From an uncultured bacterium (lineage in GTDB: Bacteria > Patescibacteriota > Minisyncoccia > Phycocordibacterales > Phycocordibacteraceae): a stretch of DNA of 64,000 bases. Position 1 is the stretch's first letter; every line of letters starts with the position of its first letter. The stretch covers positions 553,363-617,362 of the forward strand of contig CAWKPH010000001.1 in assembly GCA_963851445.1 (NCBI GenBank), written 5' to 3'. Of this stretch, positions 1-64,000 are shown piece by piece. The position numbers and the translations under genes were made by a program. Below the pieces are notes generated by a model. The model did not search any database and was not told the DNA's origin. It saw only the letters and a program-made list of their open reading frames with translations.

Positions 1-1535
1 TTGATTTCAAAGGTGCATTGAAGATGCTTGCTGAGAAAGCAGGAGTCGAGATTGTATATGAGAAAGGCGGGGAAAATCGAGACCGCTCAGAGCGATTACG
101 TGAGGCGATGTCGCAAGCGGTGGCTTTTTTTTCCGCTCAGCTTGCCGAGGGCACTGCAGCATATGAATATGCGAAAAAACGCGGATTAAGTCCAGAAACT
201 ATTGCTGCATGGGAGCTCGGATTCAGTCCCGATGCGTGGCGCGCTTTGCTGGAGCATCTTTCGGGTCTCGGTTTCACTCAGGCAGAACTTCTTGCAGCAG
301 GACTAATTAAGGAAGCAGATGGGAGGCCGGGAACTTTTTATGATCGCTTTCGTAATCGTCTCATGTTTCCAATTCGTGACACGGCCGGGCGAACTGTTGC
401 ATTCACAGGTCGAACAATGAAGGACGATGAGCAAGCAAAATATCTGAATAGCCCTGAGACTGATCTTTTTAAAAAATCGGAAGTACTCTTTGGGATGGAT
501 CGTGCAAAGGATGCAATACGGACTCGTGGGTTTCTAATTCTCGTAGAAGGGCAGTTCGACCTTATCTTGCTCCATCAAATCGGTTTTACAAACACAGTTG
601 CTCTCTCAGGCACCGCACTTTCCCCACAGCATCTTTCGCTCATAAAACGTTATGCCGACAACCTGATGCTGTGTCTTGACGCAGATCGCGCTGGTCTTGC
701 GGCGAGCGCGAAAAACGCCCATGCAGCGCTTGCCGCAGGCATGCGCGTAAAGGCTGTACGACTTCCCGAAGGAAAAGATCCGGCTGATCTTGCACTTGAA
801 GATCCTAAAGATTTTGTGAGACGAATAAGTGAAGCGCAGCCCATCATAAGATTCTTTCTCTCAGTTCTCATTAAATCTGAGCCAGATCAAAATAAAGCTT
901 TTGCGGCGGCTGAGAGTATTGTGTTACCACTAATTTCTTCAATCCCAAGTTCTATAGAGCGGGAACGCTTTATAGAAGATACGTCACGAATGCTTGGAAT
1001 GCCGCCTGACGCGATTAGAGTTTCACTGCCACACTCGTTGACCCAGTCCTCCGGTTACTCTAATCGCCTCCCAAATTACAACCATAATTCAGCCAGGAGC
1101 CCTGTTGGCCCTGAATTTCCAGGTCAGCCAGGACGCACTGGTAGGGTTAATTCGGACGAATTATCTAACGAGGGAGTGCCGTCGATGCCCCAAAAGTATG
1201 CGGTCCGCATCCGTGCCATTAGAGCCAATTATCCGGGAACCGACCTTGCACAAAAATTGAAAAACGAGTACGCTCGTATTATTGGCGCAGAGGACTCCGA
1301 GGAGCCTCTCGATGAACGCGCCCTGTTTGAGGCTGGACTCGCCTACGGGGAGTCGCCTTCCGAATCTGATGCAGATGAGCTCGTGCGCGCATTCGAGCAC
1401 GCTGTTCTGTCCGAAAAACTGAAGAAGACGACCGAAGAACTCCGCCGTGCCGAAGCGACCGAGGATATGTCGGTCATATCCACTCTCATTGCCACGTGCA
1501 GAGAGATTTCAATCCAACTCGCGAAACTATCCTAA
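1..1535 (+). CDS. dnaG: DNA primase DnaG, 5'-truncated by the window edge (RNA-polymerase core, TOPRIM and C-terminal region present; the zinc-finger N-terminus lies upstream)
   Basis: The ORF at 18..1535 stays open back to position 3. Motifs RNRLMFPIRD and TOPRIM EGQFDLI...LDADRAG are present. It is followed by rpoD, as in the classical dnaG-rpoD arrangement. Confidence 0.85.
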   Translation, partial: DFKGALKMLAEKAGVEIVYEKGGENRDRSERLREAMSQAVAFFSAQLAEGTAAYEYAKKRGLSPETIAAWELGFSPDAWRALLEHLSGLGFTQAELLAAGLIKEADGRPGTFYDRFRNRLMFPIRDTAGRTVAFTGRTMKDDEQAKYLNSPETDLFKKSEVLFGMDRAKDAIRTRGFLILVEGQFDLILLHQIGFTNTVALSGTALSPQHLSLIKRYADNLMLCLDADRAGLAASAKNAHAALAAGMRVKAVRLPEGKDPADLALEDPKDFVRRISEAQPIIRFFLSVLIKSEPDQNKAFAAAESIVLPLISSIPSSIERERFIEDTSRMLGMPPDAIRVSLPHSLTQSSGYSNRLPNYNHNSARSPVGPEFPGQPGRTGRVNSDELSNEGVPSMPQKYAVRIRAIRANYPGTDLAQKLKNEYARIIGAEDSEEPLDERALFEAGLAYGESPSESDADELVRAFEHAVLSEKLKKTTEELRRAEATEDMSVISTLIATCREISIQLAKLS

Positions 1536-1614
1536 ATCCAGTTGTTTGCATTTCCAAATCACATCGTCTCAATAGAATTTTCATTACAATTATTAATTTC
1601 TAAATACTTTTTCT

Positions 1615-2952
1615 ATGCCTATCACTAAAAAGAAAGCTCTCAAGAAGAAAGCACCCTCAAGTAAGAAGAAGTTCACAAAGAAAACACCAAAAAAGACTCC
1701 TAAGAAAGCTCTACGCAAAGGTGGGCCCAAAAAGCAATCTAAGAGCAAAGGAAGGAAAGTGTCGAAAAAGTCAGTAAAAAAGACAAGCTCGAAAACAAAA
1801 ACGGTAAACAAGACTGCTTTTAATCGATCAAAAGTCACAGCAGTTGTACGTAGTGCTGCAAAAGGTGCTAAGGCAAAAGCAATGAGTGAGCGTGATCAGA
1901 AAGCTGAACACCTCATAAAGAAAGGTCGTGAGCGTGGATACATAACGTACAGCGAGATTTTGAAAGAATTTCCGCACATTGAGAATGATGTGTCATTCCT
2001 CGATGACTTATATGAGCGGTTCACCATCACAGGCATTGACATACTCGAAGGCGGCATGCTTGAAGACAATGCTGACGAATACCTCGCAAGTCGCAATATT
2101 AAGGGCCGCGAGTCTGCTGGCTACGACTCTATTCAGATTTATCTGCGTGAAATTGGTCAGTACCCGCTTCTCACTGCTGCTGAAGAGCGTAACCTCGCCC
2201 AGCGTATCGAGTCGGGTGACGACGAAGCGCGTGGACTACTTATGCGCGCGAACCTTCGCCTCGTTGTCTCTATCGCCAAGAAGTATGTTGGGCGCTCGCC
2301 CGATCTTACACTTCTCGACCTCATTCAAGAGGGGAATTTAGGTCTTCATAAGGCTGTCGACAAATTCGACTGGAAAAAGGGATATAAATTCTCAACCTAC
2401 GCAACATGGTGGATTCGCCAGGCGATTACTCGTGCGCTCGCTGATCAGTCTCGAACGATCCGTATCCCAGTTCATATGGTGGAAACCATAGCAAAATACA
2501 AGCAAGTATCGCGTCGACTTGCACAAGCGCTCGGACGAGATGCTCAGCCCGAGGAGATCGCTGTAGAAATGGGAGTTGAAGTCGACAAGATTTATCAAAT
2601 CGAGAAAATTAATCAAGATACGCTTTCGCTTGAGAACCCCATCGGTTCTGAAGAGGACGATGGGCGCTCAACGCTGGGCGATTTTATTGCTGACGACAAG
2701 ATTCCATCGCCCGTGCAAGAATCTTCAGAGCGCATTCTAACTGAACAAGTCCGTGACATACTTGACGACCTCTCACCTAAGGAACGCAAAATTCTCGAGA
2801 TGCGCCACGGCCTCCTTGATGGTATTTACCACACGCTTGAAGAAGTGGGCAAGGAATTCGGCGTCACTCGCGAACGTATTCGTCAAATCGAAGCTAAAGC
2901 TCTGGAAAAAATCAGAACACACGAGAAGTCTCGTAGGCTCAAAAGTTACTAA
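1615..2952 (+). CDS. rpoD: RNA polymerase primary sigma factor (sigma-70) with a ~90-aa lysine-rich N-terminal extension
   Basis: Region 2 ([45 protein letters not shown]), region 3 and region 4 ([15 protein letters not shown]...[22 protein letters not shown]) are all present. The N-terminus is KKxxPKK repeats. Confidence 0.92.
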
Positions 2953-3016
2953 TTAAGAGAAGGAGAGACAAAGGACATAAGGATACTTCCAGAAGTGTTT
3001 GCGATAAACTATATAA

Positions 3017-6000
3017 ATGCCAAATACTCCCGAATTTGACTCCGCATACAAGGCTCTAAATGTGGAGCAGCGTATTGCGGTCGACGCAATCGACGGGCCA
3101 GTATTTGTTATTGCAGGGCCGGGAACTGGCAAGACGCAGGTTTTAACACTCCGAATCGCGCAGATACTGTTGAAAACCGATACGTCACCAGAGAATATTC
3201 TTGCGCTCACGTTCACAGAGAGTGGCGTCGCAGAGATGAAAGAGCGTCTTACGAAACTCATCGGCAGTCGAGCCTCGAAGGTCCGTTTCCATACTTTCCA
3301 CAGCTTTGCGGAATCTCTCGTAAACCGCTATCCAGATTATTTTCCACGCATTATCGGTGCCCAGGTGGCAACAGATGCTGAGCGCGCGGAGATCCTTGAT
3401 GCGGCGCTTCTTACAGCAGATGTAGAATATCTCCGACCATACGGCGATACTCTCTACTACCACGCAATTGCGAAGAGTGCGATACAAACGCTGAAGCGAG
3501 AAAACGTCACCCCCGAAATCCTTGAAGAAAAAATAGCTGCTTCTGAAAAAGAATTTGAAAAAATTCCAAATAAACGTCATGCGAAAGGAAAATACGAAGG
3601 GAAACTAAAGGGTGAATTTGAAGGATTGCAGAAAAAAATCGCGAAGACACGTGACCTCCTCGCCGTATACAAACTGTATGAGAAGGGACTTGCCGATATA
3701 CACCGATATGATTACGACGACCTGATCCTCGAATCGGTTCGCGCGCTGACTGAGGACGAGGGATTCCGGCGCGAAGTACAGGAAGGATTCTTCTACATCC
3801 TCGCCGATGAGCATCAGGATGCGAATCGAGCGCAGAACGCCATACTTGAGCTTCTCGTAGAATATAGTGATCGTCCGAATTTGTTCATTGTTGGTGACGA
3901 AAAGCAGGCCATTTATCGCTTTCAGGGAGCAGATCTCGACAACGTACAGTATTTTCGGGGACGGTTCGAAGGCACCCGGGTAATCGTACTCAAAGAGAAT
4001 TATCGCTCGACGCAGAATATCTTAGACAACGCACTCGCCCTGATTACGGCCTCCCCAGATGAACGGCTCTCAAGACTGCCTCTTTCCTCGCAAAGGAAAG
4101 AGCAAACTCCACCCATTACCATTGCAAGTTTTAGTACACCAAATGAAGAGGTTGCATACATTGCCGAAAGGATTGAAAAATTACACAAAAAAAGGGAACC
4201 TGATAACGGCGTGTCTTATGAGAACATTGCCATTCTCGTGCGCCGCAATCGTGATGTTCTCTGGTTTGGTGAGCAATTGTCACGCCGAAATATTCCTGTC
4301 TCAGTTGGAGGGGAGGATGCTCTCAATAACCGATTTGTGCGTTCGCTCGTCAGGTTTCTCGAACTTATTAACGAGCCACGTGATGAGCGCCTCGCGGGCG
4401 TATTGTCGCTGCCAGGATTCGATATTTCTGCTGCAGATTCCTGGCGGATTATTCAAAAGGCTCGGAGTGAGAAGATTCCAGTACTCGAGGTGTTGGCGTC
4501 CGAGGGACTTCTCGCTGAGATAAAAGTTGTGGATAAGAAAGCGGTCCGGACGCTTTTTGCAGTTATCACTCACCTCGCTAAGCAAGCCTCCATAGAGCGT
4601 CCTGCTGTTGTCGCGGAGCTTGCTCTAGGCGCCTCTGGGCTCTTGGGAGAGGTTCTTAATGCGACAGACAGAGTCGAGTCTCTCGCTGCTGTACGAGCCT
4701 TTTTAACACTCCTAGAAGAGCTCTCCGAGCGTGAGCATGATGCTCTTTTGCCGCGTGCACTAGAATTAGCGACACTATATGAAGAACGGAATCTCTCCCT
4801 TCCATCTGCTTCACATGAGGTATCTGGTTACGTAAAACTTATGACTGTTCACAAAGCCAAGGGACGAGAGTTTAACTACGTATTCATGCCACATCTCTCC
4901 GAGCAAGTGTGGTCTACACGTGCACATGTGGAGCATTTCCATGTGCCGGATGTGTTGAGTGGGGCAAACGAACTCGAAGATGAGCGCAGACTTTTATACG
5001 TTGGTCTCACTCGAGCAAAAGAACATGCAACTCTTTCCTATGCAAGCACTCGCAATGATGGAAGACTCGTAGAACCCATGCCGCTCCTGGAAGACCTCGA
5101 TCCAAAACTCGTTGAGAAGGTTGTTTATATAAATCAAGAAGTCGATCCGCTCTTGCTACCAAAAAAAGTAGATCACATGAATAGCAAATTAAACAAAATA
5201 GAAAAGAAAAACGATTCGCTAGAACGGTCCAAAGAAAATTTGCCGACGAAAGACGATCTTGCAACACTCCGTGAAGCATTCAACACCCAAGGACTTTCTC
5301 CGACCGCACTCAATAACTATCTTCAATGCCCTTGGAAATATTTCTATGTAAGCTTACTGCGACTTCCAGAAGTGGAGAACAAATACATGCTCTACGGAAC
5401 CGCTATTCATGAGGCCCTTAAGGCATATGCTGATCGTCGCGCTCGCGGTGAAGAAATGGGAGCTGCGTATCTAATTACGACTTTCTCACGCAAACTCTCA
5501 CGTTCACCACTTGCAACCAAAGACATTAAAGAACTCGAAATTAAGGGCGAAAAGGCATTGAATATATGGTGGAAGGAACGCTCATTCACGTGGCCAGAAA
5601 AAGTTGAAGCTGAATTGGCAATTGAAGTCATGTTACTGATTGGAAAGGAAGAATTAAAGTTGCGGGGGAATCTTGATCGCGTTGACACGCTTCCAGGAGG
5701 TCTAGTTCGCGTCATCGACTATAAAACGGGCAAGATACGAAGCCGCAACGAACTTATGGGTAAGACGGTAAGTAGCGATGGAAATTATTACCGGCAGTTG
5801 CAATTCTATAAGCTACTCTTGGCTCGTGCGGCACGACCACGCATAATGCATGATGCTGTAATCGAATTTGTTGAGCCGGACGACTCTGGTCATATTCGCT
5901 CCGAGACATTTGATATTAGTGATGGGGAAGTGAAGGAACTCGAATTGCTCATTGCGAAATCAGTTTCAGAAATCCTCTCGCTCGCATTCTGGAATACGCC

Positions 6001-6061
6001 ATGTGGAGAGAAGAACTGTATTTGGTGCGAGTACCGCTTTGGCCTCGCAAAGCTGGTTTAA
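3017..6061 (+). CDS. UvrD/PcrA-like superfamily-1 helicase fused to a C-terminal PD-(D/E)XK nuclease domain with a Cys4 cluster (AddA/AdnB-like single polypeptide)
   Basis: Walker A AGPGTGKT and motif II LADEHQDAN are present. The C-terminal nuclease core spans ~VIDYKTGK. The sequence ends with a four-cysteine motif, CPWKYFY ... CGEKNCIWCEY. Confidence 0.7.
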   Translation: MPNTPEFDSAYKALNVEQRIAVDAIDGPVFVIAGPGTGKTQVLTLRIAQILLKTDTSPENILALTFTESGVAEMKERLTKLIGSRASKVRFHTFHSFAESLVNRYPDYFPRIIGAQVATDAERAEILDAALLTADVEYLRPYGDTLYYHAIAKSAIQTLKRENVTPEILEEKIAASEKEFEKIPNKRHAKGKYEGKLKGEFEGLQKKIAKTRDLLAVYKLYEKGLADIHRYDYDDLILESVRALTEDEGFRREVQEGFFYILADEHQDANRAQNAILELLVEYSDRPNLFIVGDEKQAIYRFQGADLDNVQYFRGRFEGTRVIVLKENYRSTQNILDNALALITASPDERLSRLPLSSQRKEQTPPITIASFSTPNEEVAYIAERIEKLHKKREPDNGVSYENIAILVRRNRDVLWFGEQLSRRNIPVSVGGEDALNNRFVRSLVRFLELINEPRDERLAGVLSLPGFDISAADSWRIIQKARSEKIPVLEVLASEGLLAEIKVVDKKAVRTLFAVITHLAKQASIERPAVVAELALGASGLLGEVLNATDRVESLAAVRAFLTLLEELSEREHDALLPRALELATLYEERNLSLPSASHEVSGYVKLMTVHKAKGREFNYVFMPHLSEQVWSTRAHVEHFHVPDVLSGANELEDERRLLYVGLTRAKEHATLSYASTRNDGRLVEPMPLLEDLDPKLVEKVVYINQEVDPLLLPKKVDHMNSKLNKIEKKNDSLERSKENLPTKDDLATLREAFNTQGLSPTALNNYLQCPWKYFYVSLLRLPEVENKYMLYGTAIHEALKAYADRRARGEEMGAAYLITTFSRKLSRSPLATKDIKELEIKGEKALNIWWKERSFTWPEKVEAELAIEVMLLIGKEELKLRGNLDRVDTLPGGLVRVIDYKTGKIRSRNELMGKTVSSDGNYYRQLQFYKLLLARAARPRIMHDAVIEFVEPDDSGHIRSETFDISDGEVKELELLIAKSVSEILSLAFWNTPCGEKNCIWCEYRFGLAKLV

Positions 6062-6085
6062 TTCATTTGGACACAATTAACTCCT

Positions 6086-6805
6086 CTAGGTTCCCGAATT
6101 GCCCGACGTATCGAGCACCTTCGCGATTGATTGATCCAGGACTTCTTTCATTGTGTCGTAGGGAACTGAACCAGAAATAACAATAGGTTTCTGGTCTCTC
6201 ACTTCGAGAATATTGTACGGCGAACCTGTTGCGCCCACCGCAACAGCGTTATTGTAATCTTCGGCAACCACTTTTTGATATGTATGTGCACTAAGACAAC
6301 TATTGAATGATCCTGTCGAAATGCCAAGACCTGAAACGATCGTATCGTAACCACTTGGATCGAAAATATTGTCACCCGGAGCGGCTGCTTGTATTGCGTC
6401 AATAAACTTGAAGAAGTCGGGCGTACCACCAAGCGCAGCAACACACTCTGCGGCTTCAGCATGTTCGCCGTCGTTTGGATCAGCACCACTTAGTGGGAAA
6501 TGTCGGTAAACCCATGCCACATTTCCGCTCGGACCGTAGTTTGCCATGACTTCCTCCATCACTTGCTGAAAATCTTTAGAATAGGAAGAATCGATGTCTG
6601 CATATTCGATGATAACAATGGGCGCTGCAGGATTTCCATATACATGATCGGACAGCGAGACAGGATTGGCAGCTTCAGGGTCACCAACTGTTGGCAGTGG
6701 AGCATGATGTCGGGTTATATAAATCGCACCCGCAAGAATGATGCCCGCCAGTACGATTGCGCCAGGAAGGAACCACTCATTCTGACTAGAGACTTTTGAA
6801 TGCAT
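6086..6805 (-). CDS. Membrane-anchored DsbA-like thioredoxin-fold protein lacking the CxxC active site
   Basis: An N-terminal TM helix is followed by a DsbA-family fold. At the position where DsbA proteins carry the active-site CxxC (e.g. S-D-F-Q-C-P-F-C), this protein reads IEYADIDSSYS. Confidence 0.5.
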   Translation of the reverse strand: MHSKVSSQNEWFLPGAIVLAGIILAGAIYITRHHAPLPTVGDPEAANPVSLSDHVYGNPAAPIVIIEYADIDSSYSKDFQQVMEEVMANYGPSGNVAWVYRHFPLSGADPNDGEHAEAAECVAALGGTPDFFKFIDAIQAAAPGDNIFDPSGYDTIVSGLGISTGSFNSCLSAHTYQKVVAEDYNNAVAVGATGSPYNILEVRDQKPIVISGSVPYDTMKEVLDQSIAKVLDTSGNSGT

Positions 6806-6858
6806 GTACGAAAATCATAACATGATGCACATGCACTGCGGATAAAACAACATGTTCA

Positions 6859-7437
6859 TCAAAAAGGCAATGTATGAGTGAGTGATGGTGGAGTTGCAGG
6901 TTCAAGCCACGTCTTTATATCGAGTCGTATGTCATGAATATCACGAAGGTCTTTGAATTTGAGAATACCTTTCTTAAGTGCGTAGTCGAAAAGCTCGCGC
7001 GTGATGCGAACATCCTCGATGCAGTATTCTCGAACCTTGTCTTCGAGTCCCTGTGCCCACCACTCAACAGCCTTGAGTCCATCTCCGCTCTTAGCGCGTC
7101 CAAGTGTTGCTTCAGCAAGCGATTGAAGTCTAATCCGACGCCCAAGTACTTTCTGAACTTCAACCATGAGATCAAGTGATTTAATTGCTGCAAGATTCCC
7201 TGGGTAATAACGGTTGAGTATGGGAATATCGAACATGTCCGAATTGAAACCTACAAGCATTTCAGCGTGTTCTATGATTGACCATAACACTGGAAACTCT
7301 TCCTTCGTATATGAGCTATATTCGTTTGTCTCCGAATCATGAATTGCGACAACTGAGATATCAAGGCGCGAGAGATCTGATCGTGATAGTGCAGGCAATA
7401 TGTTTGAAGTCTCGATATCAAAAGTGATGACACGCAT
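6859..7437 (-). CDS. RNase H-like 3'-5' exonuclease family protein (YprB/PF13482-like)
   Basis: The N-terminal MRVITFDIETSN acidic motif is typical of DEDD/RNase-H-fold exonucleases. Confidence 0.5.
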   Translation of the reverse strand: MRVITFDIETSNILPALSRSDLSRLDISVVAIHDSETNEYSSYTKEEFPVLWSIIEHAEMLVGFNSDMFDIPILNRYYPGNLAAIKSLDLMVEVQKVLGRRIRLQSLAEATLGRAKSGDGLKAVEWWAQGLEDKVREYCIEDVRITRELFDYALKKGILKFKDLRDIHDIRLDIKTWLEPATPPSLTHTLPF

Positions 7438-7446
7438 ATATAAAAG

Positions 7447-8712
7447 CTACTTAAAATATTCGGCAACTTTTGTCCGAGATATCTCCTTTTCATCTCCACT
7501 TTCGAGTATCTTAATGCGGATCATACTTGATGCATCGGCTGCTTCTTGTTCTCCATAAGCAATGAAGAAGGGTATGCTCCGGCGCGATGCATCACGGATT
7601 TGATCTCCAAGGGCTTTATTCGTTGAATTCACAATTGTGCGAATTCCAGCTTTTCGGAGCTCTTGTGCAAATTCTTGAGCATGAAACAAATCGTTTTCTG
7701 AAGGCGTTCCAATGTATACTTCGGGCGACGATGTGGCTTTTGGTAAAATGTTATGCGTCTTAAGAAAGTCGAGCAGCGTTACATCACCAATTGCGAAACC
7801 AATGCAAGGAAGAGGTTCACCCCCAAAAAGTGAAATAAGATCGTCATATCGACCACCCCCACCAATTGCTCGAGGATTCTCAATACTTGTGTCATATATC
7901 TCGAAAACAACTCCAGTATAATAGTCGAAGCCACGCACAATTTCAGGATCAAAGACAGCATTCGTCACTCCACGTTCATGAAGTAGCTTGATGAGTCGAG
8001 TCAATTTCTCTTTTTCCTCCGAGACTCTCCGATCTTCGCCCGACTCGATTGCTTTCAAAGGATCTGATTTTCCAGGGCCGAGCGCAGTTTCGAATTCTTC
8101 TAAGTCCATTTTGCTCTTCTTATCGAGAAGTCGACTGTAGATTCGAACTGCTTCTTCAGTGGCAAAGCCAGTTGCTATACACGCTGCGGAAAGCAATGTG
8201 CGTGAGCTTATGCGAATAACAAAATCCTTTTCCGTCGCACCGAGAGCTTTTAGAATTTCATATGCCAATACTATAATCTCGCAATCAGCTTTTGTATCTG
8301 CAGTTCCCGCCAAGTCGACATTTAACTGATAGTGCTCACGCAAGCGGCCACGCTGAGGACGCTCGTATCTAAAAACATTCGGGATCGAATACCAACGAAG
8401 CGGCAGTGGAATCTCTCGGCGTTTAGCAGCAACCATGCGCGCAAATGTTGGAGTCATCTCGGGGCGCAGCGTCACGCGCCTCTCGCCGCGATCGAGAAAT
8501 GTATATGTCTGCTCGGTTACGATCTCTTCAGAGGTCTTAGATTCGAAGAGTTCAGCGCGCTCAAGAGGAGACGCATTATACTCCTCATAGCCCCACAATC
8601 CGAGCGTTTTGCGGATGACCTGAAAAACGGCACCAAAAGTGCTCCAATCTTCAGGATAGAAATCGCGTACGCCCTTATATGGTTCTGTTCCGATCTGGTC
8701 GCCCTTATTCAT
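7447..8712 (-). CDS. hisS: Histidine--tRNA ligase
   Basis: Class II aaRS motifs are present (YKGVRDFYPED, RYERPQRGRLREHYQLNVD, GGGGRYDDLISLFGG) plus a C-terminal anticodon-binding domain. Confidence 0.92.
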   Translation of the reverse strand: MNKGDQIGTEPYKGVRDFYPEDWSTFGAVFQVIRKTLGLWGYEEYNASPLERAELFESKTSEEIVTEQTYTFLDRGERRVTLRPEMTPTFARMVAAKRREIPLPLRWYSIPNVFRYERPQRGRLREHYQLNVDLAGTADTKADCEIIVLAYEILKALGATEKDFVIRISSRTLLSAACIATGFATEEAVRIYSRLLDKKSKMDLEEFETALGPGKSDPLKAIESGEDRRVSEEKEKLTRLIKLLHERGVTNAVFDPEIVRGFDYYTGVVFEIYDTSIENPRAIGGGGRYDDLISLFGGEPLPCIGFAIGDVTLLDFLKTHNILPKATSSPEVYIGTPSENDLFHAQEFAQELRKAGIRTIVNSTNKALGDQIRDASRRSIPFFIAYGEQEAADASSMIRIKILESGDEKEISRTKVAEYFK

Positions 8713-8808
8713 TCTTCTAGTGTACCAGAGATACTACGAGCTCAAAAAGAACCCGTTCTCTGTTAGCTCAGCTCTTGAAATTTTCTCGCAGAATATGAAG
8801 TTCACTAA

Positions 8809-9372
8809 TCAAACGCCGCTTGCAGAAGGCTGACCGTTACTATTAAGAGCCGCGACTTCACGCATGATAAGATCGCGTATCTCTTGCGGACGTGAGATGT
8901 CATACATGCCGAATTGCTCGCTTCGTCCTGCGGTCTCGACATCAAGTGAACCAAAACTAAAAAGAGTCGGTATGAATCCCTCTACGTCAGTGGTCACGTC
9001 CTGAACGCGGTTCAGGAGGAAACTCGAGACCTTACGGCTAAAAAACCCGTATTGATGAATCTCAACGATACGAGTCGTCGTTATAATCCACACGGTAAGG
9101 TAATAACAGAGGAAGGCGCTGTACGCGCCCATCCACAACAGGAGCCACCAAAGCGCAAGACCAAAGCGGATATAGGAACTGGCTTCCGCAATATCCTTTG
9201 TAAGTGAGGTTCCTATTGTAGGGATGTTGTCTATAAGAGGAAGTAAAAACAGGAGGACGATCGGTAACAGGGCGAACATAATTGTCAGGAATATGTGGCC
9301 AAAGAAAATGATCCAGTGCTTGCGTACAAGGAGGGTAATCTTTTCTCCCGGTTCAAGTTCGAATTCCTCCAT
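8809..9372 (-). CDS. Membrane protein with bacterial PH-like (YdbS/YdbT-type) domain
   Basis: Two central TM helices are flanked by soluble regions. The overall resemblance to bPH_2 proteins is weak. Confidence 0.35.
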   Translation of the reverse strand: MEEFELEPGEKITLLVRKHWIIFFGHIFLTIMFALLPIVLLFLLPLIDNIPTIGTSLTKDIAEASSYIRFGLALWWLLLWMGAYSAFLCYYLTVWIITTTRIVEIHQYGFFSRKVSSFLLNRVQDVTTDVEGFIPTLFSFGSLDVETAGRSEQFGMYDISRPQEIRDLIMREVAALNSNGQPSASGV

Positions 9373-9386
9373 ATACTATATTAATA

Positions 9387-9671
9387 TTATGCAAAAGAAC
9401 TGAGTGCGAGCAGAAATAATCCTGCTGAAACGAATAAATGAAGGGTGAGTGAGGGTATGGCAACCCGTGAAGTATGGCCATACTTGAACCAATGATAGAC
9501 GAAGACAAAAGTGAATATGACCCAGACGAGGAAAATGAGTATTAATACAATGGTGAGCACAGATGCGGGTTGAAGACCCGAGGTAAAAGACTGTGCTGGG
9601 AAAGGAACTTCTTGGACGGGAGATAAAGGACTTCTAGTTACCCCCGTTGAGAGAGAAAGTAGTGAACTCAT
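9387..9671 (-). CDS. Small integral membrane protein (hypothetical)
   Basis: 94 aa with two hydrophobic segments. It is co-oriented with prmC, and its stop is only 14 nt upstream of the 8809..9372 start. Confidence 0.4.
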   Translation of the reverse strand: MSSLLSLSTGVTRSPLSPVQEVPFPAQSFTSGLQPASVLTIVLILIFLVWVIFTFVFVYHWFKYGHTSRVAIPSLTLHLFVSAGLFLLALSSFA

Positions 9672-10471
9672 CAGTCGAATTGTCCCACGATAAGCCTCCG
9701 GCGACCATAGAGGTCTTCGTGGATAGCGACGTCTTTGGCTCCACGAGCTTCAATGAGTTTCGCCGCTTCGCCTATATTACTCACATCACACTCCACCCAC
9801 AGTTCTCCATGGGAACCAAGGAAGTTATGCGCCTCCATCACGATGCGTTTGATAATCTCGAGTCCATCGCTTCCCGCAAAAAGTGCTTCATGTTGCTCGT
9901 ATGCAGATATACTTTCGGGGAGTTTACGGCCTACAGGGATATATGGAGGGTTGCAAACAATAATATTAAATCTAGTATTTGAAATATCTTCAGTATTTTG
10001 TTCGGTGAGGAAATGATTTTCTATAAACGATTCAAACAGGTCGCTCTGACGGATATCAGCTCGACTTTCGTCTAACGCATTAACACGAAGATTGGTCCAA
10101 ATTTGCTGAATGTGTTCTGCAAAAAGTTCGCCAAATGATACTTGCGCATTTGGAAGCTTTGCGAGCACCGAAAGTCCAATCGCTCCTGATCCCGCGCAAA
10201 GATCAAGGAGTCTGAATGAATTTTCACCAAAACGTTCCCGGAGATGAGTAATGAGCATGTCGGTCCACCATTCGGTTTCAGGACGTGGAATGAGGGGTTT
10301 GGAATCGAGCCCAATCTTAAGCCCAAGAAAGGGGATCCATCCGATTACGTAGGCGAGCGGCTCGCCTTTGGCAAGTCGCTCCAAATCTTTTGACAAGTCA
10401 GTTTCAAAATTGCCACTGTATTTTTCACGCAGCAAAAGCTCGGTATTTTGAGTCTTAGAGGGTATTGACAT
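9671..10471 (-). CDS. prmC: Release factor glutamine N5-methyltransferase PrmC/HemK
   Basis: NPPY catalytic motif (VCNPPYIPVG) and a SAM-binding LDLCAGSGAIG motif are present. Confidence 0.85.
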   Translation of the reverse strand: MSIPSKTQNTELLLREKYSGNFETDLSKDLERLAKGEPLAYVIGWIPFLGLKIGLDSKPLIPRPETEWWTDMLITHLRERFGENSFRLLDLCAGSGAIGLSVLAKLPNAQVSFGELFAEHIQQIWTNLRVNALDESRADIRQSDLFESFIENHFLTEQNTEDISNTRFNIIVCNPPYIPVGRKLPESISAYEQHEALFAGSDGLEIIKRIVMEAHNFLGSHGELWVECDVSNIGEAAKLIEARGAKDVAIHEDLYGRRRLIVGQFD

Positions 10472-10483
10472 ATATCTATATAT

Positions 10484-10846
10484 GTGTATAATATTGGCAT
10501 GAATACGCCTACATCAAATACTACCCTAAAGCAGCAACTTGAGCCGCATGTCGTTCGCGACCGCCTTGCTAAGGACATTCGTCGCATCCTCTCAGATTCA
10601 CTTCATCATTTTGATGAAGTTGATCAGGAAATCGAAGATAAATCATTCGACGTCGACGGAGTCGTATCAGGTCGTCCATCACGTGAGCAGCATGCAAGCG
10701 TTCGACGTAGTCTCCCTCAAGCAAACGTACGCCCATACACCAGTGGCCAACAAGCCCCAGTGAACGCGTACACTCTCACAGTCCCTTCACGCGGTAATTT
10801 TATTCCGAGCACCCACTTCTCGAATCCTCGTCCTCAGTCCGCATAA
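10484..10846 (+). CDS. Hypothetical protein
   Basis: 120-aa ORF divergent from prmC and ending at a bidirectional terminator. There are no recognisable motifs. Confidence 0.4.
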   Translation: MYNIGMNTPTSNTTLKQQLEPHVVRDRLAKDIRRILSDSLHHFDEVDQEIEDKSFDVDGVVSGRPSREQHASVRRSLPQANVRPYTSGQQAPVNAYTLTVPSRGNFIPSTHFSNPRPQSA

Positions 10847-10866
10847 GGAGATCGACCATAAACAAG

Positions 10867-10900
10867 AAAATACCCCGGCTTGCACCGGGGTATTTTCTTG
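10867..10900. terminator. Bidirectional rho-independent terminator between convergent genes
   Basis: Stem ATACCCCGG / CCGGGGTAT with loop CTTGCA. It is flanked by an A-run on one side and a T-run on the other. Confidence 0.6.
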
Positions 10901-10909
10901 TAGGTAGGG

Positions 10910-11269
10910 TTAGTAGCTATTGTTGTAGCCGCCGCGATCGCCACCGCCGAAGCCGCCGCGATTACCGCCGCCAAAACCACCTCCACCACGACCATTGTTG
11001 TCGCGAGGAGGACGGTCGCCTTGTGGGCGAGCGAAAGAAACGGAGAGCATACGCCCATCCATTTCCTTGCCATCCCAGCGATCAATGGCTGCTTGGGCTT
11101 GTGTCTCGTCAGCCATTTCGACGAAACCGAATCCGCGTGAGCGGCCGGTCATGCGGTCACTAATAATACTTACCGACGTCACCTCGCCTGCTTCCGAAAA
11201 AGCAGTCTTGAGGTCGTCCTCAGTCGTGCGGTAGGGTATACCACCGACATAGAGCTTGTTTGTTGCCAT
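10910..11269 (-). CDS. RNA-binding protein with RRM domain and Gly/Arg-rich C-terminal tail
   Basis: RNP-2 LYVGGIP and RNP-1 RGFGFVEM motifs, followed by GGFGGGNRGG repeats. Confidence 0.8.
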   Translation of the reverse strand: MATNKLYVGGIPYRTTEDDLKTAFSEAGEVTSVSIISDRMTGRSRGFGFVEMADETQAQAAIDRWDGKEMDGRMLSVSFARPQGDRPPRDNNGRGGGGFGGGNRGGFGGGDRGGYNNSY

Positions 11270-11487
11270 GTGGGCTGTTCTGTAACTTAATAACTCTCGC
11301 TGATCCGAACCTAATCTGGCTTACGCCGCAAAAGCTAGGAGACTGGCGAGTTAGGCCCACTATGCAACAAACCCAGCTAAAACGCAAAGGTCTTAAGAAT
11401 TAACTGTGGATTACTCTACTATTGGAAATTTAAATAAGATTTGAGGATAGAACACTTTTACTCTTACCGAACAGTGAACGAAAAACT

Positions 11488-12708
11488 TTATTCGTAGCGG
11501 AGCGCGTCGATAGGGTTCATTTTTGCTGCTCGACGCGCTGGATACCACCCAAATCCTACACCAATCAACCCCGAAACCCCAAAAGCAAGCAGCACCGAAG
11601 AAAGTGACACGACAGGTGTAATGACACCAGTAAGCGCGACAACGAACGATACAATCCATCCAAGCGCAATCCCGACGACACCCCCGATAAGTGTGAGCAT
11701 AACTGATTCCATAAGAAACTGATTGCTGATATCGCCTTCAGATGCGCCAATAGCCTTTCTAAGTCCGATTTCCTTGGTGCGTTCCGTGACACTTGTGAGC
11801 ATCATGTTCATAATGCCAATTCCCCCCACAAGAAGTGAGATACCTGCAATGGCCCCAAGAAATACGGTGAATGTACCTGTAATTGTAGAAACAGTTGAAA
11901 GGATAGTAGCCTGATTAATAACGCTAAAATCAGCGTTGGCCGGGTCAGAAATACCATGACGTTGTAGAAGCAGAGTGGTAATATCGTTCTCAACTTGTGT
12001 TGTTGCATTGGAGGTTGCTGCCTGAACTCCGATGGAAGTTATATACTGTGCCCCGGTTAGATATTGTTGTGCGGTCGAAATTGGGACAAATACTTCATCA
12101 TCGGTGCTGCCAAATCCAGTTCCACCTGATGCCTGTGTGATGCCGATAACTGTGTACAAAGAGCCATTGATACGGACAGTCTGACCAAGCGAATTGGTAG
12201 TATCACTTCCAAAAAGAGTATCGTTAACAGCAGCCCCAAGTATGGCAACCTGTGCCTCCGTTACCACTTGCTCTTGGCTGAAAAATGAACCTTGTGCGAT
12301 CGTAAGATTGTGTATCGTAGGATAGGTTGGCTGTGTACCGTCGACGGTCGCGTTTATGTTCGTACCAGGCGCCGTAATCTGAAAACCTCGAGCATCTTCG
12401 GCTGCGACCCCAGATACATTGGCTACTTGTGCACTTATTGCTGTAGCATCTGCGAGCGTGAGCGTCTGTGCCGATCCCACTGAACTCCGTACACCGCTCG
12501 TACTAACGGCGCCCGGTCGGACCGTAAGAAGATTCGAACCAAGCGAATCAATACTTGAAGTAATTGACGCTTTCGCTCCGTTACCAATTGCGACGAGTGC
12601 AATTACCGATGCAATCCCGATAACGATACCAAGCATGGTCAGACTCGAACGAATCTTATTGCCTGAAAGCGCAGTAATGGTTTCCGAAAAGAGATCGCCT
12701 GTGGTCAT
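11488..12708 (-). CDS. ABC transporter permease, FtsX/MacB-like
   Basis: An N-terminal TM helix, a large periplasmic domain and a C-terminal 3-TM FtsX-like bundle. It is co-operonic with the ATPase and HlyD adaptor. Confidence 0.75.
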   Translation of the reverse strand: MTTGDLFSETITALSGNKIRSSLTMLGIVIGIASVIALVAIGNGAKASITSSIDSLGSNLLTVRPGAVSTSGVRSSVGSAQTLTLADATAISAQVANVSGVAAEDARGFQITAPGTNINATVDGTQPTYPTIHNLTIAQGSFFSQEQVVTEAQVAILGAAVNDTLFGSDTTNSLGQTVRINGSLYTVIGITQASGGTGFGSTDDEVFVPISTAQQYLTGAQYITSIGVQAATSNATTQVENDITTLLLQRHGISDPANADFSVINQATILSTVSTITGTFTVFLGAIAGISLLVGGIGIMNMMLTSVTERTKEIGLRKAIGASEGDISNQFLMESVMLTLIGGVVGIALGWIVSFVVALTGVITPVVSLSSVLLAFGVSGLIGVGFGWYPARRAAKMNPIDALRYE

Positions 12709-12747
12709 AATATTTATAAAAAGAATGGCATAAAAAGGTAAAGAGAT

Positions 12748-13473
12748 TTAAGTCAAAACATTTTCTTCATCGATCACTGCTTTACGTCGTTCGAAATCGA
12801 TACCGTCACTTACAATTACACCATCCTTAAGACGGATGATGCGCTTAGCGTGCTGTGCAACTTCTAATTCGTGTGTGATGAGGACAATCGTACGTCCATG
12901 TTCTTCGTTAAGCTTCGCGAACGTGTGGAGAACAATCTCCGTCGTACGTGAATCGAGGTTTCCGGTAGGCTCGTCTGCCAGAACGAGTGCAGGGTCGTTC
13001 ACGAGTGCACGCGCAATGGCGACGCGCTGAATTTGTCCTCCTGATAGCTGATTCGAACTATTGTTGAAAAGTGCAGCAGGGAATCCAGCTGCCAAAAGCG
13101 CTTCTTTTGAGCGTGTTTCACGCTCTTCGACCGGTACATCTGCATAAGTAAGGGGCAACATGACATTCTTCAGCACGTTCGTACGGGGCAGAAGATTGAA
13201 TGATTGAAATACAAAACCGATACGGCGTTTACGTACATCTGCAAGCTCGTTGCTCGTCATAGTTGAAACATCTTCGCCATCGAGATCATAAGTCCCTGAG
13301 GTGGGTGTATCGAGACAGCCGAGGATATGCATCAAAGTCGATTTTCCCGACCCCGAAGGACCCATGATTGCTACGAATTCGCCATCAGCAATTTTGAACG
13401 ATACTCCGCGAAGGGCAAACACTTCATTATCTGCGACTTTGTAAATCTTACTAATATCCTTTATCTCAATCAT
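12748..13473 (-). CDS. ABC transporter ATP-binding protein (MacB/LolD-type)
   Basis: Walker A GPSGSGKST, signature LSGGQIQRVAIARAL and Walker B LVLADEPTGNLD. Confidence 0.9.
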   Translation of the reverse strand: MIEIKDISKIYKVADNEVFALRGVSFKIADGEFVAIMGPSGSGKSTLMHILGCLDTPTSGTYDLDGEDVSTMTSNELADVRKRRIGFVFQSFNLLPRTNVLKNVMLPLTYADVPVEERETRSKEALLAAGFPAALFNNSSNQLSGGQIQRVAIARALVNDPALVLADEPTGNLDSRTTEIVLHTFAKLNEEHGRTIVLITHELEVAQHAKRIIRLKDGVIVSDGIDFERRKAVIDEENVLT

Positions 13474-13497
13474 ATGATGCTGACCTCAGACGGCACG

Positions 13498-15540
13498 TTA
13501 ACCACCCCGGCCCGCAAAACCTCCTGCAGCCGCACCTCCTCCACCCCCAGCAGTGGTAGCACCTCCGCTAAATCCACCACCACCCGCTGCACCAGTACCT
13601 CTTGCTGCTCCAGTGCCGCGTAGACCGCCAAAGAGGCTGAATCCGCCTGTACTCGAAGGTGCTGCCTTTGCTGCTGCACCTGAAAGTGTCGAGGTAACGA
13701 CGAATTGTCCGGGGCGAAGTCCGCTCAAAACCTGTACCGTGGTATCGTTCGAAATGCCCACAACGATAGGAACTTCAGTGATGGTCACGTCGCTTTCAGG
13801 AACTGTAATCGAGTGCGAGAATCCGCTTCCGGATAAAACTGTCGATGTCCCTGTGCTGTTTGGGCTGAATCCGCTCGCGTAACTTACAGTTGATGACGCT
13901 GATGTACCTCTGGTAAATCCGGCATAAGGTGCCGTTGACGATGCACCTCGCGTGGGATGTCTCCCTCCCGCACCACCTCTTATTGCCGCGAGAGTCGAAC
14001 TCGCATTCTTAAGGGTCGCCACCTCCACATATGTGGAACCATTCGCGTTGGTTTGAACCGCAGAACTCGAGACTTGTATCGCATCGGAAAGCGAGGACGT
14101 GATGATAGTCGCATCGGCGGTCATACCCGGTTTTATGCGGCTATCGGCAGTGTTGAGTCCGATCTTTACATCGTAGGTGACAACACCGTTACTTACAGTG
14201 CCCACGGGATCAATTTCAGCGACTGTGCCAGTTGCGGTAAGACCATTAATGGCATCAAATGTAATCGTGACCGGTTGGCCAATTTGGATCTTCGTGATAT
14301 CAGCTTCGTTCAGTGAAAGATCGACATAATTTCCGGTTGTGATTAGTGTCGCGACGACAGTTCCGGATCCTGCCTGGTCATACTTATTCACTGGCACGGT
14401 CCCGATGATCCCATTAAAAGGAGCAGTTACAATATAGTCTGATTCATCGGTCTCTGCTTGCGTGACTTCTTCTTGAGCTTTCTCTACCGCAACTTGTGCT
14501 GATTGTACGGTGAGTGGTGTATTACCTGAAGGGGTCAAGGATTGTGTATCCTTTTCTAAATTCTGTTCGGCAGCCGTGAGTGCTGTGTCTGCGCTTGTAA
14601 CACTCGCGCTATCATTGCTGATCGTTGTTTGGTACGAACTGACACTAGAGATCTGACTTGCAAGCTGCGAAGGAACAATGAGCTGTCCTTGCACTACTTG
14701 TGTGTTGATGTAATTCAAGTATATAAGCTCATCGCGAAGCGCTACATCGACGGTTTCGGTCAAGCGGATTGTCGTTTGTGCAAGCTGGTCGACAGCGGTA
14801 GGCGAAATGTTACTTGTATTGAGAGAAGCATATTGAGCTTGGGCTTGTTGATAGGCACTCACGGCGTTCGCATAGTCTTCGGCCACTTGCCGGCTATCCT
14901 CTTGAGATTCCGTCGTATTGATGTAATTCGCATAGGCATCGATGTTTTCTTCGGCTGTGTAGCCAGAAATCGTTGAAAGATTGTGTAGCACGCCGTTCAA
15001 CCCGTTCATCGCGATAGGAAGATCGGTGTATGCTGTCGTTATAGCCCCGGTAGTATTTGCTTGAGCGGTAGTGAGTGCCGTCTGATCGCTCGAGACGCCG
15101 GTTTGAGAGGACGTAAGAGCCTGTTCGTACGTGATCTGGGCACTCTCAAGATCCTGCTGCGCGCTCGCAACTGCCTCAGCGGCATTGGTTGTATCGAGTT
15201 CAGCGACAACGGTACCCGCCTTTACTTGTTCTCCAGGTGTCACATTGAGCTCAGTAATCTCACCGGACGCGGAACCTTGGGGAGTCAGACTTAGCGTATC
15301 GTTGGACGTGACCTGCCCGCTGCCCGTAACCGTTACCTGGAGTGGACCTTGTGTTGTTGCAGCAAGTACGTATTCGCTGCCGGTGCTTCCTGCAGCAAGC
15401 ACGCTGTATCCCCAATACCCCGCAGCAAGTATAACTAACAGAATAACAACACTCGCGACTTTATGCTTGCGCGCGAAAGTGCCAATACGTCGGGTTCCGA
15501 TCTTGATGGAAATCCATAACTTGCTGAAGAAGGTCCTCAT
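13498..15540 (-). CDS. HlyD/MacA-family periplasmic adaptor with a long coiled coil and a Gly/Ala/Thr-rich low-complexity C-terminal tail
   Basis: N-terminal TM anchor, biotinyl-lipoyl-like and beta-barrel segments, and a long Q/A/T-rich coiled coil. The last ~150 aa are dominated by G/A/S/T, ending GGGGFSGGATTAGGGGGAAAGGFAGRGG. Confidence 0.6.
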   Translation of the reverse strand: MRTFFSKLWISIKIGTRRIGTFARKHKVASVVILLVILAAGYWGYSVLAAGSTGSEYVLAATTQGPLQVTVTGSGQVTSNDTLSLTPQGSASGEITELNVTPGEQVKAGTVVAELDTTNAAEAVASAQQDLESAQITYEQALTSSQTGVSSDQTALTTAQANTTGAITTAYTDLPIAMNGLNGVLHNLSTISGYTAEENIDAYANYINTTESQEDSRQVAEDYANAVSAYQQAQAQYASLNTSNISPTAVDQLAQTTIRLTETVDVALRDELIYLNYINTQVVQGQLIVPSQLASQISSVSSYQTTISNDSASVTSADTALTAAEQNLEKDTQSLTPSGNTPLTVQSAQVAVEKAQEEVTQAETDESDYIVTAPFNGIIGTVPVNKYDQAGSGTVVATLITTGNYVDLSLNEADITKIQIGQPVTITFDAINGLTATGTVAEIDPVGTVSNGVVTYDVKIGLNTADSRIKPGMTADATIITSSLSDAIQVSSSAVQTNANGSTYVEVATLKNASSTLAAIRGGAGGRHPTRGASSTAPYAGFTRGTSASSTVSYASGFSPNSTGTSTVLSGSGFSHSITVPESDVTITEVPIVVGISNDTTVQVLSGLRPGQFVVTSTLSGAAAKAAPSSTGGFSLFGGLRGTGAARGTGAAGGGGFSGGATTAGGGGGAAAGGFAGRGG

Positions 15541-15557
15541 ATTTTAAGTACTAAAAA

Positions 15558-16055
15558 TTAATCCGAGGATGTTGTAGGAGTACTCGATCCATTTCCGAGA
15601 ACTGGGGAAAGGATGCGAATCAATTTTGCATCAATCTCACCACCACTCGTTGGTGTGCCAAGCACTACGACCTCGGACCCAATGGCAAGGACATCACTTG
15701 TTACATTGCTGTGCTGATAGCGAATAACTGTATCGCTTCCGAGAACGATTTGTTGTTCCGGCATCTGATTGCTTTCTATTGTAATGCTTGACGATGACAT
15801 GCTCACAATTGTGCCAAAAGCGCCATCAGAGTTAGGCTGATGATCATCGAGGCCAAGCATACCGAGTCCTTGTGATGGATCAACGAAGTTGCGCGCATAA
15901 TTCTCACCCCAATGAGATGGCGACATTCCTTCGTGGTGCCCAACAGCAACCCCGGCTTCAAAAATACATAAAACAATGCATGCAATACTGAAGCCTGCGA
16001 TAATGCCGGCAAAAAGGCGGGAGCGCACGAATCTATTAAGCGAGTCGCGATTCAT
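15558..16055 (-). CDS. Membrane-anchored hypothetical protein
   Basis: N-terminal TM helix and a soluble domain. It sits between the anti-sigma candidate and the efflux operon. Confidence 0.4.
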   Translation of the reverse strand: MNRDSLNRFVRSRLFAGIIAGFSIACIVLCIFEAGVAVGHHEGMSPSHWGENYARNFVDPSQGLGMLGLDDHQPNSDGAFGTIVSMSSSSITIESNQMPEQQIVLGSDTVIRYQHSNVTSDVLAIGSEVVVLGTPTSGGEIDAKLIRILSPVLGNGSSTPTTSSD

Positions 16056-16067
16056 AAATACTTAATT

Positions 16068-16631
16068 TTAGATGCGGAAATGAATTACTGAGGCGCGAAA
16101 TGAGAGGTGCGCAAGAACGATTCCTTGTACAAAATTTTTAATGGAAACGAGTAGCACCGCAATGAGGAAGAGAGTTACTGTTACTTCGACACCAGGAAAT
16201 GCCTGAAGGAGCGACAATGCAAAAACACCAAGATGTGAAGAGATAAGATCAGTATCGGAAATCAAGAGTGGCGCATAGCTCGTAAATCCTGTAGCGCTCG
16301 CTGCACGAACAAGTGCTGGTATAGCGAACATAAGCCCCGCTATGGAGCTTATGCCGGAAAGGGAAGACAGTACAAGTCGCGTACGCGCGTGGCGTTCACG
16401 TTCCCGCTCGAGCGCCAGACATATCCGCTCGCAAAGATACGTAGGTAGTTGCTCTTGCGGCAAAGCTCTAAAAAGCTCCTCATAATTCCTTCCCATATGC
16501 TGTATACGCAGTATAGCTCGGAAATGGTGCATTTTTAGAGAGTAATAGTCCCCATATCGATCTTGCTCAGAGACCCTAAAAAGGGTCCAGAACTTCGACT
16601 CCAGGACACTGCCTAGGTTGTAAGACGCCAA
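16068..16631 (-). CDS. Putative membrane anti-sigma factor
   Basis: It lies immediately downstream of the ECF sigma gene with a 5-nt gap. It has a soluble N-terminus and C-terminal TM helices. Confidence 0.4.
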   Translation of the reverse strand: MASYNLGSVLESKFWTLFRVSEQDRYGDYYSLKMHHFRAILRIQHMGRNYEELFRALPQEQLPTYLCERICLALERERERHARTRLVLSSLSGISSIAGLMFAIPALVRAASATGFTSYAPLLISDTDLISSHLGVFALSLLQAFPGVEVTVTLFLIAVLLVSIKNFVQGIVLAHLSFRASVIHFRI

Positions 16632-16636
16632 AAGCT

Positions 16637-17230
16637 TCAGGCCTCTGCTTCTCTTTTTCTGTATTTCTTTTCAAATTCCTTGCGTAGCGTTATAAGCGCA
16701 CGGCGATGAAGGCTCCGCACAGTATTCGCGGACATTTTGAGAATTTTTGCGATTTCTTCAAACGAAAGTTCTTGCTCGTAGCGCAGATTCAGTATCATCC
16801 GATCGCGCGGCCTAACTTCCTTCAAGGCCTCTTGAACTTCTCCTGCTTGTAGTGCGCGCTCGAAAAGTTCTTCAGGGAGTGGCTCAGGATCGGCGAGCGT
16901 ATCCATAAGTACATTACTGTCATCATCAGCATCGAACCGTGAGAAAGTAACCGATCTGCGCCTGCGCATAATGTCAGTTGCTGTATTTTTTGCGATTGCG
17001 AAGAGCCACGTACGCAGTGAACGTTTAGAATCAAAGCGATTCAAATTACGCCATGCTTTAAGGAATGTTTCCTGAACCGCATCCTGTGCGTCTTCGGTAT
17101 TTCCCATATACCGCACACAGAATGTATATAGTGCTTGAAGATGTCGATTAACAAGCTCTTGAAGTGCTTCGTCATTGCCACTCCGAGCCTTTTCTATGAG
17201 TTCCTGGTCGCTCTGTTGCTCGTCGGGCAT
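16637..17230 (-). CDS. ECF-subfamily RNA polymerase sigma factor
   Basis: Sigma-70 region 2 (DAQDAVQETFLKAWRNLNRFD) and region 4 (LSFEEIAKILKMSANTVRSLHRRAL) are present. Confidence 0.8.
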   Translation of the reverse strand: MPDEQQSDQELIEKARSGNDEALQELVNRHLQALYTFCVRYMGNTEDAQDAVQETFLKAWRNLNRFDSKRSLRTWLFAIAKNTATDIMRRRRSVTFSRFDADDDSNVLMDTLADPEPLPEELFERALQAGEVQEALKEVRPRDRMILNLRYEQELSFEEIAKILKMSANTVRSLHRRALITLRKEFEKKYRKREAEA

Positions 17231-17352
17231 ACGGATTCAGCATACCGTGCCTAGGCTCATTCGTCCCCGCACCTAAGCCCAACACTAAGAAATTATGCTT
17301 TAAAGTGATCATATCTTGTCTCAAATGCAAGATAAATAAGGTACCCCTTAAC

Positions 17353-19887
17353 TCAAACTGTTTTTAGCATGTCGTGTTTAATATCACTAAATGTTCCGTG
17401 TACCTTCTTGCCTGGGTTGAATATGCCCGATGGATCAAAAATACTTTTCGTCTCTTCAAAAAGCGCGACCATTTTGTCACCAAAAAGCATCGGGAGATAT
17501 GGAGTGCGAATAATGCCATCGTTATGTTCGCCAGTGGTCGTTCCCCCATATTTTATGACGAGCGCGTAAACTTTTGGGGCGAGGTCGATGACGACTTGAC
17601 GTACACTAGGCTTCGTAAGATCCATGAGTGGGATAATGTGGAAATTTCCGTTTCCAATGTGACCAGCGACTGTATAAATAAACCTATCTGAATATTCCGC
17701 AAGCAGCATGTCGAGTTCCGGAAGGAATTGTGGGTAGGTATCAGGGGGTACCACGAAATCATCGATAAAAGGCGATGCATAGAGACCATGTACATTCTTA
17801 CGAAGAAGGGCAAAGCTCTCGCGACGTACGATCCAGTATTTCTCCGACTCGCGTTCGTTTTTTTTGATACTCATCTGTAAACCCATGTCTCGAAGGGCAT
17901 CATGTGCTTCTTGTGCCCGTTGAAGCGCTTCTGTGGGGGTATCGGCAGAGAATTCTGCCATCAAAATAAGTTTGGGAACACCTCCGGAAATAACCATGGC
18001 AGTCTCCGGAATGAATGAAAGTCCTAGGCGAAGTGCGCGATTGAAGCCCATTTGCGAGAGCATTTGCGGCATGAATCTAATGGCAAGTTTAAAAGTCTGA
18101 TCATCATACGACTCAAATGATTCAGGATTGAAGGGAAGTACCCTGTGCACTATTTCTGGAAGTATCCTGAGATCTTTCAAGAAAATAACTAACATCGCAC
18201 GGTGACTTTCTTCTTTCACGAGTCGTAATTTTGCTTTGGTCATGAGAGCAAGCGTGCCCTGTGCCCCGCATATTAGACGCGCGAGATTAAAGGTACCTTT
18301 TCCGCTATGAATTACATTCCAAAGTGCGTATCCGGCAGAATTTTTCGATACTTTTGGTCTTGCATTTTGGATCACTTCGGCATTCTCCGTAATAAGTGCA
18401 TGCATCTTACGATAAATTTCGCCCTCGAAGTCCCGCTGGCGCTTCTTTTCTTCCAGTCCTGCCGGGTCAAGATCTTTAAAAGTCGTAAGTGTGCCATCTG
18501 AAAGCACCACCTCAATCTCTTCAATATAATCCTCAGTTTTACCATATTCAAGGGTGCGTTCGCCTCCTGAATTATTGTTCACGATACCTCCTATCGCACA
18601 GAGCTCGCGAGACGCAGGGTAGGAAGGAAGCACAAGATTCCCTCGAGCAAGTGTCTGTTTCTCAAAATCGCGATAGAAGACTCCTGGCTCGGCAACAGCA
18701 GAGCCGTGAGTTATGACGTGAGGTACCGTATCAGATTTTCTATCTGTTTCTTTGTTAATACTTATAATCCTGTTCATATATTTCAAAAAGACAGTGACGA
18801 TGGAATTCGTGAGTGGGCCTCCGCTCATGTCAGTTCCTGCCGATCGGCCAGTCAGGGAAACACTCTGGCCTGCATCTTTGGCAGCTCGTACGGTTTTTAC
18901 TAGCGCAACTACATCCTGTGTATCTTTGGGATATACAACGAGCGATGGCTTGATCTTGAAGAGACTTGTATCGCGACTATATTTTTCGATTTCAGACTCC
19001 GCATCGGTAACGTCACCTTTAATTGCCGACCGTATCTTTTCTTCAAGCTCGTTTGAGATATTTGATTGGGTGTCAGTTGTTGTAATGTCCTTCGTGATGA
19101 CCTTATCGTCACGGATCTCGAGCACTGTACTTACAGGTATCTCATCAAGCAAAGTCTTGATAAACGATGCAGTATCCAGTGGACCTTTTACTGCGTGGGT
19201 TGGAATATCTATTTTCGTAATTACTTCGTCATTACCTCCTTGTGTCAATCGATCTCCGACGTACAGCATTGCCGAAAGAGGCACATGTAATTCCTTTGCT
19301 AGTTGTTGTACGCCATAAGCTTTATCAATGCCTGGCTTTGTTACGTCAATCGAGGTCGCGCCCCCTATTTTCACATCAAAATCGGGCAAGAGCACCTTGA
19401 TCGCTTCCTGAAGTTTCCTTTTCTTTTCGCTGGTGGGGTCCCATCGACGCTTCTCGGCAATGGGTGCCTCCTGGCCGAGTGCGGAGATGGTAACTTGGGT
19501 TCCGCGAGTCTCAATTCGTTCACCATATGAAGGGAGAGAGAAATCGATGACTCCAGAATCTATCGCACCTTGTTCAATCGCTGTTTCTATCCGATCAATC
19601 TCTTTGGGATCAAGATCTTCTTCATATACCTTCGCCCAAGCCTGGTCATGATAAGCGAACATTTCCGCACCTGAAGTTGGGAAGAGGTAAAGATTGCGGA
19701 GTTCAGCAGAGGGCGGCAGTTCCTCGGTGACTTGATGGTGAAGCTGCTCCAATTTTTCACCCGTTATTACGGCAAGAATTGTTTTATTCAAAAGCTCTGC
19801 AATAAGTTTTGCCATATCGGAAGTTATTGGCACCTTACTTTCTGAAAGGGTATCGTCGAGATCAAATATGATAGCTTTCGGGATCAT
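17353..19887 (-). CDS. Fusion protein: N-terminal HAD-IIB (phosphomannomutase-like) phosphatase domain + C-terminal FAD-linked oxidase (GlcD/PCMH-type FAD-binding)
   Basis: HAD motif I IFDLDDTL and motif IV GDRLTQGGNDEV. The FAD-binding PCMH motif is GRSAGTDMSGGPL...AIGGIVNNNSGG. A C-terminal GGTTTGEHNDG motif is also present. Confidence 0.6.
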   Translation of the reverse strand: MIPKAIIFDLDDTLSESKVPITSDMAKLIAELLNKTILAVITGEKLEQLHHQVTEELPPSAELRNLYLFPTSGAEMFAYHDQAWAKVYEEDLDPKEIDRIETAIEQGAIDSGVIDFSLPSYGERIETRGTQVTISALGQEAPIAEKRRWDPTSEKKRKLQEAIKVLLPDFDVKIGGATSIDVTKPGIDKAYGVQQLAKELHVPLSAMLYVGDRLTQGGNDEVITKIDIPTHAVKGPLDTASFIKTLLDEIPVSTVLEIRDDKVITKDITTTDTQSNISNELEEKIRSAIKGDVTDAESEIEKYSRDTSLFKIKPSLVVYPKDTQDVVALVKTVRAAKDAGQSVSLTGRSAGTDMSGGPLTNSIVTVFLKYMNRIISINKETDRKSDTVPHVITHGSAVAEPGVFYRDFEKQTLARGNLVLPSYPASRELCAIGGIVNNNSGGERTLEYGKTEDYIEEIEVVLSDGTLTTFKDLDPAGLEEKKRQRDFEGEIYRKMHALITENAEVIQNARPKVSKNSAGYALWNVIHSGKGTFNLARLICGAQGTLALMTKAKLRLVKEESHRAMLVIFLKDLRILPEIVHRVLPFNPESFESYDDQTFKLAIRFMPQMLSQMGFNRALRLGLSFIPETAMVISGGVPKLILMAEFSADTPTEALQRAQEAHDALRDMGLQMSIKKNERESEKYWIVRRESFALLRKNVHGLYASPFIDDFVVPPDTYPQFLPELDMLLAEYSDRFIYTVAGHIGNGNFHIIPLMDLTKPSVRQVVIDLAPKVYALVIKYGGTTTGEHNDGIIRTPYLPMLFGDKMVALFEETKSIFDPSGIFNPGKKVHGTFSDIKHDMLKTV

Positions 19888-21812
19888 AGAGGAATATGTA
19901 GCGATGGAAGAAGCCGTTTGATAATTTCCTTTTTCGAGAGTGTTGCGACCCCCGTCGCGCAGTCGCCCCCGCCGTAATACACATAGAGCGTATCGTCACG
20001 CAACACAGCACCACACGAAAAGACGACGTTATGGACCTGTCCCTTACGCTCCCATTCAAGTATAGGTTCCAGGATTGGCATTGCCGTTCGAGAAATCACA
20101 CTTATACCGGCTTCCGCATCGAGAAGTGCCGCACCAAGTCGATATGCAAAATCGGGCCCCACCGCGTGGTATAGATAGAGCCACCCTTCTTCAACCCGTA
20201 TCGGTGGAGCAGCGCTTCCCACTTTTATGCCATCCCACATACCAAGCCTTGGAACCATAAGATCGATGCTGCGTTTTATCTTGGCAGTATCCATGGCATG
20301 TGGTGGAGGAAATTCATCAAGGAAATCGACACATATATTCGGATCAATCCGATGGATAAGCATAGTCTTTCCGCCAATTGGTTCAGGAAATATACAGAAG
20401 TCCTTGTCGTTTATGCCCACAGGGCTCAAAAATTGTGGTGACGACCAGTTGAAGTTCCTGGCAAGGAAATCATCGACAGAAATCGTTGAGAGCGCGCCAT
20501 GCGCGAGAACACCATCAAATGCAGTATAGGTGAGATAGAGTACATCACCGATGCGGGTAAGACGAGGATCTTCGGTACCACGTGCTTCTAAAACTTCGCG
20601 TGGTTTATATACTGGGTCAGGTAAACGTTCATCTATGTGGATGCCGTCCTTCGATTGTGCATATCCAAGGCGTGAAATCCCATCCTCTCCCATAGCACGG
20701 TAAAGGAGATGTATCGACCCTTCGAGTTCGATCGCGGCGGCATTGAACGTGGATAGTGATTCCCATGGATGCGAAGGATCTGGAGAAAGTATTGGTTGCT
20801 CGCTGACTCGGTTCATAAATTGAGCACGCTTATCCGCATACATGCAAGAAAGAAGGTCACTAAGAGAAAGCGCAGCTTCAGCCGCTACGGTATCCGCAGC
20901 TCCGTAAAATATGCGCAGAGTATCGCCATTCACGAGCGCGCCGGAAGGAAATACTACATTGGAGACGACGCCATACTTTTCATAAGGTTCTTCGGGTACC
21001 AAGAAGGGAAACTCGGTCTTTGCGAGTATCTGTTGTGGATCGTCAGAATCTAGTAGCAGCGCTTCGATTCCAAAGATCCGATTTCGTTCATCATAATAAT
21101 TTTGAATATGCGAATAGACAAGAAGCCATCCTTCTTTGGTCAAGATGGGAGTGGCGCCAATCTCTACGTGCTCAGTATCAGCACGCCTTACATCTGGAAA
21201 GGCATGATTCTCGAGATGCTCGTGCCATACATTCCAAAATTCGGGATTCCAAAAATCTTCAATATTCGATGCGTGTGCAAGACCAATGGTGGGACGTGGG
21301 TGTTCCTCGGTAAAATCAGTGTGGGCGGTTACCAGCATCACTACTTGGCCGTTGATGCGTTCGGGGAAAAGCGTAGCTGCCTTCGCATTGAAAGGTGTGA
21401 CGAGATGTCTTTCAGTCAGCTCGTCAGGGCGATCGCCTATGGCGACCGCCGCTTTGATGTTATCTGGACCGAACGGATATCCACCTAGCGCAGTGTAGAA
21501 AACATACCACTTACCCTCAAAGAACGTCGCGCGCGGATCTTCGCATCCGTATGTCTCCCAATCTTCTTTAGGGGCAATGACCTGTTTTCGATTTTCGAAC
21601 CCCCCGTCTTTATGCAAACATGTATAACCAATTGTTGAAAAGCCGCGTCCTGGGGTACGAATTTGATCTGGCTCAGCCATCGCTCGATAAAAAAGATGTG
21701 TGTCGCTTTCATGCACAACCGCTGAGGGATTAAAAGTGCCAATCGCTTCAAATGCATTCGCTCGCACAGGCGAGAGAAGTGGATTCCTTGGTGAACGGAA
21801 GACCGATAACAT
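19884..21812 (-). CDS. Tandem double GH130 (glycoside hydrolase family 130, beta-mannoside phosphorylase-like) protein
   Basis: Two GH130-like repeats are present. Each carries the G-x-EDPR motif (YGCEDPRATFF and RGTEDPRLTRIG) and a LFYRAM... N-terminal motif. Confidence 0.7.
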   Translation of the reverse strand: MLSVFRSPRNPLLSPVRANAFEAIGTFNPSAVVHESDTHLFYRAMAEPDQIRTPGRGFSTIGYTCLHKDGGFENRKQVIAPKEDWETYGCEDPRATFFEGKWYVFYTALGGYPFGPDNIKAAVAIGDRPDELTERHLVTPFNAKAATLFPERINGQVVMLVTAHTDFTEEHPRPTIGLAHASNIEDFWNPEFWNVWHEHLENHAFPDVRRADTEHVEIGATPILTKEGWLLVYSHIQNYYDERNRIFGIEALLLDSDDPQQILAKTEFPFLVPEEPYEKYGVVSNVVFPSGALVNGDTLRIFYGAADTVAAEAALSLSDLLSCMYADKRAQFMNRVSEQPILSPDPSHPWESLSTFNAAAIELEGSIHLLYRAMGEDGISRLGYAQSKDGIHIDERLPDPVYKPREVLEARGTEDPRLTRIGDVLYLTYTAFDGVLAHGALSTISVDDFLARNFNWSSPQFLSPVGINDKDFCIFPEPIGGKTMLIHRIDPNICVDFLDEFPPPHAMDTAKIKRSIDLMVPRLGMWDGIKVGSAAPPIRVEEGWLYLYHAVGPDFAYRLGAALLDAEAGISVISRTAMPILEPILEWERKGQVHNVVFSCGAVLRDDTLYVYYGGGDCATGVATLSKKEIIKRLLPSLHIPL

Positions 21813-21814
21813 AG

Positions 21815-22987
21815 TTATACGCCTATTGGCATACTGAGCACAGTGGGGGAAAGAGCCTGAGGCTCATGCTTGAGAAGCTTGTTCACAAATTGCGAAAGAG
21901 AGGTTGTGGCGCTGCAAACGAAATTGTCTGCGGCCCCGTAATACACGGTGAGCCGGTCATTCTCTTTGGCTGTGCCACAGGCATACACAACGCCTGGTTT
22001 TGCACCACCCATCTCATATTCTGTATTGGGTGTAAGCACGGGTATAGGACTGCGTACAATTACCTTTGTAGGGTCATTCTTTTCAAGAAGCATCGCTCCA
22101 ATTTGATAGAGATACTCGCTGCTGGTCGCATGGTAAAAGAGCAGCCACCCCTTATCAGTTTTAACTGGTGCTGGTCCTGCGCCACGCACCCAACTATCCC
22201 AGTGATTCGCGCGCCCTTCGGTCCTGGCTCCTCGTGGACTTTCAATATAAGGTTCTGACGTACCGACTGAGCCAAGATCTTTTCGATAGGCGACCTGAAC
22301 ATTTGGTGAAATGCTATGAAGTATGGCAAACATGCCATTTATTTTCTCGGGGAAAAGCACCCAATTCTTGTGGACTTCATTTTGCCGCGAAAGGAATACC
22401 GGCTTTGACCAATTCCAACGCTTCTTTTTCAGATCGGAAAGCGCAATTGAGGTAGTTGTGATACGCACCGAATCCCAGTTATGAAAGGCCGAAAATGTGA
22501 GATAGACACGATCACCCATGAGTACTGCACGTGGATCTTCTGCGCCACCCCATGACCCACCTGATGCGATTAGTTCAGGATAATGTGCATGGGCATATGC
22601 GCGACGCATCGCATCCAAATGTGGATCAGGCCCTTCAAATGCAAAGACAGGATAGGGAAGACGTTCATCGATATGTATACCGTCCTTTGAAGATGCGTAG
22701 CCAATGCGTGAGACGCCATCGCTGCCAATTGCTCGGTAAAAGAGATGAGTTTTTTCGCCATCACTTATCGCAGCAGGATTCATTACCGCCTCCTTCTCAA
22801 AATCATAACCACTCGGATGAAGAAGGGGATTGCCTTCGTTGCGCTTGAGCGAAAAATCTGCCGTGTCTATGGCATGCTGTTTCTCCATCCGCTTTGGCTG
22901 ACGGAATAATTCCCAAGCACCCCATAAGAAAAGAAATGTGGTCCCCAGCGCGAGCATAATTGCGAGGAATAAGATGATGATACTCAT
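21815..22987 (-). CDS. GH130-family glycoside phosphorylase/hydrolase with N-terminal TM anchor
   Basis: Motifs HLFYRAIGSDGVSRIGYASSKDGIHIDERL and GGAEDPRAVLMGDRVYLTFSAF, after an N-terminal hydrophobic helix. Confidence 0.7.
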   Translation of the reverse strand: MSIIILFLAIMLALGTTFLFLWGAWELFRQPKRMEKQHAIDTADFSLKRNEGNPLLHPSGYDFEKEAVMNPAAISDGEKTHLFYRAIGSDGVSRIGYASSKDGIHIDERLPYPVFAFEGPDPHLDAMRRAYAHAHYPELIASGGSWGGAEDPRAVLMGDRVYLTFSAFHNWDSVRITTTSIALSDLKKKRWNWSKPVFLSRQNEVHKNWVLFPEKINGMFAILHSISPNVQVAYRKDLGSVGTSEPYIESPRGARTEGRANHWDSWVRGAGPAPVKTDKGWLLFYHATSSEYLYQIGAMLLEKNDPTKVIVRSPIPVLTPNTEYEMGGAKPGVVYACGTAKENDRLTVYYGAADNFVCSATTSLSQFVNKLLKHEPQALSPTVLSMPIGV

Positions 22988-23002
22988 AATATTCTTATAA
23001 AT

Positions 23003-23356
23003 TTATACACGTCCGAAATCATCCTCGACACGTTCAATGTCGTTCTCATCAAAGTTTCCGATTGAAATCTCGAGTACCGCTACGCCCTGCTCACCGCCCC
23101 TCAGTCTATGGAGTGTTTCTGGGGGAATTTCAATTTCGTCGTTCATACTGATCTGCCATTCCTTATCACCAACATGAGCAACTCCGTCTCCTCCAATGAC
23201 CTTCCACCATTCTGAGCGGTGCGTATGCTTTTGGAGAGATAGTTCCTTGTTAGCGTCAATGTGCAGAATCTTTACAGTCGAAGGTTCATTTTCAGTAAAT
23301 CGTTCAAACGATCCCCAGGGGCGATGCTCCTCATACCGATTAGACAAAAGGGACAT
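23003..23356 (-). CDS. Cupin-type mannose-6-phosphate isomerase (type II PMI C-terminal cupin domain-like)
   Basis: RPWGSFERF...HRSEWWKVIGG...GD cupin motifs. It is the first gene of the mannoside operon. Confidence 0.65.
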   Translation of the reverse strand: MSLLSNRYEEHRPWGSFERFTENEPSTVKILHIDANKELSLQKHTHRSEWWKVIGGDGVAHVGDKEWQISMNDEIEIPPETLHRLRGGEQGVAVLEISIGNFDENDIERVEDDFGRV

Positions 23357-23483
23357 AAGATATATACAGAATACCTTATAATCGCTCGGTTTACTCTGGG
23401 GAATAAGTGCATAGCAGAATTCATCTTCTCAAGTCAATTCGCCATATAAACTTATGCAAGTATACTAAGCACACCTGTCACTT

Positions 23484-24236
23484 ATGGAACGGATACCTTT
23501 TTTCTCGATTGTAGTTCCTGCCCATAATGAGGAAGCATACATAGGACAGACGCTTGAAAAGCTCTGTGCGCTCGAGTACCCGAAGGATTTCTATGAGGTA
23601 ATTGTCGTCGAGAACGGTTCTGACGATGCTACTCTTATGAAAGCAAGAGAATTTGAGCACGGAAGGGATACCCCTATCAAAGTATTTACCTGTAAGGAAC
23701 CAGGCGTTTCAAGAGCGCGAAATATGGGTAGCACGAAGGTTCGTAGCGATGCGGACTGGGTATTTTTTCTTGACGCCGATACCTTTCCTGACCCACCCTT
23801 TTTGCGATCGTTCCTACGATACCTTGACGCGAATGCATCTAAAAAATTTGTCGTCGGCACAGTATCCCTTGGGCCTTATCCCTCAACCATAGTCATGCGT
23901 GTGATATACGCGGTTACGAATGTATTCTTTTCATTCTCCGGTGCCGCTTACGGCGGCGCACTCCTCATCCGCCGTGAACTACTCGAGTCGATTTCGTTTG
24001 AAGAAGATATTCATGTTGGTGAGGAGGCATCACTCATCACATGCGCAAAACGAAAGGGACGATATTTTTTCTTTTACACTGCATACGCTCACACATCAAC
24101 ACGCAGATTTCAGAATGGTGGCTGGAAAAAAATCCCAATTTGGATAGGAATGTGGATATTTGCTATGATAGTTCCAAACCATGCCTCCATTTCATCCTCA
24201 ATCCATCGTCGCTTCAAGTACAAAGCAGTTCGCTAA
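23484..24236 (+). CDS. Family 2 glycosyltransferase
   Basis: FSIVVPAHNEE...VVENGSDD...FFLDAD (GT-A DxD). Confidence 0.75.
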   Translation: MERIPFFSIVVPAHNEEAYIGQTLEKLCALEYPKDFYEVIVVENGSDDATLMKAREFEHGRDTPIKVFTCKEPGVSRARNMGSTKVRSDADWVFFLDADTFPDPPFLRSFLRYLDANASKKFVVGTVSLGPYPSTIVMRVIYAVTNVFFSFSGAAYGGALLIRRELLESISFEEDIHVGEEASLITCAKRKGRYFFFYTAYAHTSTRRFQNGGWKKIPIWIGMWIFAMIVPNHASISSSIHRRFKYKAVR

Positions 24237-24972
24237 ATTGCATCAAGCAACAACGCATTTTGCATCTCGATTCATCACGACCCCAGTCGCCGCATTCATT
24301 GCTTGGCTCAGTGTTCATACACACATTGCATATCTAGCACTTTTTATCGGTGCCTATCTTGATGCACTTATTGGTCCTTCACTTTTAATACCCGGTGAAG
24401 TCGTGTTCCTTTCGGGTTCGATTCTTGCGGGAAGACACGTTCTTCTTATTTGGCTCGTAGCTCTTTATGTATATCTGGGAGGCATTTTGGGGGATACAAC
24501 AAGCTATTGGATTGGGCGCGCGCTCGGCATTTCTCTTTTTCACGAACGTAAGAAGTTTCTGAACATAAGGCACTATCACAATGCGCGGAAGTTTGTCGAC
24601 AAGTACGGTCCGAAAGCAATTTTTTTTGCTCGACTCGTAGGCCCATTCTCAAAGATCGCACCAACCCTTGCCGGTATTCTCGAAATCCCTTTCGGGACTT
24701 TTCTCCTATATAACATCCCAGGCGTATTGGTTGGTATCGGGGAGTTCCTTCTCATCGGATATATTTTTGGGAATCGCTATGAGCTTGTCCTGTGGCTCTT
24801 TGAGCGATATACGATTCTATTTTTTATTGCGCTTTTTGCAGCACTCCTTATCCATTGGCAATATAAAAAACACCGCGCTCGCAAGAAGCGAAATGGGCTG
24901 AGATACCAAGGATGGGGAAGACAAAACAAAAGATTCCTAAGGAGTAATGGAATTCAGCAGGAAGTGGGGTAG
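24181..24972 (+). CDS. DedA/SNARE-associated family membrane protein (start may be downstream of the annotated overlap)
   Basis: The GEVVFLSGSILAG motif and a multi-TM topology. Confidence 0.7.
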   Translation: MPPFHPQSIVASSTKQFAKLHQATTHFASRFITTPVAAFIAWLSVHTHIAYLALFIGAYLDALIGPSLLIPGEVVFLSGSILAGRHVLLIWLVALYVYLGGILGDTTSYWIGRALGISLFHERKKFLNIRHYHNARKFVDKYGPKAIFFARLVGPFSKIAPTLAGILEIPFGTFLLYNIPGVLVGIGEFLLIGYIFGNRYELVLWLFERYTILFFIALFAALLIHWQYKKHRARKKRNGLRYQGWGRQNKRFLRSNGIQQEVG

Positions 24973-24984
24973 TATAGGTAGCGT

Positions 24985-25845
24985 ATGCTCACATACACGC
25001 AAGCATTCATTCTAGGACTCGTGCAGGGTGTGACTGAACTTTTTCCGGTTTCGAGCCTCGGCCACAGTGTACTTCTTCCCACACTTCTGGGCTGGCAGAT
25101 ATCGCAAAGTGCCCCTATGTTTGTCGAATTTCTAGTCATCACGCACGTTGCGACCGCACTTACCCTACTCGCATACTTTTGGCAGGACTGGATACGCCTT
25201 GCTAAGGGTTTTATTCGGTTGATTTTTACACAAAGTACTAGTCCGACAGATCCGTATAGCCGGCTTGCATGGCTTCTTGTGGTCGCCACCATTCCAGCAG
25301 GTCTTCTGGGCCTTCTCTTCCAGAATTCGATTGAGAACTTATTTTCTGCACCACGTATCGTTGCTGGAATGCTGATTTTGAACGGATTACTGCTCTATAT
25401 AGCTGAAAGCTTAAAACGCCGTCGCACACGTCTCGAAAACACGCGTATCTCGGGTGATGTTGCGATAGTAACTAAACTTTCGTGGCTTTCTGCGTTCGGC
25501 ACGGGACTCATGCAAGCACTCGCACTTATTCCAGGATTCTCTCGTACCGGGGCTTCGCTCACAGGAGGTCTCCTTTCTGGACTTGATCGCGAAAGCGCAG
25601 CACGTTTCTCGTTCCTTCTTGCAACGCCCCTCATACTTGCCGCTGGAGCACTTAAATTGCCACAACTCTTCCATGCTCAGTATCCTGTTATGCCGCTTCT
25701 TTTTGGCGCGCTTATTGCCGCGTGCGCCTCATACCTTTCTGTAGCATTTCTTACGCGGTACTTTAGAACGAACACACTCATACCATTTGCATGGTACTGT
25801 ATCGTACTAGGCGGGCTATCTCTTATCGCTCTTGTCTATTTTTAA
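24985..25845 (+). CDS. uppP: Undecaprenyl-diphosphatase
   Basis: BacA/UppP motifs GLVQGVTELFPVSSLGHS and GFSRTGASLTGG, with 8 TM helices. Confidence 0.85.
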   Translation: MLTYTQAFILGLVQGVTELFPVSSLGHSVLLPTLLGWQISQSAPMFVEFLVITHVATALTLLAYFWQDWIRLAKGFIRLIFTQSTSPTDPYSRLAWLLVVATIPAGLLGLLFQNSIENLFSAPRIVAGMLILNGLLLYIAESLKRRRTRLENTRISGDVAIVTKLSWLSAFGTGLMQALALIPGFSRTGASLTGGLLSGLDRESAARFSFLLATPLILAAGALKLPQLFHAQYPVMPLLFGALIAACASYLSVAFLTRYFRTNTLIPFAWYCIVLGGLSLIALVYF

Positions 25846-25944
25846 TTCTGAGTATCCTTATAGTCACAAGGATCGTATTTATGTTTTCGACCTATACAAA
25901 ATCATGCTAGCGTATAAGAGAAAATGTGACACAGTGAAAAAATC

Positions 25945-26886
25945 ATGAAATTTTCATGCATTTCTGCGGTTATCCCAGTTCATAATGAGGCAGGGAACCT
26001 GAAAAGACTCCACGAGGAGCTCGTCCAGGTACTTTCGACTTGTAGCTCAGAGTACGAAATTATTTATGTAAACGATGCAAGTACTGATGGATCGCTCGCT
26101 GAGCTCCAAACATTGAAGGATTGTACGATTATTAATTTGCGTCGCAAATACGGTCAGGCGACTGCACTCGATGCCGGTTTCAAGGCAGCGAAAGGAGATT
26201 TGATCGTCTCGCTTGACGGCGACGGTCAGAATGACCCCGCAGATATTCCAAAACTACTCCGTGAGCTTGAGGACAAGAATTTCGATGTCGTTACTGGCTG
26301 GCGCAAGCAACGCGCTGACAATCATGGTATTCGAGTCCTTACGCGTATTGGTCGTGCATTCCGGCGGTTTCTCATCCAGGATCCAGCTCATGACACCGGG
26401 TGTACCCTCCGAGTGTATCGCGCCGAAGCTATAAAGAGCCTTGAACTCGGGGGTGAAATGCATCGCTACATACTCGCACTCTTGCGCTGGAAGGGATTCA
26501 CTGTTGGAGAAGTCGTCGTGAGGGACCGTCCACGCTTACATGGCAAGAGCAAATACGGCTATGGCAAGGCTGTACGAGGGCTTATTGATCTCATATACAT
26601 TTGGTTCATTTACAAATATTCACAGCGCCCGCTCCACCTCTTTGGCTATATGAGCTTTGCTGCGCTTGCGGCCGGCGCCATATCCCTTGTTCTCACTATT
26701 TATGACCGCACGGTACTGGGTATCCACCTGAATGACGATGGCTGGTTTTATATCACATTCTTTCTTTTAATCGCGGCAATAATGCTATTCTCATTTGGCA
26801 TCATCATTGATCTATTGCTGCGCATCTACCTCAGTACCTCGTCCGTGCAAAAACCATACTACGTTAAGGATATTCAAAAGATATAG
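25945..26886 (+). CDS. Polyprenyl-phosphate glycosyltransferase (GT2, DPM1/GtrB/ArnC-like) with C-terminal TM helices
   Basis: ISAVIPVHNEAGN...YVNDASTDGS...LDGDGQND, with two C-terminal TM segments. Confidence 0.75.
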   Translation: MKFSCISAVIPVHNEAGNLKRLHEELVQVLSTCSSEYEIIYVNDASTDGSLAELQTLKDCTIINLRRKYGQATALDAGFKAAKGDLIVSLDGDGQNDPADIPKLLRELEDKNFDVVTGWRKQRADNHGIRVLTRIGRAFRRFLIQDPAHDTGCTLRVYRAEAIKSLELGGEMHRYILALLRWKGFTVGEVVVRDRPRLHGKSKYGYGKAVRGLIDLIYIWFIYKYSQRPLHLFGYMSFAALAAGAISLVLTIYDRTVLGIHLNDDGWFYITFFLLIAAIMLFSFGIIIDLLLRIYLSTSSVQKPYYVKDIQKI

Positions 26887-26898
26887 TTTTAGATAACT

Positions 26899-27264
26899 CT
26901 ACTTTTTCTCATTCCAACGCCATGCCGCGTGCTCACCAGTTTTGTAACAAACCCAAAGGACAATGATGGTAATAAGGATGATCCATATAAAGAAACCAGC
27001 GACCACAAGAGCTGAAGCGGGAGTAGAGCCAAGTGCAATAGGATCGTTCGAGAATTGAAGAGTGAAGAGAAGGACCGAGCCCGCAATTATAAGGGCATAG
27101 CCGAGGGTCACAAACCATCCCTCAATGGAGATGGGTACCCACCCAAGGCCATATCTTTTTGCCCTAAACCAGGGCCGTTTTTGATATCTTTTCATGGGTA
27201 GCAAGTGTAGTCCGTGCAAAGAGAAAAAGCAAGTCTTTAGGCCATATTTTCTCGCTTTGTCCAT
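26899..27264 (-). CDS. Small membrane protein (hypothetical)
   Basis: 121 aa with two TM helices. Confidence 0.4.
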   Translation of the reverse strand: MDKARKYGLKTCFFSLHGLHLLPMKRYQKRPWFRAKRYGLGWVPISIEGWFVTLGYALIIAGSVLLFTLQFSNDPIALGSTPASALVVAGFFIWIILITIIVLWVCYKTGEHAAWRWNEKK

Positions 27265-27380
27265 TCAAAGTTCCATAGAAATTGCTTGACAAAAAGGGTC
27301 CCTAGATGATAGGATAGCCCTATGGGTTAGATAGGTCAGGAGGCTCTATTCGTAGAGCCTTTCGCCTTTCTACCTCACTT

Positions 27381-28016
27381 ATGCATAAGATCCTGCCCCT
27401 CATGGGGCTACTTCTTCTAGCAAATAGTGTCTTAGCGCCAACAATGGCCAATGCCCAGACAGCGCCCGGCTCGTTTACCCCGAGTTCGACTAGCGCCCCA
27501 ACAGGCATGACGACCAACCAAGCGGTTCAGGAATCCACAGCGACACCACTCAGTCTCTCGGTGACGCTTACCTCGTATAATGCGGTTCCTGCTCAAACTA
27601 GCCCGACGCCGTGGATCACGGCGAGCGGTGCCCCCTCTGACTCGCAGGTAATCGCAGCACGATCTCACGATCTTGCGGGCGAGCTACCATACGGGACGAT
27701 TATCGCCATTGAGGGTCCGACCTCTTCTGGTGGGTATACCTGTGGCTATAGCGACGTTCAGGGTCTTATCGGGTATCGCGTAATTGCCGACGAGATGAAT
27801 ATCCGAATGAAAAACAAGGTCGACGTGATGCTTAATCAATACGATACAGTTCCTGTGGGAGACCGATATATAAATCCTGCAGTAGCCCTCGGTGCCTGCG
27901 CTGGAACACACATTCAAATAGTGGGGTACGTTAACCCCCAACATATTCCGAGCACCCAGGCAGGACTTGCAGCTCTCGTAACAGGTGGTCAAGATCTCGC
28001 ATTTGCAAAGTTCTAA
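27381..28016 (+). CDS. Secreted protein, possible 3D (MltA/RlpA-like) domain
   Basis: Signal peptide MHKILPLMGLLLLANSVLA. VIAARSHDLAGELPYGTIIAIEG and the later D/N-rich segment weakly resemble a 3D domain. Confidence 0.35.
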   Translation: MHKILPLMGLLLLANSVLAPTMANAQTAPGSFTPSSTSAPTGMTTNQAVQESTATPLSLSVTLTSYNAVPAQTSPTPWITASGAPSDSQVIAARSHDLAGELPYGTIIAIEGPTSSGGYTCGYSDVQGLIGYRVIADEMNIRMKNKVDVMLNQYDTVPVGDRYINPAVALGACAGTHIQIVGYVNPQHIPSTQAGLAALVTGGQDLAFAKF

Positions 28017-28061
28017 TAGTTTCGATCACTCTCCCAAGATAATCTGCTACACTATTCGGAC

Positions 28062-29537
28062 GTGGAAAGGTGGTTTTCGGTAATGAAGAACCAGCGCGCC
28101 CTAGGCGCAACGATCCTTATTGTTGCCATACTTATAAGTGCTTCGGTGATCTTACTCTATCGACTTGGCGCTGAACCACTTCAGGACTACGATGAAGCAA
28201 CCTATGCGGAAATAACATCTGAAAGCCTCGCTTCACACCACTTCTTCTCTTTTACCTTCCTTGATAATCCTTATTTTAATAAACCGCCTCTTCTTTTTTG
28301 GTTAACCGATGCAAGTAAGTCGATCATTTCGAGTCCTGAACTAGCTGACCGTCTACCTTCAGCGCTCTCAGCCTTGGCGCTTATCGCGTTAATGATACTC
28401 ATTACATACGAGGCAACAGGAAACCCATTCGCTGCAGCCTGGGGCGGCGCCATATTACTGACTACGAGCGCATTTATCGAGCCCGCGCGGCAGGTCCGAT
28501 TCGATCTCCTCGTCACATTTTTCGATCTCCTCGCAGTATATGCCTTTTGGAAAGCTTTCGATCCTCTAAACTCTAGAAATTCTTTTCGTGGTAGGTGGTT
28601 TTTAATCTTTGGAATCTCAGTCGGGCTTGCCGTGCTTGCCAAAGGTCCTATTGCGCTCTATGCGGTCACGCCCATTTTTGGGATCGCCACTGTATATCAG
28701 AATTTCAAATGGATTCGAAACCCCTCATTTTGGTGGGGCATATTGCTATCGCTTTTGATCATTCTTCCCTGGCATCTCTATGAAACATATCGATTTGGGT
28801 TAACCTTTTGGAAGACCTATCTTGTTGATCAGCTTCTTAATCGTGTTGATGAAGTATTTTTTACTATACATCCTACTAATATGGATTATATTTCGTATGC
28901 ATTCGGTTTTGGCGCACCTTGGCTTGCAATTTTTTGCGTAAGTATTATCGTCGCAATCTTCATATGGAACCGCATATCTCCTTCTGTTCGGGCACTTTTT
29001 GCTGCCTCTGTTATTGGAGTCTTTTCGGTCTTTTCGGTTGATTTTATAACTAAAACAAAGGCATTTAATTATCTGATCCCTTTATACCCCTTTGTAGCGC
29101 TTTGCGTCTCACTCATGGGATATGAAATTGGGCGCCTGCGATTCCCTAGGATCCGGACTTTGCTCAGTTTGATTGCAATAGTACTTACGGGAATGGGTCT
29201 TTGGCTCACGATTTTCAATGCATTTCATATCAATTCTTATTACGCGAGTGAGGTATCGCTCGCTGATCAGGAGAAAGCGATCGGGACGCTTCTCAAAGAA
29301 GATCATGCTCCTACCTTCTACGTATACGACACGACCACCCTGGGTTCAATAATGTTCTATAGTGGACTCGTAAAACCAATCTTCATGGGAAGCGCGACAG
29401 CAGCGGTGTCGCAGGGATCATTTGTTCTCTACGAAACTATGCAGCACGATGCGCTCATTGCAAAATACCCCAATTTGTCAGGCATGCCGGTGTATAACGG
29501 AGCCTCCCTCAGCCTAGTTCAAGCCCAGCATGTTTAG
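28062..29537 (+). CDS. GT39/ArnT-like (PMT family) polyprenyl-phosphate-sugar-dependent glycosyltransferase
   Basis: About 11 TM helices, an N-terminal acidic DE motif (DYDEATYAE) in the first loop, and a periplasmic C-terminal domain. Confidence 0.65.
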   Translation: MERWFSVMKNQRALGATILIVAILISASVILLYRLGAEPLQDYDEATYAEITSESLASHHFFSFTFLDNPYFNKPPLLFWLTDASKSIISSPELADRLPSALSALALIALMILITYEATGNPFAAAWGGAILLTTSAFIEPARQVRFDLLVTFFDLLAVYAFWKAFDPLNSRNSFRGRWFLIFGISVGLAVLAKGPIALYAVTPIFGIATVYQNFKWIRNPSFWWGILLSLLIILPWHLYETYRFGLTFWKTYLVDQLLNRVDEVFFTIHPTNMDYISYAFGFGAPWLAIFCVSIIVAIFIWNRISPSVRALFAASVIGVFSVFSVDFITKTKAFNYLIPLYPFVALCVSLMGYEIGRLRFPRIRTLLSLIAIVLTGMGLWLTIFNAFHINSYYASEVSLADQEKAIGTLLKEDHAPTFYVYDTTTLGSIMFYSGLVKPIFMGSATAAVSQGSFVLYETMQHDALIAKYPNLSGMPVYNGASLSLVQAQHV

Positions 29538-29856
29538 TTGAGCGTATCTGAAGCATCATGTTCCGGACGTAGATGAAAAGCGAGGCAATCTGTGCCGTTG
29601 TGAAGACAATATCTCGTATGTGGATGGAATAAATGAGGATAAGCACCGAGCCACCAAGGGATAGATACCAGAAGGACATTGGAATCACTACTGCCTTTTC
29701 TTTTTCGGATTTAATCCACTGTATGATGAATCGAAGAAAAAAGACGAATTGGCCGAAAAAACCAAAAACAACCCAAGGATTAAGTAGCTCGGCACTAAGC
29801 GTTGCAATGGAAGTCATGAAAATAAACGTAAGGTACAGTATACTCTGTAAATGCAA
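29509..29856 (-). CDS. Lipid-A-disaccharide-synthase N-terminal-like (LAB_N) membrane protein
   Basis: FFGQFVFFLRFIIQWIKSEKEKAVVIPMSFWYLSLGGSVLILIYSIHIRD matches the LAB_N signature. Confidence 0.6.
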   Translation of the reverse strand: MHLQSILYLTFIFMTSIATLSAELLNPWVVFGFFGQFVFFLRFIIQWIKSEKEKAVVIPMSFWYLSLGGSVLILIYSIHIRDIVFTTAQIASLFIYVRNMMLQIRSTKHAGLELG

Positions 29857-30294
29857 AAAAGTATTGATAAACAGAAACGTAAGAAAAATAGTAAATTCAC
29901 ACCCGGAAATTTCGAATTAAAAGTCAAAAGATCAAGTGCTGGGCTAGGACTCTTTGCGGGTCAAGATATTCCAAAGGGGAAGTGTGTAATCGAATATTTT
30001 GGTAGGATTGTTAGCAAAAAGGAGGAAGAGACAAGTCGCAGCAAATATCTCTTTGAGATACGCAAAGGAAAGACTATAGACGGTGCGGCGAGAGTTAATA
30101 TTGCTCGTTACGTAAATTATTCACATCGTCCCAATTGTGAATCGGAAATCTACAAAGATAAGGTTTACTATTTTTCGATACGACCTATCAAAACAGGCCA
30201 GGAACTTACGGTCGACTACGGGAAGGAATATTATGATGAACACATAAAGCCTTATGGCTGTCGCTGTGAGATATGCGTACAAAAAGCTCGGTAA
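29851..30294 (+). CDS. SET-domain protein (lysine methyltransferase-like) with post-SET Cys cluster
   Basis: NIARYVNYSHRPNCE and ELTVDYGKEYY motifs, with C-terminal CRCEIC. Confidence 0.6.
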   Translation: MQKSIDKQKRKKNSKFTPGNFELKVKRSSAGLGLFAGQDIPKGKCVIEYFGRIVSKKEEETSRSKYLFEIRKGKTIDGAARVNIARYVNYSHRPNCESEIYKDKVYYFSIRPIKTGQELTVDYGKEYYDEHIKPYGCRCEICVQKAR

Positions 30295-30322
30295 TTAAAT
30301 ATCTAGAGGAACAAAAAAGAAT

Positions 30323-30592
30323 TTACGAAGTCACTGTGTGTGCCGGAAGCCAGTCCATGACCTTTTTACGATGAAGATCTATCGACCACAGATCACCCTG
30401 TTTGAAGAGAGATTCATGAGAACCTTTGAACTCGCGTAGTAGTCCTGAGGTGGCACGAGGAAAACCAATCGGAAGGTTTTGATTATATGCCTTAAGGAAG
30501 TCGGGGAGTGAGACAGGGACTTCGCTTATGCGAGACTTTTCAGCGTATTTGCTCATGCAAACTATAATAACACAAATTGACGCATATATCAA
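30323..30592 (-). CDS. Hypothetical protein
   Basis: 89-aa ORF with no recognisable motifs. Confidence 0.3.
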   Translation of the reverse strand: MIYASICVIIVCMSKYAEKSRISEVPVSLPDFLKAYNQNLPIGFPRATSGLLREFKGSHESLFKQGDLWSIDLHRKKVMDWLPAHTVTS

Positions 30593-30690
30593 ATTCTCCC
30601 AAAGACAGTAGTCTAAATAATTCCTAAGGATACTTAGAGCAAAATGCCGCCCATAATCAGAACTTGTTGCTTCGTATAGTGGTGCATAGA

Positions 30691-31074
30691 TTATTTTTGA
30701 TCATAATCATAGAAAACAGCCTCGATGTTGTGACCATCCGCGTCGTACACGAATGCGCCGTAGTATCCAGGCCAATAGCCCTTACGGTATCCAGGAGCGC
30801 CATTATCCTTTGCGCCAGCTTCGATTGCTGCTTCGTAAAATTTCTCAACCTGCGCTCTGTCCTTTGCACTAAATGCTATATGAAGTGGAACGACTCCCTT
30901 CTCATTTACTCCGATCCAGAAGTCCGTGTTCTTACCATCATTAAAACCAGCTGCTTCGCCGAACTCCATGTTCTGGGTATATCCGAGCGTTGCGAGAACT
31001 TTTGTATAGAAATTTTTCGCTTTGTGATAATCGCTGACGGGAAGACTGGTGTGCGCTATCATGTAGTTTGGCAT
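30691..31074 (-). CDS. VOC/glyoxalase-bleomycin resistance family protein
   Basis: 127 aa with a betaalphabetabetabeta-type pattern. HTSLPVSDYHKAKNFY and later EAVFYDADGHNIEAV are present. Confidence 0.5.
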   Translation of the reverse strand: MPNYMIAHTSLPVSDYHKAKNFYTKVLATLGYTQNMEFGEAAGFNDGKNTDFWIGVNEKGVVPLHIAFSAKDRAQVEKFYEAAIEAGAKDNGAPGYRKGYWPGYYGAFVYDADGHNIEAVFYDYDQK

Positions 31075-31191
31075 TACGATTAGAATATTGTTGAATTATA
31101 TATCAGTATCCATCATGAAAGTGGCATGCTGAGAAATAGCATCAATATACCATTGGACAATTGCCCCCAAATGTACTATTTTTCATAGATA

Positions 31192-31932
31192 ATGAAAACA
31201 CTACAAGTCGTACTAGTTCTCATAGCGGTTATCGTTGTTGCTGGTGGCATGTACTACTTTTTTGTTCGAAGTATGCCAGCTGTTTCTCAGAGCAGCTTCG
31301 CATCCTCAACTTCACAAACGGCCTCAAGTACCGCCTCTTCTACGTCAGGTACTCCAAATCCTACTGTAAGCAGTACTGTTGCAGGTATGAGTGAATATAG
31401 CGATTTGACCTACGGTTTCACATTCTGGTATCCAAGCGCCCTTCAGGTGGTCCCATCTACTACCGATGACAGTGCTAGTTTCCCCGGCGGTACCGAAGTA
31501 GAAAAGCTACAGGTTGGTCCTGAAGGAGCCATTACTATTGCCGTTGTGAATTCTCCAGCGAGCACAATAACTGATGAACCATTTAATCATGCAAGCCCTA
31601 TACCCCAGACAAAATATTTCTACGATGAGATGACAGGGAAGTTGATGGTTACCTATCCCCAAGGCGCAGATGGTGGAAATTCCGCTACAACAACAGTAAA
31701 AGTCTCAAAAACCACTATTTCAGGCTTGCCGATGTTGCCAAGCGGACTCCGTTTTGATGCCACCATAATTCCTCTTAGCACAACCCGGTTTCTTGTAATC
31801 AATGATGGGGGAGGGAGCTCATTCACACCAGATCTTGCGGCAACAATTGCACAAACAGGCGCATCCATAAACTCTCTTGCTCTTATGACGGCCGTTCAGG
31901 CAGAAAGGACCGCTTACAATGTGAGTAAGTAA
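31192..31932 (+). CDS. Membrane-anchored Ser/Thr-rich extracellular protein (hypothetical)
   Basis: An N-terminal TM helix, then a S/T-rich linker (SSTSQTASSTASSTSGTPNPTVSST). Confidence 0.45.
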   Translation: MKTLQVVLVLIAVIVVAGGMYYFFVRSMPAVSQSSFASSTSQTASSTASSTSGTPNPTVSSTVAGMSEYSDLTYGFTFWYPSALQVVPSTTDDSASFPGGTEVEKLQVGPEGAITIAVVNSPASTITDEPFNHASPIPQTKYFYDEMTGKLMVTYPQGADGGNSATTTVKVSKTTISGLPMLPSGLRFDATIIPLSTTRFLVINDGGGSSFTPDLAATIAQTGASINSLALMTAVQAERTAYNVSK

Positions 31933-32016
31933 CGGGAATCACCTTAAGGGAATAGAAAAAACCAGCATCAAAACTGATGCTGGTTTTTTCTTTATCTACG
32001 TACAACAGAGGCTCAA

Positions 32017-32640
32017 TTACCAGTGGATCGAGTCCCACCAATGGCGTATGTAGGTTATTGGTTTAGTCCAGTAGGTGTAAGTTGGGGGAGCTGTGTAGTT
32101 ATAGGCCGGATATACTGCAGCTGGCTCGTAGTAGCTCTGAGGCTGTGGGTAATAGGTTACTGGCTGCTGATAATAGGTTGGATATTGTGCAGGATAGTAT
32201 TCAGTTTGGCATGTATTTGTGCCGCCAGGACCTGAAACTGACATTGTGAACGTCTCATAGGGATATGCAGTGACATACGCACTTCCTTCAGTGTTTACCT
32301 CACCAAGGCTTGAAATATAGCCTGAGTATGCGCCATATGAAGTCCACGAGAGCGTCCCTTGTACTTGCGATCCGTCATAGGTATTCGGCGTCGTGATGCT
32401 TATGGTACAGGTCGGGAGTTGATACGAATACTGTTGGGGGTAATATCCGTTCGAATATTGCTGTTGATACTCGGATGGATAGTATGTTTGCTCGTAATTA
32501 TAGTCAGGTGCCGTGGAAGAATAATAATCCTGATACCCATTGGGTCCCATGACCTGGGCGTGAGCAGCGAGTGAAGGCACTATAAGCACTGCGAGACTTA
32601 TAAATACTACGGAAATCTTACGTATGCTAAACATAAGCAT
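32017..32640 (-). CDS. Secreted Tyr/Gln/Pro-rich low-complexity protein
   Basis: Signal peptide. YYPQQYSYQ-type repeats flank a central folded segment, with more repeats at the C-terminus. Confidence 0.45.
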   Translation of the reverse strand: MLMFSIRKISVVFISLAVLIVPSLAAHAQVMGPNGYQDYYSSTAPDYNYEQTYYPSEYQQQYSNGYYPQQYSYQLPTCTISITTPNTYDGSQVQGTLSWTSYGAYSGYISSLGEVNTEGSAYVTAYPYETFTMSVSGPGGTNTCQTEYYPAQYPTYYQQPVTYYPQPQSYYEPAAVYPAYNYTAPPTYTYWTKPITYIRHWWDSIHW

Positions 32641-32720
32641 TGGTTTAAGGCTGATAATCCGAAGACCACCTCTGGCCCTATTTTATAAGAAATTAGCGAA
32701 GAGGCAAATGACATCCTGCA

Positions 32721-33413
32721 CTACATATGAGCCTCAGGTTCTTCAGATTCGATTTGGTTTACGACCTCCTTTGCAACCGCTTCGGGAGTATCTACCATCA
32801 TCCCGGGACGGCCAGCACCTGAGGAATAGGGGGTCCCGAGTGCATTTGCGCCAAAATCAGTTGCAGTCATCTTTGGATGAAAGACACTCACAACAATGCC
32901 ATCTTCAGCAAGTTCCGCTCGGGCGGTAAGTGAAAGTGCGTTAAGCGCATATTTGGTCGAGGAATAGGCTCCAAGACCAGGGTAATAATTCTTCGACACC
33001 ATCGAGCTAATATTCATGATCATCCCATGGCTCTGCTTACGCATAATCGGAATCACCTCTTGCATAGCGCGTAGCACGGCAAACACATTGAGCTCCATAA
33101 TTTCTTCGTACTCATGTAAATCTATTTTGTCGATTGCCGAACGCATGCCTTGCCCTGCATTGTTGACCAAAATATCGATTCGTCCGAATCTTTTTTCAGT
33201 CTCTTCAATGAGGTTATGAATATCTGCAGGTTTTCTCATATCGGTCTGAATTGCAAGCGAATTTGGGATTTCCGATGCGACTTTCTCGATTTTTTCGACA
33301 GAACGAGCTGCTAGCACAACTTTCGCTCCTCGACGTGCAAGTTCATGCGAGAGCGCAAGTCCGATACCACTGGATGCACCTGTTATTATCGCTACTTTGT
33401 CTTTTACTTCCAT
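32721..33413 (-). CDS. Short-chain dehydrogenase/reductase (likely true start at MEVKDK; the track ORF extends to 33542)
   Basis: TGASSGIG Rossmann motif and a NNAG motif. Confidence 0.8.
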   Translation of the reverse strand: MEVKDKVAIITGASSGIGLALSHELARRGAKVVLAARSVEKIEKVASEIPNSLAIQTDMRKPADIHNLIEETEKRFGRIDILVNNAGQGMRSAIDKIDLHEYEEIMELNVFAVLRAMQEVIPIMRKQSHGMIMNISSMVSKNYYPGLGAYSSTKYALNALSLTARAELAEDGIVVSVFHPKMTATDFGANALGTPYSSGAGRPGMMVDTPEAVAKEVVNQIESEEPEAHM

Positions 33414-33494
33414 GCCCCATTTTAACATGTTTACTATGTAGCTCGGGTTAAGACTTACGAGTTCAAGATCCACATAACTTAATTGTAAAAGAAT

Positions 33495-34010
33495 GTGCGC
33501 TATACTAACCGCGTGAAGAGACGAAAATTTAGATTCTGGCACTTATTGGTAGGAACACTCCTGCTTGTGGCTATTGAATTCCTCGTGCTTCATTTTCTCC
33601 CGGAGACTGCTGCAAGCATCACGCTAGTACTTGTTGTATCGGTTCTAGGTGCGTCTTTCACAATTTATGTTGCCACTGAAGTGATAGAGGAGGTTCGGGG
33701 AGCCTTTCACATGATCGTATTACTTTGCGGGGTCGTATGTGAGTTTGTCGTTTTCTTTGCATTCCAATATCTATTCCTTTTGGTGGTCCAGCCAGCGAGT
33801 TTTCCTACCTTACCTCAAGATCCCTCAAGCCTTTTGCTCCACAGTGTTATGGTTTTTGTCTTCAACCCACTTTATATTCCAGGAACTTCAACCGGGCGAG
33901 TACTCTTACTTATACAAACATTTGCTGCACTCGGACTTGCTTTATTTGTTCTCCAGAATATAAACGAATTTCGCCGTACGTCCCTAGACCACAAAGCACC
34001 TCATGTCTGA
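33495..34010 (+). CDS. Integral membrane protein (hypothetical)
   Basis: About 5 TM helices. Confidence 0.4.
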   Translation: MRYTNRVKRRKFRFWHLLVGTLLLVAIEFLVLHFLPETAASITLVLVVSVLGASFTIYVATEVIEEVRGAFHMIVLLCGVVCEFVVFFAFQYLFLLVVQPASFPTLPQDPSSLLLHSVMVFVFNPLYIPGTSTGRVLLLIQTFAALGLALFVLQNINEFRRTSLDHKAPHV

Positions 34011-34053
34011 AAGAGTGAATTTTGTTCCTCTTGGGTTACCTTTTGTAGCAATT

Positions 34054-34611
34054 TCAGTCTCGTAATTTCTTTGCAAAATGTTGCCAATCAGGCCACTCCC
34101 ATGTGCCACCCCAGTCCCAGCCTCGTGAGGTAAATAGAGAAACGACTGGTTCGTTAACGTGGAAGCTGCCCGGAACCTGTGGATCATGGGTAGCGTCACG
34201 CGGAAGAGTGGTGCCATCACGCAAAAACTGAGGGTTTAGTAAGGGGTTGATATCTATTGCTAGTCCATATGAATGATTTGAGAGTCTATCGGTGTTATAA
34301 ATCAGCCGGTAATTAAAGGCCGAAGTATTATTCTCTCGCATGGATGCATCATCATCCCAATCATAGTGAACTACCGGTATCGCGTGGGTAATAGGAAATC
34401 GAAGCGCACATATTTCTTTAAATATCTCCTGAACCTCTTGAGCAACTTCCTCGTGAAGGATAATCTGCCCTCGATGAAGCAAGTTGTCGAAGGATATATA
34501 TTCTACATCAATGATAGATAGAGTAGTTCTGATTTCAACGGGAATTGTAAGCTTTCCAAGCCCTTCCTCCAGATTTAATGAGCTGTCGATAATTAGTGGA
34601 GTGTTTTCCAT
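34054..34611 (-). CDS. Peptidase M15 (VanY-like D-Ala-D-Ala carboxypeptidase) family protein
   Basis: HSYGLAIDINP LAS-metallopeptidase motif. Confidence 0.6.
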   Translation of the reverse strand: MENTPLIIDSSLNLEEGLGKLTIPVEIRTTLSIIDVEYISFDNLLHRGQIILHEEVAQEVQEIFKEICALRFPITHAIPVVHYDWDDDASMRENNTSAFNYRLIYNTDRLSNHSYGLAIDINPLLNPQFLRDGTTLPRDATHDPQVPGSFHVNEPVVSLFTSRGWDWGGTWEWPDWQHFAKKLRD

Positions 34612-34707
34612 ATGGGATAGTATAGCCCCCTGTATTTATGAGCTTCGCCTGGTAGTTTGAAATTACTATTTCCCTATAGAGAAATTTTAAGATAGAGTAT
34701 CACAATC

Positions 34708-35682
34708 ATGGTGTCTTCAAAAGAAGAAACAAGCTCTCCAGCTCTCAAAATAGAACATTTACAGAAAGTATATGTTGGAGGTGGGGACGGAGGAATGACC
34801 AAGGGGACTACACATGAGGCCCTGAAGGATGTGTCGCTTACAGTTTCAAGTGGCGAATTTTTTGCGTTACTAGGTCCTAACGGCGCGGGTAAATCAACAC
34901 TCATTGGTATCCTTGCTGGCCTCGTGGTGAAAACAAGCGGGAGCGCCGAAGTTTGTGGTATTTCCATAGACTCCAATCCCGAGAAAGCGAAATCCTATAT
35001 TGGACTGGTGCCCCAGGAGTTTAATCTGAATTGGTTTGAGACATCCTTGGAGATCGTTGTAAATCAGGCAGGATATTACGGCATTCCTAGACACAAAGTA
35101 ATGCCAAGAGCAGAGGAGCTTCTAAAGAATCTAGGTCTTTGGGAGAAACGAAATGATCAATCACGCACACTCTCAGGGGGAATGAAGCGCAGGCTTATGA
35201 TTGCGCGCGCGCTCATTCATGAGCCGAGAGTACTCCTTCTTGATGAACCAACCGCAGGGGTTGATGTGGAGCTTCGACGAGAAATGTGGATTTTTTTGCG
35301 AGAGCTTAATAAAAATGGTACAACCATCATCCTTACGACGCACTATCTCGAGGAGGCAGAACAGCTTTGCCGAGAAGTAGCTATTATTCACCATGGAGAG
35401 ATTATCAAGAAGGGAACCGTAAAATCTCTTCTCACGAGTTTAAACTTTGTGACGCTTCTTCTTGACACTGCTGCGCCTGTGCAACCGTCCACGATGACCC
35501 TTCTCAGAGAGTTTCCTCTCACCAAGGTTGACGATATAACCCTTGAGCTGAAACTTATGCCAGGGCAAACGGTTAATGAAGCAATGCGCAAGCTCACGGC
35601 AGTCGGAGTACAGGTACTCAATATTCGAAACACAGGTAGCCGCCTCGAAGAGGTGTTCATTAATATGATAGGAGAAAAATAG
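34708..35682 (+). CDS. ABC-2 type transporter ATP-binding protein
   Basis: Walker A GPNGAGKST, signature LSGGMKRRLMIARAL and Walker B LLLDEPTAGVD. Confidence 0.9.
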   Translation: MVSSKEETSSPALKIEHLQKVYVGGGDGGMTKGTTHEALKDVSLTVSSGEFFALLGPNGAGKSTLIGILAGLVVKTSGSAEVCGISIDSNPEKAKSYIGLVPQEFNLNWFETSLEIVVNQAGYYGIPRHKVMPRAEELLKNLGLWEKRNDQSRTLSGGMKRRLMIARALIHEPRVLLLDEPTAGVDVELRREMWIFLRELNKNGTTIILTTHYLEEAEQLCREVAIIHHGEIIKKGTVKSLLTSLNFVTLLLDTAAPVQPSTMTLLREFPLTKVDDITLELKLMPGQTVNEAMRKLTAVGVQVLNIRNTGSRLEEVFINMIGEK

Positions 35683-35683
35683 T

Positions 35684-36487
35684 ATGGCTCTCCCAATTTT
35701 CTCAACAATGACCAAGCAACGTGCTCCCATTGTGGTGGGGTATCAGACGATGTTGCGGAAGGAAACGGGGCGCATCTTTCGTATTTGGTCTCAGACACTT
35801 CTACCACCCGTGGTAACAACATCGCTCTATTTCGCTATTTTTGGAACCTTTATTGGCTCTCAAGTGGCTCCCATTGAGGGTTTCTCGTATATTCATTTTA
35901 TTGTCCCTGGCCTAGTAATGATGGCCGTTATTACTAGCTCCTACAGTAATGTGGTTTCGACTTTCTTTGGAGCAAAGATGCAGCGATATTTGGAAGAGCT
36001 TCTCGTGTCACCCTTGCCCAACTGGGTCATTATTGCAGGATTTGTCAGTGGCGGAGTGGTACGCTCGCTACTGGTTGCGGTGTTGGTGCTCATCGTATCG
36101 CTTTTCTTCACTCACCTAATTATTTTTAATGCCCTTATTATTTTTACTGCGGCCTTTTTGACCTCGGTGCTCTTCTCCCTTGCTGGTCTCGTCAACGGTA
36201 TTTATGCAAGATCTTTTGATGGTATTAATATTGTACCTACCTTTGTGCTCACACCACTTACTTACCTTGGAGGTGTGTTTTACTCAGTAAATCGTCTACC
36301 TCCTCTCTTTCGCGACCTCTCGCTTATAAACCCCATTCTCTACATGGTGAATGCATTTCGGTACGGATTTTTGGGAATAACCGATGTATCGCTCGGAATA
36401 AGCTTTGCGGTAATGGGGGCTTTTATTGCCGCACTTCTTATGCTTTCCCTCTGGCTTTTTAAAAAGGGAAATGGTCTCAAAAGTTAG
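35684..36487 (+). CDS. ABC-2 type transporter permease
   Basis: 6 TM helices. It is translationally coupled to the ATPase. Confidence 0.75.
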   Translation: MALPIFSTMTKQRAPIVVGYQTMLRKETGRIFRIWSQTLLPPVVTTSLYFAIFGTFIGSQVAPIEGFSYIHFIVPGLVMMAVITSSYSNVVSTFFGAKMQRYLEELLVSPLPNWVIIAGFVSGGVVRSLLVAVLVLIVSLFFTHLIIFNALIIFTAAFLTSVLFSLAGLVNGIYARSFDGINIVPTFVLTPLTYLGGVFYSVNRLPPLFRDLSLINPILYMVNAFRYGFLGITDVSLGISFAVMGAFIAALLMLSLWLFKKGNGLKS

Positions 36488-36543
36488 TGGTATTTAGTCA
36501 AGCCACTAGATGAAGCTAGAGCCCCCTTTGGTATACTGATTCC

Positions 36544-36855
36544 ATGAAATACACACTCATCATGTACACCTTCAAAGGGGATTCGGAAGCAGATTGGCAT
36601 AACGAAATAGCTCAGTTTGTTGAAGCCTTGAACACTGACCCAGATCTTAGTGGAAAAATATCCTATCGTGCCATGAAAACCCGTGGAGGCTCAGACTACT
36701 ACCATCTTGCTATAGCAACAGATGACGAAGCTGCCAAACTTCTCCAGAGCAAAGAGTTCTTCTCACGCTATACGGCACAGAATAGAATCGCATCAGGTGG
36801 AGAAACGAAAGCCACCCCACTTGAGATTGTTGCTGAGACTTCATACCAACCTTAA
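36544..36855 (+). CDS. Hypothetical protein
   Basis: 103-aa ORF. Confidence 0.35.
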   Translation: MKYTLIMYTFKGDSEADWHNEIAQFVEALNTDPDLSGKISYRAMKTRGGSDYYHLAIATDDEAAKLLQSKEFFSRYTAQNRIASGGETKATPLEIVAETSYQP

Positions 36856-36900
36856 ACACACTCACCCATTTCTTAGGGAGGTTAGAATCTTTGAGATGCT

Positions 36901-37530
36901 ATGATTCAGACATATATGGATAAGCTCGCACTCAACGTTCTTGTTTTGAACGCATCCCTTAAGCACGGACCCGATATTTCAAGTACCGAAGAAGTTACGA
37001 ACCAAGTCCTAAAACATATGCGTGAGCACGCTGCGATAGAGGTGAAAGCAATTAGGCTTTCGGATTCGAATATCCCCGTTGGATTAAAATACAAAGAAAG
37101 CGAGGATGATGAATGGCCTCAAATAGTCGAAGAGATCAAGAAAGCGCATGTGGTTATATTCGCTACACCGATCTGGTGGGGTAATCGCTCAAGTCTTATG
37201 CAGCGCGTGATTGAGCGCATGGACGCCTTCGACGAAGATTATCTCAAGGACGGCCGAAGTGCTCTTTTGAATAAAGTCGCAGGAATTGTCATAACCGGAA
37301 GCGAAGATGGGGCACAGGCTGTCATGGCGGGTCTTATGGAGGCTCTTTCATTCTTTAATTTCACACTTCCCCCACAGTGCTGCACCTATTGGGTGGGAGA
37401 AGTCGGCATGGATCCAAAGACTGATAGCGAACGGCGTAAGAAAAACCTCGCAGTCGATAAGATGGCTGAAACCACAGCAAAGAACCTTTGCCAAGCTGCT
37501 CTTGCCATCAAGGCGAATCCTTTTTCCTAA
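36901..37530 (+). CDS. Flavodoxin-like NAD(P)H-dependent FMN reductase family protein
   Basis: VLNASLKHG...VVIFATPIWWGN pattern of FMN_red/flavodoxin_2. Confidence 0.5.
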   Translation: MIQTYMDKLALNVLVLNASLKHGPDISSTEEVTNQVLKHMREHAAIEVKAIRLSDSNIPVGLKYKESEDDEWPQIVEEIKKAHVVIFATPIWWGNRSSLMQRVIERMDAFDEDYLKDGRSALLNKVAGIVITGSEDGAQAVMAGLMEALSFFNFTLPPQCCTYWVGEVGMDPKTDSERRKKNLAVDKMAETTAKNLCQAALAIKANPFS

Positions 37531-38041
37531 AAAGAGTACGATATTCCTCAAGGAGCTTCAGGAAGCGCTCAATCTCAAGCGGGTTAAGTTTTTCGTGATC
37601 TTGAATTAGTATTTCGGGCACGATTACCGACGGAACGTTAAAGAAGGTAAGCAGTCCCTGTATAACGGCGCGAGTGTGTTGCGCCCCATAGTCTTGATTT
37701 TTTTGGTTACTACTTATGAATCCGATAGTCTTCTGGGTATAAATATCGGATGTCCGTACCATATCGAAGAAGTTCTTGAGTACGCCCGGCATACTTTTAT
37801 AGTAGGTGGGTACAATGAAAAGAAGGACCTCTGCTTCTCGCATTTTTGTTAATTCCGCGTGCTGCTCTGGTGTCGAAGATTCAAACGTAACATATTTTCC
37901 ACTGAAGAAAGTATCGAAAGGGATGAGGGATACAAGCGAGCAGGCCACGTGCTTTTCCTCCGCGACCTCAATACACTTCTTGGCCACTATCCGCGTTGTA
38001 TTCTCTTCACGGATCGAGCCAGAAACAATACAAACTTTCAT
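37508..38041 (-). CDS. NADPH-dependent FMN reductase
   Basis: MKVCIVSGSIREENTTR...LLFIVPTYYKSMPGVLKNFFD. Confidence 0.6.
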   Translation of the reverse strand: MKVCIVSGSIREENTTRIVAKKCIEVAEEKHVACSLVSLIPFDTFFSGKYVTFESSTPEQHAELTKMREAEVLLFIVPTYYKSMPGVLKNFFDMVRTSDIYTQKTIGFISSNQKNQDYGAQHTRAVIQGLLTFFNVPSVIVPEILIQDHEKLNPLEIERFLKLLEEYRTLFRKKDSP

Positions 38042-38129
38042 TTAACCAATTATAGTGACAAGTAAGGGAATTGTCTCTAAATCTTAAACGAGCTCCCAAC
38101 ATCACGTTACTATACCTCTGCTGTTTAAT

Positions 38130-38200
38130 GGGAAGTGAGTATAAAAAGAAAACCACCCCTCCGCAGAAACAAAGACATTATGTCTTCATTTTCGCAGAGA
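38130..38200 (+). repeat. Cassette-array repeat, short variant B1 (GGGAAGTGAGTATAAAAAGAAAACC + palindrome)
   Basis: It shares the GTATAAAAAGAAAAC segment with family A. About 40 nt are nearly identical to the copy at ~44591. Confidence 0.6.
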
Positions 38201-38221
38201 GGCGATCACTGTCGAGTTGGC

Positions 38222-38479
38222 TCAGGACCCTTCTTCGGTGAAAGATCCGCTGCCGAACCCGCCTGCCCGGACGAGCGTGTAACACATGAGGCCGCCGAGC
38301 ATGAGAATAATTCCTATAAGCATGATGCCGACGGGAACCCATTCAGACGGCGCCTTCATTTTAGGAAGGAACAGCACCAGGATGCCGATGACGTCCAAGA
38401 AAAGACCGATGCCGCCCGCCACGCCGTACGGAACAGAAGCCTTGAAGCGCTTAAGCTCAACAACTTCGGGATCAACCAT
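38222..38479 (-). CDS. Small membrane protein, 85 aa (cassette gene)
   Basis: Two TM helices. On the minus strand a TTGACA-N18-TATATA promoter lies between repeat A1 and the ATG. Confidence 0.5.
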   Translation of the reverse strand: MVDPEVVELKRFKASVPYGVAGGIGLFLDVIGILVLFLPKMKAPSEWVPVGIMLIGIILMLGGLMCYTLVRAGGFGSGSFTEEGS

Positions 38480-38512
38480 GATTAAATCTCCAGCTAAGGA
38501 TGGCAAATTCTT

Positions 38513-38546
38513 TGTTATATAATCATAATAATGAGTAATTGTCAAG
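38513..38546 (-). promoter_or_regulatory. Sigma70-like promoter (TTGACA N18 TATATA) immediately downstream of repeat A1
   Basis: Read on the minus strand: GCGGAGCCCAAATTAAAC TTGACA attactcattattatgat TATATAA. It precedes the 38222..38479 gene. Confidence 0.5.
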
Positions 38547-38556
38547 TTTAATTTGG

Positions 38557-38631
38557 GCTCCGCATGATAGAGGACGTTAGAACGTGTTTTGTATAAAAAA
38601 TCGCCGAGCCCCTTTCGGAACACGGCGACAC
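38557..38631 (+). repeat. Cassette-array repeat A1 (GCTCCGCATGATAGAGGACGTTAGAACGTGTTTTGTATAAAAAA + hairpin)
   Basis: Full-length family A copy. The following hairpin TCGCCG...CGGCGA plus T-run on the minus strand acts as the terminator of 38632..39132. Confidence 0.8.
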
Positions 38632-39132
38632 TTATTTCAATAGATCGATATGTTCAACTTTTATGTCGTAGAAGATTTTAAGTAACCCTCTGAAACACAA
38701 AATCATCAACTCCAACCAATCCGAACGCATTATGTAGAAATGCCAGCGTATTGTTAATCTCAACGTCTTATCATCGGTATCACGAGTGACTATACCGAGG
38801 AGATTGCGTTCGAGAGGAGGAAAATGAGTCGTAATACACACTTCCTTTTGTGTACTTGAGTAGGTGCTTTCATTCCGTGCTTCGCGTAAAGCAGCCATAG
38901 CTCGCAGTACCGCCGGATTTTCCTGATCCATGCACTGGAGCACTGTTAAACCCTGTTCTACGTTTCTCCGACATTTCTGCTGGATTCCTTCGAGTATGGC
39001 GTCATGCAAACGAGGCTTGAAGAGTGCCCTAAACGGAATGGCAAAATAGCACCAAATATAAAGAACGATGCCTCCTAACACTGACGTAACAAGAAGCAAT
39101 AGTGGCAACCCGTATTCCTGAATCGGATGCAT
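38632..39132 (-). CDS. Hypothetical protein with N-terminal TM helix (cassette gene)
   Basis: 166-aa ORF. The minus-strand promoter GCGGAGC TGACAA ... TATATT sits right after repeat A2. Confidence 0.5.
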   Translation of the reverse strand: MHPIQEYGLPLLLLVTSVLGGIVLYIWCYFAIPFRALFKPRLHDAILEGIQQKCRRNVEQGLTVLQCMDQENPAVLRAMAALREARNESTYSSTQKEVCITTHFPPLERNLLGIVTRDTDDKTLRLTIRWHFYIMRSDWLELMILCFRGLLKIFYDIKVEHIDLLK

Positions 39133-39188
39133 TCTGCACCTCTAAGGTTCAAATTCAAACTAAATATAACACAGTATTCAGAATTGTC

Positions 39189-39232
39189 AGCTCCGCCTCG
39201 TGTATGAGGTTAGAACCTGTTTGGTATAAAAT
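39189..39232 (+). repeat. Cassette-array repeat A2 (GCTCCGCCTCGTGTATGAGGTTAGAACCTGTTTGGTATAAAAT)
   Basis: Variant with a CCTC..GAGG mini-hairpin. It ends 6 nt before the ATG of the plus-strand gene. Confidence 0.8.
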
Positions 39233-39238
39233 ACACCA

Positions 39239-39697
39239 ATGACTCCTCCAAAGGTTACCCCTCTCAAACTCGAAACCTACCTGGCTGTCATTAAGAACAG
39301 TGTTGGTACCCGCATGTTCCGCACCTACTACGCCCTCGTCGACGGGAAGCGGAAAGACATCATGCGTCAGGGTGAACTCTCCTGTGCTTTCTTTGTTTCT
39401 TTCATTCTTTCTGGATTCTCTTTAATTGAAGGCATGCACGGAACCGTCGAAGGCACGGTGAAAGATCTCAAAGCCTCTGGTTGGAGACATACAAAAACTA
39501 TTCGAATTGGATGTGTGATTGTATGGGAACCTATAAAAGGAGATAGAGGGGAAGTACATAGGCATATCGGCTTCTATGTGGGAAATGGGAAAGCCATCAG
39601 CAACGACTACAAGAAGGGAATGCCACGTCTCCATCCCTACAAGACTCGGAAGATTACAGGACTCTATTGGAACTCTAAACTAAATAGCTCCGCATGA
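39239..39697 (+). CDS. NlpC/P60-like (papain-fold) hydrolase domain protein (cassette gene, inverted orientation)
   Basis: Candidate Cys in ELSCAFFV and the HIGFYVGNGKAISN His motif resemble C40 peptidases. The last codons SSA and the TGA stop are supplied by repeat A3 (AGCTCCGCATGA). Confidence 0.45.
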   Translation: MTPPKVTPLKLETYLAVIKNSVGTRMFRTYYALVDGKRKDIMRQGELSCAFFVSFILSGFSLIEGMHGTVEGTVKDLKASGWRHTKTIRIGCVIVWEPIKGDRGEVHRHIGFYVGNGKAISNDYKKGMPRLHPYKTRKITGLYWNSKLNSSA

Positions 39698-39714
39698 TAG
39701 AGGACGTTAGAACC
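39687..39714 (+). repeat. Cassette-array repeat A3 (truncated: GCTCCGCATGATAGAGGACGTTAGAACC)
   Basis: The left half of the family A box only. Confidence 0.7.
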
Positions 39715-39757
39715 TACGTCTCATGATTTTCTCACGAGAATAAGGTATACTCTGCAT

Positions 39758-39931
39758 ATGTTTATGTTTTCCAAGAAATCACAGAAAAAGAACCTCCAGG
39801 AAGTTACCAAGAAGCAGCTCAAGAAAACCATGCCTGTGATTGAATCACTTCGCGACTACGATGCCGGAAAAAAGGACATTTCAACCCGTACCGCCCAACA
39901 GCGTCTGCCAAACATACGAGTTGCTCCGTAG
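39758..39931 (+). CDS. Small ORF (57 aa) upstream of and overlapping doc; candidate antitoxin, not Phd/YefM-like
   Basis: ATG-initiated and lysine-rich. It ends with TAG 11 nt inside the probable TTG start of doc. It is absent from the ORF track because it is under 60 aa. Confidence 0.3.
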   Translation: MFMFSKKSQKKNLQEVTKKQLKKTMPVIESLRDYDAGKKDISTRTAQQRLPNIRVAP

Positions 39932-40277
39932 TCAGGGGCTTGTATCGTTTGCACTCACCACTCAAGCGAAAGATAAGGTGGAAGCAATTGTTGCGAACAT
40001 AACCAACACTTACTATGGGCGCGAAATCTACGTAACGGCCGAGGAGAAGTCCGTTGCTTATTTGTATTTCCTCATAAAAGACCATCCTTTTACAGATGGC
40101 AACAAGCGTACTGCCTCACTCGTTTTTAGTATCCTTTGCGAATTAAATGAACTGACTCCACACTTTGGAAACGAAAATCCAACTCTCGATGAGCTTGCTG
40201 TATTCATCGAAAAGATTCAAGAGGAGGATCACCAATCGGTGATTCGACAGATTGCCGTCTTGATATTTGAGACATAG
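39840..40277 (+). CDS. doc: Doc (death-on-curing)/Fic-family toxin
   Basis: HPFTDGNKRTA matches the Doc-type HxFx(D/N)GNKR motif. Alternative starts are ATG 39861 or TTG 39921. Confidence 0.7.
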   Translation: MNHFATTMPEKRTFQPVPPNSVCQTYELLRSQGLVSFALTTQAKDKVEAIVANITNTYYGREIYVTAEEKSVAYLYFLIKDHPFTDGNKRTASLVFSILCELNELTPHFGNENPTLDELAVFIEKIQEEDHQSVIRQIAVLIFET

Positions 40278-40289
40278 GTTATTCGTTTT

Positions 40290-40372
40290 GCACTATAGAG
40301 GACGTTAGAACTTGTGTATATAAAAAGAAAACCACCTTTCTTAAGGGCAGTTTGTCTGGCTAGGTGATGGAA
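40290..40372 (+). repeat. Cassette-array repeat A4 (GCACTATAGAGGACGTTAGAACTTGTGTATATAAAAAGAAAACC + hairpin)
   Basis: Family A copy lacking the GCTCCGC head. The hairpin CCACC..GGTGATGG precedes the stop of 40379..40891. Confidence 0.7.
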
Positions 40373-40378
40373 ACAAAC

Positions 40379-40891
40379 TCACAGGATAAATACCTCATAC
40401 TCGCAACCATCAACCAGTAAGCCTTCACCACGATTGGGGAAAAAACTCCGATGAGGAACATTTTGTGTCCAATCGACTCTTCCACCCTGCATTTCGATGA
40501 GACGCCAAGCAAGCAGTACGGGAACCTCGTCATGACCAACGACGACAACGTTTTCCTCCATCTGCGCGGTTTCCAGAAGAGTGTCTAGGGCTCGTGTCGC
40601 GTACCCCTGTCCAGATTCTTCCTCCTTAGAGCCTACATAGGGAATAGAAACTCCCACGTGCTTGAGATTGCCGAAGGCGAACAGTATTGGGTGCAGTGTC
40701 GGTCGCTGACCAGAAAGAAGAAGGCGAGCTGTAGTCACACAGGCTTCATCTTCAGAGGTTAGAGCAAAAGTTGCTATGAAGTCTCGTTCGAGCAGCCATG
40801 TACGGGCTCGCTTGATGTCGTTAATCCCATCTACACTTAGGTCACGTCCCTGGCCAAGCTCGCCATGGCGCTGAAAGAAAAAGCGAGCCAT
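40379..40891 (-). CDS. Histidine phosphatase superfamily (SixA/PGAM-like) protein (cassette gene)
   Basis: N-terminal RHGE motif (QRHGELGQG) and a second His in VVVVGHDEV. Confidence 0.55.
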   Translation of the reverse strand: MARFFFQRHGELGQGRDLSVDGINDIKRARTWLLERDFIATFALTSEDEACVTTARLLLSGQRPTLHPILFAFGNLKHVGVSIPYVGSKEEESGQGYATRALDTLLETAQMEENVVVVGHDEVPVLLAWRLIEMQGGRVDWTQNVPHRSFFPNRGEGLLVDGCEYEVFIL

Positions 40892-40984
40892 ATGTCAATC
40901 CTCAATGAAGTTTCTTGGTACGTTATAGCACAATTTGTAGATTTTCAGCTCCCAAACATTACCTTAATATACCTTCCTCATTGG

Positions 40985-41042
40985 AAGGGGAGTGAGTGTA
41001 AAAAAGAAAACAGTCCACCGAAGCAGACTGCTTCGGTGGACT
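40985..41042 (+). repeat. Cassette-array repeat B2 (GGGGAGTGAGTGTAAAAAAGAAAAC + perfect 14-bp hairpin)
   Basis: Short variant. The hairpin GTCCACCGAAGCAG/CTGCTTCGGTGGAC plus T-run on the minus strand is a strong terminator for 41064..41336. Confidence 0.7.
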
Positions 41043-41063
41043 GGATTGACCTCTCAGGCGAGG

Positions 41064-41336
41064 TTAAGGGGTTATGCGGGCGAGGCATCCCAGATCAGCT
41101 TCGACCCGGGCATACTCACCAGGGGAGATCTCGAACTCGACGTCGAGGCAGTCTTCCACGAACTTCGCAATGCCATGCACAAGGCCGATGGTTCCTCCGC
41201 GAATCGCGGTGGTTGCTGGTCTGCCATCGGTCAGAAGTGGCGGTGGCGTACGACGGCCGCAAAAGGTTTGGGTGGCCTGCACGAGGTCGGCATAACAGTA
41301 GCCGCCGATTAGCTTCTTTTCCCGTTTCTGATTCAT
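41064..41336 (-). CDS. Hypothetical 90-aa protein, GC-rich (~60% GC) (cassette gene)
   Basis: The promoter GCGGAGCACAG TTGACA N16 TGATATAGAT and the 5'UTR are nearly identical to those of the 44663..45085 cassette. Confidence 0.45.
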   Translation of the reverse strand: MNQKREKKLIGGYCYADLVQATQTFCGRRTPPPLLTDGRPATTAIRGGTIGLVHGIAKFVEDCLDVEFEISPGEYARVEADLGCLARITP

Positions 41337-41431
41337 CGAATGCTCTCCGCGCTAGAATGAAAGGGTACAAACGGATTTAGATCCGAAGGTTCTCTTTATC
41401 TATATCATATAAAGTATATTCTGTCAACTGT

Positions 41432-41515
41432 GCTCCGCACAGTGCACCAGGTTAGAACCTGTTTGGTATAAAAAGAAAAGGACAGCTTCACACAAATGTG
41501 CGAAACCGTCCTGGT
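41432..41515 (+). repeat. Cassette-array repeat A5 (GCTCCGCACAGTGCACCAGGTTAGAACCTGTTTGGTATAAAAAGAAAAGG)
   Basis: Family A copy with an alternative middle segment. Confidence 0.75.
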
Positions 41516-41527
41516 GTCTCCCAATGC

Positions 41528-41941
41528 TTACTTACGGTTGGACGCCTTGGATGCCGCAGCCGAGGCCAGAGGAAGTGGTGCGGGGATTTCTCCATTGCCG
41601 TAGATTAGCCCGTCGCCTTGGAGGATGTTCGCGATGTCGCGGGTTCCGGAGAGTTTGACGACTGCGTATGAGCCATTCACGGGAACGTCGGTGACGATGC
41701 CGTCGTACTGCTTGCTGTTGATCTGGAGTTTCACCTCTTTCGAGCAGAAGTCCGTGCCGATGCAGTGACAGTAGTCTACGCCTTCACGGCAGGAGTTGCT
41801 GAACTGCCTCGACTGCGCGTACGGGTCTACCTCGCCGCCCGGGAACGGAAAGAGGTTGACCTTGAACGACACCTGGACCGTGCAGTCCTTGCTGGGGTCA
41901 CAGTCGACGGCGTCGATAAACACAGCATGTTTATAGTCCAC
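41528..41941 (-). CDS. Lipoprotein-like protein (cassette gene); the N-terminal signal peptide is apparently separated by a 1-nt frameshift (41942..42050)
   Basis: In the track frame, upstream of the called start, the sequence reads SPLALGACSDNSSS (lipobox LALGAC). MKMILVTCAAISA is encoded in another frame 30 codons upstream. Confidence 0.45.
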   Translation of the reverse strand: MDYKHAVFIDAVDCDPSKDCTVQVSFKVNLFPFPGGEVDPYAQSRQFSNSCREGVDYCHCIGTDFCSKEVKLQINSKQYDGIVTDVPVNGSYAVVKLSGTRDIANILQGDGLIYGNGEIPAPLPLASAAASKASNRK

Positions 41942-42172
41942 TTCGGCATGACCTAGGCTAGTCGAGGCCTCTGCCTTGCTCGACGAATTGTCGCTGCAAG
42001 CGCCAAGTGCGAGCGGAGATTGCCGCGCAAGTAACTAGGATCATTTTCATCTCAGTCTCTTTCCGTGGGGGGTTTCAGATCGATAGGAACAAATTCACTT
42101 CGGAGTCTAGTATGACATGTTAAGATTTCATGTCAAGTTCACGTTATGTTTCAATACCTTGGAATCATCCTG

Positions 42173-42247
42173 GCTCCGCATGATAGAGAACCTTAGAACA
42201 TAGCTGGTATAAAAAGCCACCCAGTCCGCTTTCGCGAAAGGGTGGCA
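42173..42247 (+). repeat. Cassette-array repeat A6 (GCTCCGCATGATAGAGAACCTTAGAACATAGCTGGTATAAAAAG + hairpin)
   Basis: Family A copy. Hairpin GCCACCC..CTTTCGCGAAAG..GGTGGC. Confidence 0.75.
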
Positions 42248-42272
42248 GTTGATCAGTTTTGAGATGCTAAAC

Positions 42273-43322
42273 CTACTTATGGCCAAGCGCTCTCCAATTG
42301 TTCTTGGTCTTGGTGGCATAGATACGTCCCGTTGGTCGTGTAGACCCGAGATACGGGAGCCGTGCCTTGTCCCAAAGCCATTTCCTCCCCGCATCCCGCG
42401 CGAACGCCGGTTTGTTATGGGCCGTGGCAATGTATTCCACAAGATCCACATCGCTTGTACGCCAGACCCGCTCGAGAGTCTTCAGTTCGCGTTCGTTGAG
42501 ACTCGCAATCAGATCGGCCAGGTTAGAAACCGCAAAAAGATATGCAGCCTTAGCGTGGTCGTCTGAACGAAGCCGCATGACACTCCCCGGTATCCTAAGA
42601 TTTGAAGGAAGAGAATGGTTGGCTTTTGAGGCGCCGTTCTGGTGTCCGTGGGCGTCGTAGATGGCGAATGGAGTGAACTGGAACGGTCCAAAGCTAGTGA
42701 TCCCGTCATGTATCGCCGGGATACTTTCCACGAAACGACGACCCCCGTGCCGAAGCAGGAAGTCAAAGTAATCGCGATTGAAGGCACCGTTGTAGCGACC
42801 GGGCAAGAGCTCAGTCATGGCGTATGCCACAAGTGAACGTCCGCCAATATGACTGGAGATCTGCTTGAGCAGCTTGAGCTTGCGCTCAGTTAGACGGTAG
42901 TGCTGGCCGAGTTGTTGCCAATCGAGGTGCGTCTGTAGAAGATGCGCATCCTCGCTAGCATCTGTCTCATACTGGCGAATCGGCATCCTTCCCGGATCTT
43001 TCGTCCGGTATTCAGAAATTAACTGCCGAGCCGTTGCTATAACCGTGCGGCTGTCGCCGTGATTGTTTTCTTTTGCCGTCCACAGCGCGACAAGCCGCTT
43101 GTCCCAATCGACACAAAGTCGAGAGGGGATCACATCATTGCGGCTGCTCAGTCCGATGTAATCGGCGTATAAGTCTGAACCGCGATGTCCGGCAAGGCGA
43201 CCGGTACTGTAGCAACCAGCATGTGAGCTGGTCGTGCGATACGTGGTCACAGCCATTGTCCCGAGAGGGAAGATGGCCATGCCCAGAGCCGCAAGTGCGG
43301 CATATGGTTTCAATGATCTCAT
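42273..43322 (-). CDS. Secreted hypothetical protein, 349 aa (cassette gene)
   Basis: Signal peptide MRSLKPYAALAALGMAIFPLGTMA. The promoter TTGACA N17 ATTATA abuts repeat A7. Confidence 0.5.
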   Translation of the reverse strand: MRSLKPYAALAALGMAIFPLGTMAVTTYRTTSSHAGCYSTGRLAGHRGSDLYADYIGLSSRNDVIPSRLCVDWDKRLVALWTAKENNHGDSRTVIATARQLISEYRTKDPGRMPIRQYETDASEDAHLLQTHLDWQQLGQHYRLTERKLKLLKQISSHIGGRSLVAYAMTELLPGRYNGAFNRDYFDFLLRHGGRRFVESIPAIHDGITSFGPFQFTPFAIYDAHGHQNGASKANHSLPSNLRIPGSVMRLRSDDHAKAAYLFAVSNLADLIASLNERELKTLERVWRTSDVDLVEYIATAHNKPAFARDAGRKWLWDKARLPYLGSTRPTGRIYATKTKNNWRALGHK

Positions 43323-43429
43323 AATTCACCCTCTCCCAAGGGACAGATTGTATTAGGTGGGACAGGCAAAGCCTGCATGAATTAGCCATGTATATAATAC
43401 ATATGATATACATTTTGTCAATTTTAGAG

Positions 43430-43492
43430 GCTCCGCCTCGTGTATGAGGTTAGAACCTATGTATAAAAGAAAACCCGCTGAAGCAGGTTTAG
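43430..43492 (+). repeat. Cassette-array repeat A7 (GCTCCGCCTCGTGTATGAGGTTAGAACCTATGTATAAAAGAAAACC + hairpin)
   Basis: Family A copy with the CCTC..GAGG mini-hairpin. Confidence 0.8.
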
Positions 43493-43514
43493 AATAGTTG
43501 ATGAGTTTCACGCC

Positions 43515-43910
43515 TCAATTCATTGAATGAATTCTGGCATCGTCGTCTGGCACAACTTCTTCGATGCACACGATTGGTCCCTCCTCAGTCATGATTGGCT
43601 GAACTGAGATACCAATCACATCTGGATCGAATATCAAGTTTTCAGAACCGGAGCGAAGCAGAAACTCAACCATGCGAGCTTCTCCGTTAGTCTCATCAAG
43701 GTCGGCATGAAAGACGGTCCCTCGGATCGCACCGAACATGCCATTACCCTTGTTGGTCAAGAGACCATCGCAGCACGGATGAGTGAAATACAGCTTACTG
43801 TCTTTGCCTCCCGATTGAAGTGCCTTGACTGAAGCGCTATGCAGAACCATCCGTTCCATAGCGCTAGTGTTCCTACCTCTCCAATCAAGGAAGATAAGCC
43901 CATTTAGCAT
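43515..43910 (-). CDS. Hypothetical protein, 131 aa (cassette gene)
   Basis: The promoter TTTGACA N17 TATAAA follows the degenerate repeat A8. Confidence 0.45.
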   Translation of the reverse strand: MLNGLIFLDWRGRNTSAMERMVLHSASVKALQSGGKDSKLYFTHPCCDGLLTNKGNGMFGAIRGTVFHADLDETNGEARMVEFLLRSGSENLIFDPDVIGISVQPIMTEEGPIVCIEEVVPDDDARIHSMN

Positions 43911-43990
43911 TTCGAATCCTCTCTACGAACGTATGGTTTACCCAAAGAACAGAGGCTTTATATCTTTATGGCATAGAGTTGTCAAACTCT

Positions 43991-44060
43991 GCTCTGCCTC
44001 TGCTATGAGGTTAGTGGGTGGTATGAAAAGAAAAAGCCCCCATACCGAAGCAGGGAGGTG
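43991..44060 (+). repeat. Cassette-array repeat A8, degenerate (GCTCTGCCTCTGCTATGAGGTTAGTGGGTGGTATGAAAAGAAAAAGCC)
   Basis: It retains CCTCTGCTATGAGGTTAG and TATGAAAAGAAAA. Confidence 0.6.
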
Positions 44061-44088
44061 ATGGTTATCTCAACCTTATCTGTGAAGC

Positions 44089-44481
44089 TTAGGCTTCAGC
44101 TGGAGCTCGAGTGAGATGGAAATCCAGAATAGGGCCTTCGTATCCGCGGAAGAACTCCTCGAGATCGAAAGGCGGCGGCGGACCGGCGTTGGACTCGTGG
44201 TTGACATAGTAGCGGCCAAGCTTGAAGAGCAGGTCAGCAGTGGTAACGTGCGGGAACATTCGCTGGAAGATATTGGCAAAGTTGAATACGCCAATCATCC
44301 AGACATCCATGCTGAGTTTTCCTTCGCGGCTATGCCGCGTAAAGTGCTCCCACACATGCTCGCGGAAATGTTCAATGAGCGTTTCGGGCGTATGATGTTC
44401 AGCAATGCGCTGACACCATTCTTCGTAACCGGCACTAATCTCTTCATTAGTCATTTGGCACCTCCTGGCTTTGTGTGGCAT
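44089..44481 (-). CDS. Hypothetical protein, ~120-130 aa (cassette gene)
   Basis: Histidine-rich and acidic. Confidence 0.4.
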   Translation of the reverse strand: MPHKARRCQMTNEEISAGYEEWCQRIAEHHTPETLIEHFREHVWEHFTRHSREGKLSMDVWMIGVFNFANIFQRMFPHVTTADLLFKLGRYYVNHESNAGPPPPFDLEEFFRGYEGPILDFHLTRAPAEA

Positions 44482-44590
44482 GTACCTTGGTCATTCCAAG
44501 GTATTGAACCATGCGGAATCTGAGCAGAATCTAGCACAGTTGCACAAGGGTTCCAACATCACCCGAAAGAATATTCGGTTGGCAGTTGTA

Positions 44591-44660
44591 GAAGTGAGTA
44601 TAAAAAGAAAACCACCCCTCCGTCGAAACGAAGAAGTGATCTTCGAATCGCCGAGGTGGC
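44591..44660 (+). repeat. Cassette-array repeat B3 (GAAGTGAGTATAAAAAGAAAACCACCCCTCCG + hairpin)
   Basis: Near-identical to B1 over ~40 nt. The spurious plus-strand ORFs 38135..38485 and 44471..44959 both translate this segment as SIKRKPPLRRN. Confidence 0.65.
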
Positions 44661-44662
44661 GG

Positions 44663-45085
44663 TTAGCGGAAGGGATCGCCAGAAACAATCTCGCCCCGCG
44701 TCTCCCCGCTGATCTTGCCGTCGATGTAGTCCATCTCGGATTGCTCCGCGCGTTCGTTAGGGTCCTCCATAAGATAAATATGGATCTCCCGCCGCACCTG
44801 GTTTTTCAGCCAGAAGAAACTCGGAACGAAGCTCACGCCGGTGATGACCAATGTGAACGCATTGAGTACCCTCCAGCTGAAGTGACCGATATGACTCTCG
44901 AGCCACGGCGGTCCAGGCATGAGGGTGGAAGCGATGACCACCCCGAGCAATATCGCTGAGAGAGCGGTCACCCTCTCCCTGTCGCTGAACTTTAGATAGA
45001 TGAGGGCAAAGCCGTAGCCACCCAAAACACCAGCGACGAGGTACGAGTAGCCCCAGGGCCACAAGTCTTGCCAGTGGGCAAACAT
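44663..45085 (-). CDS. Membrane protein, 140 aa (cassette gene)
   Basis: 3-4 TM helices. The promoter GCGGAGCACAG TTGACA N16 TGATATAGAT abuts repeat A9. Confidence 0.5.
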   Translation of the reverse strand: MFAHWQDLWPWGYSYLVAGVLGGYGFALIYLKFSDRERVTALSAILLGVVIASTLMPGPPWLESHIGHFSWRVLNAFTLVITGVSFVPSFFWLKNQVRREIHIYLMEDPNERAEQSEMDYIDGKISGETRGEIVSGDPFR

Positions 45086-45189
45086 GGTTCATGCGTCCTT
45101 TTGGCGCACTATATAGTTGGTGGAAAGAACGGGCAATGAGCCCAAAGGTTCTCTTTATCTATATCATTTAAATTTATTTTGTCAACTGT

Positions 45190-45265
45190 GCTCCGCATGA
45201 TAGAGGACGTTAGAACGTGTTTGGTATGAAAAATCGCCGACGCATCGCTTATGAGCGATAGCAAG
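45190..45265 (+). repeat. Cassette-array repeat A9 (GCTCCGCATGATAGAGGACGTTAGAACGTGTTTGGTATGAAAAA + hairpin GCATCGCT..AGCGATAGC)
   Basis: Full-length family A copy. Confidence 0.8.
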
Positions 45266-45333
45266 ATGTACTTGACAGAGTAAGAATAATATATTATTGT
45301 ATTAACGAATTTTGTTCCTGATGGAGAAAACAG

Positions 45334-45561
45334 ATGTATGCTTTCCGCATTGTTGGAGATTTCGCCGGTCTTATCGGAGCCCTGTGCGGCATGGCCGGGG
45401 TGATACTTTTGCTTTATGGTTGGCACTGTCACAATCGTGCATACAAATCAGCAACTACTGTGGCTGAGTGGCGCCGCGTTGCCCTGGTTTGGTCATGGTC
45501 TGCGTGGCTTCTTGTCCTCTCAGTGGGACTCACAGGGGTGCCAAACCTGCTCATCAAGTAG
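45334..45561 (+). CDS. Small membrane protein, 75 aa (cassette gene, inverted orientation)
   Basis: Two TM helices. It has its own TTGACA-containing promoter region at ~45272. Confidence 0.4.
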   Translation: MYAFRIVGDFAGLIGALCGMAGVILLLYGWHCHNRAYKSATTVAEWRRVALVWSWSAWLLVLSVGLTGVPNLLIK

Positions 45562-45638
45562 AGAACTGGCGCATGCGGAGAAAATCCGTGTGCGCCAATT
45601 ATTTTTATTTCTTTACGACGTTCACGATTTTCACCCTA

Positions 45639-45716
45639 GCCTCGCATGATAGAGGACGTTAGAACATGTTTGGTATGAAAAAGCCCGCATTGCTGCGAGC
45701 TCAGAATGAGAAGGGT
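45639..45716 (+). repeat. Cassette-array repeat A10 (GCCTCGCATGATAGAGGACGTTAGAACATGTTTGGTATGAAAAAG)
   Basis: Family A copy. Confidence 0.8.
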
Positions 45717-46265
45717 TTATGCGTGAGCCAAGACCTTGTCTTCAGAGAACCGATACTCCCCATCAAAGGGTGCAGTCGCCTCTGCAAACTGACTCAAGAC
45801 TTCCGAGACGAGTGGCCAGAACTTGCCATAGCCGATAAATGAGAATTCCTGTTCCAGCAGTCCGAACTCTGCCGTCGCCGAAAGTCTCCACTCATGTTGG
45901 CTGTGTGAGTTTTGTGAGTCATAGATCTTCCCGACGCAAACTCTGAGAAGCCGTTTTGGCCGAGAGAAGTTGGACATGCTCAGATCTTCTTCGCACCTCG
46001 GGATGCCAGCAAGCACTTGCAGGTGAGCGCTGTATTCCTGAGAGTATATCCTCTCCAAAAAAACAAGAGAGGGAAGACCATAGTGGCCGATAAGTTCCGT
46101 CAGTTCTGTGAGAGGACGTACACGATACGGTGGTTGCTTGGGAGATATGATACCCGCGCATGGGAAGTTGATCTCTTCCACACCACCATGGTTCTCGCTC
46201 ACTCTGTCGAAGATCAGACGAGGGGCTGCAAGCAGACCTTCGACGTCGATACGCTCTTGGGACAT
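45717..46265 (-). CDS. Hypothetical protein, 182 aa (cassette gene)
   Basis: Read on the minus strand, promoter CTGACA N16 TATACT and SD AGGAGG lie between repeat A11 and the ATG. Confidence 0.5.
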   Translation of the reverse strand: MSQERIDVEGLLAAPRLIFDRVSENHGGVEEINFPCAGIISPKQPPYRVRPLTELTELIGHYGLPSLVFLERIYSQEYSAHLQVLAGIPRCEEDLSMSNFSRPKRLLRVCVGKIYDSQNSHSQHEWRLSATAEFGLLEQEFSFIGYGKFWPLVSEVLSQFAEATAPFDGEYRFSEDKVLAHA

Positions 46266-46325
46266 GATTGCCTCCTGTGTAATTCCCGATTTCAGTATAC
46301 GATCTGCCCTCGATTTGTCAGCCCC

Positions 46326-46418
46326 GTCACGTATGACGTAAGAACTTGTAGGGTATGAAAAGAAAAAGACCGCCTCCCCGAGACACCGGAAAGACAGTCT
46401 CTGCAGAGAAGCGGTCGT
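46326..46418 (+). repeat. Cassette-array repeat A11, divergent (CGTCACGTATGACGTAAGAACTTGTAGGGTATGAAAAGAAAAAG + long hairpin GACCGC...GCGGTC)
   Basis: The mini-hairpin is replaced by CGTCA..TGACG and TTAGAAC becomes TAAGAAC. The terminator hairpin lies just before the stop of 46429..46770. Confidence 0.6.
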
Positions 46419-46428
46419 GAAAGTGGTC

Positions 46429-46770
46429 TCAAGCCACTTCGGTCACAACACGGTCGATGAGGTTTGTCGGTTCCGACAGCTCCATCTCGAAGAGCTTCTT
46501 CAGGGCGGAGATGCCCATGAGTGTGGCGAGAGCAACCATCTGGTCGTGCTCTTCACGTTTGAAGAGCTTGGTCACCGTCCAGAGTTCACGAACTCGACCA
46601 GGCATGCGTTCGAACTTCAGGCCGACCACCGGTTGGTGCCTGTCACCGACCGATACAAGCTCGATCTTGCGACCGAACTGAGCCAACAAGAAAAGGCTGC
46701 GATCCATGATGTTATCCTTTTGTGAAAAGCCAGACGTCTGGCAACAAATTCGGTACGTATATGAAAACAT
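46429..46770 (-). CDS. Hypothetical protein (probable start MDRSLF... at ~46707) (cassette gene)
   Basis: I chose this over the overlapping plus ORF 46417..46725 because it has a terminator, a repeat and an upstream TTGACA. Confidence 0.4.
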   Translation of the reverse strand: MFSYTYRICCQTSGFSQKDNIMDRSLFLLAQFGRKIELVSVGDRHQPVVGLKFERMPGRVRELWTVTKLFKREEHDQMVALATLMGISALKKLFEMELSEPTNLIDRVVTEVA

Positions 46771-46790
46771 GCACAGGAGCGTTTGTCAAG

Positions 46791-46838
46791 GCTCCGCGCA
46801 GTGCATGAGGTTAGAACGTGTATGTAAAAGAAAAAACC
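46791..46838 (+). repeat. Cassette-array repeat A12 (GCTCCGCGCAGTGCATGAGGTTAGAACGTGTATGTAAAAGAAAAAACC)
   Basis: Family A copy. Confidence 0.75.
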
Positions 46839-46852
46839 TACTCGCGTCTACT

Positions 46853-47320
46853 CTACACGCTTTCGGTTTTCTTGACGGCAAATCTCCAGAAGGGAGCCCA
46901 GCCGGCATCGATGATGCGCACTCGTATTCCATGTCCAGCTCCTGCATGAATACAGGGTACGAATCGGTATCCTCGAGGATCTTCCCATGTATCCTTCGGA
47001 GCTGTGATCGGAGGAGCATGTTCAAGTTGCGGATTGCTTGCCCGAAGCTCAAGTAGCTCTGCGGCATTTACTGCTTCATAACCCTCATTCAGAAGCAACA
47101 TAGCCGTGTCTTCCTTATGGCTGATCCACCAATCGAAGGAAACGAGATCGATTGAAACCGACTGAAGCCCATAACACAGTTGTGGGAAGTGCTCGTCAGT
47201 GAGGCGCGCATCGATGTAGTCTGGCGGATTCTCTTTTAGTGTAATCCGTCTCAGAATGCGTCTGATAGTCTGAGACCCCAGATAGGGAACCTGCACTTCA
47301 AAGTGCTCTACAATTTTCAT
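46853..47320 (-). CDS. Hypothetical protein, 155 aa (cassette gene)
   Basis: Extended -10 TGATATAAC and SD AAGAGG lie upstream on the minus strand. Confidence 0.45.
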   Translation of the reverse strand: MKIVEHFEVQVPYLGSQTIRRILRRITLKENPPDYIDARLTDEHFPQLCYGLQSVSIDLVSFDWWISHKEDTAMLLLNEGYEAVNAAELLELRASNPQLEHAPPITAPKDTWEDPRGYRFVPCIHAGAGHGIRVRIIDAGWAPFWRFAVKKTESV

Positions 47321-47377
47321 TCGACTACCTCTTGTTGATCTAAGTGAGTTATATCACTTTTTTATTTTTTTCAGATC

Positions 47378-47442
47378 CACCTCTGTCATGAGGTTAGAAC
47401 CTATGTATAAAAGAAAACCGCCCAATTGCTTGGACGGCTTGG
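47378..47442 (+). repeat. Cassette-array repeat A13 (CCTCTGTCATGAGGTTAGAACCTATGTATAAAAGAAAACC + hairpin CCGCCCAA..TTGGACGG)
   Basis: Family A copy lacking the GCTCCGC head. Confidence 0.7.
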
Positions 47443-47463
47443 TTTCTTCGTTAAGCTGATCGA

Positions 47464-48018
47464 TTAGAAAATCTCATGAATGAAGCCGAGCTCTTTGGCT
47501 TCTTCGGCACTCATATCCCGATCTTCCGCAAGCAGCTTACGCATCCTGCGAATCGGCATGCCGGTTTTGTCAGAATACATGCGAACGATTGTTTCTTCTT
47601 GCTTAACTGCTTCATCGATGAGTTCCTGCATTCGAGCTTTGCTTTTGACTGAGCTCGTTGGAAGGTTCATCCATGAGTGCCGCCCTTCGTGAACAAGTAT
47701 TGTTGAACCTTCTTCACAAAGGCGACGATCACACATGAGAAGTATCGTTACCGCTGCAGATCTCGCAGCGCCATAGACACGAACGGTCTTGTGGCCCATG
47801 TAGTCTTGCAGAAGCCGAGCGATGAAAAGGCCAGCTCTTTCGTACCCGCCATGACTTGATAGACGTATTTGTATAGCGGGCGAGTCGCGCGCTGTGAGGA
47901 CGGTCATGGCCGCAAGCACATACTCGGCCATTTGTTGGTCGACCTCCCCTTGAAGGAAGAGAGTATTCTTATCCAGCAGCTCTCTTTCGAGACCTGTCAT
48001 GCAATTGTCTAGCGACAT
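47464..48018 (-). CDS. ClpP-like (S14 family) serine protease (cassette gene)
   Basis: GAARSAAVTILLMCD (Ser region) and VHEGRH (His region) line up with the ClpP catalytic motifs. Promoter GCGGAGC ATAAA TTGACG N16 TATTAT. Confidence 0.55.
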   Translation of the reverse strand: MSLDNCMTGLERELLDKNTLFLQGEVDQQMAEYVLAAMTVLTARDSPAIQIRLSSHGGYERAGLFIARLLQDYMGHKTVRVYGAARSAAVTILLMCDRRLCEEGSTILVHEGRHSWMNLPTSSVKSKARMQELIDEAVKQEETIVRMYSDKTGMPIRRMRKLLAEDRDMSAEEAKELGFIHEIF

Positions 48019-48090
48019 TTAACTAACATCTCCGATGCAGACGTAATTTCCTGAATGATAATAACACGAACCAATGATTCGTCAATTTAT

Positions 48091-48150
48091 GCTCCGCCTC
48101 ATAGAGGATGTTAGAACGCGGGTGGTATGAAAAACCGCCCTTTCTTGAGG
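48091..48150 (+). repeat. Cassette-array repeat A14 (GCTCCGCCTCATAGAGGATGTTAGAACGCGGGTGGTATGAAAAACC + hairpin CCGCCCT..AGGGACGG)
   Basis: Family A copy. Confidence 0.8.
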
Positions 48151-48173
48151 GACGGTCTTGAGTGTTATGCGGA

Positions 48174-48530
48174 TCAGAGTCCGTTTCGAGCGTAAAAGTC
48201 CTGAGAAGCTTTGGCGTATGCGGTCGGATCGCCATTGAGCTTTACGACACGGCTGATCATTCCCAACGACCCGCTCCCTTTGAGGCTTCTCAGAACATCA
48301 AGACTACCGTTTGCAAGGTCGATGCGTTCTGGAAAGCCATTCTTGTAGTAGATGTCGCCGCTGCAAGATACGGGATTCGACTCACAGCCCTCCACCCATG
48401 CAGAGACTTCTGCGGGGGGTGGGGAATTGGAGGACGATACGCTGTGATGCTTGCCAAGAACGGCGTGAAAATAGAGGATGGCAAACACGACGATTAGTCC
48501 AAGGAAAAGGTACCGACCACGCATATCCAA
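48174..48530 (-). CDS. Secreted hypothetical protein (likely start ATG at 48524) (cassette gene)
   Basis: Signal peptide MRGRYLFLGLIVVFAILYFHA. Promoter TTGACA N17 ATAATA and SD AGGAGG. Confidence 0.5.
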   Translation of the reverse strand: MDMRGRYLFLGLIVVFAILYFHAVLGKHHSVSSSNSPPPAEVSAWVEGCESNPVSCSGDIYYKNGFPERIDLANGSLDVLRSLKGSGSLGMISRVVKLNGDPTAYAKASQDFYARNGL

Positions 48531-48608
48531 AACCCCTCCTTAGGGCAGTAGCATGAACATTCTGACTGCATCTATTATGCAAAGGTCACAATGCATGTCA
48601 AGTATAAG

Positions 48609-48692
48609 TGCTCTGCTATGAGGTTAGAACGCGGGTATGAAAAAAGCCGCCCGGAGCACAACGAAGTAAACTCCGGGGGCTTCAGGCGGTCA
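48609..48692 (+). repeat. Cassette-array repeat A15 (GTGCTCTGCTATGAGGTTAGAACGCGGGTATGAAAAAAG + hairpin GCCGCCCGGAG..CTCCGGGGGC)
   Basis: Family A copy. The hairpin plus T-run on the minus strand terminates 48690..49529. Confidence 0.75.
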
Positions 48693-49529
48693 GTTGTAAA
48701 TGCGATCCAGATAGAGCACGGTGCCGTAACATTTTTCGCTCCAGAGGATGTGAACGTAGTCTCTCCAGTTCGCAAATGGCAGAATATAGCCGCCGAACTT
48801 CCTGGGCAGGTTATTCGGTAGATATCGCTGCATCTCGTGCCTTGCGCGGTCAGTAAGTGGAAAAAGAATCTTCTGGTCGCCGTACGAGAGAACGGCCATC
48901 GAATCTCCGGTTCTCTGCTGCTGCCGAATCTTCTCCGGAATGACCAGGAAGTCGAACCAGTGCTTTTGGAAGCGCGAGTTCAGGGGTGGTTCTTGCCCAA
49001 ACTCCTCATCGACAGGGCTTGAGTAGCTCGCAATTGCCGGTCGTCCAGGGATGGGCGTCGCGGTCTTGGTGTCGAAGTTGAAGTGCGCAAGGATCCGCAT
49101 GACGTGAGCGAGTGCACCAGCCGCATCCTCCTTGCGGAAGTTTCGAACCTCACTCGTCGGCCAGTTTTGTCCAGGGCACGGAATCTGGCATTGCATGATG
49201 CTGAAGTCGCCTTCGAAAGCGTAACGGACATAGGCGATGCAGTCGTCATTCTTGACGAAACCAACTCCCTCGAGGTGAGCCATGTCCTCGTCTGCTACTG
49301 CACCGGCGAGCAGATTGATCTGCCAGGAATCCTGTGGCGTCGCACCAACATTGCAGACACCGATATGTCCGGGATGGACGTCGGTGATGCGCATCTTGTC
49401 GCTCAGTCCGCAGAACTCGATGCATTCTTGAAGCAGCTTGGCGAACTGCTCGGCGCGTGGCAGAGAGGCTGTCTTGTCGATGTCTCTTTGACGCTCATAG
49501 GCTTCTCGTTCGAGCGATGTGTCGCTCAT
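48690..49529 (-). CDS. Hypothetical protein, 279 aa (cassette gene)
   Basis: Promoter GCGGAGCACAAT TTGACA N15-17 TATATAAA upstream on the minus strand. Confidence 0.5.
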   Translation of the reverse strand: MSDTSLEREAYERQRDIDKTASLPRAEQFAKLLQECIEFCGLSDKMRITDVHPGHIGVCNVGATPQDSWQINLLAGAVADEDMAHLEGVGFVKNDDCIAYVRYAFEGDFSIMQCQIPCPGQNWPTSEVRNFRKEDAAGALAHVMRILAHFNFDTKTATPIPGRPAIASYSSPVDEEFGQEPPLNSRFQKHWFDFLVIPEKIRQQQRTGDSMAVLSYGDQKILFPLTDRARHEMQRYLPNNLPRKFGGYILPFANWRDYVHILWSEKCYGTVLYLDRIYN

Positions 49530-49630
49530 GGTTTGAACCTTTCTTGCTGCTAGAATGAATAGAACGAACGGACTTCAGGAGCCCGTACTGTGGTGTTTTA
49601 TATAATGGAGTTCTGAACTTGTCAAATTGT

Positions 49631-49716
49631 GCTCCGCCTCTGCTATGAGGTTAGAACGTGGGTATGAAAAAACCGCAAGAGAGGGGATTGGACCCTCGTC
49701 CTGCGGCGTCAAAGGT
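49631..49716 (+). repeat. Cassette-array repeat A16 (GCTCCGCCTCTGCTATGAGGTTAGAACGTGGGTATGAAAAAACC + hairpin)
   Basis: Family A copy. Confidence 0.8.
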
Positions 49717-49731
49717 AGTTCTTGCTCGATC

Positions 49732-50406
49732 TCAAACGTACCCTTTGGTTCGTGCCCGTGCGTACATGCTCTCCGCATCAGCCTTTAGCTCCTCGAGGAG
49801 GTGACTGTTCACGGTGAGGGAACTAGGGGCGTCTAACGAGTCAGCTACCTGTCCAACCAGAGCGCCTTCCTGATTTATCATTGGGCTGCCCGACAATCCC
49901 GGATGGATTCCCGGAATCTCGAACAGTCGCACATCCCGAGCACGATCGCGGCTACCAATCCAAATTGCCGATTTGATGATGATGTCCGTGGCACAGCCTG
50001 TAAGGTGGGTATCAGCCAGCGTGCCTTTCCATGCCACCTCGAACCGGTCCTCGGACGACCCCACCACATATTCGGGAATTGCTATAGGCTCGCCCTCACT
50101 TAGAGAGATTGCCCATGGCAACGGCTCGGCGACAAGTGGCCTTTGCAGAATCGCGATGGCACAGTCAAGGTTCTTGGAGAAAGCGACGTTCGGTACAGCA
50201 CAGCGCATGTCGGTTGATACGTGCCGAGCAATTACTGTTTCCGGCACGGCACCAGTAAAATTATGTGCACAGGTAAGGGTGGCGCGGCGGTTGGGGAAGC
50301 AGGCAAAACCAGAACCCCATCCAACCGTCCCATCTTGCTTCCCGATGGTAAAAATGACCATCGCCTGCCGAAGCTGTTGAAGAACTTGTTGGCGGAATAG
50401 GCTCAC
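49732..50406 (-). CDS. Trypsin-like (S1 family) serine protease (cassette gene)
   Basis: His LTCAHNF, Asp DCAIAIL and Ser GLSGSPM motifs. Confidence 0.6.
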   Translation of the reverse strand: MSLFRQQVLQQLRQAMVIFTIGKQDGTVGWGSGFACFPNRRATLTCAHNFTGAVPETVIARHVSTDMRCAVPNVAFSKNLDCAIAILQRPLVAEPLPWAISLSEGEPIAIPEYVVGSSEDRFEVAWKGTLADTHLTGCATDIIIKSAIWIGSRDRARDVRLFEIPGIHPGLSGSPMINQEGALVGQVADSLDAPSSLTVNSHLLEELKADAESMYARARTKGYV

Positions 50407-50465
50407 CTTGCGACCCTTTCATGTCTGATTCCGAAGGGACTATAGCATGGAAATCGAAATTGTCT

Positions 50466-50540
50466 GCTCCGCATGATAGAGGACTTTAGAACGTGTTTGG
50501 TATAAAAAAGGCCACCGAAGGGGTTCCGGTGGGTGAGACT
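50466..50540 (+). repeat. Cassette-array repeat A17 (GCTCCGCATGATAGAGGACTTTAGAACGTGTTTGGTATAAAAAAGG + hairpin CCACCGAAGG..CCGGTGG)
   Basis: Full-length family A copy. Confidence 0.8.
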
Positions 50541-50552
50541 TAGCCTCGAGGA

Positions 50553-50894
50553 TTACTTGTTGCTGCTGATTTGTTTCAGCACACCTGGGCTGCAGGGAAC
50601 CCAGGTGATGGTCATGCTGTCGGCATTGGCCTTGCCCAGCTCTGCACTCATGGTGACGCCATAGCACTCGCCGGAGAGAGAGTCTTTCACGTAGGTGACC
50701 TTGGCCACCGCGGCGCTGGCTGTTTCTGGGTCTGGCTTGCGGGTCTGCACGCCGCACGCACTGAGCGCGAGAACGGAGGACAGAACAACACCGACTTTCA
50801 AGCTTGAGCGGATGCTCATGATATGTCTCCTAAATAGGAACAGTTGCCGAACTAATACTACAGTGACAGTAGGATAGGCACAGTATGTTGTCAA
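50553..50894 (-). CDS. Lipoprotein (likely start MSIRSS..., lipobox LSAC) (cassette gene)
   Basis: Signal peptide and LALSAC G lipobox. Confidence 0.5.
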   Translation of the reverse strand: MTTYCAYPTVTVVLVRQLFLFRRHIMSIRSSLKVGVVLSSVLALSACGVQTRKPDPETASAAVAKVTYVKDSLSGECYGVTMSAELGKANADSMTITWVPCSPGVLKQISSNK

Positions 50895-50963
50895 GATTTG
50901 CTCCCCGATGTGGGAATCTTTATAAAATGAAAAAGGTCGGCACTTGCATGCCGACCCACCAAC

Positions 50964-51701
50964 CTAGTCCCCCTCAACTAAGTATTTAGAAATCCAGCCC
51001 TCCTCACGCGCGATGTTGACGACTCGAGAGGACTCATTGTGCGTCAAGCCGTATTTGGTCTCAAGTCCGCGACGCAAGGCCTCTGTTCTACCGCCAAACA
51101 CCATGAACTCTCCATCAGAATCTTCGAAGCCGAGTTCGCGGAGTAGATCTCGGGTCTTCCACACCGTTTGCCAAAAACGAGTCCGCAGGTCATGTTCGAG
51201 AGACTCTGGTGCTCCGCGGTCTGTATGAAGTGCAAGCAGCTCGCTGACCGTTGGGCGCCTAAAGCGCAGGAACTCCTGATCATTAGGCGCAAAATCATCA
51301 ATGTAGCTCTCCATACACAGGATCAGCTCGAGTGAGACTGTGGGGAGGCCTATTGCCGGCTGCCTCAAGAGCTCTTCCTTTGAGAAAGCTCGTAGAATTT
51401 CTGGTGTCACAGTAGTTTGAGGCATGAAGGGCCAGTCAAAACGAGTCAATCCGAGATCGGTAAGTTTGCGCGTAAAAGTACGCATGGGCGAAGTTGCTTT
51501 GTAGTGACGGATATACTGACGAGAGCTATACAAGACTTGCTCAACCGTAATTACAGAGCAAAGCCATGCCTCGTTCCTTTTTCGTTCTTCAGTATCCTCG
51601 CCAAGAGGTCGACACGCTCTTCGAATCAATTCACTGGTGCTGGTGGAACGCAACCCCAACTGCTCAATAGTCATGTGAAAGATCTGTTCCTTGAGGCTCA
51701 T
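50964..51701 (-). CDS. Hypothetical protein, 245 aa (cassette gene)
   Basis: No recognisable motifs. It is the last minus-strand module before the degenerate repeat A18. Confidence 0.45.
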   Translation of the reverse strand: MSLKEQIFHMTIEQLGLRSTSTSELIRRACRPLGEDTEERKRNEAWLCSVITVEQVLYSSRQYIRHYKATSPMRTFTRKLTDLGLTRFDWPFMPQTTVTPEILRAFSKEELLRQPAIGLPTVSLELILCMESYIDDFAPNDQEFLRFRRPTVSELLALHTDRGAPESLEHDLRTRFWQTVWKTRDLLRELGFEDSDGEFMVFGGRTEALRRGLETKYGLTHNESSRVVNIAREEGWISKYLVEGD

Positions 51702-51795
51702 GGCCTTCTCCTGTCTAGTATCGCTTCCAGGGTCGGAATGCGATATAAAGCTTACCCTAGTGCATTTTGCGTACTAGTCAATAAATACCGACGAC

Positions 51796-51835
51796 TAGTG
51801 CTATGAGATTAGAACGTGTTTGATATAGAGGAAGG
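51796..51835 (+). repeat. Cassette-array repeat A18, degenerate (CTAGTGCTATGAGATTAGAACGTGTTTGATATAGAGGAAG)
   Basis: Retains TATGAG-TTAGAACGTGTTTG. Confidence 0.55.
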
Positions 51836-51846
51836 GCGTATTTGAG

Positions 51847-51879
51847 GGGTTTACAATGAGCCAAAAAGGGGTTTACAAT
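51847..51879 (+). promoter_or_regulatory. Direct repeat GGGGTTTACAAT x2 (22-bp periodicity) upstream of 51887 gene; possible -35/-10 (TTTACA N17 TACAAT) or operator
   Basis: Two identical 12-mers 10 nt apart. They end 8 nt before the ATG. Confidence 0.4.
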
Positions 51880-51886
51880 AACTTTA

Positions 51887-52903
51887 ATGGCAGATGACAA
51901 AGGGGCAGTCGTTGACTTTATATTCAAGAATGTTGAAGAGCATACAACAGATATTGCAGCTCTGCTTGTCCAAGAATTTGGATTTTCCAGACAAAGAGCC
52001 AATTTCTACCTGTCTAGAGAAGTAGAAAGAGGGACACTAATACCTTTTGGGAATACTCGAGCAAGACGTTATTTCCTTGCGGGAGGGAGCCATATTGAAT
52101 TTCAGTTGCCTTTAGAAGGGCTTTCAGAGGATAGGGTTTGGCTAAGATATATAAAACCAATGGTGCTTGCATATCCAAACAACATCTTGCGAATAGCGAA
52201 TTATGGTTTTACTGAGATATTGAACAATGCGATAGACCATTCAGGTGGAACGAGTGCATATGTGAGCCTACAGCGTACGCAGGGAAAGCTTCAATTCACA
52301 ATAATGGACAACGGTATTGGTATATACGAAAAAATAAAACAAGCCCTAAACTTAAGCTCTCCTCGTGAAGCGATACTTCATTTGTCAAAAGGGAAGTTCA
52401 CCACCGATCCATCAAACCATACGGGGCAAGGTATATTCTTCACCTCAAGGATTTTTGATAAGTTTTCAATCTCGTCGGACGACATGTATTATTCTTTTTC
52501 AGGTATGGAATGGTTTCTTTCTAACGAAAAACCAGAGAAGTTTGGTAATGGAACTTCTATACAAATGGAAGTGTCGCTAGATTCAAAAATAACACCAGAA
52601 GAAATAATGGATAAATACTCAGATTTGGAAATAGGGTTCACGAAAACGATAGTCGCAGTGGCTCTGAGTGAAGATCCTAACGACCCACACGTATCTAGAT
52701 CTCAAGCAAAGAGACTAATGATGGGGTTAGAGAAATTTCAAACCATTGTTCTTGATTTTAAGGGAGTAGGATCGGTCGGCCAGGCCTTTGTAGATGAGGT
52801 TTTTAGGGTATTTCAAAATGAATATCCTAATATTAGAATCCAATATATTAATGCAAATCCAGAAGTCGATTTGATGATTAAGAGAGGCCTAGCAACAGGT
52901 TAA
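51887..52903 (+). CDS. GHKL-type ATPase domain protein with C-terminal DUF4325/STAS-like domain
   Basis: ILNNAIDHSGG (N box) and IMDNGIGI (G1 box). C-terminal VVLDFKGVGSVGQAFVDEVFRVF. Confidence 0.5.
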   Translation: MADDKGAVVDFIFKNVEEHTTDIAALLVQEFGFSRQRANFYLSREVERGTLIPFGNTRARRYFLAGGSHIEFQLPLEGLSEDRVWLRYIKPMVLAYPNNILRIANYGFTEILNNAIDHSGGTSAYVSLQRTQGKLQFTIMDNGIGIYEKIKQALNLSSPREAILHLSKGKFTTDPSNHTGQGIFFTSRIFDKFSISSDDMYYSFSGMEWFLSNEKPEKFGNGTSIQMEVSLDSKITPEEIMDKYSDLEIGFTKTIVAVALSEDPNDPHVSRSQAKRLMMGLEKFQTIVLDFKGVGSVGQAFVDEVFRVFQNEYPNIRIQYINANPEVDLMIKRGLATG

Positions 52904-52909
52904 TTAGGA

Positions 52910-53164
52910 TTAAAATCGCAAAAGTTCCCAGCTCTCCATACGAAGGGCACGTGCAAGTCGCTCAATCGTGCCAAGAGTAAGATTTGCTTCTCCGCGCTCA
53001 ATCATTCCAATGTAGTTTCTGCTCAGTCCAGCGACTGAGGCTAGCGATTCTTGACTCAAACCTCGTCGGAGGCGTTCGTTTCTAAGCTTCTTGGCGAAAC
53101 GGGTAAGAACGGTTGACAACCTATCCATACCTGATGGTATTCGTAAACGGCCTACGTGAGGCAC
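52910..53164 (-). CDS. XRE-family helix-turn-helix transcriptional regulator
   Basis: LRRGLSQESLASVAGLSRNYIGMIERGEANLTLGTIERLARAL. Confidence 0.75.
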   Translation of the reverse strand: MPHVGRLRIPSGMDRLSTVLTRFAKKLRNERLRRGLSQESLASVAGLSRNYIGMIERGEANLTLGTIERLARALRMESWELLRF

Positions 53165-53249
53165 GGGAAATAAATCCAGCGTTCGAACCTAAAAATATCC
53201 TTGATTTGTCTGACGAAAATGAGGTTTTTGCCTCAATTCGTCCTAGAAT

Positions 53250-53290
53250 GCTCCGCATGTTGGTCGATGTCAGAACCTAAAAAATGAAAG
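53250..53290 (+). repeat. Cassette-array repeat, degenerate remnant (GCTCCGCATGTTGGTCGATGTCAGAACCTAAAAAATGAAAGG)
   Basis: Retains GCTCCGCATG, CAGAAC and an A-run. Confidence 0.45.
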
Positions 53291-53404
53291 GATTCTGGCA
53301 GCAACCGATCTGGGAGTGTGGTCACAGAATACCAAAGGGAACGATGTTGATAGTACTCCGTTACCAAAAGAGCGTCAAACGCAATATCGGTGTAAACTGT
53401 CTCC

Positions 53405-53953
53405 ATGTCCGATGGTAAAACCATAGAAGAACGTGCCAAGGAGTACGACGAGATTCGTAAGAATGCTGAAGAGCTCTACGCTACTTTCAAGCCTGTTAAA
53501 TGTCTCGCTCTTGGTGGCGAAATTGTGCATTTTACCTCAGAAGGCTTCAATCACCTTGTCTACGATAAGCCGAAGAAGATGCGAGATTTGCGTGCTCAGA
53601 TACTGAGATTCGATATGCTTGAAAGAGCGAAGTTTATTATCGAAACCTCAACGACCTATCAAGAGTATGATGAGGACATACGATACAAGAAGGTGAATAG
53701 GCACGGTAAGTATATTGAGATGCCTGTCATGGTACGTACCTGGGGACTGGTGGCAGTGGTCAGAAACTTTCGTGTAAAAGTCGTCATCAAGCAAGAAGGT
53801 AACGGCAAGAAAGAGTTCTATAGCGTCATACCTGCCTGGTTTACGAAGCAGTACCGAGATATAAAAATGATCCAGAGTTCGACTGGCAAAGGTCTGCTTT
53901 CAGAAGATGATGATGAGGTACTAAAAAACGCCACACAAGGTGGCGCTCTTTAG
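53405..53953 (+). CDS. Hypothetical protein, 182 aa
   Basis: ORF with a lysine-rich middle. No motifs. Confidence 0.4.
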   Translation: MSDGKTIEERAKEYDEIRKNAEELYATFKPVKCLALGGEIVHFTSEGFNHLVYDKPKKMRDLRAQILRFDMLERAKFIIETSTTYQEYDEDIRYKKVNRHGKYIEMPVMVRTWGLVAVVRNFRVKVVIKQEGNGKKEFYSVIPAWFTKQYRDIKMIQSSTGKGLLSEDDDEVLKNATQGGAL

Positions 53954-54235
53954 TATGTCTGTCTCCAGCTCAGAAATTGGCCAGATAGGACTGACGTCCC
54001 GCAGACACCTCACCAGTATACACTTTTGACGCAAGGAGACAAGGTTGTACACAGCCTGAAATATGCCCTACACAAAGCTTCACAGGAGCTTCATTTGGGC
54101 TGGCCGATTTTTAAGACAATTGCTCGAATAAACAAAAAACTCCCCCATAGGGAAGTTCTTTGGCAGAGTAGCGAGCAAACGAGATGCTCGTTCACTCCCG
54201 CAACGCGGCTCTCGGTATACCCGTAAGCGTGGGAG

Positions 54236-54287
54236 GGGAAGGGAGTATAAAAGAAAAAGCCTCGCAACCAGATGTTGCGAGGCTCCC
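54236..54287 (+). repeat. Cassette-array repeat B4 (GGGAAGGGAGTATAAAAGAAAAAG + hairpin GCCTCGCAAC..GTTGCGAGGCT)
   Basis: Short variant. The hairpin plus TTTTCTTTTATAC on the minus strand terminates 54314..54868. Confidence 0.65.
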
Positions 54288-54313
54288 GTGGCTAATCGGG
54301 CTAAGCCTGAATC

Positions 54314-54868
54314 TTAATGCCTCACTCGAAGGCGCTCGAAATCCCGTTTCAACATCCAGATCCTTGGATAGTGATTGTCGCAGGGATAGCCGAGCTTATC
54401 GATAGATTTATTAAGTGGCTCCGACGACCGTTTATAACGAACGGACACGCTCGTGCCATCCCTGCTTTGAGAGAGGCTGGTCAGGGTGCCCGGTTCCAAG
54501 AAACAGCCCTCACCATCGCCGCTCGGAACCCACTGCGGTTTACGGGAGGTATGCACGGTCTCTTTCTTGACCGGACATTCTCCCCGCATGGGACCAGACG
54601 TATAGCAGCGATTGGCAGCCCAAACGTCCGTCGAAGCGACAGTGAAAAGGGCTGCGAGAATGATAATCGAGCGCATGTGAGAGTATCCTTGTATTCGATT
54701 GTGAAGCCAGACAAACTGGCGGTGAACATTCTTGAATAAAGTAGCACGAGTATCGAAGTACGTCAAGGGTTCGTAATGTTTCAATACCTTGTACTCACCT
54801 TTAAAGTACAACCATGGCATACACCCAAAACCCCAGACTGTATTATCCGGGGTTCCCGTCGAAGGCAT
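54314..54868 (-). CDS. Secreted hypothetical protein, 184 aa
   Basis: Internal signal-like segment MRSIIILAALFTVASTDVWA. The true start is probably that Met. Confidence 0.4.
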   Translation of the reverse strand: MPSTGTPDNTVWGFGCMPWLYFKGEYKVLKHYEPLTYFDTRATLFKNVHRQFVWLHNRIQGYSHMRSIIILAALFTVASTDVWAANRCYTSGPMRGECPVKKETVHTSRKPQWVPSGDGEGCFLEPGTLTSLSQSRDGTSVSVRYKRSSEPLNKSIDKLGYPCDNHYPRIWMLKRDFERLRVRH

Positions 54869-55314
54869 GTCGGGTAAGCCTTAAAGAGCATTTCTGCAAA
54901 AGACCTATCTGATCCTGGCCTCTCAGTGTCGAGGGTGCCATTCCTCAACAACTGAGAGGTTATCCAGGATCTTCGTCATCCAGCTCACAGACCCTCGCCA
55001 TTGGTGTCATGCACCAACGCAGGCTTGGAATCCCTGGAATGACGTGGCCGGATAGGCGACCACCTCTGTTGCTTGTACATATCTTCCTGGGCGAGTGCTA
55101 CTCACCGCACTTGTGTGCTGCAGGAAAACAGTATTCATCAAGCATTTCGGACCCTGGTAAGGCTAGGTACTCACTGGCTAGTGAGTACTACATGCTCCAT
55201 TGGTCACCTGAGTGACATGAAGCACCTAGCAAAACCGCTCCGTGGCCCAAGAGAGGGCACATGTACTTGCATAGGGACTTTGCCCTATCAGCTCACGAAA
55301 CTTTCGCGAGCTGA

Positions 55315-55380
55315 ATAGAGGGGAGAAACGAGTTCTCCCAAGTGATAGTTTTGTTTCTGTTGCCAAGCGGGGTATCAGCC
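55315..55380 (+). repeat. Second repeat family, copy 1 (AATAGAGGGGAGAAACGAGTTCTCCCAAGTGATAGTTTTGTTTCTGTTGCCAAGCGGGGTATCAGCC)
   Basis: Near-identical to the copy at ~55732. It contains the hairpin GGGAGAA-cgag-TTCTCCC. Confidence 0.7.
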
Positions 55381-55725
55381 GGCTACTTTATGTCTAATTG
55401 ACTCTCTGTATACAGCGCCGTTGATGGTTACTTCATCTTTGGCGTAGGAAAGCAGTCGGCCATTTTCGAACCAACCAGTCCCGCCATCGCATTCGACTAA
55501 ATCGCCGACCTTGACCTCTGGGTACCACGTGTCGGTAAAATCAACATCTATGACACCAGCTGGAGTGAGTAGTTGCATAGGCGTGACTCGGGTATAACCA
55601 TCTTGTTCGGAGCCGTGATATTCGGCTTCCTTGATGATGGTGCCCTTGAATGCTGAGAGAAAGCAACCCATGGCGTAATCTCCGTGTTTGAAAGAACTAA
55701 TCTCGATAAGGACTCGATTTCTCAA
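55375..55725 (-). CDS. Hypothetical protein, 116 aa
   Basis: Flanked on both sides by the second repeat family. Confidence 0.4.
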   Translation of the reverse strand: MRNRVLIEISSFKHGDYAMGCFLSAFKGTIIKEAEYHGSEQDGYTRVTPMQLLTPAGVIDVDFTDTWYPEVKVGDLVECDGGTGWFENGRLLSYAKDEVTINGAVYRESIRHKVAG

Positions 55726-55731
55726 ATCCTT

Positions 55732-55830
55732 AATAGAGGGGAGAAACGAGTTCTCCCAAGTGATAGTTTTGTTTCCACATCCTTTCGGACTGAGAAACTT
55801 CTGTTGCCAAGCAGGATATCAACCCGCTCC
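55732..55830 (+). repeat. Second repeat family, copy 2 (same 45-bp core, with a 25-bp insertion before CTGTTGCCAAGCAGGATATCAACCCGCTCC)
   Basis: Identical over AATAGAGGGGAGAAACGAGTTCTCCCAAGTGATAGTTTTGTTTC. Confidence 0.7.
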
Positions 55831-55836
55831 GTTCCG

Positions 55837-56277
55837 CTAGTCCGACTCCTCAAGTCGCCTTGCAAGCACCTCCTGGAGAACCAGGGTTGGCAACTGCTCA
55901 GCTAACTTTTCGAAATCGGGAGCATCCTCCCTGTCTTCTTCCCAATCCGACGAACTCCACTCGTGCAGATAGGTAAGTGACAGGGCATGCCTCGTGTTCA
56001 GGATAGACAAGATGCCCTCAAGGCTTCTCGGCTCCTCCTCAACGCAAGGCGGATACTCGTCCCAAAGGTAGGTTTCATTATCACAGTCCGAGAACCGGAA
56101 TACCATGAAATGACCCGTAACCTCTGGCAGGCGGCCCCTTTCCTGAAGAAAGCCCCCGATGGCTTCAGCCTCCGAGGCCTCCACTTTCAGGAGATTGACC
56201 GTAGCTTCGTATTCGGTGATGAGGCTGCTCATAGTCAATCTCCTTTCAAGAGATGTGGGTGGTGCCCGTTGATTCAA
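55837..56277 (-). CDS. Acidic hypothetical protein (immunity-protein-like composition)
   Basis: 146-aa ORF rich in D/E and W. It ends at the repeat. Confidence 0.35.
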   Translation of the reverse strand: MNQRAPPTSLERRLTMSSLITEYEATVNLLKVEASEAEAIGGFLQERGRLPEVTGHFMVFRFSDCDNETYLWDEYPPCVEEEPRSLEGILSILNTRHALSLTYLHEWSSSDWEEDREDAPDFEKLAEQLPTLVLQEVLARRLEESD

Positions 56278-56454
56278 TGTCCATTGGACCTGCGAGTACT
56301 ATACGCTTTCTCTTACATTACGTCAAGTGTTATGACTAAAACAAACACCCTAATATCTCCTTTTAAGATAGTAAATAAAGCATATAATAGAGCTACCCAC
56401 CATTTATCATCAGAACTATTGACTATTTATAATAACTAGCATATACTCGTTTAT

Positions 56455-57186
56455 ATGGATATCTCAGAAGCAATTGCCACTCTCGGTCTCAACGACAAAC
56501 AAACAGCTGTATATATTACTCTCCTCCAACTTGGAAAGGGAAGCGCATACTCAATTGCAGACCACAGTGGCCTTAAACGACCAACAACCTATGTAATTCT
56601 GGAGGAACTGATCCAGAAGGGATTGGCAGAACGAATTCCGCGAGCACGGAAGCAACAGTATCGAGCTATTTCTCCAGAACAAGCGTTTACTGCATTGGAA
56701 GAAAAACTCGCTTTGGCAAAACAGAAATTGCCCGAACTGCTTGCGATGACTAAAAGCACAGACACTAAAGTGAGCGCTGTGTACTTTGAGGGATTAAAGG
56801 GAATTAAGCAGGTTATGGAATACAAGCAGAAAGAGAGTAAGGGAAAGGAGATAGTTGGCTTCTATGCTACGAGTAACGATCTCCCGAAAGAACTCACCGA
56901 ATACTTTACAGAGTGGAACGAAAAGAACCGCAAGCTCGGCATTACTATGCGTGGCATAGTTCCAGACCATGAATCGCTCTCTACATTCAGAAGCTCTGAC
57001 AAAGAGGCTGGCAGGGATATGAAAGTAGTACCTTTTTCTGAGTTCTCATCGGAAGTTGCTATAGATGTCTCTGGAGATGTGGTGCGAATCCAAGACTATA
57101 AAAATCTTCAAGGCGTAGCTATAGAAAATGCGGACGTGGCAAAGACTATGCGAGAGATATTCGAGATGGTGTGGAAGCGGGTTTAG
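56455..57186 (+). CDS. TrmB-family winged-helix transcriptional regulator
   Basis: N-terminal wHTH GLNDKQTAVYITLLQLGKGSAYSIADHSGLKRPTTYVILEELIQKGLAE and a coiled-coil linker. Confidence 0.65.
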   Translation: MDISEAIATLGLNDKQTAVYITLLQLGKGSAYSIADHSGLKRPTTYVILEELIQKGLAERIPRARKQQYRAISPEQAFTALEEKLALAKQKLPELLAMTKSTDTKVSAVYFEGLKGIKQVMEYKQKESKGKEIVGFYATSNDLPKELTEYFTEWNEKNRKLGITMRGIVPDHESLSTFRSSDKEAGRDMKVVPFSEFSSEVAIDVSGDVVRIQDYKNLQGVAIENADVAKTMREIFEMVWKRV

Positions 57187-57534
57187 CAGTGCAGAAATCC
57201 TACGGCCAGGGCTCAGCTTTACTCGTCTTCTGGAGGCGCGAGTTCAAGCTCCATGTCCATGATTCCTGGATGGCTCTTGCTTTGGGAGGAGGATACTCCT
57301 ATCGAGGATATAGATAACATCCTCAAGCATGAAAAGGAGATTTCGGCTCTCAAATTCTAGTCAAGACTGTTCGGATCTCGTTCCACACTTCCAGCACTCA
57401 ATGTTAGAATTGGCTGCTACCCAGTAGTCAAATAAAGCCGAGCATCGCCTCCTTGAATTAAAAGTTTCAATAATGTCCCAACCAGCACCAAAAGTTCAGG
57501 GCCACCGATGCGTTAGCAAAGGTGGCCCTAGGGT

Positions 57535-57873
57535 TTAGGCGGCGGCGAGTTCCGCGGTGAGCAGCTTCTTGACGCCGGTGTAGGAGTTCGAGACGAGCTC
57601 CTTCAGCGTCAGGGTGCGTTCGATCGCCCGGGTGTTGATGTCGGTGATCCGCCGCTCGGACTGCTCCGAATTGAGGAGGCCGAGCACGGCGCCGTCATCG
57701 GTGATCTCGAGAACGACCAGATGACGGTGCCAGTGGCTCTCCCCGACGGTGATCACCCACGGCGCATCGACGCCGGTCGTGTAGCGGGACATGGCAGTGC
57801 GAAAGTCGCAGTTGCCAATGGTTTCGGCCACGGCGAAGACATCAGCAGCAGTCGAAAGGAACTGGGTATTCAT
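57535..57873 (-). CDS. Hypothetical protein, GC-rich (~60% GC) isolated gene
   Basis: 112-aa ORF whose composition contrasts with its neighbours. Confidence 0.4.
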   Translation of the reverse strand: MNTQFLSTAADVFAVAETIGNCDFRTAMSRYTTGVDAPWVITVGESHWHRHLVVLEITDDGAVLGLLNSEQSERRITDINTRAIERTLTLKELVSNSYTGVKKLLTAELAAA

Positions 57874-58186
57874 GCGATATCTCCTTCTTTTAATCGCCCT
57901 TATATGTAAACATAGTATCTCTATATTGTCAAGTTTTTACTTGGCTGCTCTCAACCTTCAATTGCACCACCCAGGCCGGTTCCAAGCAAATTACCTGAAG
58001 TTGGATAACCAAAAATGGTTACACTATCGCCAACGTTGGCATCAGAATCCGTCATGGGGTGTCTCAGCGGCCGTGTGGGGAAACCTGCACGCTCGGCTTC
58101 GGCCGGGACCTGTGGCGGGTTTACTGTGTACCGCTATGGGATTACTCACCAGCCACAAGGCCGTGTGTGTACGTTAGAATATAAGT

Positions 58187-58426
58187 ATGAAGAAGAAAGT
58201 CGTAAAGAAACGAAAAGAGCGTGCGCCCCGTCTTCATCCAGAAGTAGTGAAGGAAATCAAAGAAATGCTCGAAGACCATCTCACTGAAAGAAACATCGCG
58301 AAATATTTAGGGGTGGAGCTGTATCGTGTGAAGTATCTCAAGTATATGAAGACGAGGAAAGCATACGATGCGAGAGTATACGCAGCAGGAGGAAATCGCA
58401 CACCCAAGAAAGCTAAAAATCGTTAG
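58187..58426 (+). CDS. Small basic protein (hypothetical)
   Basis: 79 aa, K/R-rich, directly upstream of the flippase gene. Confidence 0.35.
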   Translation: MKKKVVKKRKERAPRLHPEVVKEIKEMLEDHLTERNIAKYLGVELYRVKYLKYMKTRKAYDARVYAAGGNRTPKKAKNR

Positions 58427-58433
58427 ATAGGGA

Positions 58434-59771
58434 GTGTTATTGAAAACCCTAGCCAAAATAGGAGATATGTTGTACAATCCAAAACAAGCGCATATGCAAG
58501 CGAACACCGCCACAATCGCAAAACCCTTGTTTGATAGAGGGTTTTTCTCTGCAAGCTCGATCATCTTCGCTGGCGCGTTCGTCGTCAATATTCTCAACTA
58601 CATCTTCACACTCATTATGAGCCGCCTGCTTGGAGTGGCTGCATTCGGCGAGGTTGCTGCAATGATAAGTCTCCTGACTATCATCGCAGTGCCCGCAAGC
58701 GCCCTAGCCATGCTTATGACGCGTGAAGTCGCTTTCCGCAGTGCGTCTGGTGGAGATGAGGTGCGCAATCTCTTCCTCTTCCTACGCAAGCACATACTCA
58801 TCGCTGCCTTCGGCTTCTGGGTTCTCTTTTTGGCCGTCGCTCCACTGCTTTCATACTTCTTGCATATACCATACCTGCTCTTTGCAGTATTTAGTCTCAT
58901 ACTTCCATTCTCCATCGCGGGAGCTCTGCAATCTGGTACGCTTCAAGGGTTGCAGGAGTTTTTCACGCTCTCCAAGCAGAATGTTCTTGGCGCAATCATT
59001 AAGCTCGCCATCGCCATCCTTCTTGTGCTTGCTGGATTTTCGGTACTTGGCGTGGTCGTAGCGCTCGTCTGCGCACAGGGTGCTACATGGCTTTTTGGAT
59101 ATCTAGCAACGAAGAGCACGCTTGACCTCTCTCGGGATACCCCACGTCAGCCGATGGATGCGCGGCCCCTCCGTCTCTTCTTCTCCGTGACGCTTATCAC
59201 GACGTTCCTGCTTGCACTCCTGTCGAATACGGATCTACTCCTAGCTAAGCACTTTCTGCCGGAGACGCTTGCGGGGGAATATGGCGGCCTCTTCACGCTC
59301 GGCAACATTATCATCTACGGTATTGGTGCATTCACGACCGTACTTCTGCCTATGGCCTCTTCCGCACGCGCCAAAGGAAACGGAGGAGAGCGGCACATTC
59401 TGGGTCTCTCTATGGCGGTCATAGCGGTTGCTGCCTTTGCCGCGTGGGCGCTCTTCTCGCTGTTCCCAGGGATCATTATCGGTCTTCTCTTTGGAGCACG
59501 GTACCTATCAGTTGCTCCTGTGCTTGGCCGCTACGCCATTGCCGAGGGATGCATCTCGCTCTCGCTCGCGCTTATCAATTATTTCGTAGCTGTAGGCAAC
59601 AAGTCATTCCTTTATATGCTAGGGCTCGGTATTCTGGTGGAAGTGGGGCTTATTTGGTTCAATCACACTTCCATCCTCGCCATCACCACGATGCTGGTCG
59701 CATCTTCCGTGCTCCTGCTCGTACTGATGGCCTCGAATTATTTCTTTACCACTAAGCCACGCACCATATGA
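58434..59771 (+). CDS. Polysaccharide biosynthesis protein / Wzx-like flippase (MOP superfamily)
   Basis: 445 aa with ~12-14 TM helices. Confidence 0.6.
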   Translation: MLLKTLAKIGDMLYNPKQAHMQANTATIAKPLFDRGFFSASSIIFAGAFVVNILNYIFTLIMSRLLGVAAFGEVAAMISLLTIIAVPASALAMLMTREVAFRSASGGDEVRNLFLFLRKHILIAAFGFWVLFLAVAPLLSYFLHIPYLLFAVFSLILPFSIAGALQSGTLQGLQEFFTLSKQNVLGAIIKLAIAILLVLAGFSVLGVVVALVCAQGATWLFGYLATKSTLDLSRDTPRQPMDARPLRLFFSVTLITTFLLALLSNTDLLLAKHFLPETLAGEYGGLFTLGNIIIYGIGAFTTVLLPMASSARAKGNGGERHILGLSMAVIAVAAFAAWALFSLFPGIIIGLLFGARYLSVAPVLGRYAIAEGCISLSLALINYFVAVGNKSFLYMLGLGILVEVGLIWFNHTSILAITTMLVASSVLLLVLMASNYFFTTKPRTI

Positions 59772-60714
59772 AAAAGAAAGTGATCTCCATTGTCATACCG
59801 GTACATAACGAGGAAAAGAATATCCCGCTCGTGTATACAGAGCTGCGAAAGATAGTCGGGGGGGTCCAGCATTCCCCTATGCATACGAGATACTGTTCGT
59901 GAACGACGGGAGCACAGACGGGAGCCAGAAGGCGATTGACGCGCTCGCTGCTGAAGACGAAGCGGTGCGCGGCATCGAGTTCACACGCAATTTTGGCAAA
60001 GAAGCAGCGACCACCGCCGGTATTCGTGAGGCAGCAGGGGATGCGGTGATTTGTCTTGATGCCGACCTACAGCACCCGCCAGCGCTGATACCCGAGTTCA
60101 TCAAACGCTGGGAGAGCGGAGCGGAAGTAGTCGTCGGTGTGCGTTCGAGTAACAATGGGGAAGGCCTCGTGAAGCGCTACGGCTCTAAGCTTTTCTATGC
60201 GCTCATGTCGCGTATCTCGGATACTCCGCTTATCCCGGGAGAAACTGATTTTTGTCTTCTTGACCGTGAGGTGGCGGAAGCATTTAAGACGCTCCGCGAG
60301 CGTGGACGCATGACGCGCTCCCTTATCAGTTGGCTCGGGTATAGAAAGGAAACGATTCCTTTTGCCGCCCCCGCCCGCTTGCACGGGACAGCATCGTATT
60401 CGTTCACGAAGCTCGTGCGGCTTGCACTCAACTCTATTGCCTCTAACTCTCTTTTCCCGCTGCGTGCAGCCGCATATCTCGGCCTCTTCATTACCGTGGG
60501 TTCGTTTGTGCTCGGCGTCGTCGTTTTTGCTGAACGGTATCTCTTTGCCGACGCCCTGCATTGGCATGTCTCGGGCGCAGCACAGCTTTCCATCATTAAT
60601 GCGTTTCTGGTTGGCATCGTGATGATGATGCTTGGGCTCGTCTCCATCTATATCGGCCGCATCAACGAGGAGGTCTCGCATCGACCGCTCTATGTGGCTC
60701 GCAAGCAGAAGTAA
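59768..60714 (+). pseudogene. GT2 polyprenyl-phosphate glycosyltransferase (DPM1-like) interrupted by a -1 frameshift in a G7 homopolymer (59858..59864); the intact frame needs G8
   Basis: ATG 59768 encodes MKKKVISIVIPVHNEEKNIPLVYTELRKIVGG and then stops. Adding one G restores ...GGGPAFPYAYEILFVNDGSTDGS, which is continuous with track ORF 59899..60714. Confidence 0.6.
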
Positions 60715-60720
60715 TAAGTC

Positions 60721-61821
60721 ATGAAGGTACTCTGGCTCACATGGAAAGATAGAAAGAATCCTTTAGCGGGCGGAGCTGAAGTGGTGAATGAAGAACTTGC
60801 GAAGCGACTCGCAGCGGATGGTCATGAAGTGATTTTCCTGGTTGGCGGGTTCACTGGAGGTGAGGCTGAAGAGATGCGCGATGGATTTAAGATTGTCCGC
60901 GTAGGTAGTCGCTTTAGCGTATATTGGCACGCATATAAATACTATAAGAAGCATCTTTCAGCATGGCCAGATTTAGTCATAGACGAAGTAAACACGATTC
61001 CATTTTTCTCGAAGTTCTACGCCAAGCAAAAGAATCTACTGTTCGTACACCAGCTTTGCCGTGAAATCTGGTTCTATGAAATGTTCTTCCCGCTCAGTAT
61101 CATCGGCTACGTTATCGAGCCAATATACCTCTGGCTCCTACGCGACAGGGAAGTCATCACAGTCTCGGAAAGCACCAAAAAAGACCTTATACGTTTTGGA
61201 TTCAAAGCAGAAAAGATACATATAATAAGTGAAGGTATTGAGATTGAGCCATTAGCAGACTTGAATTTAGTGCAGAAGTTCCCACATCCTACTGTCCTCG
61301 CGCTTGGTACTATACGAGCGATGAAGCGTACGGATCATATAGTGAGGGCGTTTGAAATTGCGAAAGCGGCTATTCCAGATTTGGAATTGGTAGTGGCTGG
61401 AAAGGCTGAAGGGAAGTATGGCGAGAAGGTATTAAAGATGCTGAAGGATTCGTCTTATGCGAGTTCGATAAAGTACCTCGGTCCAGTGTCGAAAGAAAAG
61501 AAGATCGAGCTTCTACAGAAATCTCATGTACTTGCAGTCACTTCAATAAAGGAAGGATGGGGACTTGTTGTGACTGAAGCGGGAAGTCAGGGCACTCCAG
61601 CAGTCGTCTATGATGTAGATGGGCTTCGTGATAGTGTTAGGGATGAAAAGACAGGAATCGTTTGTCGAAAGAATACTCCACAGAAGCTTGCGGTAGGTAT
61701 TTCCAATGTGCTCAAAAGTGATACCTATAGTCAGTATTGCGAAAGAACATGGAATCTCAATAAGAAGATTACTTTTAGTAAGAGTTATGAAGATTTTTTA
61801 AATATTATTACTCATGTTTAA
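60721..61821 (+). CDS. GT4 (group 1) glycosyltransferase
   Basis: C-terminal GT-B motifs: EGWGLVVTEAGSQGTPAVVYDVDGL. Confidence 0.75.
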   Translation: MKVLWLTWKDRKNPLAGGAEVVNEELAKRLAADGHEVIFLVGGFTGGEAEEMRDGFKIVRVGSRFSVYWHAYKYYKKHLSAWPDLVIDEVNTIPFFSKFYAKQKNLLFVHQLCREIWFYEMFFPLSIIGYVIEPIYLWLLRDREVITVSESTKKDLIRFGFKAEKIHIISEGIEIEPLADLNLVQKFPHPTVLALGTIRAMKRTDHIVRAFEIAKAAIPDLELVVAGKAEGKYGEKVLKMLKDSSYASSIKYLGPVSKEKKIELLQKSHVLAVTSIKEGWGLVVTEAGSQGTPAVVYDVDGLRDSVRDEKTGIVCRKNTPQKLAVGISNVLKSDTYSQYCERTWNLNKKITFSKSYEDFLNIITHV

Positions 61822-62620
61822 TCCACTCGTATCAGTTATTGTTCCTACTAAAAATTCCTCTCAATTCATAGAGGCTTGCTTGAAATCTATTAAGGAACAA
61901 ACATATAAAAACATTGAGATAATCGTTGTCGATAACAGCTCAACTGATGATACGCAGATTATAGCTAAGAAATATACAGAGCTTGTTTTCACAAAAGGTC
62001 CCGAACGAAGTGCTCAAGTTAATTATGGCGTAGAGAAATCAAAGGGTGAATTTGTATACAAAGTTGATTCTGATTTTACCTTAGACCCTAAAGTTGTTGA
62101 AGAATGTGTATTAGAAGCAAATAAAGGTTTTGATGCGATTATAGTTCATAACTCTCCCGATGTAACTGTCAGCTGGATAGCAAAAATACGAAAATTTGAG
62201 GTAGATATGTATAAATATGACATTACACATTCCTCAGCACGATTTGTTAAAAAAGAAGTGTATCAAAAGATCGGTGGCTTCAATGAAAAGATTACTGCAG
62301 GAGAAGATTATGATTTTCAGAATAAATTAAATAGACAGGGTTACAAGACAGGTTTCATTGTAGCTGAAGCACTTCATCATGGAGAACCAAAATACTTTTG
62401 GCCTCACATGATGAAATATTTTGCTTACGGTAGAGACTTTGTTAATTACAAGGCAGAAAATGAAGAGGAGTCTAAGGAGCAATTAAGCCTTGGTAGATCC
62501 GTATACTTTAAAAATTGGAAGAATTTCCTCAAGCACCCCATTCTTGGAGGCGAATTTATAATTTATACGTTGTTTAAGTTTGGATTTGGAGGCGTTGGAT
62601 ATATTTTTGGAAAACTATGA
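61814..62620 (+). CDS. Family 2 glycosyltransferase
   Basis: VSVIVPTKNSSQ...IVVDNSSTDDT and DSD/GEDYD motifs. Confidence 0.7.
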   Translation: MFNPLVSVIVPTKNSSQFIEACLKSIKEQTYKNIEIIVVDNSSTDDTQIIAKKYTELVFTKGPERSAQVNYGVEKSKGEFVYKVDSDFTLDPKVVEECVLEANKGFDAIIVHNSPDVTVSWIAKIRKFEVDMYKYDITHSSARFVKKEVYQKIGGFNEKITAGEDYDFQNKLNRQGYKTGFIVAEALHHGEPKYFWPHMMKYFAYGRDFVNYKAENEEESKEQLSLGRSVYFKNWKNFLKHPILGGEFIIYTLFKFGFGGVGYIFGKL

Positions 62621-63819
62621 AGATTTTCCACATTGAGCTTGCAAAAACAGGAACCGGCTTAAGCGGCGGAGAAAAGTGCATGGTTGAGATAATTCGTTAT
62701 TTCACTCAAAAGAAGTTAGTAAATGTGATATTGACGACAGACAATGGAAAGGAGCTTTACGAGCGACTTGGTTTGAAGGAAGATGAATACATAAAGTATA
62801 TAACGATTGATTCATTCTGGACTGAGTCGAAATTTCATATATTCATTTCTTATATTCTACGCCTTTTCTACTTCGGCAAGATTAAGAAAAGCATCATCGC
62901 TTCAATAGATAGAGAGAGCGATGTTTTGATGTGCCACTCCGATTTCTTTCCAAACACCATTCCTTCATGGGAGCTTTCTAAGTATTTTAATAAGAAAACA
63001 TTTTACTGGTTCCACATGAAGGCACCAGATATTTGGCGTGGTTATATGGGAGAATTCACAGGTAAGTTTCATTTGCCGAACATACGAATTATTCACTATA
63101 AACTTAACCAAGTGCTATTTAATCTTATTTCTAAAAAAGGGATTATTATAAGTGTGAATCCATATTACAAGAGTCTATTTAAGAAAAAGGGTACCTATCT
63201 CTTAAAGAAATTCGGCGGGGAACAAGTATACACAATCAATAAGTACTCTGGAGTTAAGGCTGGATATACTCAGGAGACTGAAATCAAGTACGATCTAGCC
63301 TTTATGGGTAGGTTTCATCCACAAAAGGGTCTTGATGAAATACCAAAGATACTTAAAGAAATAAAATCCTATAAGCCAGACGTAAAGCTTGTTATTATAG
63401 GTGGTGGCGATGAAGCCCGTGAAAAGAAGTTGCTGAAGGAACTAAACGCACTGGGTCTTCAAGAGAACTTCTATTATGCAGGTTACATTTCGTCCGACGA
63501 GAAGTTTGATTACTTGAGAAGCGCAAAAGTGTTTGTGTTTCCGAGTTATTATGAAAGTTTTGGACAAGTTGCACTTGAGGCGATGGCAAATGGGTTGCCG
63601 GTAGTTGCATACAATCTACCTATATTTAATGTGTTTGAGGAAGGAATGATAAAAGTTCCAGTTTTGGATAATGTAGCTTTTGCAAAAGAAACATACAAAC
63701 TTCTCTCAGATCCAGATTACTATAATAAGATGAAGAGTGAAGCTAGTTCTTATGCTGCAACATTCTCATGGGATAAAACCGGTGAGGAGATATATAAGCT
63801 CATCATGGGTATTTCCTAG
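62617..63819 (+). CDS. GT4 (group 1) glycosyltransferase
   Basis: C-terminal ESFGQVALEAMANGLPVVAY motif. Confidence 0.7.
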   Translation: MKIFHIELAKTGTGLSGGEKCMVEIIRYFTQKKLVNVILTTDNGKELYERLGLKEDEYIKYITIDSFWTESKFHIFISYILRLFYFGKIKKSIIASIDRESDVLMCHSDFFPNTIPSWELSKYFNKKTFYWFHMKAPDIWRGYMGEFTGKFHLPNIRIIHYKLNQVLFNLISKKGIIISVNPYYKSLFKKKGTYLLKKFGGEQVYTINKYSGVKAGYTQETEIKYDLAFMGRFHPQKGLDEIPKILKEIKSYKPDVKLVIIGGGDEAREKKLLKELNALGLQENFYYAGYISSDEKFDYLRSAKVFVFPSYYESFGQVALEAMANGLPVVAYNLPIFNVFEEGMIKVPVLDNVAFAKETYKLLSDPDYYNKMKSEASSYAATFSWDKTGEEIYKLIMGIS

Positions 63820-63821
63820 AT

Positions 63822-64000
63822 ATGTTTAAAAAATTTAAGTTACCCGTTTTTCTGGAAAACATTCTTATAGAGCAGAATGTTTTGGCATTACTTCTATTTT
63901 TCGTGATATTTGTATTGCTCTTTATTCCTATTTGGCATGGGGAGGGTCAATATTGGGATAATAGTTTTCCATTTTTTTCAGATCAGCTTGGCAACTACTT
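63822..64000 (+). CDS. Membrane protein, 3'-truncated by the window edge
   Basis: ATG at 63822 encodes MFKKFKLPVFLENILIEQNVLALLLFFVIFVLLFIPIW... with no stop before the window end. Confidence 0.35.
   Translation, partial: MFKKFKLPVFLENILIEQNVLALLLFFVIFVLLFIPIWHGEGQYWDNSFPFFSDQLGNY

Follow-up and report, generated by a model that had tools for sequence, protein, structure and literature searches.

The island is a 16-kb stretch of the chromosome of an ultra-small bacterium of the Patescibacteria, and was analysed within 64 kb of surrounding sequence, referred to as the window. It holds about 23 unrelated modules, mostly of one gene, each bounded by the same site of about 45 bp (Table 1). A profile HMM trained on 75 sites, solely from genomes other than the source of the window, detected 17 strong copies (E<1e-3), all on the plus strand and all within 38,556-53,289, and no further significant site in the rest of the window. 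Counting degenerate copies as well as junctions of a second type gave 24 junctions, all in plus orientation, and 23 intervals, in agreement with the at least 24 co-oriented copies at ~38.1-54.3 kb proposed in the initial annotation. The full and degenerate copies listed there were recovered by the direct-repeat families D1-D10, and its short variant was present at 38130, 44591 and 54236 and, for the copy placed at ~40985, at 40989. The copy at 39687, listed among the head-less or degenerate ones, has a complete head and lacks its tail instead, and GTATRAAAAAGAAAA as originally written matches few copies. The GC-rich variable hairpin had been counted as part of the repeat; together with AAAAGAAAA it forms, on the minus strand, the intrinsic terminator of the adjacent cassette gene. 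Since GCTCCGC occurs 20 times against 8.1±3.1 expected, its copies are not due to chance; 13 of the 20 lie in the island on the plus strand. The intervals are mostly one-gene units as proposed, but junction-to-junction spacing is 436-1454 bp rather than 400-1200 bp, and two intervals, not just that of the small ORF and doc, carry two genes.

Table 1. Junctions and cassettes of the island, in order of position. E, E-value in the profile-HMM search.
Feature	Coordinates	Strand	D1-D10 copy	Details
Second-type junction, leftmost seen	38092..38153	+		GCTCC-CAACATCAC ... GGAAGTGAGTATAAAAAGAAAAC; repeats D8, D10; same GCTCC start, then terminator-like hairpin
Small membrane protein	38222..38482	-		no Pfam match; listed ORF start over-extended into site
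Junction site	38557..38599	+	38557	GCTCCGC-N12-GTTAGAAC plus GTGTTTTGTATAAAAA; frame LRMIEDVRTCFV*; E=9.7e-11
166 aa, no family	38632..39132	-		promoter-like CTGACA-16-TATATT at 39190-39163
Junction site	39190..39232	+	39190	frame LRLVYEVRTCLV*; E=9.6e-10
152 aa, no family	39239..39697	+		stop codon inside next GCTCCGC
Junction site, complete core, no GTATAAAA tail	39687..39723	+	39687	E=1e-9
Two-gene cassette: small ORF 39758-39931, Doc/Fic toxin 39840-40277	39758..40277	+		Pfam Fic 2.3e-10; PADLOC PDC-S23 1.6e-19
Junction site, head degenerate (GTTTTGC...)	40285..40320	+	40285	E=1.4e-4
170 aa, no family	40379..40891	-		
Second-type junction	40948..41011	+		short variant; strong minus-strand terminator 41043-41011
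90 aa	41064..41336	-		GC 58%
Junction site	41432..41475	+	41432	frame LRTVHQVRTCLV*; T-arm-like CAGG-TTAGAA-CCTG; E=2.6e-7
Lipoprotein cassette	41528..42049	-		signal peptide 41942-42049 out of frame with ORF 41528-41941
Junction site	42173..42215	+	42173	E=1.9e-5
349 aa, no family	42273..43322	-		promoter-like TTGACA-16-TATTAT at 43421-43394
Junction site	43430..43471	+	43430	E=5.9e-9
131 aa	43515..43910	-		
Degenerate junction site	43991..44035	+	43991	GCTCTGC...GTTAGTGGG; repeats D5, D7
130 aa	44089..44481	-		
Second-type junction	44550..44612	+		D8, 93% to 38132; short variant
140 aa, membrane protein	44663..45085	-		
Junction site	45190..45232	+	45190	E=1.3e-9
75 aa, membrane protein	45334..45561	+		plus-strand promoter-like site 45272-45300, terminator-like site 45567-45597
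Junction site, head GCCTCGC	45639..45680	+	45639	E=7.5e-6
182 aa	45717..46265	-		
Degenerate junction site	46319..46361	+	46338	GTAAGAAC; repeat D3; E=0.14
113 aa	46429..46770	-		
Junction site	46791..46834	+	46791	E=5.4e-6
155 aa	46853..47320	-		
Junction site, head GATCCAC	47374..47414	+	47374	E=8.6e-4
ClpP-like protease	47464..48018	-		Pfam CLP_protease 3.8e-22
Junction site	48091..48133	+	48091	E=1.3e-8
118 aa, secreted or membrane	48174..48530	-		
Junction site, head degenerate	48604..48645	+	48611	D5 reference copy; E=0.73
279 aa	48690..49529	-		
Junction site	49631..49672	+	49631	E=1.3e-4
Trypsin-like peptidase	49732..50406	-		Pfam Trypsin_2 1.1e-8
Junction site	50466..50508	+	50466	TTTAGAAC; E=2e-8
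Small lipoprotein-like	50553..50822	-		
Junction, another subtype, absent from initial annotation	50900..50936	+		GCTCCCCGATGTGGGAATC-TTTATAAAATGAAAAAG plus hairpin; minus-strand terminator 50957-50934
245 aa	50964..51701	-		
Degenerate junction site	51789..51831	+	51796	ATTAGAAC; repeats D3, D5
Two-gene cassette	51887..53164	mixed		HATPase_c+DUF4325 51887-52903 (+, GC 39%); HTH_3 52910-53164 (-)
Junction site, rightmost of main type	53250..53289	+	53250	GTCAGAAC; E=3e-5
182 aa	53405..53953	+		weak LPD3 match
Second-type junction, rightmost junction seen	54194..54259	+		D10; short variant; terminator 54287-54255

In line with the initial annotation, the cassette genes do not form one paralogous family: when their proteins were compared with one another no paralogues were found. 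Gene GC content varies from 39 to 58%, although in the example chosen to illustrate this the gene at 41064..41336 has 58% rather than ~60% and its neighbours have 51% and 58% rather than ~45%. Pfam support is limited to the Doc/Fic, ClpP-like, trypsin-like, HATPase+DUF4325, HTH and LPD3 proteins, and most cassettes match no family. This covers the toxin and the proteases of the initial annotation, but its NlpC/P60-like candidate (most likely 39239-39697) had no Pfam match, and none of the cassettes tested matched a phosphatase family. Most cassettes have their own promoter-like site and their own terminator-like hairpin. On the minus strand, TTGACA-N16-17-TATAAT-like sites adjoin the core on the left, with the -35 box abutting the presumed crossover core in most units, and strong terminators adjoin it on the right. 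Terminator-like sites number 35 against 17.8±4.2 expected, and promoter-like matches are mildly enriched (26 against 18.2±4.0).

The same boundary was found next to unrelated genes in many other genomes. The 27-bp core GCTCCGC-N12-GTTAGAAC is present in about 50 Patescibacteria contigs, often as arrays. A search for the exact pattern in one genome per species yielded seven loci, six labelled Patescibacteria and one Gammaproteobacteria, and a metagenome scan added 37 contigs; about 20 contigs carry 2-6 copies in the same orientation, separated by one or two genes. An information profile of 88 distinct sites showed an abrupt left edge at GCTCC, conservation extending to +33 and almost unconserved left arms. 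It also had a 3-nt periodicity with the highest values at second codon positions, which together with the one-sided conservation fits a half-site that also codes. On the plus strand a junction would consist of a short crossover core, GCTCC, with a conserved half-site of attP type to its right, about 40 bp long and with the putative layout GC-N12-GTTAGAAC-CTGTTTTGTA-TAA, and heterogeneous sequence to its left.

Flanking sequences reassort at the site. In contigs L025/L038 a large serine recombinase (LSR) gene precedes the site and in L046 a terminator does, yet the sequences right of the site are 100% identical; L038 and L046 come from a single metagenome. Shared right flanks behind different left flanks were also found in L018/L022, L017/L005 and L011/L024. 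This bears out the proposal of a non-canonical cassette boundary. The sequence shared by L018:1313 and L022:110 begins only at core position 21, which conflicts with a crossover in GCTCC. By reading of the sequence, the junction at 50900..50936 resembles L022:110 (GCTCCCCGATGTTGGCGCAC).

The core is linked to an LSR gene. Its frame from base 2 always reads LR..(E/D)(D/E)VRT, and in frame it is the C-terminus (W-LRxxEDVRT) of a conserved LSR family: in L029, L021 and L025/L038 it closes a protein of 509-530 aa with Resolvase, Recombinase and Zn_ribbon_recom domains, and this reading frame stops at the TAA in GTATAAAA. Homologues of the LSR numbered 1541 at E<=1e-20; the best 120 of these were 70-82% identical and conserved up to ...PNW, with divergent tails beyond. 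About 10 tails contain the array-type core and about 10 a related FRT-type core, and most of the remainder run through the 3' end of a tRNA (WLRG(L/Q)DSN...). The majority of the family terminates within tRNA-Asn on the opposite strand. This is the position of the LSR stop in L051, L053 and L023, where the tRNA is tRNA-Asn(GTT). The element of roughly 9 kb in L051 and L053 has at its other end a terminator followed by GCTCC(C/G)(C/T)-N12-TTCAGAAC, and GCTCC is the sole sequence common to both ends. In L048/L049 an LSR stands at the head of an array: after its site at 11503 come two more in the same orientation, at 12524 and 13179, and small genes occupy the intervals. The similar L047 has an LSR site, one cassette and a weak site.

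The core mimics the tRNA-Asn 3' end with a T-loop-like octamer 5 bp further out, the spacing from GCTCC being N12 in array sites and N7 in the tRNA. The site probably originated from this 3' end on the opposite strand, with TGG corresponding to CCA, GCTCCGC to the acceptor stem and GTTAGAAC to the T-loop. [quoted passage not shown] The half-site rules are carried over by analogy because the LSRs with a known structure or characterisation are at best distantly related (TP901-1 catalytic domain, E=3e-5; at most 35% identity to phage records).

Together these observations make it likely that the island consists of about 23 cassettes in tandem, each with one or two genes, whose boundaries are attachment sites of an LSR family widespread among Patescibacteria. 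The array looks integron-like in its gene capture, run by another class of enzyme, and we found no published description of such an array in the literature. On its gene strand a cassette would comprise a sigma-70-type promoter abutting the crossover core, one gene and an intrinsic terminator abutting the half-site; where an LSR gene lies to the left, the half-site would supply its last 12 codons (LR-h-h-acidic-acidic-VRT-CFV-stop). We infer that the LSR, acting in trans, inserts or excises units or composites through cleavage at a dinucleotide within GCTCC, and that such units may be mobile at present. Insertion would take place adjacent to a primary site, in relatives a tRNA-Asn or an LSR 3' end, so that units pile up in a single orientation. 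Some features do not fit this reading well. Canonical LSRs recombine attP with attB only, and repeated canonical integration would not give an array in which all junctions have P'-type right arms. An LSR dimer is expected to bind both half-sites, yet the left arms of the junctions are almost unconserved. Because the window contains no LSR, tRNA or remnants of either, its array is an orphan and the link to the enzyme comes from other genomes. For the island itself, neither circles nor empty sites nor presence/absence variation between strains were seen; the sample has just one other assembly, and its gene order is identical.

It is possible, with a clearly smaller probability, that the units are decayed cargo of full LSR elements integrated beside tRNA-Asn and the sites their scars. 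Newer arrivals would have pushed older ones inward, the recombinase genes would then have been lost, and single cassettes would be immobile. LSR elements of 8-9 kb carrying restriction-modification cargo do integrate at tRNA-Asn and leave a P'-type site at their distal end, L023 has the order sites, truncated LSR, tRNA-Asn, and the array in the window has no LSR. Tycheposons, with successive integration at one tRNA and scattered partial-tRNA repeats, offer a precedent (10.1101/2020.12.28.424599). However, all units are compact, with a promoter, one gene and a terminator in 436-1454 bp, no recombinase debris occurs anywhere in the 16-kb array, and a profile from other genomes still gives E<1e-3 for 17 of about 20 sites. 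Furthermore, random decay would not yield -35 boxes that abut the crossover core in most units.

We regard it as quite improbable that the repeat acts in regulation rather than recombination, for example as an operator, an UP-like element or a bidirectional terminator module shared by a co-regulated gene cluster. The position between terminator and -35 box in most units and the enrichment of promoter-like matches agree with this, but the distance from GCGGAGC to TTGACA ranges from 1 to about 34 nt and the copies at 39687, 40285 and 45639 are followed by no promoter. Moreover, the repeat has codon periodicity, forms the in-frame LSR 3' end, substitutes for a tRNA 3' end and is the point at which flanks reassort. 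Very little likelihood attaches to a selfish repeat of REP or MITE type that was dispersed by transposition and merely seems to delimit genes: the repeat is short and intergenic with small hairpins, but its copies have one orientation and are restricted to 16 kb of the 64-kb window, lack terminal inverted repeats and are tied to LSR genes and tRNA-Asn.

The initial annotation had called the island integron-like or CALIN-like; a true integron or CALIN would now need attC sites diverged past recognition and is extremely unlikely. The co-orientation of the array fits this, as do its genes, which are unrelated and for the most part orphans and include a toxin-antitoxin pair, and the sequence GTTAGAA, which by reading of the sequence agrees with the R' consensus GTTRRRY at 6 of 7 positions. 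However, across 16.4 kb each strand has a single fortuitous RYYYAAC...GTTRRRY pair, which does not coincide with a junction, and the window has no tyrosine recombinase; the initial annotation had likewise found neither paired ends nor such an enzyme. In addition, an inverted partner of GTTAGAAC is absent near every site, the sites share no attC-like bottom-strand fold or hairpin pairing the core, the cassettes have their own promoters, and the recombinase linked to the site in relatives is a serine enzyme, not IntI. Equally improbable is a chromosomal dif motif exploited through XerC/D as in pdif modules: the motif is about 28 bp, is elsewhere often single-copy behind a bidirectional terminator and by eye weakly resembles the E. 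coli dif arms, but the two arm resemblances are off register by 2 nt, the information profile is one-sided rather than 11-6-11 dyadic, the apparent single copies precede coding remnants of LSR tails and act like the left ends of LSR elements, and the cumulative GC skew has a minimum at the island, not a maximum.

The repeat that the initial annotation had seen between the genes of the island (about 38.1-54.3 kb of the window) was recovered where it had been placed: a direct-repeat search over 36-58 kb returned families of 9-12 co-oriented copies, and a one-mismatch search found copies of the octamer GTTAGAAC only on the + strand. Each site contains a 27-bp core, GCTCCGC-N12-octamer, within a conserved part of about 45 bp. 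To avoid circularity a profile was built from 75 sites of other genomes with the window left out. It gave 17 matches at E<1e-3; every one is a + strand copy between 38,556 and 53,289, and the rest of the 64-kb window had no significant match. In total there are 24 junctions, all on the + strand, which delimit 23 intervals of 436-1454 bp. This total includes the degenerate copies at 43991, 46319, 48604 and 51789 and a junction at 50900 that was absent from the original list. A second junction type starts with GCTCC (or GTTCC/ACTCC), and continues with ~45 nt of its own sequence, after which come GGAAGTGAGTATAAAAAGAAAAC and a hairpin; possibly a different recombinase subfamily uses it as a half-site. 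The sites had no match to any covariance model at the Rfam gathering thresholds, and a search at E<=1 over 37.5-57 kb gave a single chance-level match, away from the sites.

In 17 of the 23 intervals the gene lies on the minus strand. Along that strand such a unit has first a TTGACA-N16-17-TATAAT-like promoter, next the leader and gene, then a hairpin that is rich in GC and carries a T-run, and last TATAC-N5-8-GTTCTAAC-N12-GCGGAGC. Terminator-like sites were more frequent than expected (35 observed versus 17.8±4.2) and the strongest adjoin the junction sites. The variable hairpin described earlier is therefore present as the terminator of the cassette gene, with AAAAAGAAAA as its T-run. The description of the interval genes as unrelated was borne out: the cassette proteins have no paralogues among themselves, so the alternative of one paralogous family fails. 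Cassette gene GC ranges from 39 to 58%. Pfam, NCBIfam and PADLOC provided no family for most cassette genes, the yield of the latter two being close to nil. Family matches were found for Doc/Fic, a ClpP-like protease, a trypsin-like protease, a HATPase and DUF4325 protein, itself not hit by PADLOC, with an HTH neighbor, and, weakly, LPD3. Sequences resembling those of membrane proteins, secreted proteins or lipoproteins occur in several of the small cassette proteins of no known family. A lipoprotein signal peptide with a lipobox (MKMILVTCAAIS..LALGAC) at 41942-42049 (-) is one base out of frame with the ORF at 41528-41941 (-); the frame break in 41528-42049 means that this lipoprotein cassette is frameshifted or that the assembly is wrong there.

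Coordinates of features in the window and in contigs of other genomes
Feature	Sequence	Position	Strand	Remarks
Second junction type	window	38092, 40948, 44550, 54194	+	four copies, counted in the 24 junctions
Promoter/5'-leader module, 94% identical	window	41383-41431 and 45142-45189		before unrelated genes 41064-41336 and 44663-45085
HATPase_c+DUF4325 (STAS-like) gene, GC 39%, and divergent HTH_3 gene	window	51887-53164		one interval
Different repeat	window	55311-55389 and 55729-55833		brackets ORF 55375-55725, just right of the island
HTH_17 and type II/III restriction-modification genes	L048	5198-11557		directly upstream of recombinase
HTH_17 and type II/III restriction-modification genes	L051	7068-11518		directly upstream of recombinase
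HTH_17 and type II/III restriction-modification genes	L053	5227-11542		directly upstream of recombinase

The exact pattern GCTCCGC-N6-KAKGAS-GTTAGAAC was scanned against one genome per species, viral contigs and metagenome contigs. The first set gave 7 loci, 6 of them labeled Patescibacteria, the metagenome contigs gave 37 matches, and the viral contigs none. Comparison between loci revealed nothing conserved beyond the site itself. About 20 contigs carry arrays in which 2-6 copies point the same way and are separated by one or two unrelated genes lying in either orientation. At seemingly single-copy loci from the one-genome-per-species scan the site stands between a terminator and a remnant of a recombinase tail; contigs L005 and L006 differ there by synonymous changes. 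These loci are read as the left ends of integrated elements. On another contig (L044, 1-1606) four sites occur in 1.6 kb, with a distance of only 131 nt between two of them; the same terminator hairpin precedes each site and a recombinase-tail-like coding remnant follows some. Two Patescibacteria contigs carry group I introns (Rfam RF00028, 88 and 65 bits) within ~1 kb of sites, at L003 889-1229 (+) and L007 3328-3605 (-).

When the + strand is read from the second base of the core, the site always encodes L-R-(L/M/I/W)-(V/I/L)-(E/D/Y/H)-(D/E)-V-R-T. The frame goes on in array copies with C-F/L-V-stop, the stop being the TAA of GTATAAAA. In contigs L029, L021 and L025/L038 this frame forms the C-terminal end of a protein of 509-530 aa that possesses Resolvase, Recombinase and Zn_ribbon_recom domains, which is the domain set defining a large serine recombinase (LSR). 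The information content of 88 distinct sites rises abruptly at the G of GCTCC, remains high through +33, and has a 3-nt period in which second codon positions are highest (xTx xTx GAx GAx). A search with the L029 protein gave 1541 homologues at E<=1e-20, the best 120 of which are 70-82% identical and align over ~95% of the query, up to ...PNW. Past this tryptophan the tails of the 120 diverge. The commonest are WLRG-stop or WLRG(L/Q)DSN(Q/L)RP..., a reverse-complement reading of a tRNA 3' end in which W corresponds to CCA, LRG to the acceptor stem and DSN to the T-loop. The array-type core was found in about 10 of these 120 tails, for example in the family proteins P0005 (...WLRILDDVRTCC) and P0076, and a related core (WLPLVDKFRT.NW...) in about 10. 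The site lies inside or next to an LSR gene in L029, L021, L025/L038, L047 and L048-L050; of the 120 family members, about 20 have it in their tails. Serine integrases that have been studied are remote, with a match to TP901-1 in the catalytic domain alone (E=3e-5) and an identity of 35% or less to phage records.

The recombinase gene comes last in an element of 8-9 kb, which also carries restriction-modification genes and an HTH_17 protein, the latter a candidate directionality factor. Two further co-oriented sites, at 12524 and 13179, lie beyond the recombinase site at 11503 in L048/L049, and the intervals hold small genes on the minus strand. In L047 the recombinase site is followed by a single cassette and then a weak site. 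Platform and cassettes are arranged as in an integron, with another enzyme and with the site within the enzyme's coding end.

In contigs L023, L051 and L053 a tRNA-Asn(GTT) found by ARAGORN overlaps the recombinase stop on the opposite strand. The right end of the element in L051 and L053 is the true tRNA end, ...AACTG-GCTCCG(G/T)-N7-GATCGAAC, and the left end, ~9 kb upstream, carries a bidirectional terminator, GCTCC(C/G)(C/T)-N12-TTCAGAAC and a tail-coding stretch. By element, GCTCCCC or GCTCCGT-N12-TTCAGAAC on the left stands against GCTCCGG or GCTCCGT-N7-GATCGAAC on the right. Since only GCTCC is common to both ends at equivalent positions (with the next two bases in L053), the crossover should, judged from these sequences, lie within GCTCC. 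The divergence of the LSR proteins right after W and the sharp left edge of the information profile agree with this position, as do several pairs of loci that share right flanks behind unrelated left flanks. Core and right flank are 100% identical between L025/L038 (LSR-site-Y) and L046 (terminator-site-Y), of which L038 and L046 come from the same metagenome, and their left flanks are unrelated; the same holds for the core and flanks of L017 and L005. Within the island, junctions 41432 and 45190 have a left flank that is common up to GCTCCGCA and different beyond, also in agreement with GCTCC. One pair does not fit: L018 and L022 have no sequence in common before core position 21. This pair and the palindromes ACG-TTAGAA-CGT and AGG-TTAGAA-CCT suggested a crossover within TTAGAA (central AG), which was dropped because of the L051/L053 ends and the divergence of the proteins after W.

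Comparison of the tRNA end, GCTCCGG-N7-GATCGAAC-CTAC, with the array site, GCTCCGC-N12-GTTAGAAC-CTGT, shows that the latter retains the acceptor-like heptamer, the T-loop-like octamer and part of the T-stem, with the octamer 5 bp further out. It begins 14 nt past GCTCC in array sites versus 9 nt in tRNA sites. For LI integrase, the zinc-ribbon-domain motif is at half-site positions 16-24 in attP but at 11-19 in attB, which is a shift of 5 bp (PMC3783163). If CT or TC of GCTCC is taken as the central dinucleotide, the octamer falls at ~16-24 in array sites and ~11-19 in the tRNA. From this match we infer, by analogy, that the conserved block of each cassette would be a P'-type arm and the tRNA a B'-type arm. 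In the information profile the left arms are poorly conserved, apart from T-richness at -3 to -1, and have no clear matching motif.

The island is thus probably an array of cassettes whose boundaries are attachment half-sites belonging to a serine-recombinase family of Patescibacteria. In a bolder and more tentative reading, a conserved LSR whose primary site is in tRNA-Asn or in the 3' coding end of its own gene would take up, store and release single-gene cassettes that bring their own expression signals. The attP-type half-site of each cassette would combine a mimic of the tRNA 3' end with the C-terminal codons of the enzyme. The LSR would act in trans on orphan arrays such as the one described here. 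The array in the window is an orphan: tblastn detected no serine recombinase and ARAGORN no tRNA in the 64 kb, nor was a tRNA-Asn remnant found there.

The main and still plausible alternative is that the units are not mobile cassettes but decayed cargo of successive full elements. This would parallel the tycheposon islands of Prochlorococcus, which grow by successive site-specific integration beside a tRNA gene and retain att copies throughout; their hosts have streamlined genomes, and a minority of tycheposons use large serine recombinases (10.1101/2020.12.28.424599). Integration beside a tRNA, repeated att copies and a streamlined host genome are points of likeness. What speaks against it, though not decisively, is that the units of the island are compact, uniform and free of recombinase debris, being single-gene promoter-gene-terminator units rather than multi-kb elements with replication modules and debris. 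The host belongs to another phylum, and the repeats are a 5-bp-expanded tRNA mimic that also encodes the recombinase C-terminus, not partial tRNAs. The absence of an adjoining tRNA likewise sets the island apart from a tRNA-targeted accretion island, although the relatives L023, L051 and L053 do adjoin tRNA-Asn.

In its putative action the island works like an integron or an SCC-type accretion site, and it is a member of neither. SCCmec and other SCC islands are formed by the large serine recombinases CcrAB/CcrC at the 3' end of rlmH, as tandem arrays bounded by direct repeats that copy a gene's 3' end. SCC elements without a recombinase can be moved in trans, and Ccr enzymes recombine several att pairings. 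Such permissiveness is what this array would need. SCC units measure 3-60 kb with few per array and target a host protein gene, whereas the target here is tRNA-Asn or the recombinase gene itself, and the proteins have no close sequence relation. Phage serine integrases (A118/LI, Bxb1, phiC31; PMC3783163) are similar in having Resolvase, Recombinase and zinc-ribbon domains and short sites; the 5-bp offset of one motif between two classes of half-site here resembles that of their zinc-ribbon-domain motif between attP and attB. In contrast, the canonical enzymes, which are only remotely related in sequence, leave one prophage per site and not arrays, and a site within the integrase coding end with tail swapping is unusual.

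Membership of the island among integrons or CALINs, to which it had first been likened, was not upheld: the array is co-oriented and its cassettes are unrelated, but inverse core sites, an attC fold and an IntI-type recombinase are missing. In accordance with the initial annotation, which saw no paired R''/R' ends and no tyrosine recombinase, only one RYYYAAC...GTTRRRY pair per strand occurs in 38,001-54,400, none at a junction, and none of the tested window ORFs matched any recombinase family. The head-of-array gene in relatives is a serine recombinase. No inverted partner of GTTAGAAC was found near any site. Attention had been drawn to possible attC-like folding, in which the single bottom strand forms a conserved imperfect hairpin of 57-141 nt. 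When 14 sites were folded as DNA on both strands, no common structure paired the core; the only recurrent features are a T-arm-like stem of 3-4 bp around TTAGAA and the separate terminator hairpin. Shared with integrons is an array of short cassettes that have one orientation, are unrelated and mostly orphan, and include a toxin-antitoxin pair. Other similarities are the possible presence of a recombinase gene at the array head with the primary site beside it (here L048) and, as for CALINs, which have two or more attC sites and no IntI gene, the existence of orphan arrays without recombinase. The differences are that the enzyme is a serine recombinase whereas IntI is a tyrosine recombinase, and that the sites are ~45 bp, double-strand-type and conserved in one arm whereas attC sites are folded hairpins of 57-141 bp. 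Furthermore, the primary site lies in the recombinase's own 3' coding end or in tRNA-Asn, and each cassette has its own promoter and terminator whereas integron cassettes rely on Pc.

A dif/Xer reading with IMEX-like modules was entertained because only ~28 bp are conserved between loci, and dropped because frame analysis revealed LSR C-termini. A Xer/dif module needs a 28-bp site, present once near the terminus, with two 11-bp arms of partial dyad symmetry around a 6-bp spacer. Here, by contrast, information is concentrated on one side of the profile, and the apparent single copies are read as ends of LSR elements. The pdif modules and other Xer-exploiting elements are small gene modules with short recombination sites that borrow a host-type site. 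Sites of the pdif type alternate in orientation and have an 11-6-11 dyad, whereas those of the island all point one way, are conserved on one side and go with a serine recombinase. A phage early-gene region with repeated promoters was rejected in view of the housekeeping genes in the window, the lack of any match between the window and phage records, and the lack of a viral-contig match for the site. A purely regulatory element does not explain the site, as it leaves the coding frame, the tRNA replacement and the flank reassortment unaccounted for.

No published description of such a serine-recombinase cassette system was found in the literature searched. Patescibacteria have tiny genomes, are host-dependent and largely uncultured, and their ways of gaining and swapping genes are poorly known; the array would represent a new route of gene flux and would account for the origin of some of their hypervariable, orphan-rich regions. 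That Patescibacteria own a serine-recombinase counterpart of the integron is a tentative proposal, which we rate at somewhat below even confidence; if it is true, the integron principle would have arisen a second time, independently. The cassette products, mostly small and of unknown family, include two protease-like proteins and one toxin. The site is a simple sequence handle for locating such islands in metagenomes, and the LSR family may supply serine integrases with unusual pairing rules for enzyme engineering. One short DNA segment appears to be at once recombination half-site, tRNA mimic and coding end of an enzyme.

The window is chromosomal, with genes for DnaG, HisRS, an AddA-type helicase-nuclease and glycan enzymes on a contig of 687,765 bp. 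The closest named homologues of its HisRS and ABC permease are from Pacebacteria/Paceibacterota, Parcubacteria, Minisyncoccia and "Patescibacteria group". Gene order was identical in a Logan assembly of the same sample, and all tested window proteins are singletons. In a relative with an 86% identical ABC permease, where synteny is rearranged, no sites occur within 10 kb of the syntenic transporter; comparison with the same-sample assembly and relatives gave no direct evidence of strain-level variation of this island. The 212-kb contig of another relative (L055, GCA_965072925.1, contig CBCIXX010000001.1; ABC permease 85% identical) stops 470 bp past the permease, where the island region starts in the window, as would be expected if the assembly broke off in a variable region or one rich in repeats. 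The different repeat next to the island consists of 47 nt at 98% identity with a hairpin, GGGGAGAAACGAGTTCTCCC, then 35 nt at 83%, and has no Rfam match. At 61000-64000 the GC content falls to 35-40% over a glycosyltransferase/polysaccharide cluster, which may be a separately acquired region.

Follow-up and report, generated by a model that had tools for sequence, protein, structure and literature searches.

A window of 64,000 nucleotides from the genome of an uncultured bacterium (GCA_963851445.1 CAWKPH010000001.1:553363-617362), a small Patescibacteria (CPR) chromosome, contains a 16-20 kb row of mostly single-gene minus-strand modules that are separated by a short repeat, and the question that arises is what this repeat is. 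The first-pass annotation of the window placed the repeat between a terminator and a sigma70-like promoter in each module and proposed that it is either a recombination boundary that carries a promoter with each cassette or a common activator or silencer site of a single regulon, with the XRE and GHKL/DUF4325 genes at the right end as candidate regulators. The observation itself is confirmed by the present analysis. The interpretation is partly supported, namely with respect to the recombination boundary but not to the regulon; the resemblance of the repeat to the 3' end of tRNA-Asn and its wide spread across the CPR had been missed.

The core of the repeat is a 27-nt box, GTTCTAAC-N12-GCGGAGC. 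The pattern GTTCTAACN12GCGGAGC, with up to 2 mismatches allowed, gives 14 matches, all on the minus strand between 38557 and 53276, against 0.11 expected by chance and a maximum of 2 in 100 shuffles. Inspection of the sequence adds about ten degenerate or truncated copies, bringing the total to about 24 junction repeats, all in one orientation, which separate about 24 small modules in an array that spans 38092-54290 on the minus strand and might extend to about 57.9 kb with other junction types. Most copies follow a GC-rich hairpin plus T-tract and precede a TTGACA-type promoter. The flanking elements were measured on 18 boxes: 11 of these are followed by a TTGACA match of at least 5/6 within -6 to +12 nt of the box end (background 0.115, binomial p = 7e-7), 11 are preceded by a 9-nt stretch with at least 7 T (background 0.05), and the upstream hairpins are more stable than background (mean -15.1 against -10.2 kcal/mol, Mann-Whitney p = 6e-4). 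A consensus scan also finds more terminator-like sites (35 against 17.1) and more promoter-like sites (26 against 18.2) than shuffled sequences. Promoter and terminator function is inferred here from consensus matches only, in the absence of transcript data. The order of stop codon, hairpin, T-tract/ATAC, box, -35/-10, Shine-Dalgarno sequence and ATG holds at roughly 14 of about 18 well-formed junctions.

The individual junctions, all on the minus strand, vary in the details of this arrangement. The box at 38557-38583 (GTTCTAACGTCCTCTATCATGCGGAGC) is preceded by a T-tract/ATAC at about 38584-38600 and a hairpin at about 38601-38625 and is followed after 11 nt by TTGACA, whereas at 39190-39216 (CTCATACACGAG subtype) the -35 element overlaps the box end (39190-39163, CTGACA N16 TATATT). 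The box at 41432-41458 (CTGGTGCACTGT subtype) has a terminator hairpin at 41512-41479 and TTGACA 4 nt after the box, and shares its promoter and 5'UTR with the junction at 45190-45216, where TTGACA also follows after 4 nt. The box at 42173-42199 contains 1 mismatch and has a promoter at 42136-42109 (TTGACA N16 CATACT), and the box at 43430-43456 lies between a terminator at 43490-43471 and a promoter at 43421-43394 (TTGACA N16 TATTAT). A degenerate repeat at 43991-44025 (CATACCACCCAC-TAAC-CTCATAGCAGAG-GCAGAGC) is followed by TTTGACA. The variant box at 46319-46345 (GTTCTTAC...GACGGGGC) has a terminator at 46402-46365 and a promoter at 46321-46294 (CTGACA N16 TATACT) followed by AGGAGG, and TTGACA is found 1 nt after the box at 46791-46817. 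The box at 47374-47400 (GGTGGATC, 2 mismatches) has a terminator at 47440-47415 but is followed only by an extended -10-like TGATATAAC. The box at 48091-48117 is followed by a promoter at 48085-48058 (TTGACG N16 TATTAT), the box at 48604-48630 is truncated before GCGGAGC and precedes a promoter at 48601-48574 (TTGACA N16 CATAAT) and AGGAGG, and TTGACA is located 5 nt after the box at 49631-49657. The box at 50466-50492 (1 mismatch) has a terminator at 50532-50512, and the degenerate repeat at 50900-50934, with a terminator at 50957-50934, ends in GGGGAGC and is followed by TTGACA. Further degenerate boxes lie at 51789-51815 (GTTCTAAT..., without GCGGAGC), upstream of the cassette at 50964-51701, and at 53250-53276 (GTTCTGAC...GCGGAGC), upstream of the XRE gene. 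In addition, a variant junction of the GGGAGC type at 38092-38152 consists of a hairpin, TTTTCTTTTTATACTCACTTCC, about 20 nt and GGTATAGTAACGTGATGTTGGGAGC, and the same type occurs at 40948-41010, 44549-44611 and 54237-54257.

Three cassettes hold plus-strand genes, and at their junctions the box keeps its orientation but no promoter follows it. These are a gene at 39239-39697 (152 aa, no Pfam match), with its 3' end next to the box at 39687-39713, which also lacks a preceding T-tract; a cassette at 39758-40277, with a Doc/Fic toxin-like gene at 39840-40277 and an upstream small ORF at 39758-39931, where the 3' end of the Doc/Fic gene lies next to the box at 40285-40311 with a degenerate 3' part (GTGCAAAAC); and a gene at 45334-45561 for a membrane-like protein of 75 aa, with its own promoter at 45272-45300 and terminator at 45567-45597, next to the box at 45639-45665 (2 mismatches). 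Thus, the orientation of the box is independent of that of the gene. The cargo is accessory: most of the cassette genes in the window have no Pfam family, and Doc/Fic and proteases are among the rest. In particular, the minus-strand cassettes include genes for a ClpP-like protease (47464-48018), a trypsin-like peptidase (49732-50406), a 349 aa protein without a Pfam family that is a singleton at 90% identity (42273-43322) and a 279 aa protein, also without a Pfam family, with one homologue at 36% identity among 5.8 billion proteins (48690-49529). A GHKL ATPase + DUF4325 gene on the plus strand and an XRE/C-protein-like HTH gene on the minus strand (51887-53164) lie inside the island; the XRE protein matches restriction-modification 'control protein' models, and both genes are read as island cargo that was not shown to regulate the array.

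The box is not confined to this genome. It recurs in about 70 loci from many Patescibacteria lineages and a few other phyla, always downstream of a gene on the same strand, whether or not a promoter follows. A stricter pattern hits 63 loci among species-representative genomes, nearly all of them Patescibacteria MAGs, with an estimated 9 or so chance hits. Among these related loci, designated here by L numbers, arrays with the architecture of the window are present in L004, L026, L045, L056, L057 and L068-L072, and Fic is the most frequent family near boxes (11 of 144 ORFs). In 16 independent loci, a tRNA-Asn(GTT) gene, in some cases containing a group I intron, lies upstream of the boxes on the same strand and heads the array. 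The box itself resembles the 3' end of tRNA-Asn, with a T-loop-like GGTTCNAAY and the identical terminal GCGGAGC: the tRNA reads GGTTCGAAT-N7-GCGGAGC, the box reads (G)GTTCTAAC-N12-GCGGAGC, and intermediates such as GTTCTGAATCC...TCGGAGC exist. What follows the tRNA end equals what follows a box in the same genome; in L013 this is the same hairpin, and in L057 a TTGACA promoter starts directly at the tRNA end, as it does after the boxes of the window.

Comparison of the loci indicates where cassette-specific sequence begins, namely immediately 3' of GGAGC. L044 and L063 are 99.7% identical up to 3 nt past a rare box variant and unrelated thereafter, and L013 and L034 become similar right after the GGAGCC of two different boxes. 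A cassette shared by L023 and L044 sits in a different order relative to other shared genes. These cases come from other lineages, and only the L044/L063 and L013/L034 boundaries place the junction at the GGAGC end, whereas the right end of the L023/L044 cassette could lie anywhere in the box. Within the window, the promoter and 5'UTR common to the 41432 and 45190 junctions lie behind boxes of different subtype. Finally, L026 and L057 have matching flanks but carry different cassettes.

Several alternatives to an attachment site were considered. An integron cassette array without a nearby integrase (a CALIN), with the box as the R''/L'' half of an attC site recombined by an IntI-type integrase acting on folded single strands, is suggested by some related lineages, where the box (or the tRNA end), a hairpin and an inverted core GTTAGAAC form an imperfect palindrome of about 95 nt that folds far better than shuffles (L020:7166-7266, -26.7 kcal/mol, z = -8.4). 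GTTAGAA is close to the integron R' consensus GTTRRRY, the left edge of the L023/L044 cassette lies at GGTTAGAAC, orphan cassettes, a toxin-antitoxin cassette and uniform orientation recall chromosomal integrons, and CALINs are common (Cury et al. 2016, PMC4889954). However, the junctions in the window have only one core and form only the terminator hairpin and a tiny stem, most boxes elsewhere also lack the inverted core, no IntI-like sequence was found in the window or in any locus, almost every cassette has its own promoter, which integron cassettes rarely do, and two boundary cases end right after the box rather than at an R' site, so that this possibility appears doubtful. It is likewise possible, although doubtful, that no dedicated recombinase is involved and the conserved 27-50 nt repeats serve as portable homology, such that cassettes are swapped, lost or gained by RecA-dependent recombination, for example after DNA uptake. 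No recombinase was found near any array, the repeat, conserved across lineages, is long enough to give short homology on both sides of every cassette, natural competence is used for genetics in cultivated Saccharibacteria, and breakpoints at the edges of a shared repeat are also predicted by this model. Nevertheless, it does not explain the imitation of the tRNA-Asn end, the start of the arrays at that tRNA on one strand in 16 of 16 loci, the strict single orientation, or the near invariance of 27 nt across phylum-level lineages.

The two remaining readings seem unlikely. An operator or activator site that places all cassette promoters in one regulon would be compatible with the location of 11 of 18 boxes within 12 nt upstream of a -35-like hexamer, with the short dyad symmetry of the core (ACGTT-CT-AACGT or AGGTT-CT-AACCT) and with the HTH regulators encoded nearby. 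Yet the distance from the box to the -35 element varies from 0 to 11 nt, the box is retained next to inverted cassettes where no promoter follows, in most other genomes it lies upstream of a terminator rather than a promoter, in the 3' flank of a gene, and the tRNA-Asn end can take its place in front of the first promoter. The box might also be one end of a MITE- or REP-like miniature element that spread through intergenic regions carrying terminator and promoter signals, given that in some lineages the sites look like elements of about 100 bp, with inverted ends of about 20 bp (GTATACCAGGTTCTAACGTCC), an internal bidirectional terminator and an outward TGGTATACT -10-like motif. In the window, however, only one such 'end' is present at every junction, always in the same orientation, the boxes are confined to the island, with none in the other ~44 kb, no transposase was found, and transposition does not predict the tRNA-Asn anchoring.

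Among known systems, tandem genomic islands built by tRNA-targeting integrative elements, for example the tycheposon islands of Prochlorococcus (Hackl et al., bioRxiv 10.1101/2020.12.28.424599), likewise involve insertion at the 3' part of a tRNA gene, repeated insertion that pushes older elements outward and leaves partial-tRNA repeats between modules, accessory cargo in a streamlined genome with few classical mobile elements, and common degenerate remnants without an integrase. The modules described here differ in being mostly single genes of 0.4-1.2 kb rather than multi-gene elements, no integrase was seen in the 16 tRNA-proximal loci, the repeat is a diverged pseudo-tRNA end conserved across phylum-level lineages, and the array of the window is not next to a tRNA. 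Sedentary chromosomal integrons and CALIN arrays (Cury et al. 2016, PMC4889954) share the long one-directional array of small, mostly orphan cassettes, each ending in a conserved recombination-site-like repeat that is homogeneous within an array, the toxin-antitoxin-type cassette in inverted orientation, and, at some related sites, an imperfect palindrome with a GTTAGAA core. In contrast, intI, attI and Pc are missing here, the sites of the window are not hairpin-forming attC sites, the cassettes bring their own promoter and terminator, the arrays are anchored at tRNA-Asn, and the host genome is smaller than 1 Mb, a size class in which complete integrons were not found. The rAID-1 recombinase-associated immunity-gene arrays of Bacteroidales (Ross et al. 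2019, Nature) consist of small genes with individual promoters separated by conserved intergenic repeats and have been described as integron-like, but they sit next to a tyrosine recombinase gene and carry immunity genes, whereas here there is no adjacent recombinase and both the repeat and the cargo are different. The pdif modules of Acinetobacter plasmids are discrete gene modules bounded by short sites for a recombinase encoded elsewhere (XerC/XerD); however, pdif sites are 28-bp Xer sites in alternating orientation, whereas the box shows no resemblance to dif that we could see and all its copies are direct.

Taken together, we consider it somewhat more likely than not (probability of about 0.55) that the box, together with its T-tract/ATAC extension, is an attachment-site (att) repeat that marks the end of each cassette in a tandem array of small integrative modules that carry no integrase. 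The analysis shows the repeat and its fixed order, its wide distribution, its association with tRNA-Asn, the position where cassette-specific sequence starts, and the different cassettes at a syntenic locus; actual recombination, the crossover position, the enzyme, and the activity of the promoters and terminators are inferred. Some observations do not fit this proposal easily. No tyrosine, serine or HUH recombinase was detected in the window or in about 80 related loci by tblastn, by Pfam searches of the window ORFs, or by a Pfam search of 144 neighbouring ORFs, for which only the 25 commonest families were listed. The 64-kb window contains no tRNA at all. The box is not a faithful partial tRNA, because the spacing between its two tRNA-like blocks is 12 nt rather than 7 and its GCGGAGC does not co-vary with tRNA-Asn variants such as CCCGAGC or TCGGAGC. 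The proteins of the window are singletons at 90% identity, and no excised circle, empty site or strain polymorphism could be examined. The strand opposite the box carries a short ORF with a coding signature that this model does not explain. In the inferred mechanism, circular or incoming modules, each a self-contained expression unit with a sigma-70-type promoter, Shine-Dalgarno sequence, one gene (rarely two), intrinsic terminator and box, would recombine at the tRNA-Asn end or at an existing box, with the junction forming at or next to GGAGC, most likely through a site-specific recombinase encoded elsewhere. Repeated insertion would then build a row of modules, each followed by a pseudo-tRNA end and all in one orientation; the repeat in this CPR chromosome most likely marks where cassettes were joined, as in an integron but built differently.

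On the minus strand between about 38.1 and 54.3 kb, small genes are separated by one repeat, the consensus of which, read on the minus strand, consists of a variable GC-rich hairpin, TTTTYTTTTATAC(CAAAC)AS, then GTTCTAAC, 12 nt and GCGGAGC. The 27-nt box GTTCTAAC-N12-GCGGAGC matches 14 times with at most 2 mismatches, with all matches on the minus strand, against a chance expectation of 0.11. About ten further junctions carry truncated or diverged copies, among which one recurrent variant ends in GGGAGC. Measurement of the flanks of 18 boxes showed that 11 are followed within 12 nt by a TTGACA match of at least 5/6 (background 0.115, p = 7e-7), 11 are preceded by a T-rich 9-mer (background 0.05), and the upstream 50 nt fold more stably than background (p = 6e-4). 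A consensus scan also shows an excess of terminator-like and promoter-like sites in the region; all promoter and terminator calls are consensus predictions. The first-pass annotation described a terminator, then the repeat, then a promoter at each minus-strand junction, and this order is indeed real. It is not universal, however: three cassettes hold plus-strand genes with their own signals (39239-39697, the Doc/Fic module at 39758-40277, and 45334-45561), and at their junctions the box keeps its orientation but is not followed by a promoter.

The window is chromosomal, with DnaG, RpoD, an AddA-type helicase-nuclease and HisRS encoded at 0-9 kb, and transport, glycosyl-transfer and polysaccharide genes flanking the island. 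The source contig comprises 687,765 nt, and the nearest named relatives of the HisRS are from Pacebacteria, Parcubacteria and Minisyncoccota at 61-68% identity, so that the organism is a member of the Patescibacteria (CPR). Most cassette genes have no Pfam family; those that do encode a ClpP-like protease, a trypsin-like peptidase and a Doc/Fic toxin. Close relatives of the array were sought without success: the exact 27-mer has no match in the metagenome collection, all eight window proteins looked up are either absent or singletons at 90% identity, and the 279-aa cassette protein encoded at 48690-49529 has a single homologue at 36% identity among 5.8 billion sequences, in a 1.5-kb contig with no box. 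No strain-level comparison of this array was made.

A GHKL ATPase with a DUF4325 (STAS-like) domain is encoded next to an XRE protein that matches restriction-modification 'control protein' models (51887-53164) and, although the ATPase has no PADLOC match, the two might form a conflict or defence module carried in the island. A different repeat of about 80 nt (47 nt at 98% identity; 55311-55357 and 55729-55775, plus 55355-55389 / 55799-55833), which contains a GGGAGAA...TTCTCCC hairpin, follows two small minus-strand genes at the right end of the island and may be a second junction type. The conserved motif AAGGTATTGAAACAT(T/A)ACG, found at 42132-42167, 54762-54797 and about 44490-44510 and also in a distant CPR locus (L044, about 60-90), appears to be a ribosome-binding site plus the TTG start of small proteins beginning MKHY(D/E)P(F/L)T. 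Finally, within 41950-42090, a short ORF (ATGAAAATGATCC..., ending in TAG at about 41998) precedes the GTG-start ORF 41528-41941 in the same cassette, which may reflect a frameshifted or two-part lipoprotein-like gene.

The box is not local. The pattern GTTCTAACNTCMTN7GCGGAGC hits 63 stretches in one-genome-per-species contigs, where we estimated about 9 chance hits (these and other related loci are denoted here by L numbers). Nearly all are Patescibacteria MAGs, namely Saccharibacteria, Paceibacterota, Moranii-, Uhr-, Peri-, Levy-, Nomura- and Magasanikbacteria, whereas a few are labelled Ignavibacteria, Omnitrophota or WOR-1, and some TPA bins labelled Bdellovibrionales or Gammaproteobacteria have uncertain labels. 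A pattern specific for the architecture of the window found 8 more metagenome contigs, whereas a phage or plasmid origin was rejected given that there were 0 hits in 2.9 million viral contigs. In all these loci the box lies downstream of a gene on the same strand, often directly after the stop codon, in one of two arrangements. In type 2, which is that of the window, the order is hairpin, T-tract/ATAC, box and promoter; it is seen in L004, L026, L045, L056, L057 and L068-L072, with three cassettes of about 500 nt built this way in L069. In type 1 and related sites, the box is followed by a hairpin and T-tract and, in a subset, by an inverted core GTTAGAAC and a TGGTATACT motif.

In 16 independent loci, tRNA-Asn(GTT) lies upstream of the boxes on the same strand, 0.4-2.3 kb from the first box. 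In several of these loci the tRNA gene contains a group I intron (L022 889-1229, L051 6807-7046 and L061 7793-8000, and also L034 and L057 by similarity); such genes are missed by ARAGORN but are found by Rfam and sequence matching. The tRNA ends GGTTCGAAT-N7-(C/G)CGGAGC, whereas the box reads (G)GTTCTAAC-N12-GCGGAGC; in Saccharibacteria/Paceibacterota-type genomes the last 7 nt are identical, and variant boxes such as GTTCTGAATCCGTCCAGTATTCGGAGC are intermediate. What follows the tRNA end matches what follows a box in the same genome: in L013 it is the same hairpin and flank, in L046 it is hairpin, T-tract, GTTAGAAC, then TGGTATAAT, and in L057 the tRNA end is followed directly by a TTGACA promoter, as after the boxes of the window. 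The tRNA end therefore takes the place of the first box of an array.

Comparison of related loci indicates where cassettes begin and end. L044 and L063 share 325 nt at 99.7% identity, and the shared stretch includes a rare box variant and stops 3 nt after its GGGAGC. L013 and L034 share a gene at 89.5% identity, with similarity beginning right after the GGAGCC of two very different boxes. L023 and L044 share a 1.2-kb cassette at 90.6% identity, which ends 1 nt after the box and sits on opposite sides of other shared genes in the two genomes, whereas L026 and L057 have syntenic flanks but unrelated cassettes next to tRNA-Asn. Inside the window, the junctions at 41432 and 45190 share a promoter and 5'UTR behind boxes of different subtype. 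Together these observations place the box with the upstream cassette, and the junction at or just after GGAGC, a position that corresponds to the 3' terminus of the tRNA.

The best reading is tandem accretion of small integrative modules at a tRNA-like attachment site. This is the process known for tRNA-targeting elements, where repeated insertion leaves partial-tRNA repeats between modules (Hackl et al.), but here the modules are mostly single genes with a promoter and a terminator, so that the array would work like an integron whose cassettes are each expressed on their own. The repeats, their flanks and the cassette boundaries are observed in the sequences, whereas recombination itself is inferred. 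The single orientation of the boxes, kept even when the gene inside is inverted, fits a directional recombination site and does not fit a transcription signal. The interpretation in the first-pass annotation is supported in part, namely with respect to a recombination boundary but not to a common regulatory site. Of the features expected of arrays of tRNA-targeting elements, the presence of direct repeats that copy the 3' part of the target tRNA is left undecided: the box shares the T-loop-like 9-mer and the terminal GCGGAGC with tRNA-Asn, and intermediates exist, but the spacing is 12 rather than 7 nt. This difference in spacing, together with the lack of co-variation between the GCGGAGC of the box and local tRNA-Asn variants, shows that the box is a diverged and independently conserved sequence and not a fresh copy of the tRNA. 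An intact target tRNA at the head of the array, although present in the 16 related loci, is lacking in the window, where no tRNA was found within 64 kb.

The enzyme is unknown. An integrase gene in at least some elements would be expected, but tblastn with IntI1, XerD, two serine recombinases and an IS608 TnpA found nothing at E < 1e-3 in the window or in about 80 loci (the weakest IntI1 and XerD hits had E of about 1). The probe sequences were not taken from database records, and the related loci are at most 20 kb long, whole genomes not having been searched, so that a recombinase further away would have been missed. Pfam searches likewise showed no recombinase among the ORFs flanking the array or, for 144 neighboring ORFs of at least 230 aa in related loci, among the 25 commonest families. 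A large serine recombinase lies about 7.5 kb from a lone box in L066, but it was seen only once and was treated as unrelated. The commonest family among the 144 ORFs is Fic/DOC, with 11 members (loci L007, L014, L015, L018, L022, L034, L040, L046, L047, L054 and L066), making it the most frequent recognizable cargo near boxes across CPR genomes; the window carries a short Doc-like gene at 39840-40277. The possibility that Fic genes are the unit tied to the box was considered and rejected because these genes are not followed directly by a box and behave as ordinary cargo.

An integron or CALIN is suggested by the palindromic type 1 sites and the GTTAGAA core. In some lineages, the tRNA-Asn T-arm or the box is mirrored by an inverted copy beyond the terminator hairpin, giving an attC-like imperfect palindrome of about 95 nt followed by an outward TGGTATACT motif (L020 7166-7266, L054 600-700, L063 1415-1515, and after tRNA-Asn in L013, about 49-160, and L046), and the type 1 sites in L020, L054 and L063 do fold (z -3.7 to -8.6). 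True attC sites are imperfect palindromes of about 60-140 nt with R''/L''...L'/R' that fold as single strands. The sites of the window, in contrast, are half-sites that fold only into the terminator hairpin plus a stem of 4-5 bp, with two of the four window folds not differing from shuffles (z -0.3 and -0.8); the attC model of IntegronFinder was not applied. An adjacent IntI, which is not required for a CALIN, was not found in the window or in any of the loci searched, and whereas integron cassettes are usually promoterless and expressed from Pc, 11 of the 18 junctions examined have a predicted -35 match right after the box. Furthermore, two boundary cases end at the box rather than at an R'-like site.

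Homologous exchange through the repeats is a live alternative for how cassettes move today. An operator that places the cassettes in one regulon would be expected to hold a fixed position relative to the promoter and to depend on the presence of a promoter, but this is contradicted by the variable spacing (0-11 nt), by boxes without a downstream promoter at inverted cassettes, and by the usual position of the box in front of terminators in other genomes. A MITE- or REP-like element, for which terminal inverted repeats and dispersed copies in both orientations would be expected, does not fit the single orientation, the one 'end' per junction and the confinement of the boxes to 38-54 kb. A search of Rfam 15 at the gathering score gave no hit in the window and only tRNAs and group I introns in 18 related loci. 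A small structured RNA covering the 'long form' of the element was also rejected because RNAalifold gave only a weak consensus (-10.1 kcal/mol), with invariant pairs and no convincing covariation outside the terminator.

A short ORF antisense to the box is unexplained. The strand opposite the box reads (W)LR-[IV]V-[EKD]DVRT and, in many loci (long forms in L018, L019, L022, L050, L061, L020 and L044), continues for 21-28 codons to ...YIYIPDL... and a stop, with conserved second and variable third codon positions, a pattern typical of coding sequence. In the window, on the plus strand of every box, this ORF is cut to 7-10 codons (e.g., 38557-38600, ATG ATA GAG GAC GTT AGA ACG TGT TTT GTA TAA). 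The possibility that the box is the 5' end of a large recombinase gene was rejected because a profile search of 5.8 billion proteins returned only ORFs of 24-75 aa and Pfam found nothing.

More speculatively, and less likely than not, Patescibacteria and a few other uncultivated phyla may possess a lineage-wide gene-capture system that is functionally analogous to integrons but independent of them. In this view, single-gene cassettes carrying their own promoter and terminator are inserted one after another at the 3' end of tRNA-Asn through a conserved pseudo-tRNA attachment site, by a recombinase not yet recognized or by a route that needs none, and the short conserved ORF on the opposite strand of the site may be part of the machinery. 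Literature searches on integrons, cassette arrays or tRNA islands in Patescibacteria found nothing relevant, and no description of this element was found in the literature searched. The 27-nt site is easy to search for and could serve to delimit variable islands and cassettes in metagenome-assembled genomes and, if the recombination partner is found, could become an insertion site for the few CPR bacteria that can be manipulated genetically. Every cassette would be expressed independently, which differs from the position-dependent expression seen in integrons. CPR bacteria have genomes below 1 Mb and few recognized mobile elements, and complete integrons were not found in very small genomes (PMC4889954); a conserved cassette system would help explain how these bacteria gain and lose accessory genes.

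What the first reader, a model, noticed from the sequence alone, without database searches (positions are those of the whole stretch)
39189..48650. Co-varying mini-hairpin inside the repeat (CCTC-loop-GAGG versus CGTCA-loop-TGACG versus ATGATAGAGGAC), and two repeat sub-families plus decayed copies
The middle of the box differs between copies but keeps a short inverted repeat.

- CCTC gtgtat GAGG at 39189 and 43430.
- CCTC tgctat GAGG at 49631 and 43991.
- CCTC ata GAGG at 48091.
- CGTCA cgta TGACG at 46326.

About half the copies instead carry ATGATAGAGGAC with only a TCC/GGA pairing. Preservation of pairing with a changing loop suggests that a DNA or RNA structure is recognised, which recalls folded recombination sites.

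The short B variant at 38130, 40985, 44591 and 54236 shares only GAGTATAAAAAGAAAAC plus the hairpin. The head-less and degenerate copies suggest a history of partial recombination and decay.
Basis: seen in the sequence. Interest (0 to 1): 0.55.

Follow-up and report, generated by a model that had tools for sequence, protein, structure and literature searches.

The report
Junction boxes of a gene-cassette array
The "mini-hairpin" is not a conserved structure: it lies inside a fixed-geometry DNA box (GCTCCGC-N13-TTAGAAC) that marks each junction between unrelated single-gene units in an 18-kb hypervariable island of a tiny-genome (Paceibacterota) bacterium, an arrangement like an integron or T4 "PeSL" cassette array but with a different junction site.

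Summary
The claimed co-variation is not supported.

- **Structure test.** On 41 distinct copies from seven genomes, RNAalifold finds no consensus structure. The CCTC/GAGG helix is paired in 62.8% of cells against 58.1% in shuffles. Core folding energies equal those of centre-permuted controls (mean z about +0.1).
- **What is conserved.** The GAGG half belongs to a conserved sequence block. The box is TGCTCCGC-N6-A.GA.GTT(A/C)G(AAC), usually followed by nTGTTTGGTAT(A/G)AAA.
- **Distribution.** Nineteen A-type and four long B-type boxes lie between 38.09 and 54.26 kb, all on the + strand. None occurs elsewhere in the window or in about 100 kb of relatives' ordinary DNA.
- **Cassettes.** The boxes separate about 24 unrelated, mostly orphan, single-gene units, 20 on the − strand and 5 on the + strand. 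Most − strand units have their own sigma-70 promoter and terminator.
- **Other genomes.** Arrays with the same boxes and uniform polarity occur in other Paceibacterota, with wholly different cassettes except one Doc toxin–antitoxin module.
- **What is missing.** No attC-type pairing, no recombinase nearby and no Rfam hit were found.

Best reading: a double-stranded, protein-recognised junction module of an integron-like or PeSL-like cassette array. The mechanism is inferred, not shown.

The parts
38090..38155 (+). B-type (long) junction box: GAGCTCCCAACATCACGTTACTATACC...GGGAAGTGAGTATAAAAAGAAAAC. It is the left-most box, upstream of the promoter of the − strand FMN-reductase gene 37508-38041.
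   Evidence: (D8, D10); promoter at 38077-38049
38556..38598 (+). A-type box, centre ATGATAGAGGACG.
   Evidence: nhmmer E 2.4e-11
39189..39231 (+). A-type box, centre CTCGTGTATGAGG. Its right half TGGTATAAAAT serves as the -10 for the leaderless + strand gene 39239-39697. CTGACA-16-TATATT on the − strand serves gene 38632-39132.
39686..39724 (+). A-type box lying between two + strand units. It overlaps the stop codon of 39239-39697 and lies 6 nt before the Doc toxin-antitoxin module.
39719..40284 (+). Doc/Fic toxin-antitoxin cassette: antitoxin 39758-39931 and Doc up to 40277. It is the only cassette shared with other arrays.
   Evidence: Pfam Fic 2.3e-10. 79% nt identity to L058, 76% to L063 and 76% to L071.
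40285..40325 (+). A-type box with a decayed head (GTTTTGC), directly after the Doc stop codon.
40946..41010 (+). B-type box.
41431..41473 (+). A-type box, centre ACAGTGCACCAGG.
42172..42214 (+). A-type box.
43429..43471 (+). A-type box, centre CTCGTGTATGAGG, with the short right half CTATGTATAAAAG.
43990..44029 (+). A-type box with a decayed TTAGAAC (TTAGTGG).
44547..44611 (+). B-type box with a decayed head. It matches the L063 long form ATATTCGGTTGGCAGTTGTAGAAGTGAGTATAAAAAG.
45189..45231 (+). A-type box.
45639..45680 (+). A-type box lying between a + strand terminator and a − strand terminator, so neither side needs a promoter there.
46322..46360 (+). A-type box, the divergent copy GCCCCGT-CACGTATGACG-TAAGAAC. 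It is the only copy with a hairpin clearly better than chance.
46791..46832 (+). A-type box.
47374..47414 (+). A-type box with a variant head (GATCCAC).
48090..48132 (+). A-type box, centre CTCATAGAGGATG.
48609..48645 (+). Head-less A-type box, with a 6-nt deletion relative to the 49631 copy.
49630..49672 (+). A-type box.
50465..50507 (+). A-type box.
51796..51829 (+). Degenerate A-type box with the head lost.
53249..53279 (+). A-type box, GCTCCGC-ATGTTGGTCGATG-TCAGAAC, without the right half. It is closest to the L002 copies.
54190..54258 (+). B-type box, the right-most clear copy.
56392..56416 (+). Possible terminal degenerate box (GCTACCC-N11-TCAGAAC), 2 nt upstream of the -35 of the TrmB-family regulator gene 56455-57186.
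   Evidence: Weak: not found by nhmmer.
38156..54189 (-). About 24 inter-box units. Each is usually one ORF with its own TTGACA-N16/17-TATAAT promoter abutting the box head and an intrinsic terminator abutting the box tail. Twenty units are on the − strand and five on the + strand. The products are mutually unrelated and mostly have no Pfam family.

Best explanation
The boxes are the junction modules of a chromosomal gene-cassette array in a Candidatus Paceibacterota (CPR) bacterium. Each junction has three parts, read in the direction of the majority − strand genes.

- **Tail.** The terminator hairpin and T-tract of the upstream unit. Its complement, TGGTAT(A/G)AAA, also works as an outward extended -10 for + strand, often leaderless, units.
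- **Core.** A 27-bp sequence with fixed geometry: GTTCTAA-N13-GCGGAGC, which is GCTCCGC-N13-TTAGAAC on the + strand.
- **Head side.** The sigma-70 promoter of the next unit, 0-11 bp away in most copies.

The core is read as double-stranded sequence by a protein. It is not a hairpin. I infer that recombination between boxes is what adds, removes and reshuffles the single-gene units. That recombination could be catalysed by an unlinked site-specific enzyme, or driven by the shared 27-45 bp of homology as in T4 PeSLs. The attached promoter and terminator signals make each unit expressible wherever it lands.

**Shown:** the anatomy, the polarity, the restriction to the island, the conservation across genomes, the turnover of cassettes, and the absence of structure.

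**Inferred:** that the boxes are the recombination points, and which enzyme acts on them.
For: **Distribution and polarity.**
- 19 A-type and 4 B-type boxes are all on the + strand between 38.09 and 54.26 kb.
- None is found in the rest of the window or in about 100 kb of related genomes' syntenic DNA.
- Gene strand is mixed while box strand is uniform. The window has 20 − and 5 + units. L058 has about 6 and 6, and L063 about 5 + and 10 −.

**Conservation pattern.**
- GCTCCGC, A21, A24 and G26-T27-T28 are at least 90% conserved and G30 is invariant.
- All 41 distinct copies from seven genomes align without a single gap, while the centre is free to vary.

**Position at unit borders.**
- Boxes sit at every unit border whether or not a promoter is needed there, for example at 39686, 40285 and 45639.
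- Promoters and terminators flank the boxes: 25 promoter-like sites against 16.5 expected, and 34 terminator-like sites against 15.2 expected.

**Cassette content.**
- The units are unrelated to each other and mostly orphan.
- One 279-aa product has a single distant homologue among 5.8 billion proteins.

**Other genomes.**
- Two further arrays carry the same boxes: L058 with at least 14 boxes and L063 with at least 16.
- They share no cassette with the window except the Doc toxin-antitoxin module.
- The window and L058 arrays both lie downstream of a peptidase M15_4 gene.

**The shared Doc module.**
- Its homology starts 6 nt after TTAGAAC of the left box and ends at the stop codon, 1-8 nt before the next head.
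- Everything to the right of the next TTAGAAC/TTCGGTT is unrelated in the three genomes.

**Assortment of box parts.**
- Centre type and right-flank type assort independently (r = 0.01 overall, 200/500 permutations as high).
- Neighbouring boxes are no more alike than distant ones.
- Core identity is 0.73 within genomes and 0.665 between genomes.

**Other signs.**
- L058 carries two tandem box cores 2 nt apart at 10840 and 10869, an empty unit.
- Contigs from independent assemblies break inside boxes.
- The PeSL precedent is documented in PMC2839356 and PMC4122927.
Against: - No recombination event was observed. The only second assembly of this strain is identical, and population contigs of L058 are colinear.
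- No integrase, resolvase or transposase is encoded in the 64-kb window or among the Pfam-annotated genes around the L058 and L063 arrays.
- The one shared cassette, the Doc toxin-antitoxin module, has the same homology limits in L071, which has no boxes. It is also box-free in L067 and L069. Its borders are therefore those of the module itself. In L063 and L071 it lies downstream of a similar ECF sigma / anti-sigma gene pair, so it may be vertically inherited and not mobilised through boxes.
- Single boxes lie between ordinary genes in L003 and L005, which fits a regulatory site equally well.
- Many box pairs share fewer than 20 identical bases in a row, which is poor substrate for homologous recombination.
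- The spacing between TTAGAAC and the GTATAAA part varies from 4 to 9 nt. The right half is therefore not part of a rigid core site.
Confidence: 0.5

Rival explanations
1. Dedicated site-specific recombination. The 27-bp core is the att-type site of an unknown recombinase encoded elsewhere in the genome. That enzyme excises and inserts cassettes with a crossover in or just after GTT(A/C)G(AAC). This would be an integron analogue with a short double-strand site. It is a sharper form of the best explanation.
For: - Block conservation with a strictly fixed 13-nt spacer across seven genomes, while the centre diverges.
- G30 is invariant and T27-T28 are at least 90% conserved, at the point where left-cassette and right-cassette sequence meet.
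- Uniform polarity independent of gene strand.
- Centre and right flank assort independently.
- A tandem empty box pair in L058.
- Many boxes are too dissimilar for RecA-type exchange.
Against: - No recombinase lies in the window or next to three arrays.
- The core has no dyad symmetry of the kind tyrosine or serine recombinase core sites show. The palindrome test around GTT..AAC is no better than shuffles.
- No excision product or polymorphism was seen.
- The B-type boxes replace TTAGAAC by TTCGGTT.
Confidence: 0.25
2. Operator only. The core is the binding site of a transcription regulator that controls the divergent promoters on either side of it, silencing or co-inducing the island. The array arose by ordinary gene gain, and the boxes play no part in recombination.
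For: - The core lies between a − strand -35 (0-11 bp from the head in most copies) and a + strand extended -10 (4-9 bp after TTAGAAC), where a bound protein would occlude both.
- Bipartite conserved blocks with a fixed spacer are typical of regulator sites.
- Single copies lie between ordinary genes in L003 and L005.
- XRE (52910-53164) and TrmB-family (56455-57186) regulators are encoded in or beside the array. A box-like sequence abuts the TrmB promoter.
Against: - Box strand never flips with gene strand in three arrays.
- Boxes occur where no promoter is needed, at 40285 and 45639.
- The head-to-(-35) distance takes the values 0, 1, 4, 5, 8, 11 and about 35 bp with no helical phasing.
- This reading does not explain why boxes occur only in hypervariable islands, or why contigs break at them.
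Confidence: 0.17
3. A small hairpin in single-stranded DNA or RNA, kept by compensatory change, is the recognised feature, as in attC sites, REP/RAYT elements or IS200/IS605 ends.
For: - Six window copies can form CCTC-N3/6-GAGG and one forms CGTCA-N4-TGACG.
- Column pair 14-25 shows A-T in 17 copies, C-G in 6 and G-T in 3.
- The overall paired fraction is slightly above shuffles, at 10/500.
Against: - RNAalifold finds no consensus pair on 25 or 41 copies. On the B-type boxes it finds only a G-U-rich helix of -1.8 kcal/mol.
- Core folding energy equals that of permuted controls on both strands.
- 55-nt folds have z from +0.65 to -3.2, and different hairpins form in different copies.
- Registers slid by +2 or -1 columns score as well or better.
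- GAGG is conserved as part of A.GA.G irrespective of a partner.
- There is no R''/R' partner and no Rfam hit.
Confidence: 0.04
4. Passive relic. The boxes are leftovers of one ancestral promoter/terminator region, spread by duplication, with no function of their own.
For: Decayed and head-less copies exist. Sub-families look related by descent.
Against: - The cassettes are not paralogous, so there was no segmental duplication.
- Neighbouring boxes are no more alike than distant ones.
- The blocks and the spacing are conserved between genomes whose other intergenic DNA, and all cassettes but one, are unrelated.
Confidence: 0.04

Closest known systems
PeSLs (promoter-early stem-loop cassettes) of T4-type phages (Arbiol et al. 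2010, PMC2839356; Comeau et al. 2014, PMC4122927)
   Same: - A repeated composite motif that combines a sigma-70 consensus promoter with an adjacent terminator stem-loop.
- The motif flanks single orphan ORFs clustered in a hyperplastic region.
- The flanked ORFs differ completely between close relatives.
- The motif is proposed to be both a regulatory signal and the point of exchange.
   Different: - This element is in a bacterial (CPR) chromosome, not a phage, and no copy was found in IMG/VR.
- The conserved part here is neither the promoter nor the stem-loop, both of which differ from copy to copy. It is an extra 27-bp bipartite core between them.
- Polarity is kept even when genes are inverted.
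- No circles or exchange events have been demonstrated.
Integron cassette arrays, attC sites and CALINs (Cury et al. 2016, PMC4889954)
   Same: - Directly oriented sites separate mostly single, unrelated, orphan ORFs, including a toxin-antitoxin cassette.
- The sequence left of the site travels with the left unit and the sequence to its right with the next unit.
- GTTAGAA resembles the R' consensus GTTRRRY.
- The array has no adjacent integrase, as in CALINs.
   Different: - There is no R''/R' or L''/L' complementarity, no palindromic fold and no extrahelical-base architecture.
- The conserved unit is 27-45 bp, against at least 57 bp for attC.
- Conservation is of sequence, not of structure.
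- Most units carry their own promoter and terminator.
- No IntI was found.
- The host has a very small genome, a size class in which complete integrons were reported absent (PMC4889954).
pdif (Xer-dependent) modules of Acinetobacter plasmids. This comparison rests on my own knowledge and was not checked in the paper library.
   Same: Small discrete modules, often single genes or toxin-antitoxin pairs, are bounded by short sites of about 28 bp. No recombinase is encoded in the module or next to it.
   Different: - dif-like sites are 11-6-11 with dyad-symmetric inner arms, and they alternate in orientation around modules.
- The core here has no such symmetry, and every copy points the same way.
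REP/BIME elements with RAYT transposases. This comparison rests on my own knowledge.
   Same: Short intergenic repeats that lie next to terminators.
   Different: - REPs are stable imperfect palindromes dispersed genome-wide in both orientations.
- These boxes do not fold better than chance, are confined to one island and have a single polarity.

Membership tests
Integron attC site / CALIN | Complementary outer core sites R'' (RYYYAAC) and R' (GTTRRRY) within one 57-141 nt site. | tested here: not met
   A search for GTTCTAAC-like partners (up to 2 mismatches) within 160 nt either side of 17 boxes found no consistent partner. GTTAGAA fits 6 of the 7 R' positions, and B-type boxes carry TTCGGTT instead.
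Integron attC site / CALIN | An imperfect palindrome that folds as a single strand (R and L boxes, extrahelical bases, variable terminal structure). Conservation is of structure more than of sequence. | tested here: not met
   RNAalifold finds 0 pairs on 25 and on 41 copies. Core energies equal permuted controls. Only 1-8 nt lie between the Doc stop codon and the box head, so the whole site is about 27-45 bp.
Integron attC site / CALIN | Directly oriented sites separating mostly single, unrelated ORFs. | tested here: met
   All 19 A-type and 4 B-type boxes are on the + strand, and about 24 non-paralogous units lie between them.
Integron attC site / CALIN | Cassettes generally lack promoters and are expressed from Pc. 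| tested here: not met
   Most units have their own TTGACA-N16/17-TATAAT promoter and an intrinsic terminator.
Integron attC site / CALIN | An IntI-type tyrosine recombinase next to the array or elsewhere in the genome. | tested here: inconclusive
   None is present in the 64-kb window or in the 20-kb loci around two other arrays. The rest of the 688-kb contig could not be read.
T4-type PeSL | A repeated unit containing a sigma-70 consensus promoter. | tested here: met
   − strand TTGACA-like -35 elements lie 0-11 bp from the box head in most copies (about 35 bp in one), with a -10 element 16-17 bp further on.
T4-type PeSL | An adjacent stem-loop acting as a terminator. | tested here: met
   − strand terminator-like hairpins with a T-tract abut the box tail at 41043, 41512, 43490, 44644, 46402, 47440, 50532 and 54287, among others. 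Function was not assayed.
T4-type PeSL | The motif flanks orphan ORFs in a hyperplastic region that differs between close relatives. | tested here: met
   The window, L058 and L063 arrays share only the Doc module.
T4-type PeSL | Recombination between copies produces indels and ORF-plus-chimeric-motif circles. | not testable with these tools
   This needs reads or strain series. The only second assembly is identical.
T4-type PeSL | The element resides in a T4-like phage genome. | tested here: not met
   The window carries housekeeping genes of a Paceibacterota chromosome. The full pattern has 0 matches in IMG/VR, and the 44 matches to the 14-base pattern all lack the GGTAT(A/G)AAA right half.
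REP/BIME | A stable imperfect palindrome, dispersed genome-wide in both orientations. | tested here: not met
Xer/dif-like site (pdif modules) | Two about 11-bp arms with inverted symmetry around a 6-bp spacer. | tested here: not met
   The palindrome test around GTT..AAC is no better than shuffles. The distance from TTAGAAC to GTATAAA varies from 4 to 9 nt.
Known structured RNA (Rfam 15) | A match to a covariance model. | tested here: not met
   There are 0 hits at gathering score over the whole window. At E up to 1 over 38000-56500 there is only a chance snoRNA hit.

The most novel reading that the evidence does not exclude
Paceibacterota (CPR) bacteria may carry a previously undescribed gene-capture system that is functionally analogous to integrons. 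In this reading the arrays of autonomous single-gene cassettes are assembled by an unlinked, still unidentified recombinase. That enzyme would recognise a short asymmetric double-strand site (GCTCCGC-N13-TT(A/C)G...) and not a folded attC.
Probability: 0.25. Interest if true: 0.85.

Novelty: new variant of a known kind. Interest (0 to 1): 0.6.

Why it matters
CPR bacteria have genomes under 1 Mb and are thought to carry few mobile elements. Complete integrons were reported absent from very small genomes (PMC4889954).

This island is 16-18 kb, roughly 2.5% of a 688-kb contig. It holds about 24 orphan genes, each an independent transcription unit. The units are separated by a conserved, polar junction motif that recurs in other Paceibacterota with entirely different gene content. 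That points to a dedicated way of storing and exchanging accessory genes in these episymbionts.

If the boxes are true recombination sites, they define a new type of cassette system and give a simple sequence handle, the box HMM, for three tasks:
- finding the flexible gene pool of CPR genomes;
- explaining why their assemblies fragment at these loci;
- searching for the partner protein.

If the boxes are only operators, they define a regulon of accessory genes in an uncultured phylum.

Tried and rejected
- **attC-like partner sites.** None found.
- **Consensus folding.** A-type and B-type boxes were folded and three named helices counted. No structure emerged.
- **Scan of all 3-bp helices.** The best helix (columns 18-20 with 27-29, 64% of copies) only slightly exceeds a column-shuffle null (maximum 57%). 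It is driven by G-T wobbles with the conserved TT, so I judged it not meaningful.
- **Coding explanation.** The variable positions of A.GA.G fall on third codon positions on the − strand. This reading was rejected because several copies have in-frame stop codons and there is no start codon (by inspection).
- **tRNA, tmRNA and Rfam.** Nothing found.
- **Alternative sigma or a -35 role for the core.** Spacing to the -10 varies from 4 to 9 nt, and spacing to the − strand -35 ranges from 0 to 11 bp in most copies (about 35 bp in one).
- **LexA, parS, Ter, KOPS, Chi and dif.** I considered resemblances from memory and found no convincing match.
- **Recombinase in the window.** Four Pfam scans found none.
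- **Phage or plasmid origin.** The viral scans were empty or gave only chance matches.
- **Homologues of a 279-aa cassette protein.** There is one distant hit, on a 1.5-kb contig without boxes.
- **Syntenic regions of relatives, found through the ABC permease.** About 100 kb without any box.
- **Doc homologues at 70-80% identity.** L067, L069 and L071 carry the module without boxes. This weakens the use of that module as proof of box-mediated mobility.
- **Linkage of box halves.** My first impression that the left and right halves are linked did not survive a permutation test.

Full report
**Setting**

The window is a chromosomal piece of a Candidatus Paceibacterota (CPR/Patescibacteria) bacterium.
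- It encodes primase, the primary sigma factor, a UvrD-type helicase, HisRS, ABC transporters and glycosyltransferases.
- The only genomes that carry the same repeat are Paceibacterota MAGs.
- Close homologues of its ABC permease are annotated as Paceibacterota or Patescibacteria.
- The source contig is 687,765 bp.

**Checking the observation**

The repeat is real. An HMM built from the copies finds 19 A-type boxes with E from 6e-12 to 3e-4. All are on the + strand between 38,556 and 53,279, and nothing significant lies in the remaining 45 kb. Four long B-type boxes (38090, 40946, 44547, 54190) share the tail GGGAAGTGAGTATAAAAAGAAAAC. The motif GTAT[AG]AAAA occurs 13 times in the window, always on the + strand inside the island.

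**The hairpin**

I tested the claimed co-variation in four ways.

1. *Consensus folding.* RNAalifold on 25 copies, and then on 41 distinct copies from seven genomes, returns no base pair. On the long B-type boxes it returns only a G-U-rich 5-bp helix of -1.8 kcal/mol.
2. *Pair counting.*
   - On 41 copies it is 62.8% against 58.1% (10/500; covariation 0.146 against 0.096, 17/500).
   - Sliding the 3' partner by +2 or -1 columns gives 0.230 and 0.175, so the signal is not specific to one register.
   - It also lies within what related sequences give without any structure.
   - The TCC/GGA (CTCC/GGAG) alternative and the GTT..AAC palindrome are no better than shuffles.
3. *Folding energy.* For 22 distinct 27-nt cores, DNA folding energy equals that of controls in which only the 13-nt centre is permuted. 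Mean z is +0.10 on the + strand and +0.18 on the − strand. Only the CGTCA/TGACG copy at 46321 stands out, at z -2.6.
4. *Longer folds.* 55-nt folds give z from +0.65 to -3.2. The two best use different hairpins centred on the head: CTGTGC-TCC-GCACAG at 41432 and GAGGC-TCC-GCCTC at 43430.

The reason for the apparent pairing is visible in the alignment. The GAGG half belongs to a conserved block, A.GA.GTTAGAAC. This block is kept in copies that have no complementary CCTC. Within the CCTC...GAGG sub-family the stem letters never change, which is conservation and not compensation.

**What the box is**

Across 41 distinct copies, which align without a single gap, the pattern is as follows.
- The head GCTCCGC is at least 90% conserved. 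It is often extended to TGCTCCGCA.
- A21, A24 and G26-T27-T28 are at least 90% conserved, and G30 is invariant.
- The rest of the centre is free, but its length of 13 nt is fixed.

After TT(A/C)G(AAC), most A-type boxes continue with nTGTTTGGTAT(A/G)AAA at variable distance, 4-9 nt from TTAGAAC to the TATAAA part.

B-type boxes read GCTCCGC-ACCTGGGAGGATG-TTCGGTT-GGTGATTGTGGGAGGGAAGT(GA)GTATAAAAAG.

Two centre sub-families occur both in the window and in other genomes..(T/A)(G/A)GAGGA.G and CTC-N5-A(T/C)GAGG.

**Context**

Read in the direction of the majority − strand genes, each junction has this order:
- the stop codon of one gene;
- a terminator hairpin;
- TTTT(C)TTTTTATACC;
- N4-7;
- GTTCTAA-N13-GCGGAGC;
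- a gap of 0-11 nt in most copies, about 35 nt in one;
- TTGACA-N16/17-TATAAT;
- the ribosome-binding site and ATG of the next gene.

The scan finds 25 promoter-like sites against 16.5 expected and 34 terminator-like sites against 15.2 expected. The strong ones flank the boxes.

About 24 units lie between the boxes, and nearly all hold one ORF. Twenty units are on the − strand and five on the + strand. The box strand never changes.

The + strand genes start leaderless 6-8 nt after a -10 element placed just right of the core. At 39239 that element is the box's own TGGTATAAAAT.

Boxes also stand where neither neighbour needs a promoter, at 40285 and 45639.

The products are unrelated to each other. 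Few have a Pfam family: Fic/Doc, a ClpP-like protein, a trypsin-like protein, HATPase+DUF4325, XRE and LPD3. One 279-aa product has a single distant homologue among 5.8 billion proteins.

No recombinase is encoded anywhere in the window.

**Other genomes**

- The full 19-base pattern hits only Paceibacterota. The hits are a mini-array next to ychF (L002), two boxes in L001, and single boxes between ordinary genes in L003/L004 and L005. It hits nothing in IMG/VR.
- The 14-base pattern gives 44 viral matches, none with the GGTAT(A/G)AAA right half, which I read as chance matches.
- About 100 kb around the ABC-permease orthologue in relatives with 79-86% amino-acid identity contains no box.
- Searching with the Doc toxin led to two further arrays: L058 (at least 14 boxes, about 6.7-19 kb) and L063 (at least 16 boxes, from 9.8 kb to the locus end at 20.4 kb). 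All their boxes are on one strand, with genes on both strands. No recombinase appears among the Pfam-annotated neighbours.
- The window and L058 arrays both lie downstream of a peptidase M15_4 gene in the same orientation.
- By tblastx the three arrays share nothing but the Doc toxin-antitoxin module.

**The shared module**

- The window segment 39719/39720-40269 is 79% identical in nucleotides to L058 and 76% to L063.
- The homology begins 6 nt after TTAGAAC of the left box and runs to the stop codon, which lies 1-8 nt before the next head.
- The head and centre of that right-hand box are similar in all three genomes (GCAC.T.G.GAGGA.GTT). Everything after TTAGAAC/TTCGGTT is unrelated.

This is what a cassette model predicts, with the left part of a box travelling with the left unit. 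There is an important caveat. The same module, with the same limits (window 39721-40284), occurs in L071 with no boxes at all. It is also box-free in L067 and L069. In L063 and L071 it lies downstream of a similar ECF sigma / anti-sigma gene pair. The module may therefore be an old resident around which arrays turned over, and it does not prove box-mediated transfer.

**Further array-level statistics**

- Centre type and right-flank type assort independently: r = 0.107 in the window (63/500), -0.13 in L058, 0.285 in L063 (56/500) and 0.014 overall (200/500).
- Neighbouring boxes are no more alike than distant ones: 0.65 against 0.67 in the window.
- Cores within a genome are about as different from one another (0.73 identity) as from cores in other genomes (0.665). 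The box variants therefore form a shared, old pool and are not local duplicates.

L058 has two box cores in tandem, 2 nt apart, which amounts to an empty unit. Independent assemblies break inside boxes. L006 ends at window 47390, and L059 and L060 end at L058 9190 and 10861.

**Interpretation**

The data fit a double-strand, protein-recognised junction motif of a gene-cassette array. I commit to this as the best explanation, with confidence 0.5.

In this reading the boxes are the points at which single-gene units are gained, lost and reordered. The attached terminator, outward -10 and promoter signals make each unit autonomous. T4-type PeSLs are the closest documented parallel (PMC2839356, PMC4122927).

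Whether the exchange is site-specific through an unlinked enzyme (0.25, counted as a sharper rival) or homology-driven cannot be decided here.
- For a dedicated protein: fixed geometry, the invariant GTT.G junction, strict polarity, and low identity between many boxes.
- Against it: no linked recombinase and no dyad symmetry.

The main non-recombinational rival is an operator between divergent promoters (0.17). The position of the core and the single copies in L003 and L005 support it. The strand invariance, the unphased spacing, and the boxes placed where no promoter is needed count against it.

The folded-site reading (0.04) and the passive-relic reading (0.04) are poorly supported.

**Comparison with known systems**

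This is not an attC or CALIN array. It has no R''/R' or L''/L' pairing and no fold. The site is too short, conservation is of sequence, and most units carry their own promoter (definition from PMC4889954).

It works like a PeSL array but is not a member of that family. It sits in a bacterial chromosome and has an extra conserved core. It is also not REP/BIME, not dif-like, and not a known RNA.

I found no description of such arrays in CPR bacteria in the paper library.

I rate it a new variant of a known kind, namely cassette arrays with conserved junction repeats. Interest is moderate to high because of the host, whose genome is tiny and thought to be poor in mobile elements, and because the motif gives a direct handle on the flexible gene pool of CPR bacteria. 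The specific claim I was asked to check, a co-varying hairpin, is not supported.

Noticed in passing
window 55311-55389 and 55729-55833: A second, unrelated direct repeat: 47 nt at 98% identity plus 35 nt at 83%, about 420 bp apart. It contains the hairpin GGGGAGAAACGAGTTCTCCC and lies beside small − strand ORFs at the right edge of the island. An independent assembly (L006) breaks inside it. There is no Rfam hit.
   Followed up: partly
window 39210-39241, 39745-39760; L002 95-120; L058 10895-10920: + strand cassette genes appear to be leaderless. The ATG lies 6-8 nt after an extended -10 element (TGGTATAAAAT, GGTATACT or TGTTAGAAT) and there is no Shine-Dalgarno sequence.
   Followed up: partly
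window about 23.4 kb and about 30-32 kb: Gene orientation switches from − to + at about 23.4 kb. Cumulative GC skew reaches its minimum near 30-32 kb and then rises. This could be an origin-like strand switch. If so, the mostly − strand cassette genes would be head-on to replication.
   Followed up: no
L058 10840-10895: Two complete box cores lie in tandem, separated by 2 nt: GCTCCGCCTCTGTGATGAGGTTAGAAC-TG-GCTCCGCACCAGTAATGAGGCTAGTAC. This amounts to an empty cassette.
   Followed up: no
L071 9739-9808 and 10516-10585: In a genome without boxes, the Doc toxin-antitoxin module is flanked by a 70-nt direct repeat at 74% identity. The second copy lies in the 5' part of the downstream GDSL-lipase gene. 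This looks like a duplication made when the module was inserted.
   Followed up: no
L001 2186-2401 versus 3871-4323: A truncated duplicate of the N-terminal 38 codons of a GNAT acetyltransferase gene lies 1.5 kb from the intact gene, between two boxes. This may be a scar of a rearrangement.
   Followed up: no
window 45231-45639: One inter-box unit carries only a 75-aa + strand ORF (45334-45561). It has its own TTGACA-17-TATTGT promoter (45272-45300) and a strong + strand terminator (45567-45597).
   Followed up: no
window 36901-37530 (+) and 37508-38041 (-): Two FMN-reductase paralogues are convergent and overlap by 23 bp at their 3' ends, immediately left of the first box. The − strand gene uses the promoter next to the B-type box.
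   Followed up: no
window 51887-53164: An HATPase_c + DUF4325 (STAS-like) protein is paired tail-to-tail with an XRE-family HTH protein inside one inter-box unit. It may be a defence-type or signalling pair.
   Followed up: no
L036 (IMG/VR contig), − strand, about 2251-2555: An unrelated repeat, GGTTCGGACACAGGGCTCCGCAGGAGCCCCTGCTTTAGAACCGTAGGTTTCTGA, is present twice, 278 nt apart. It matched the 14-base pattern by chance.
   Followed up: no
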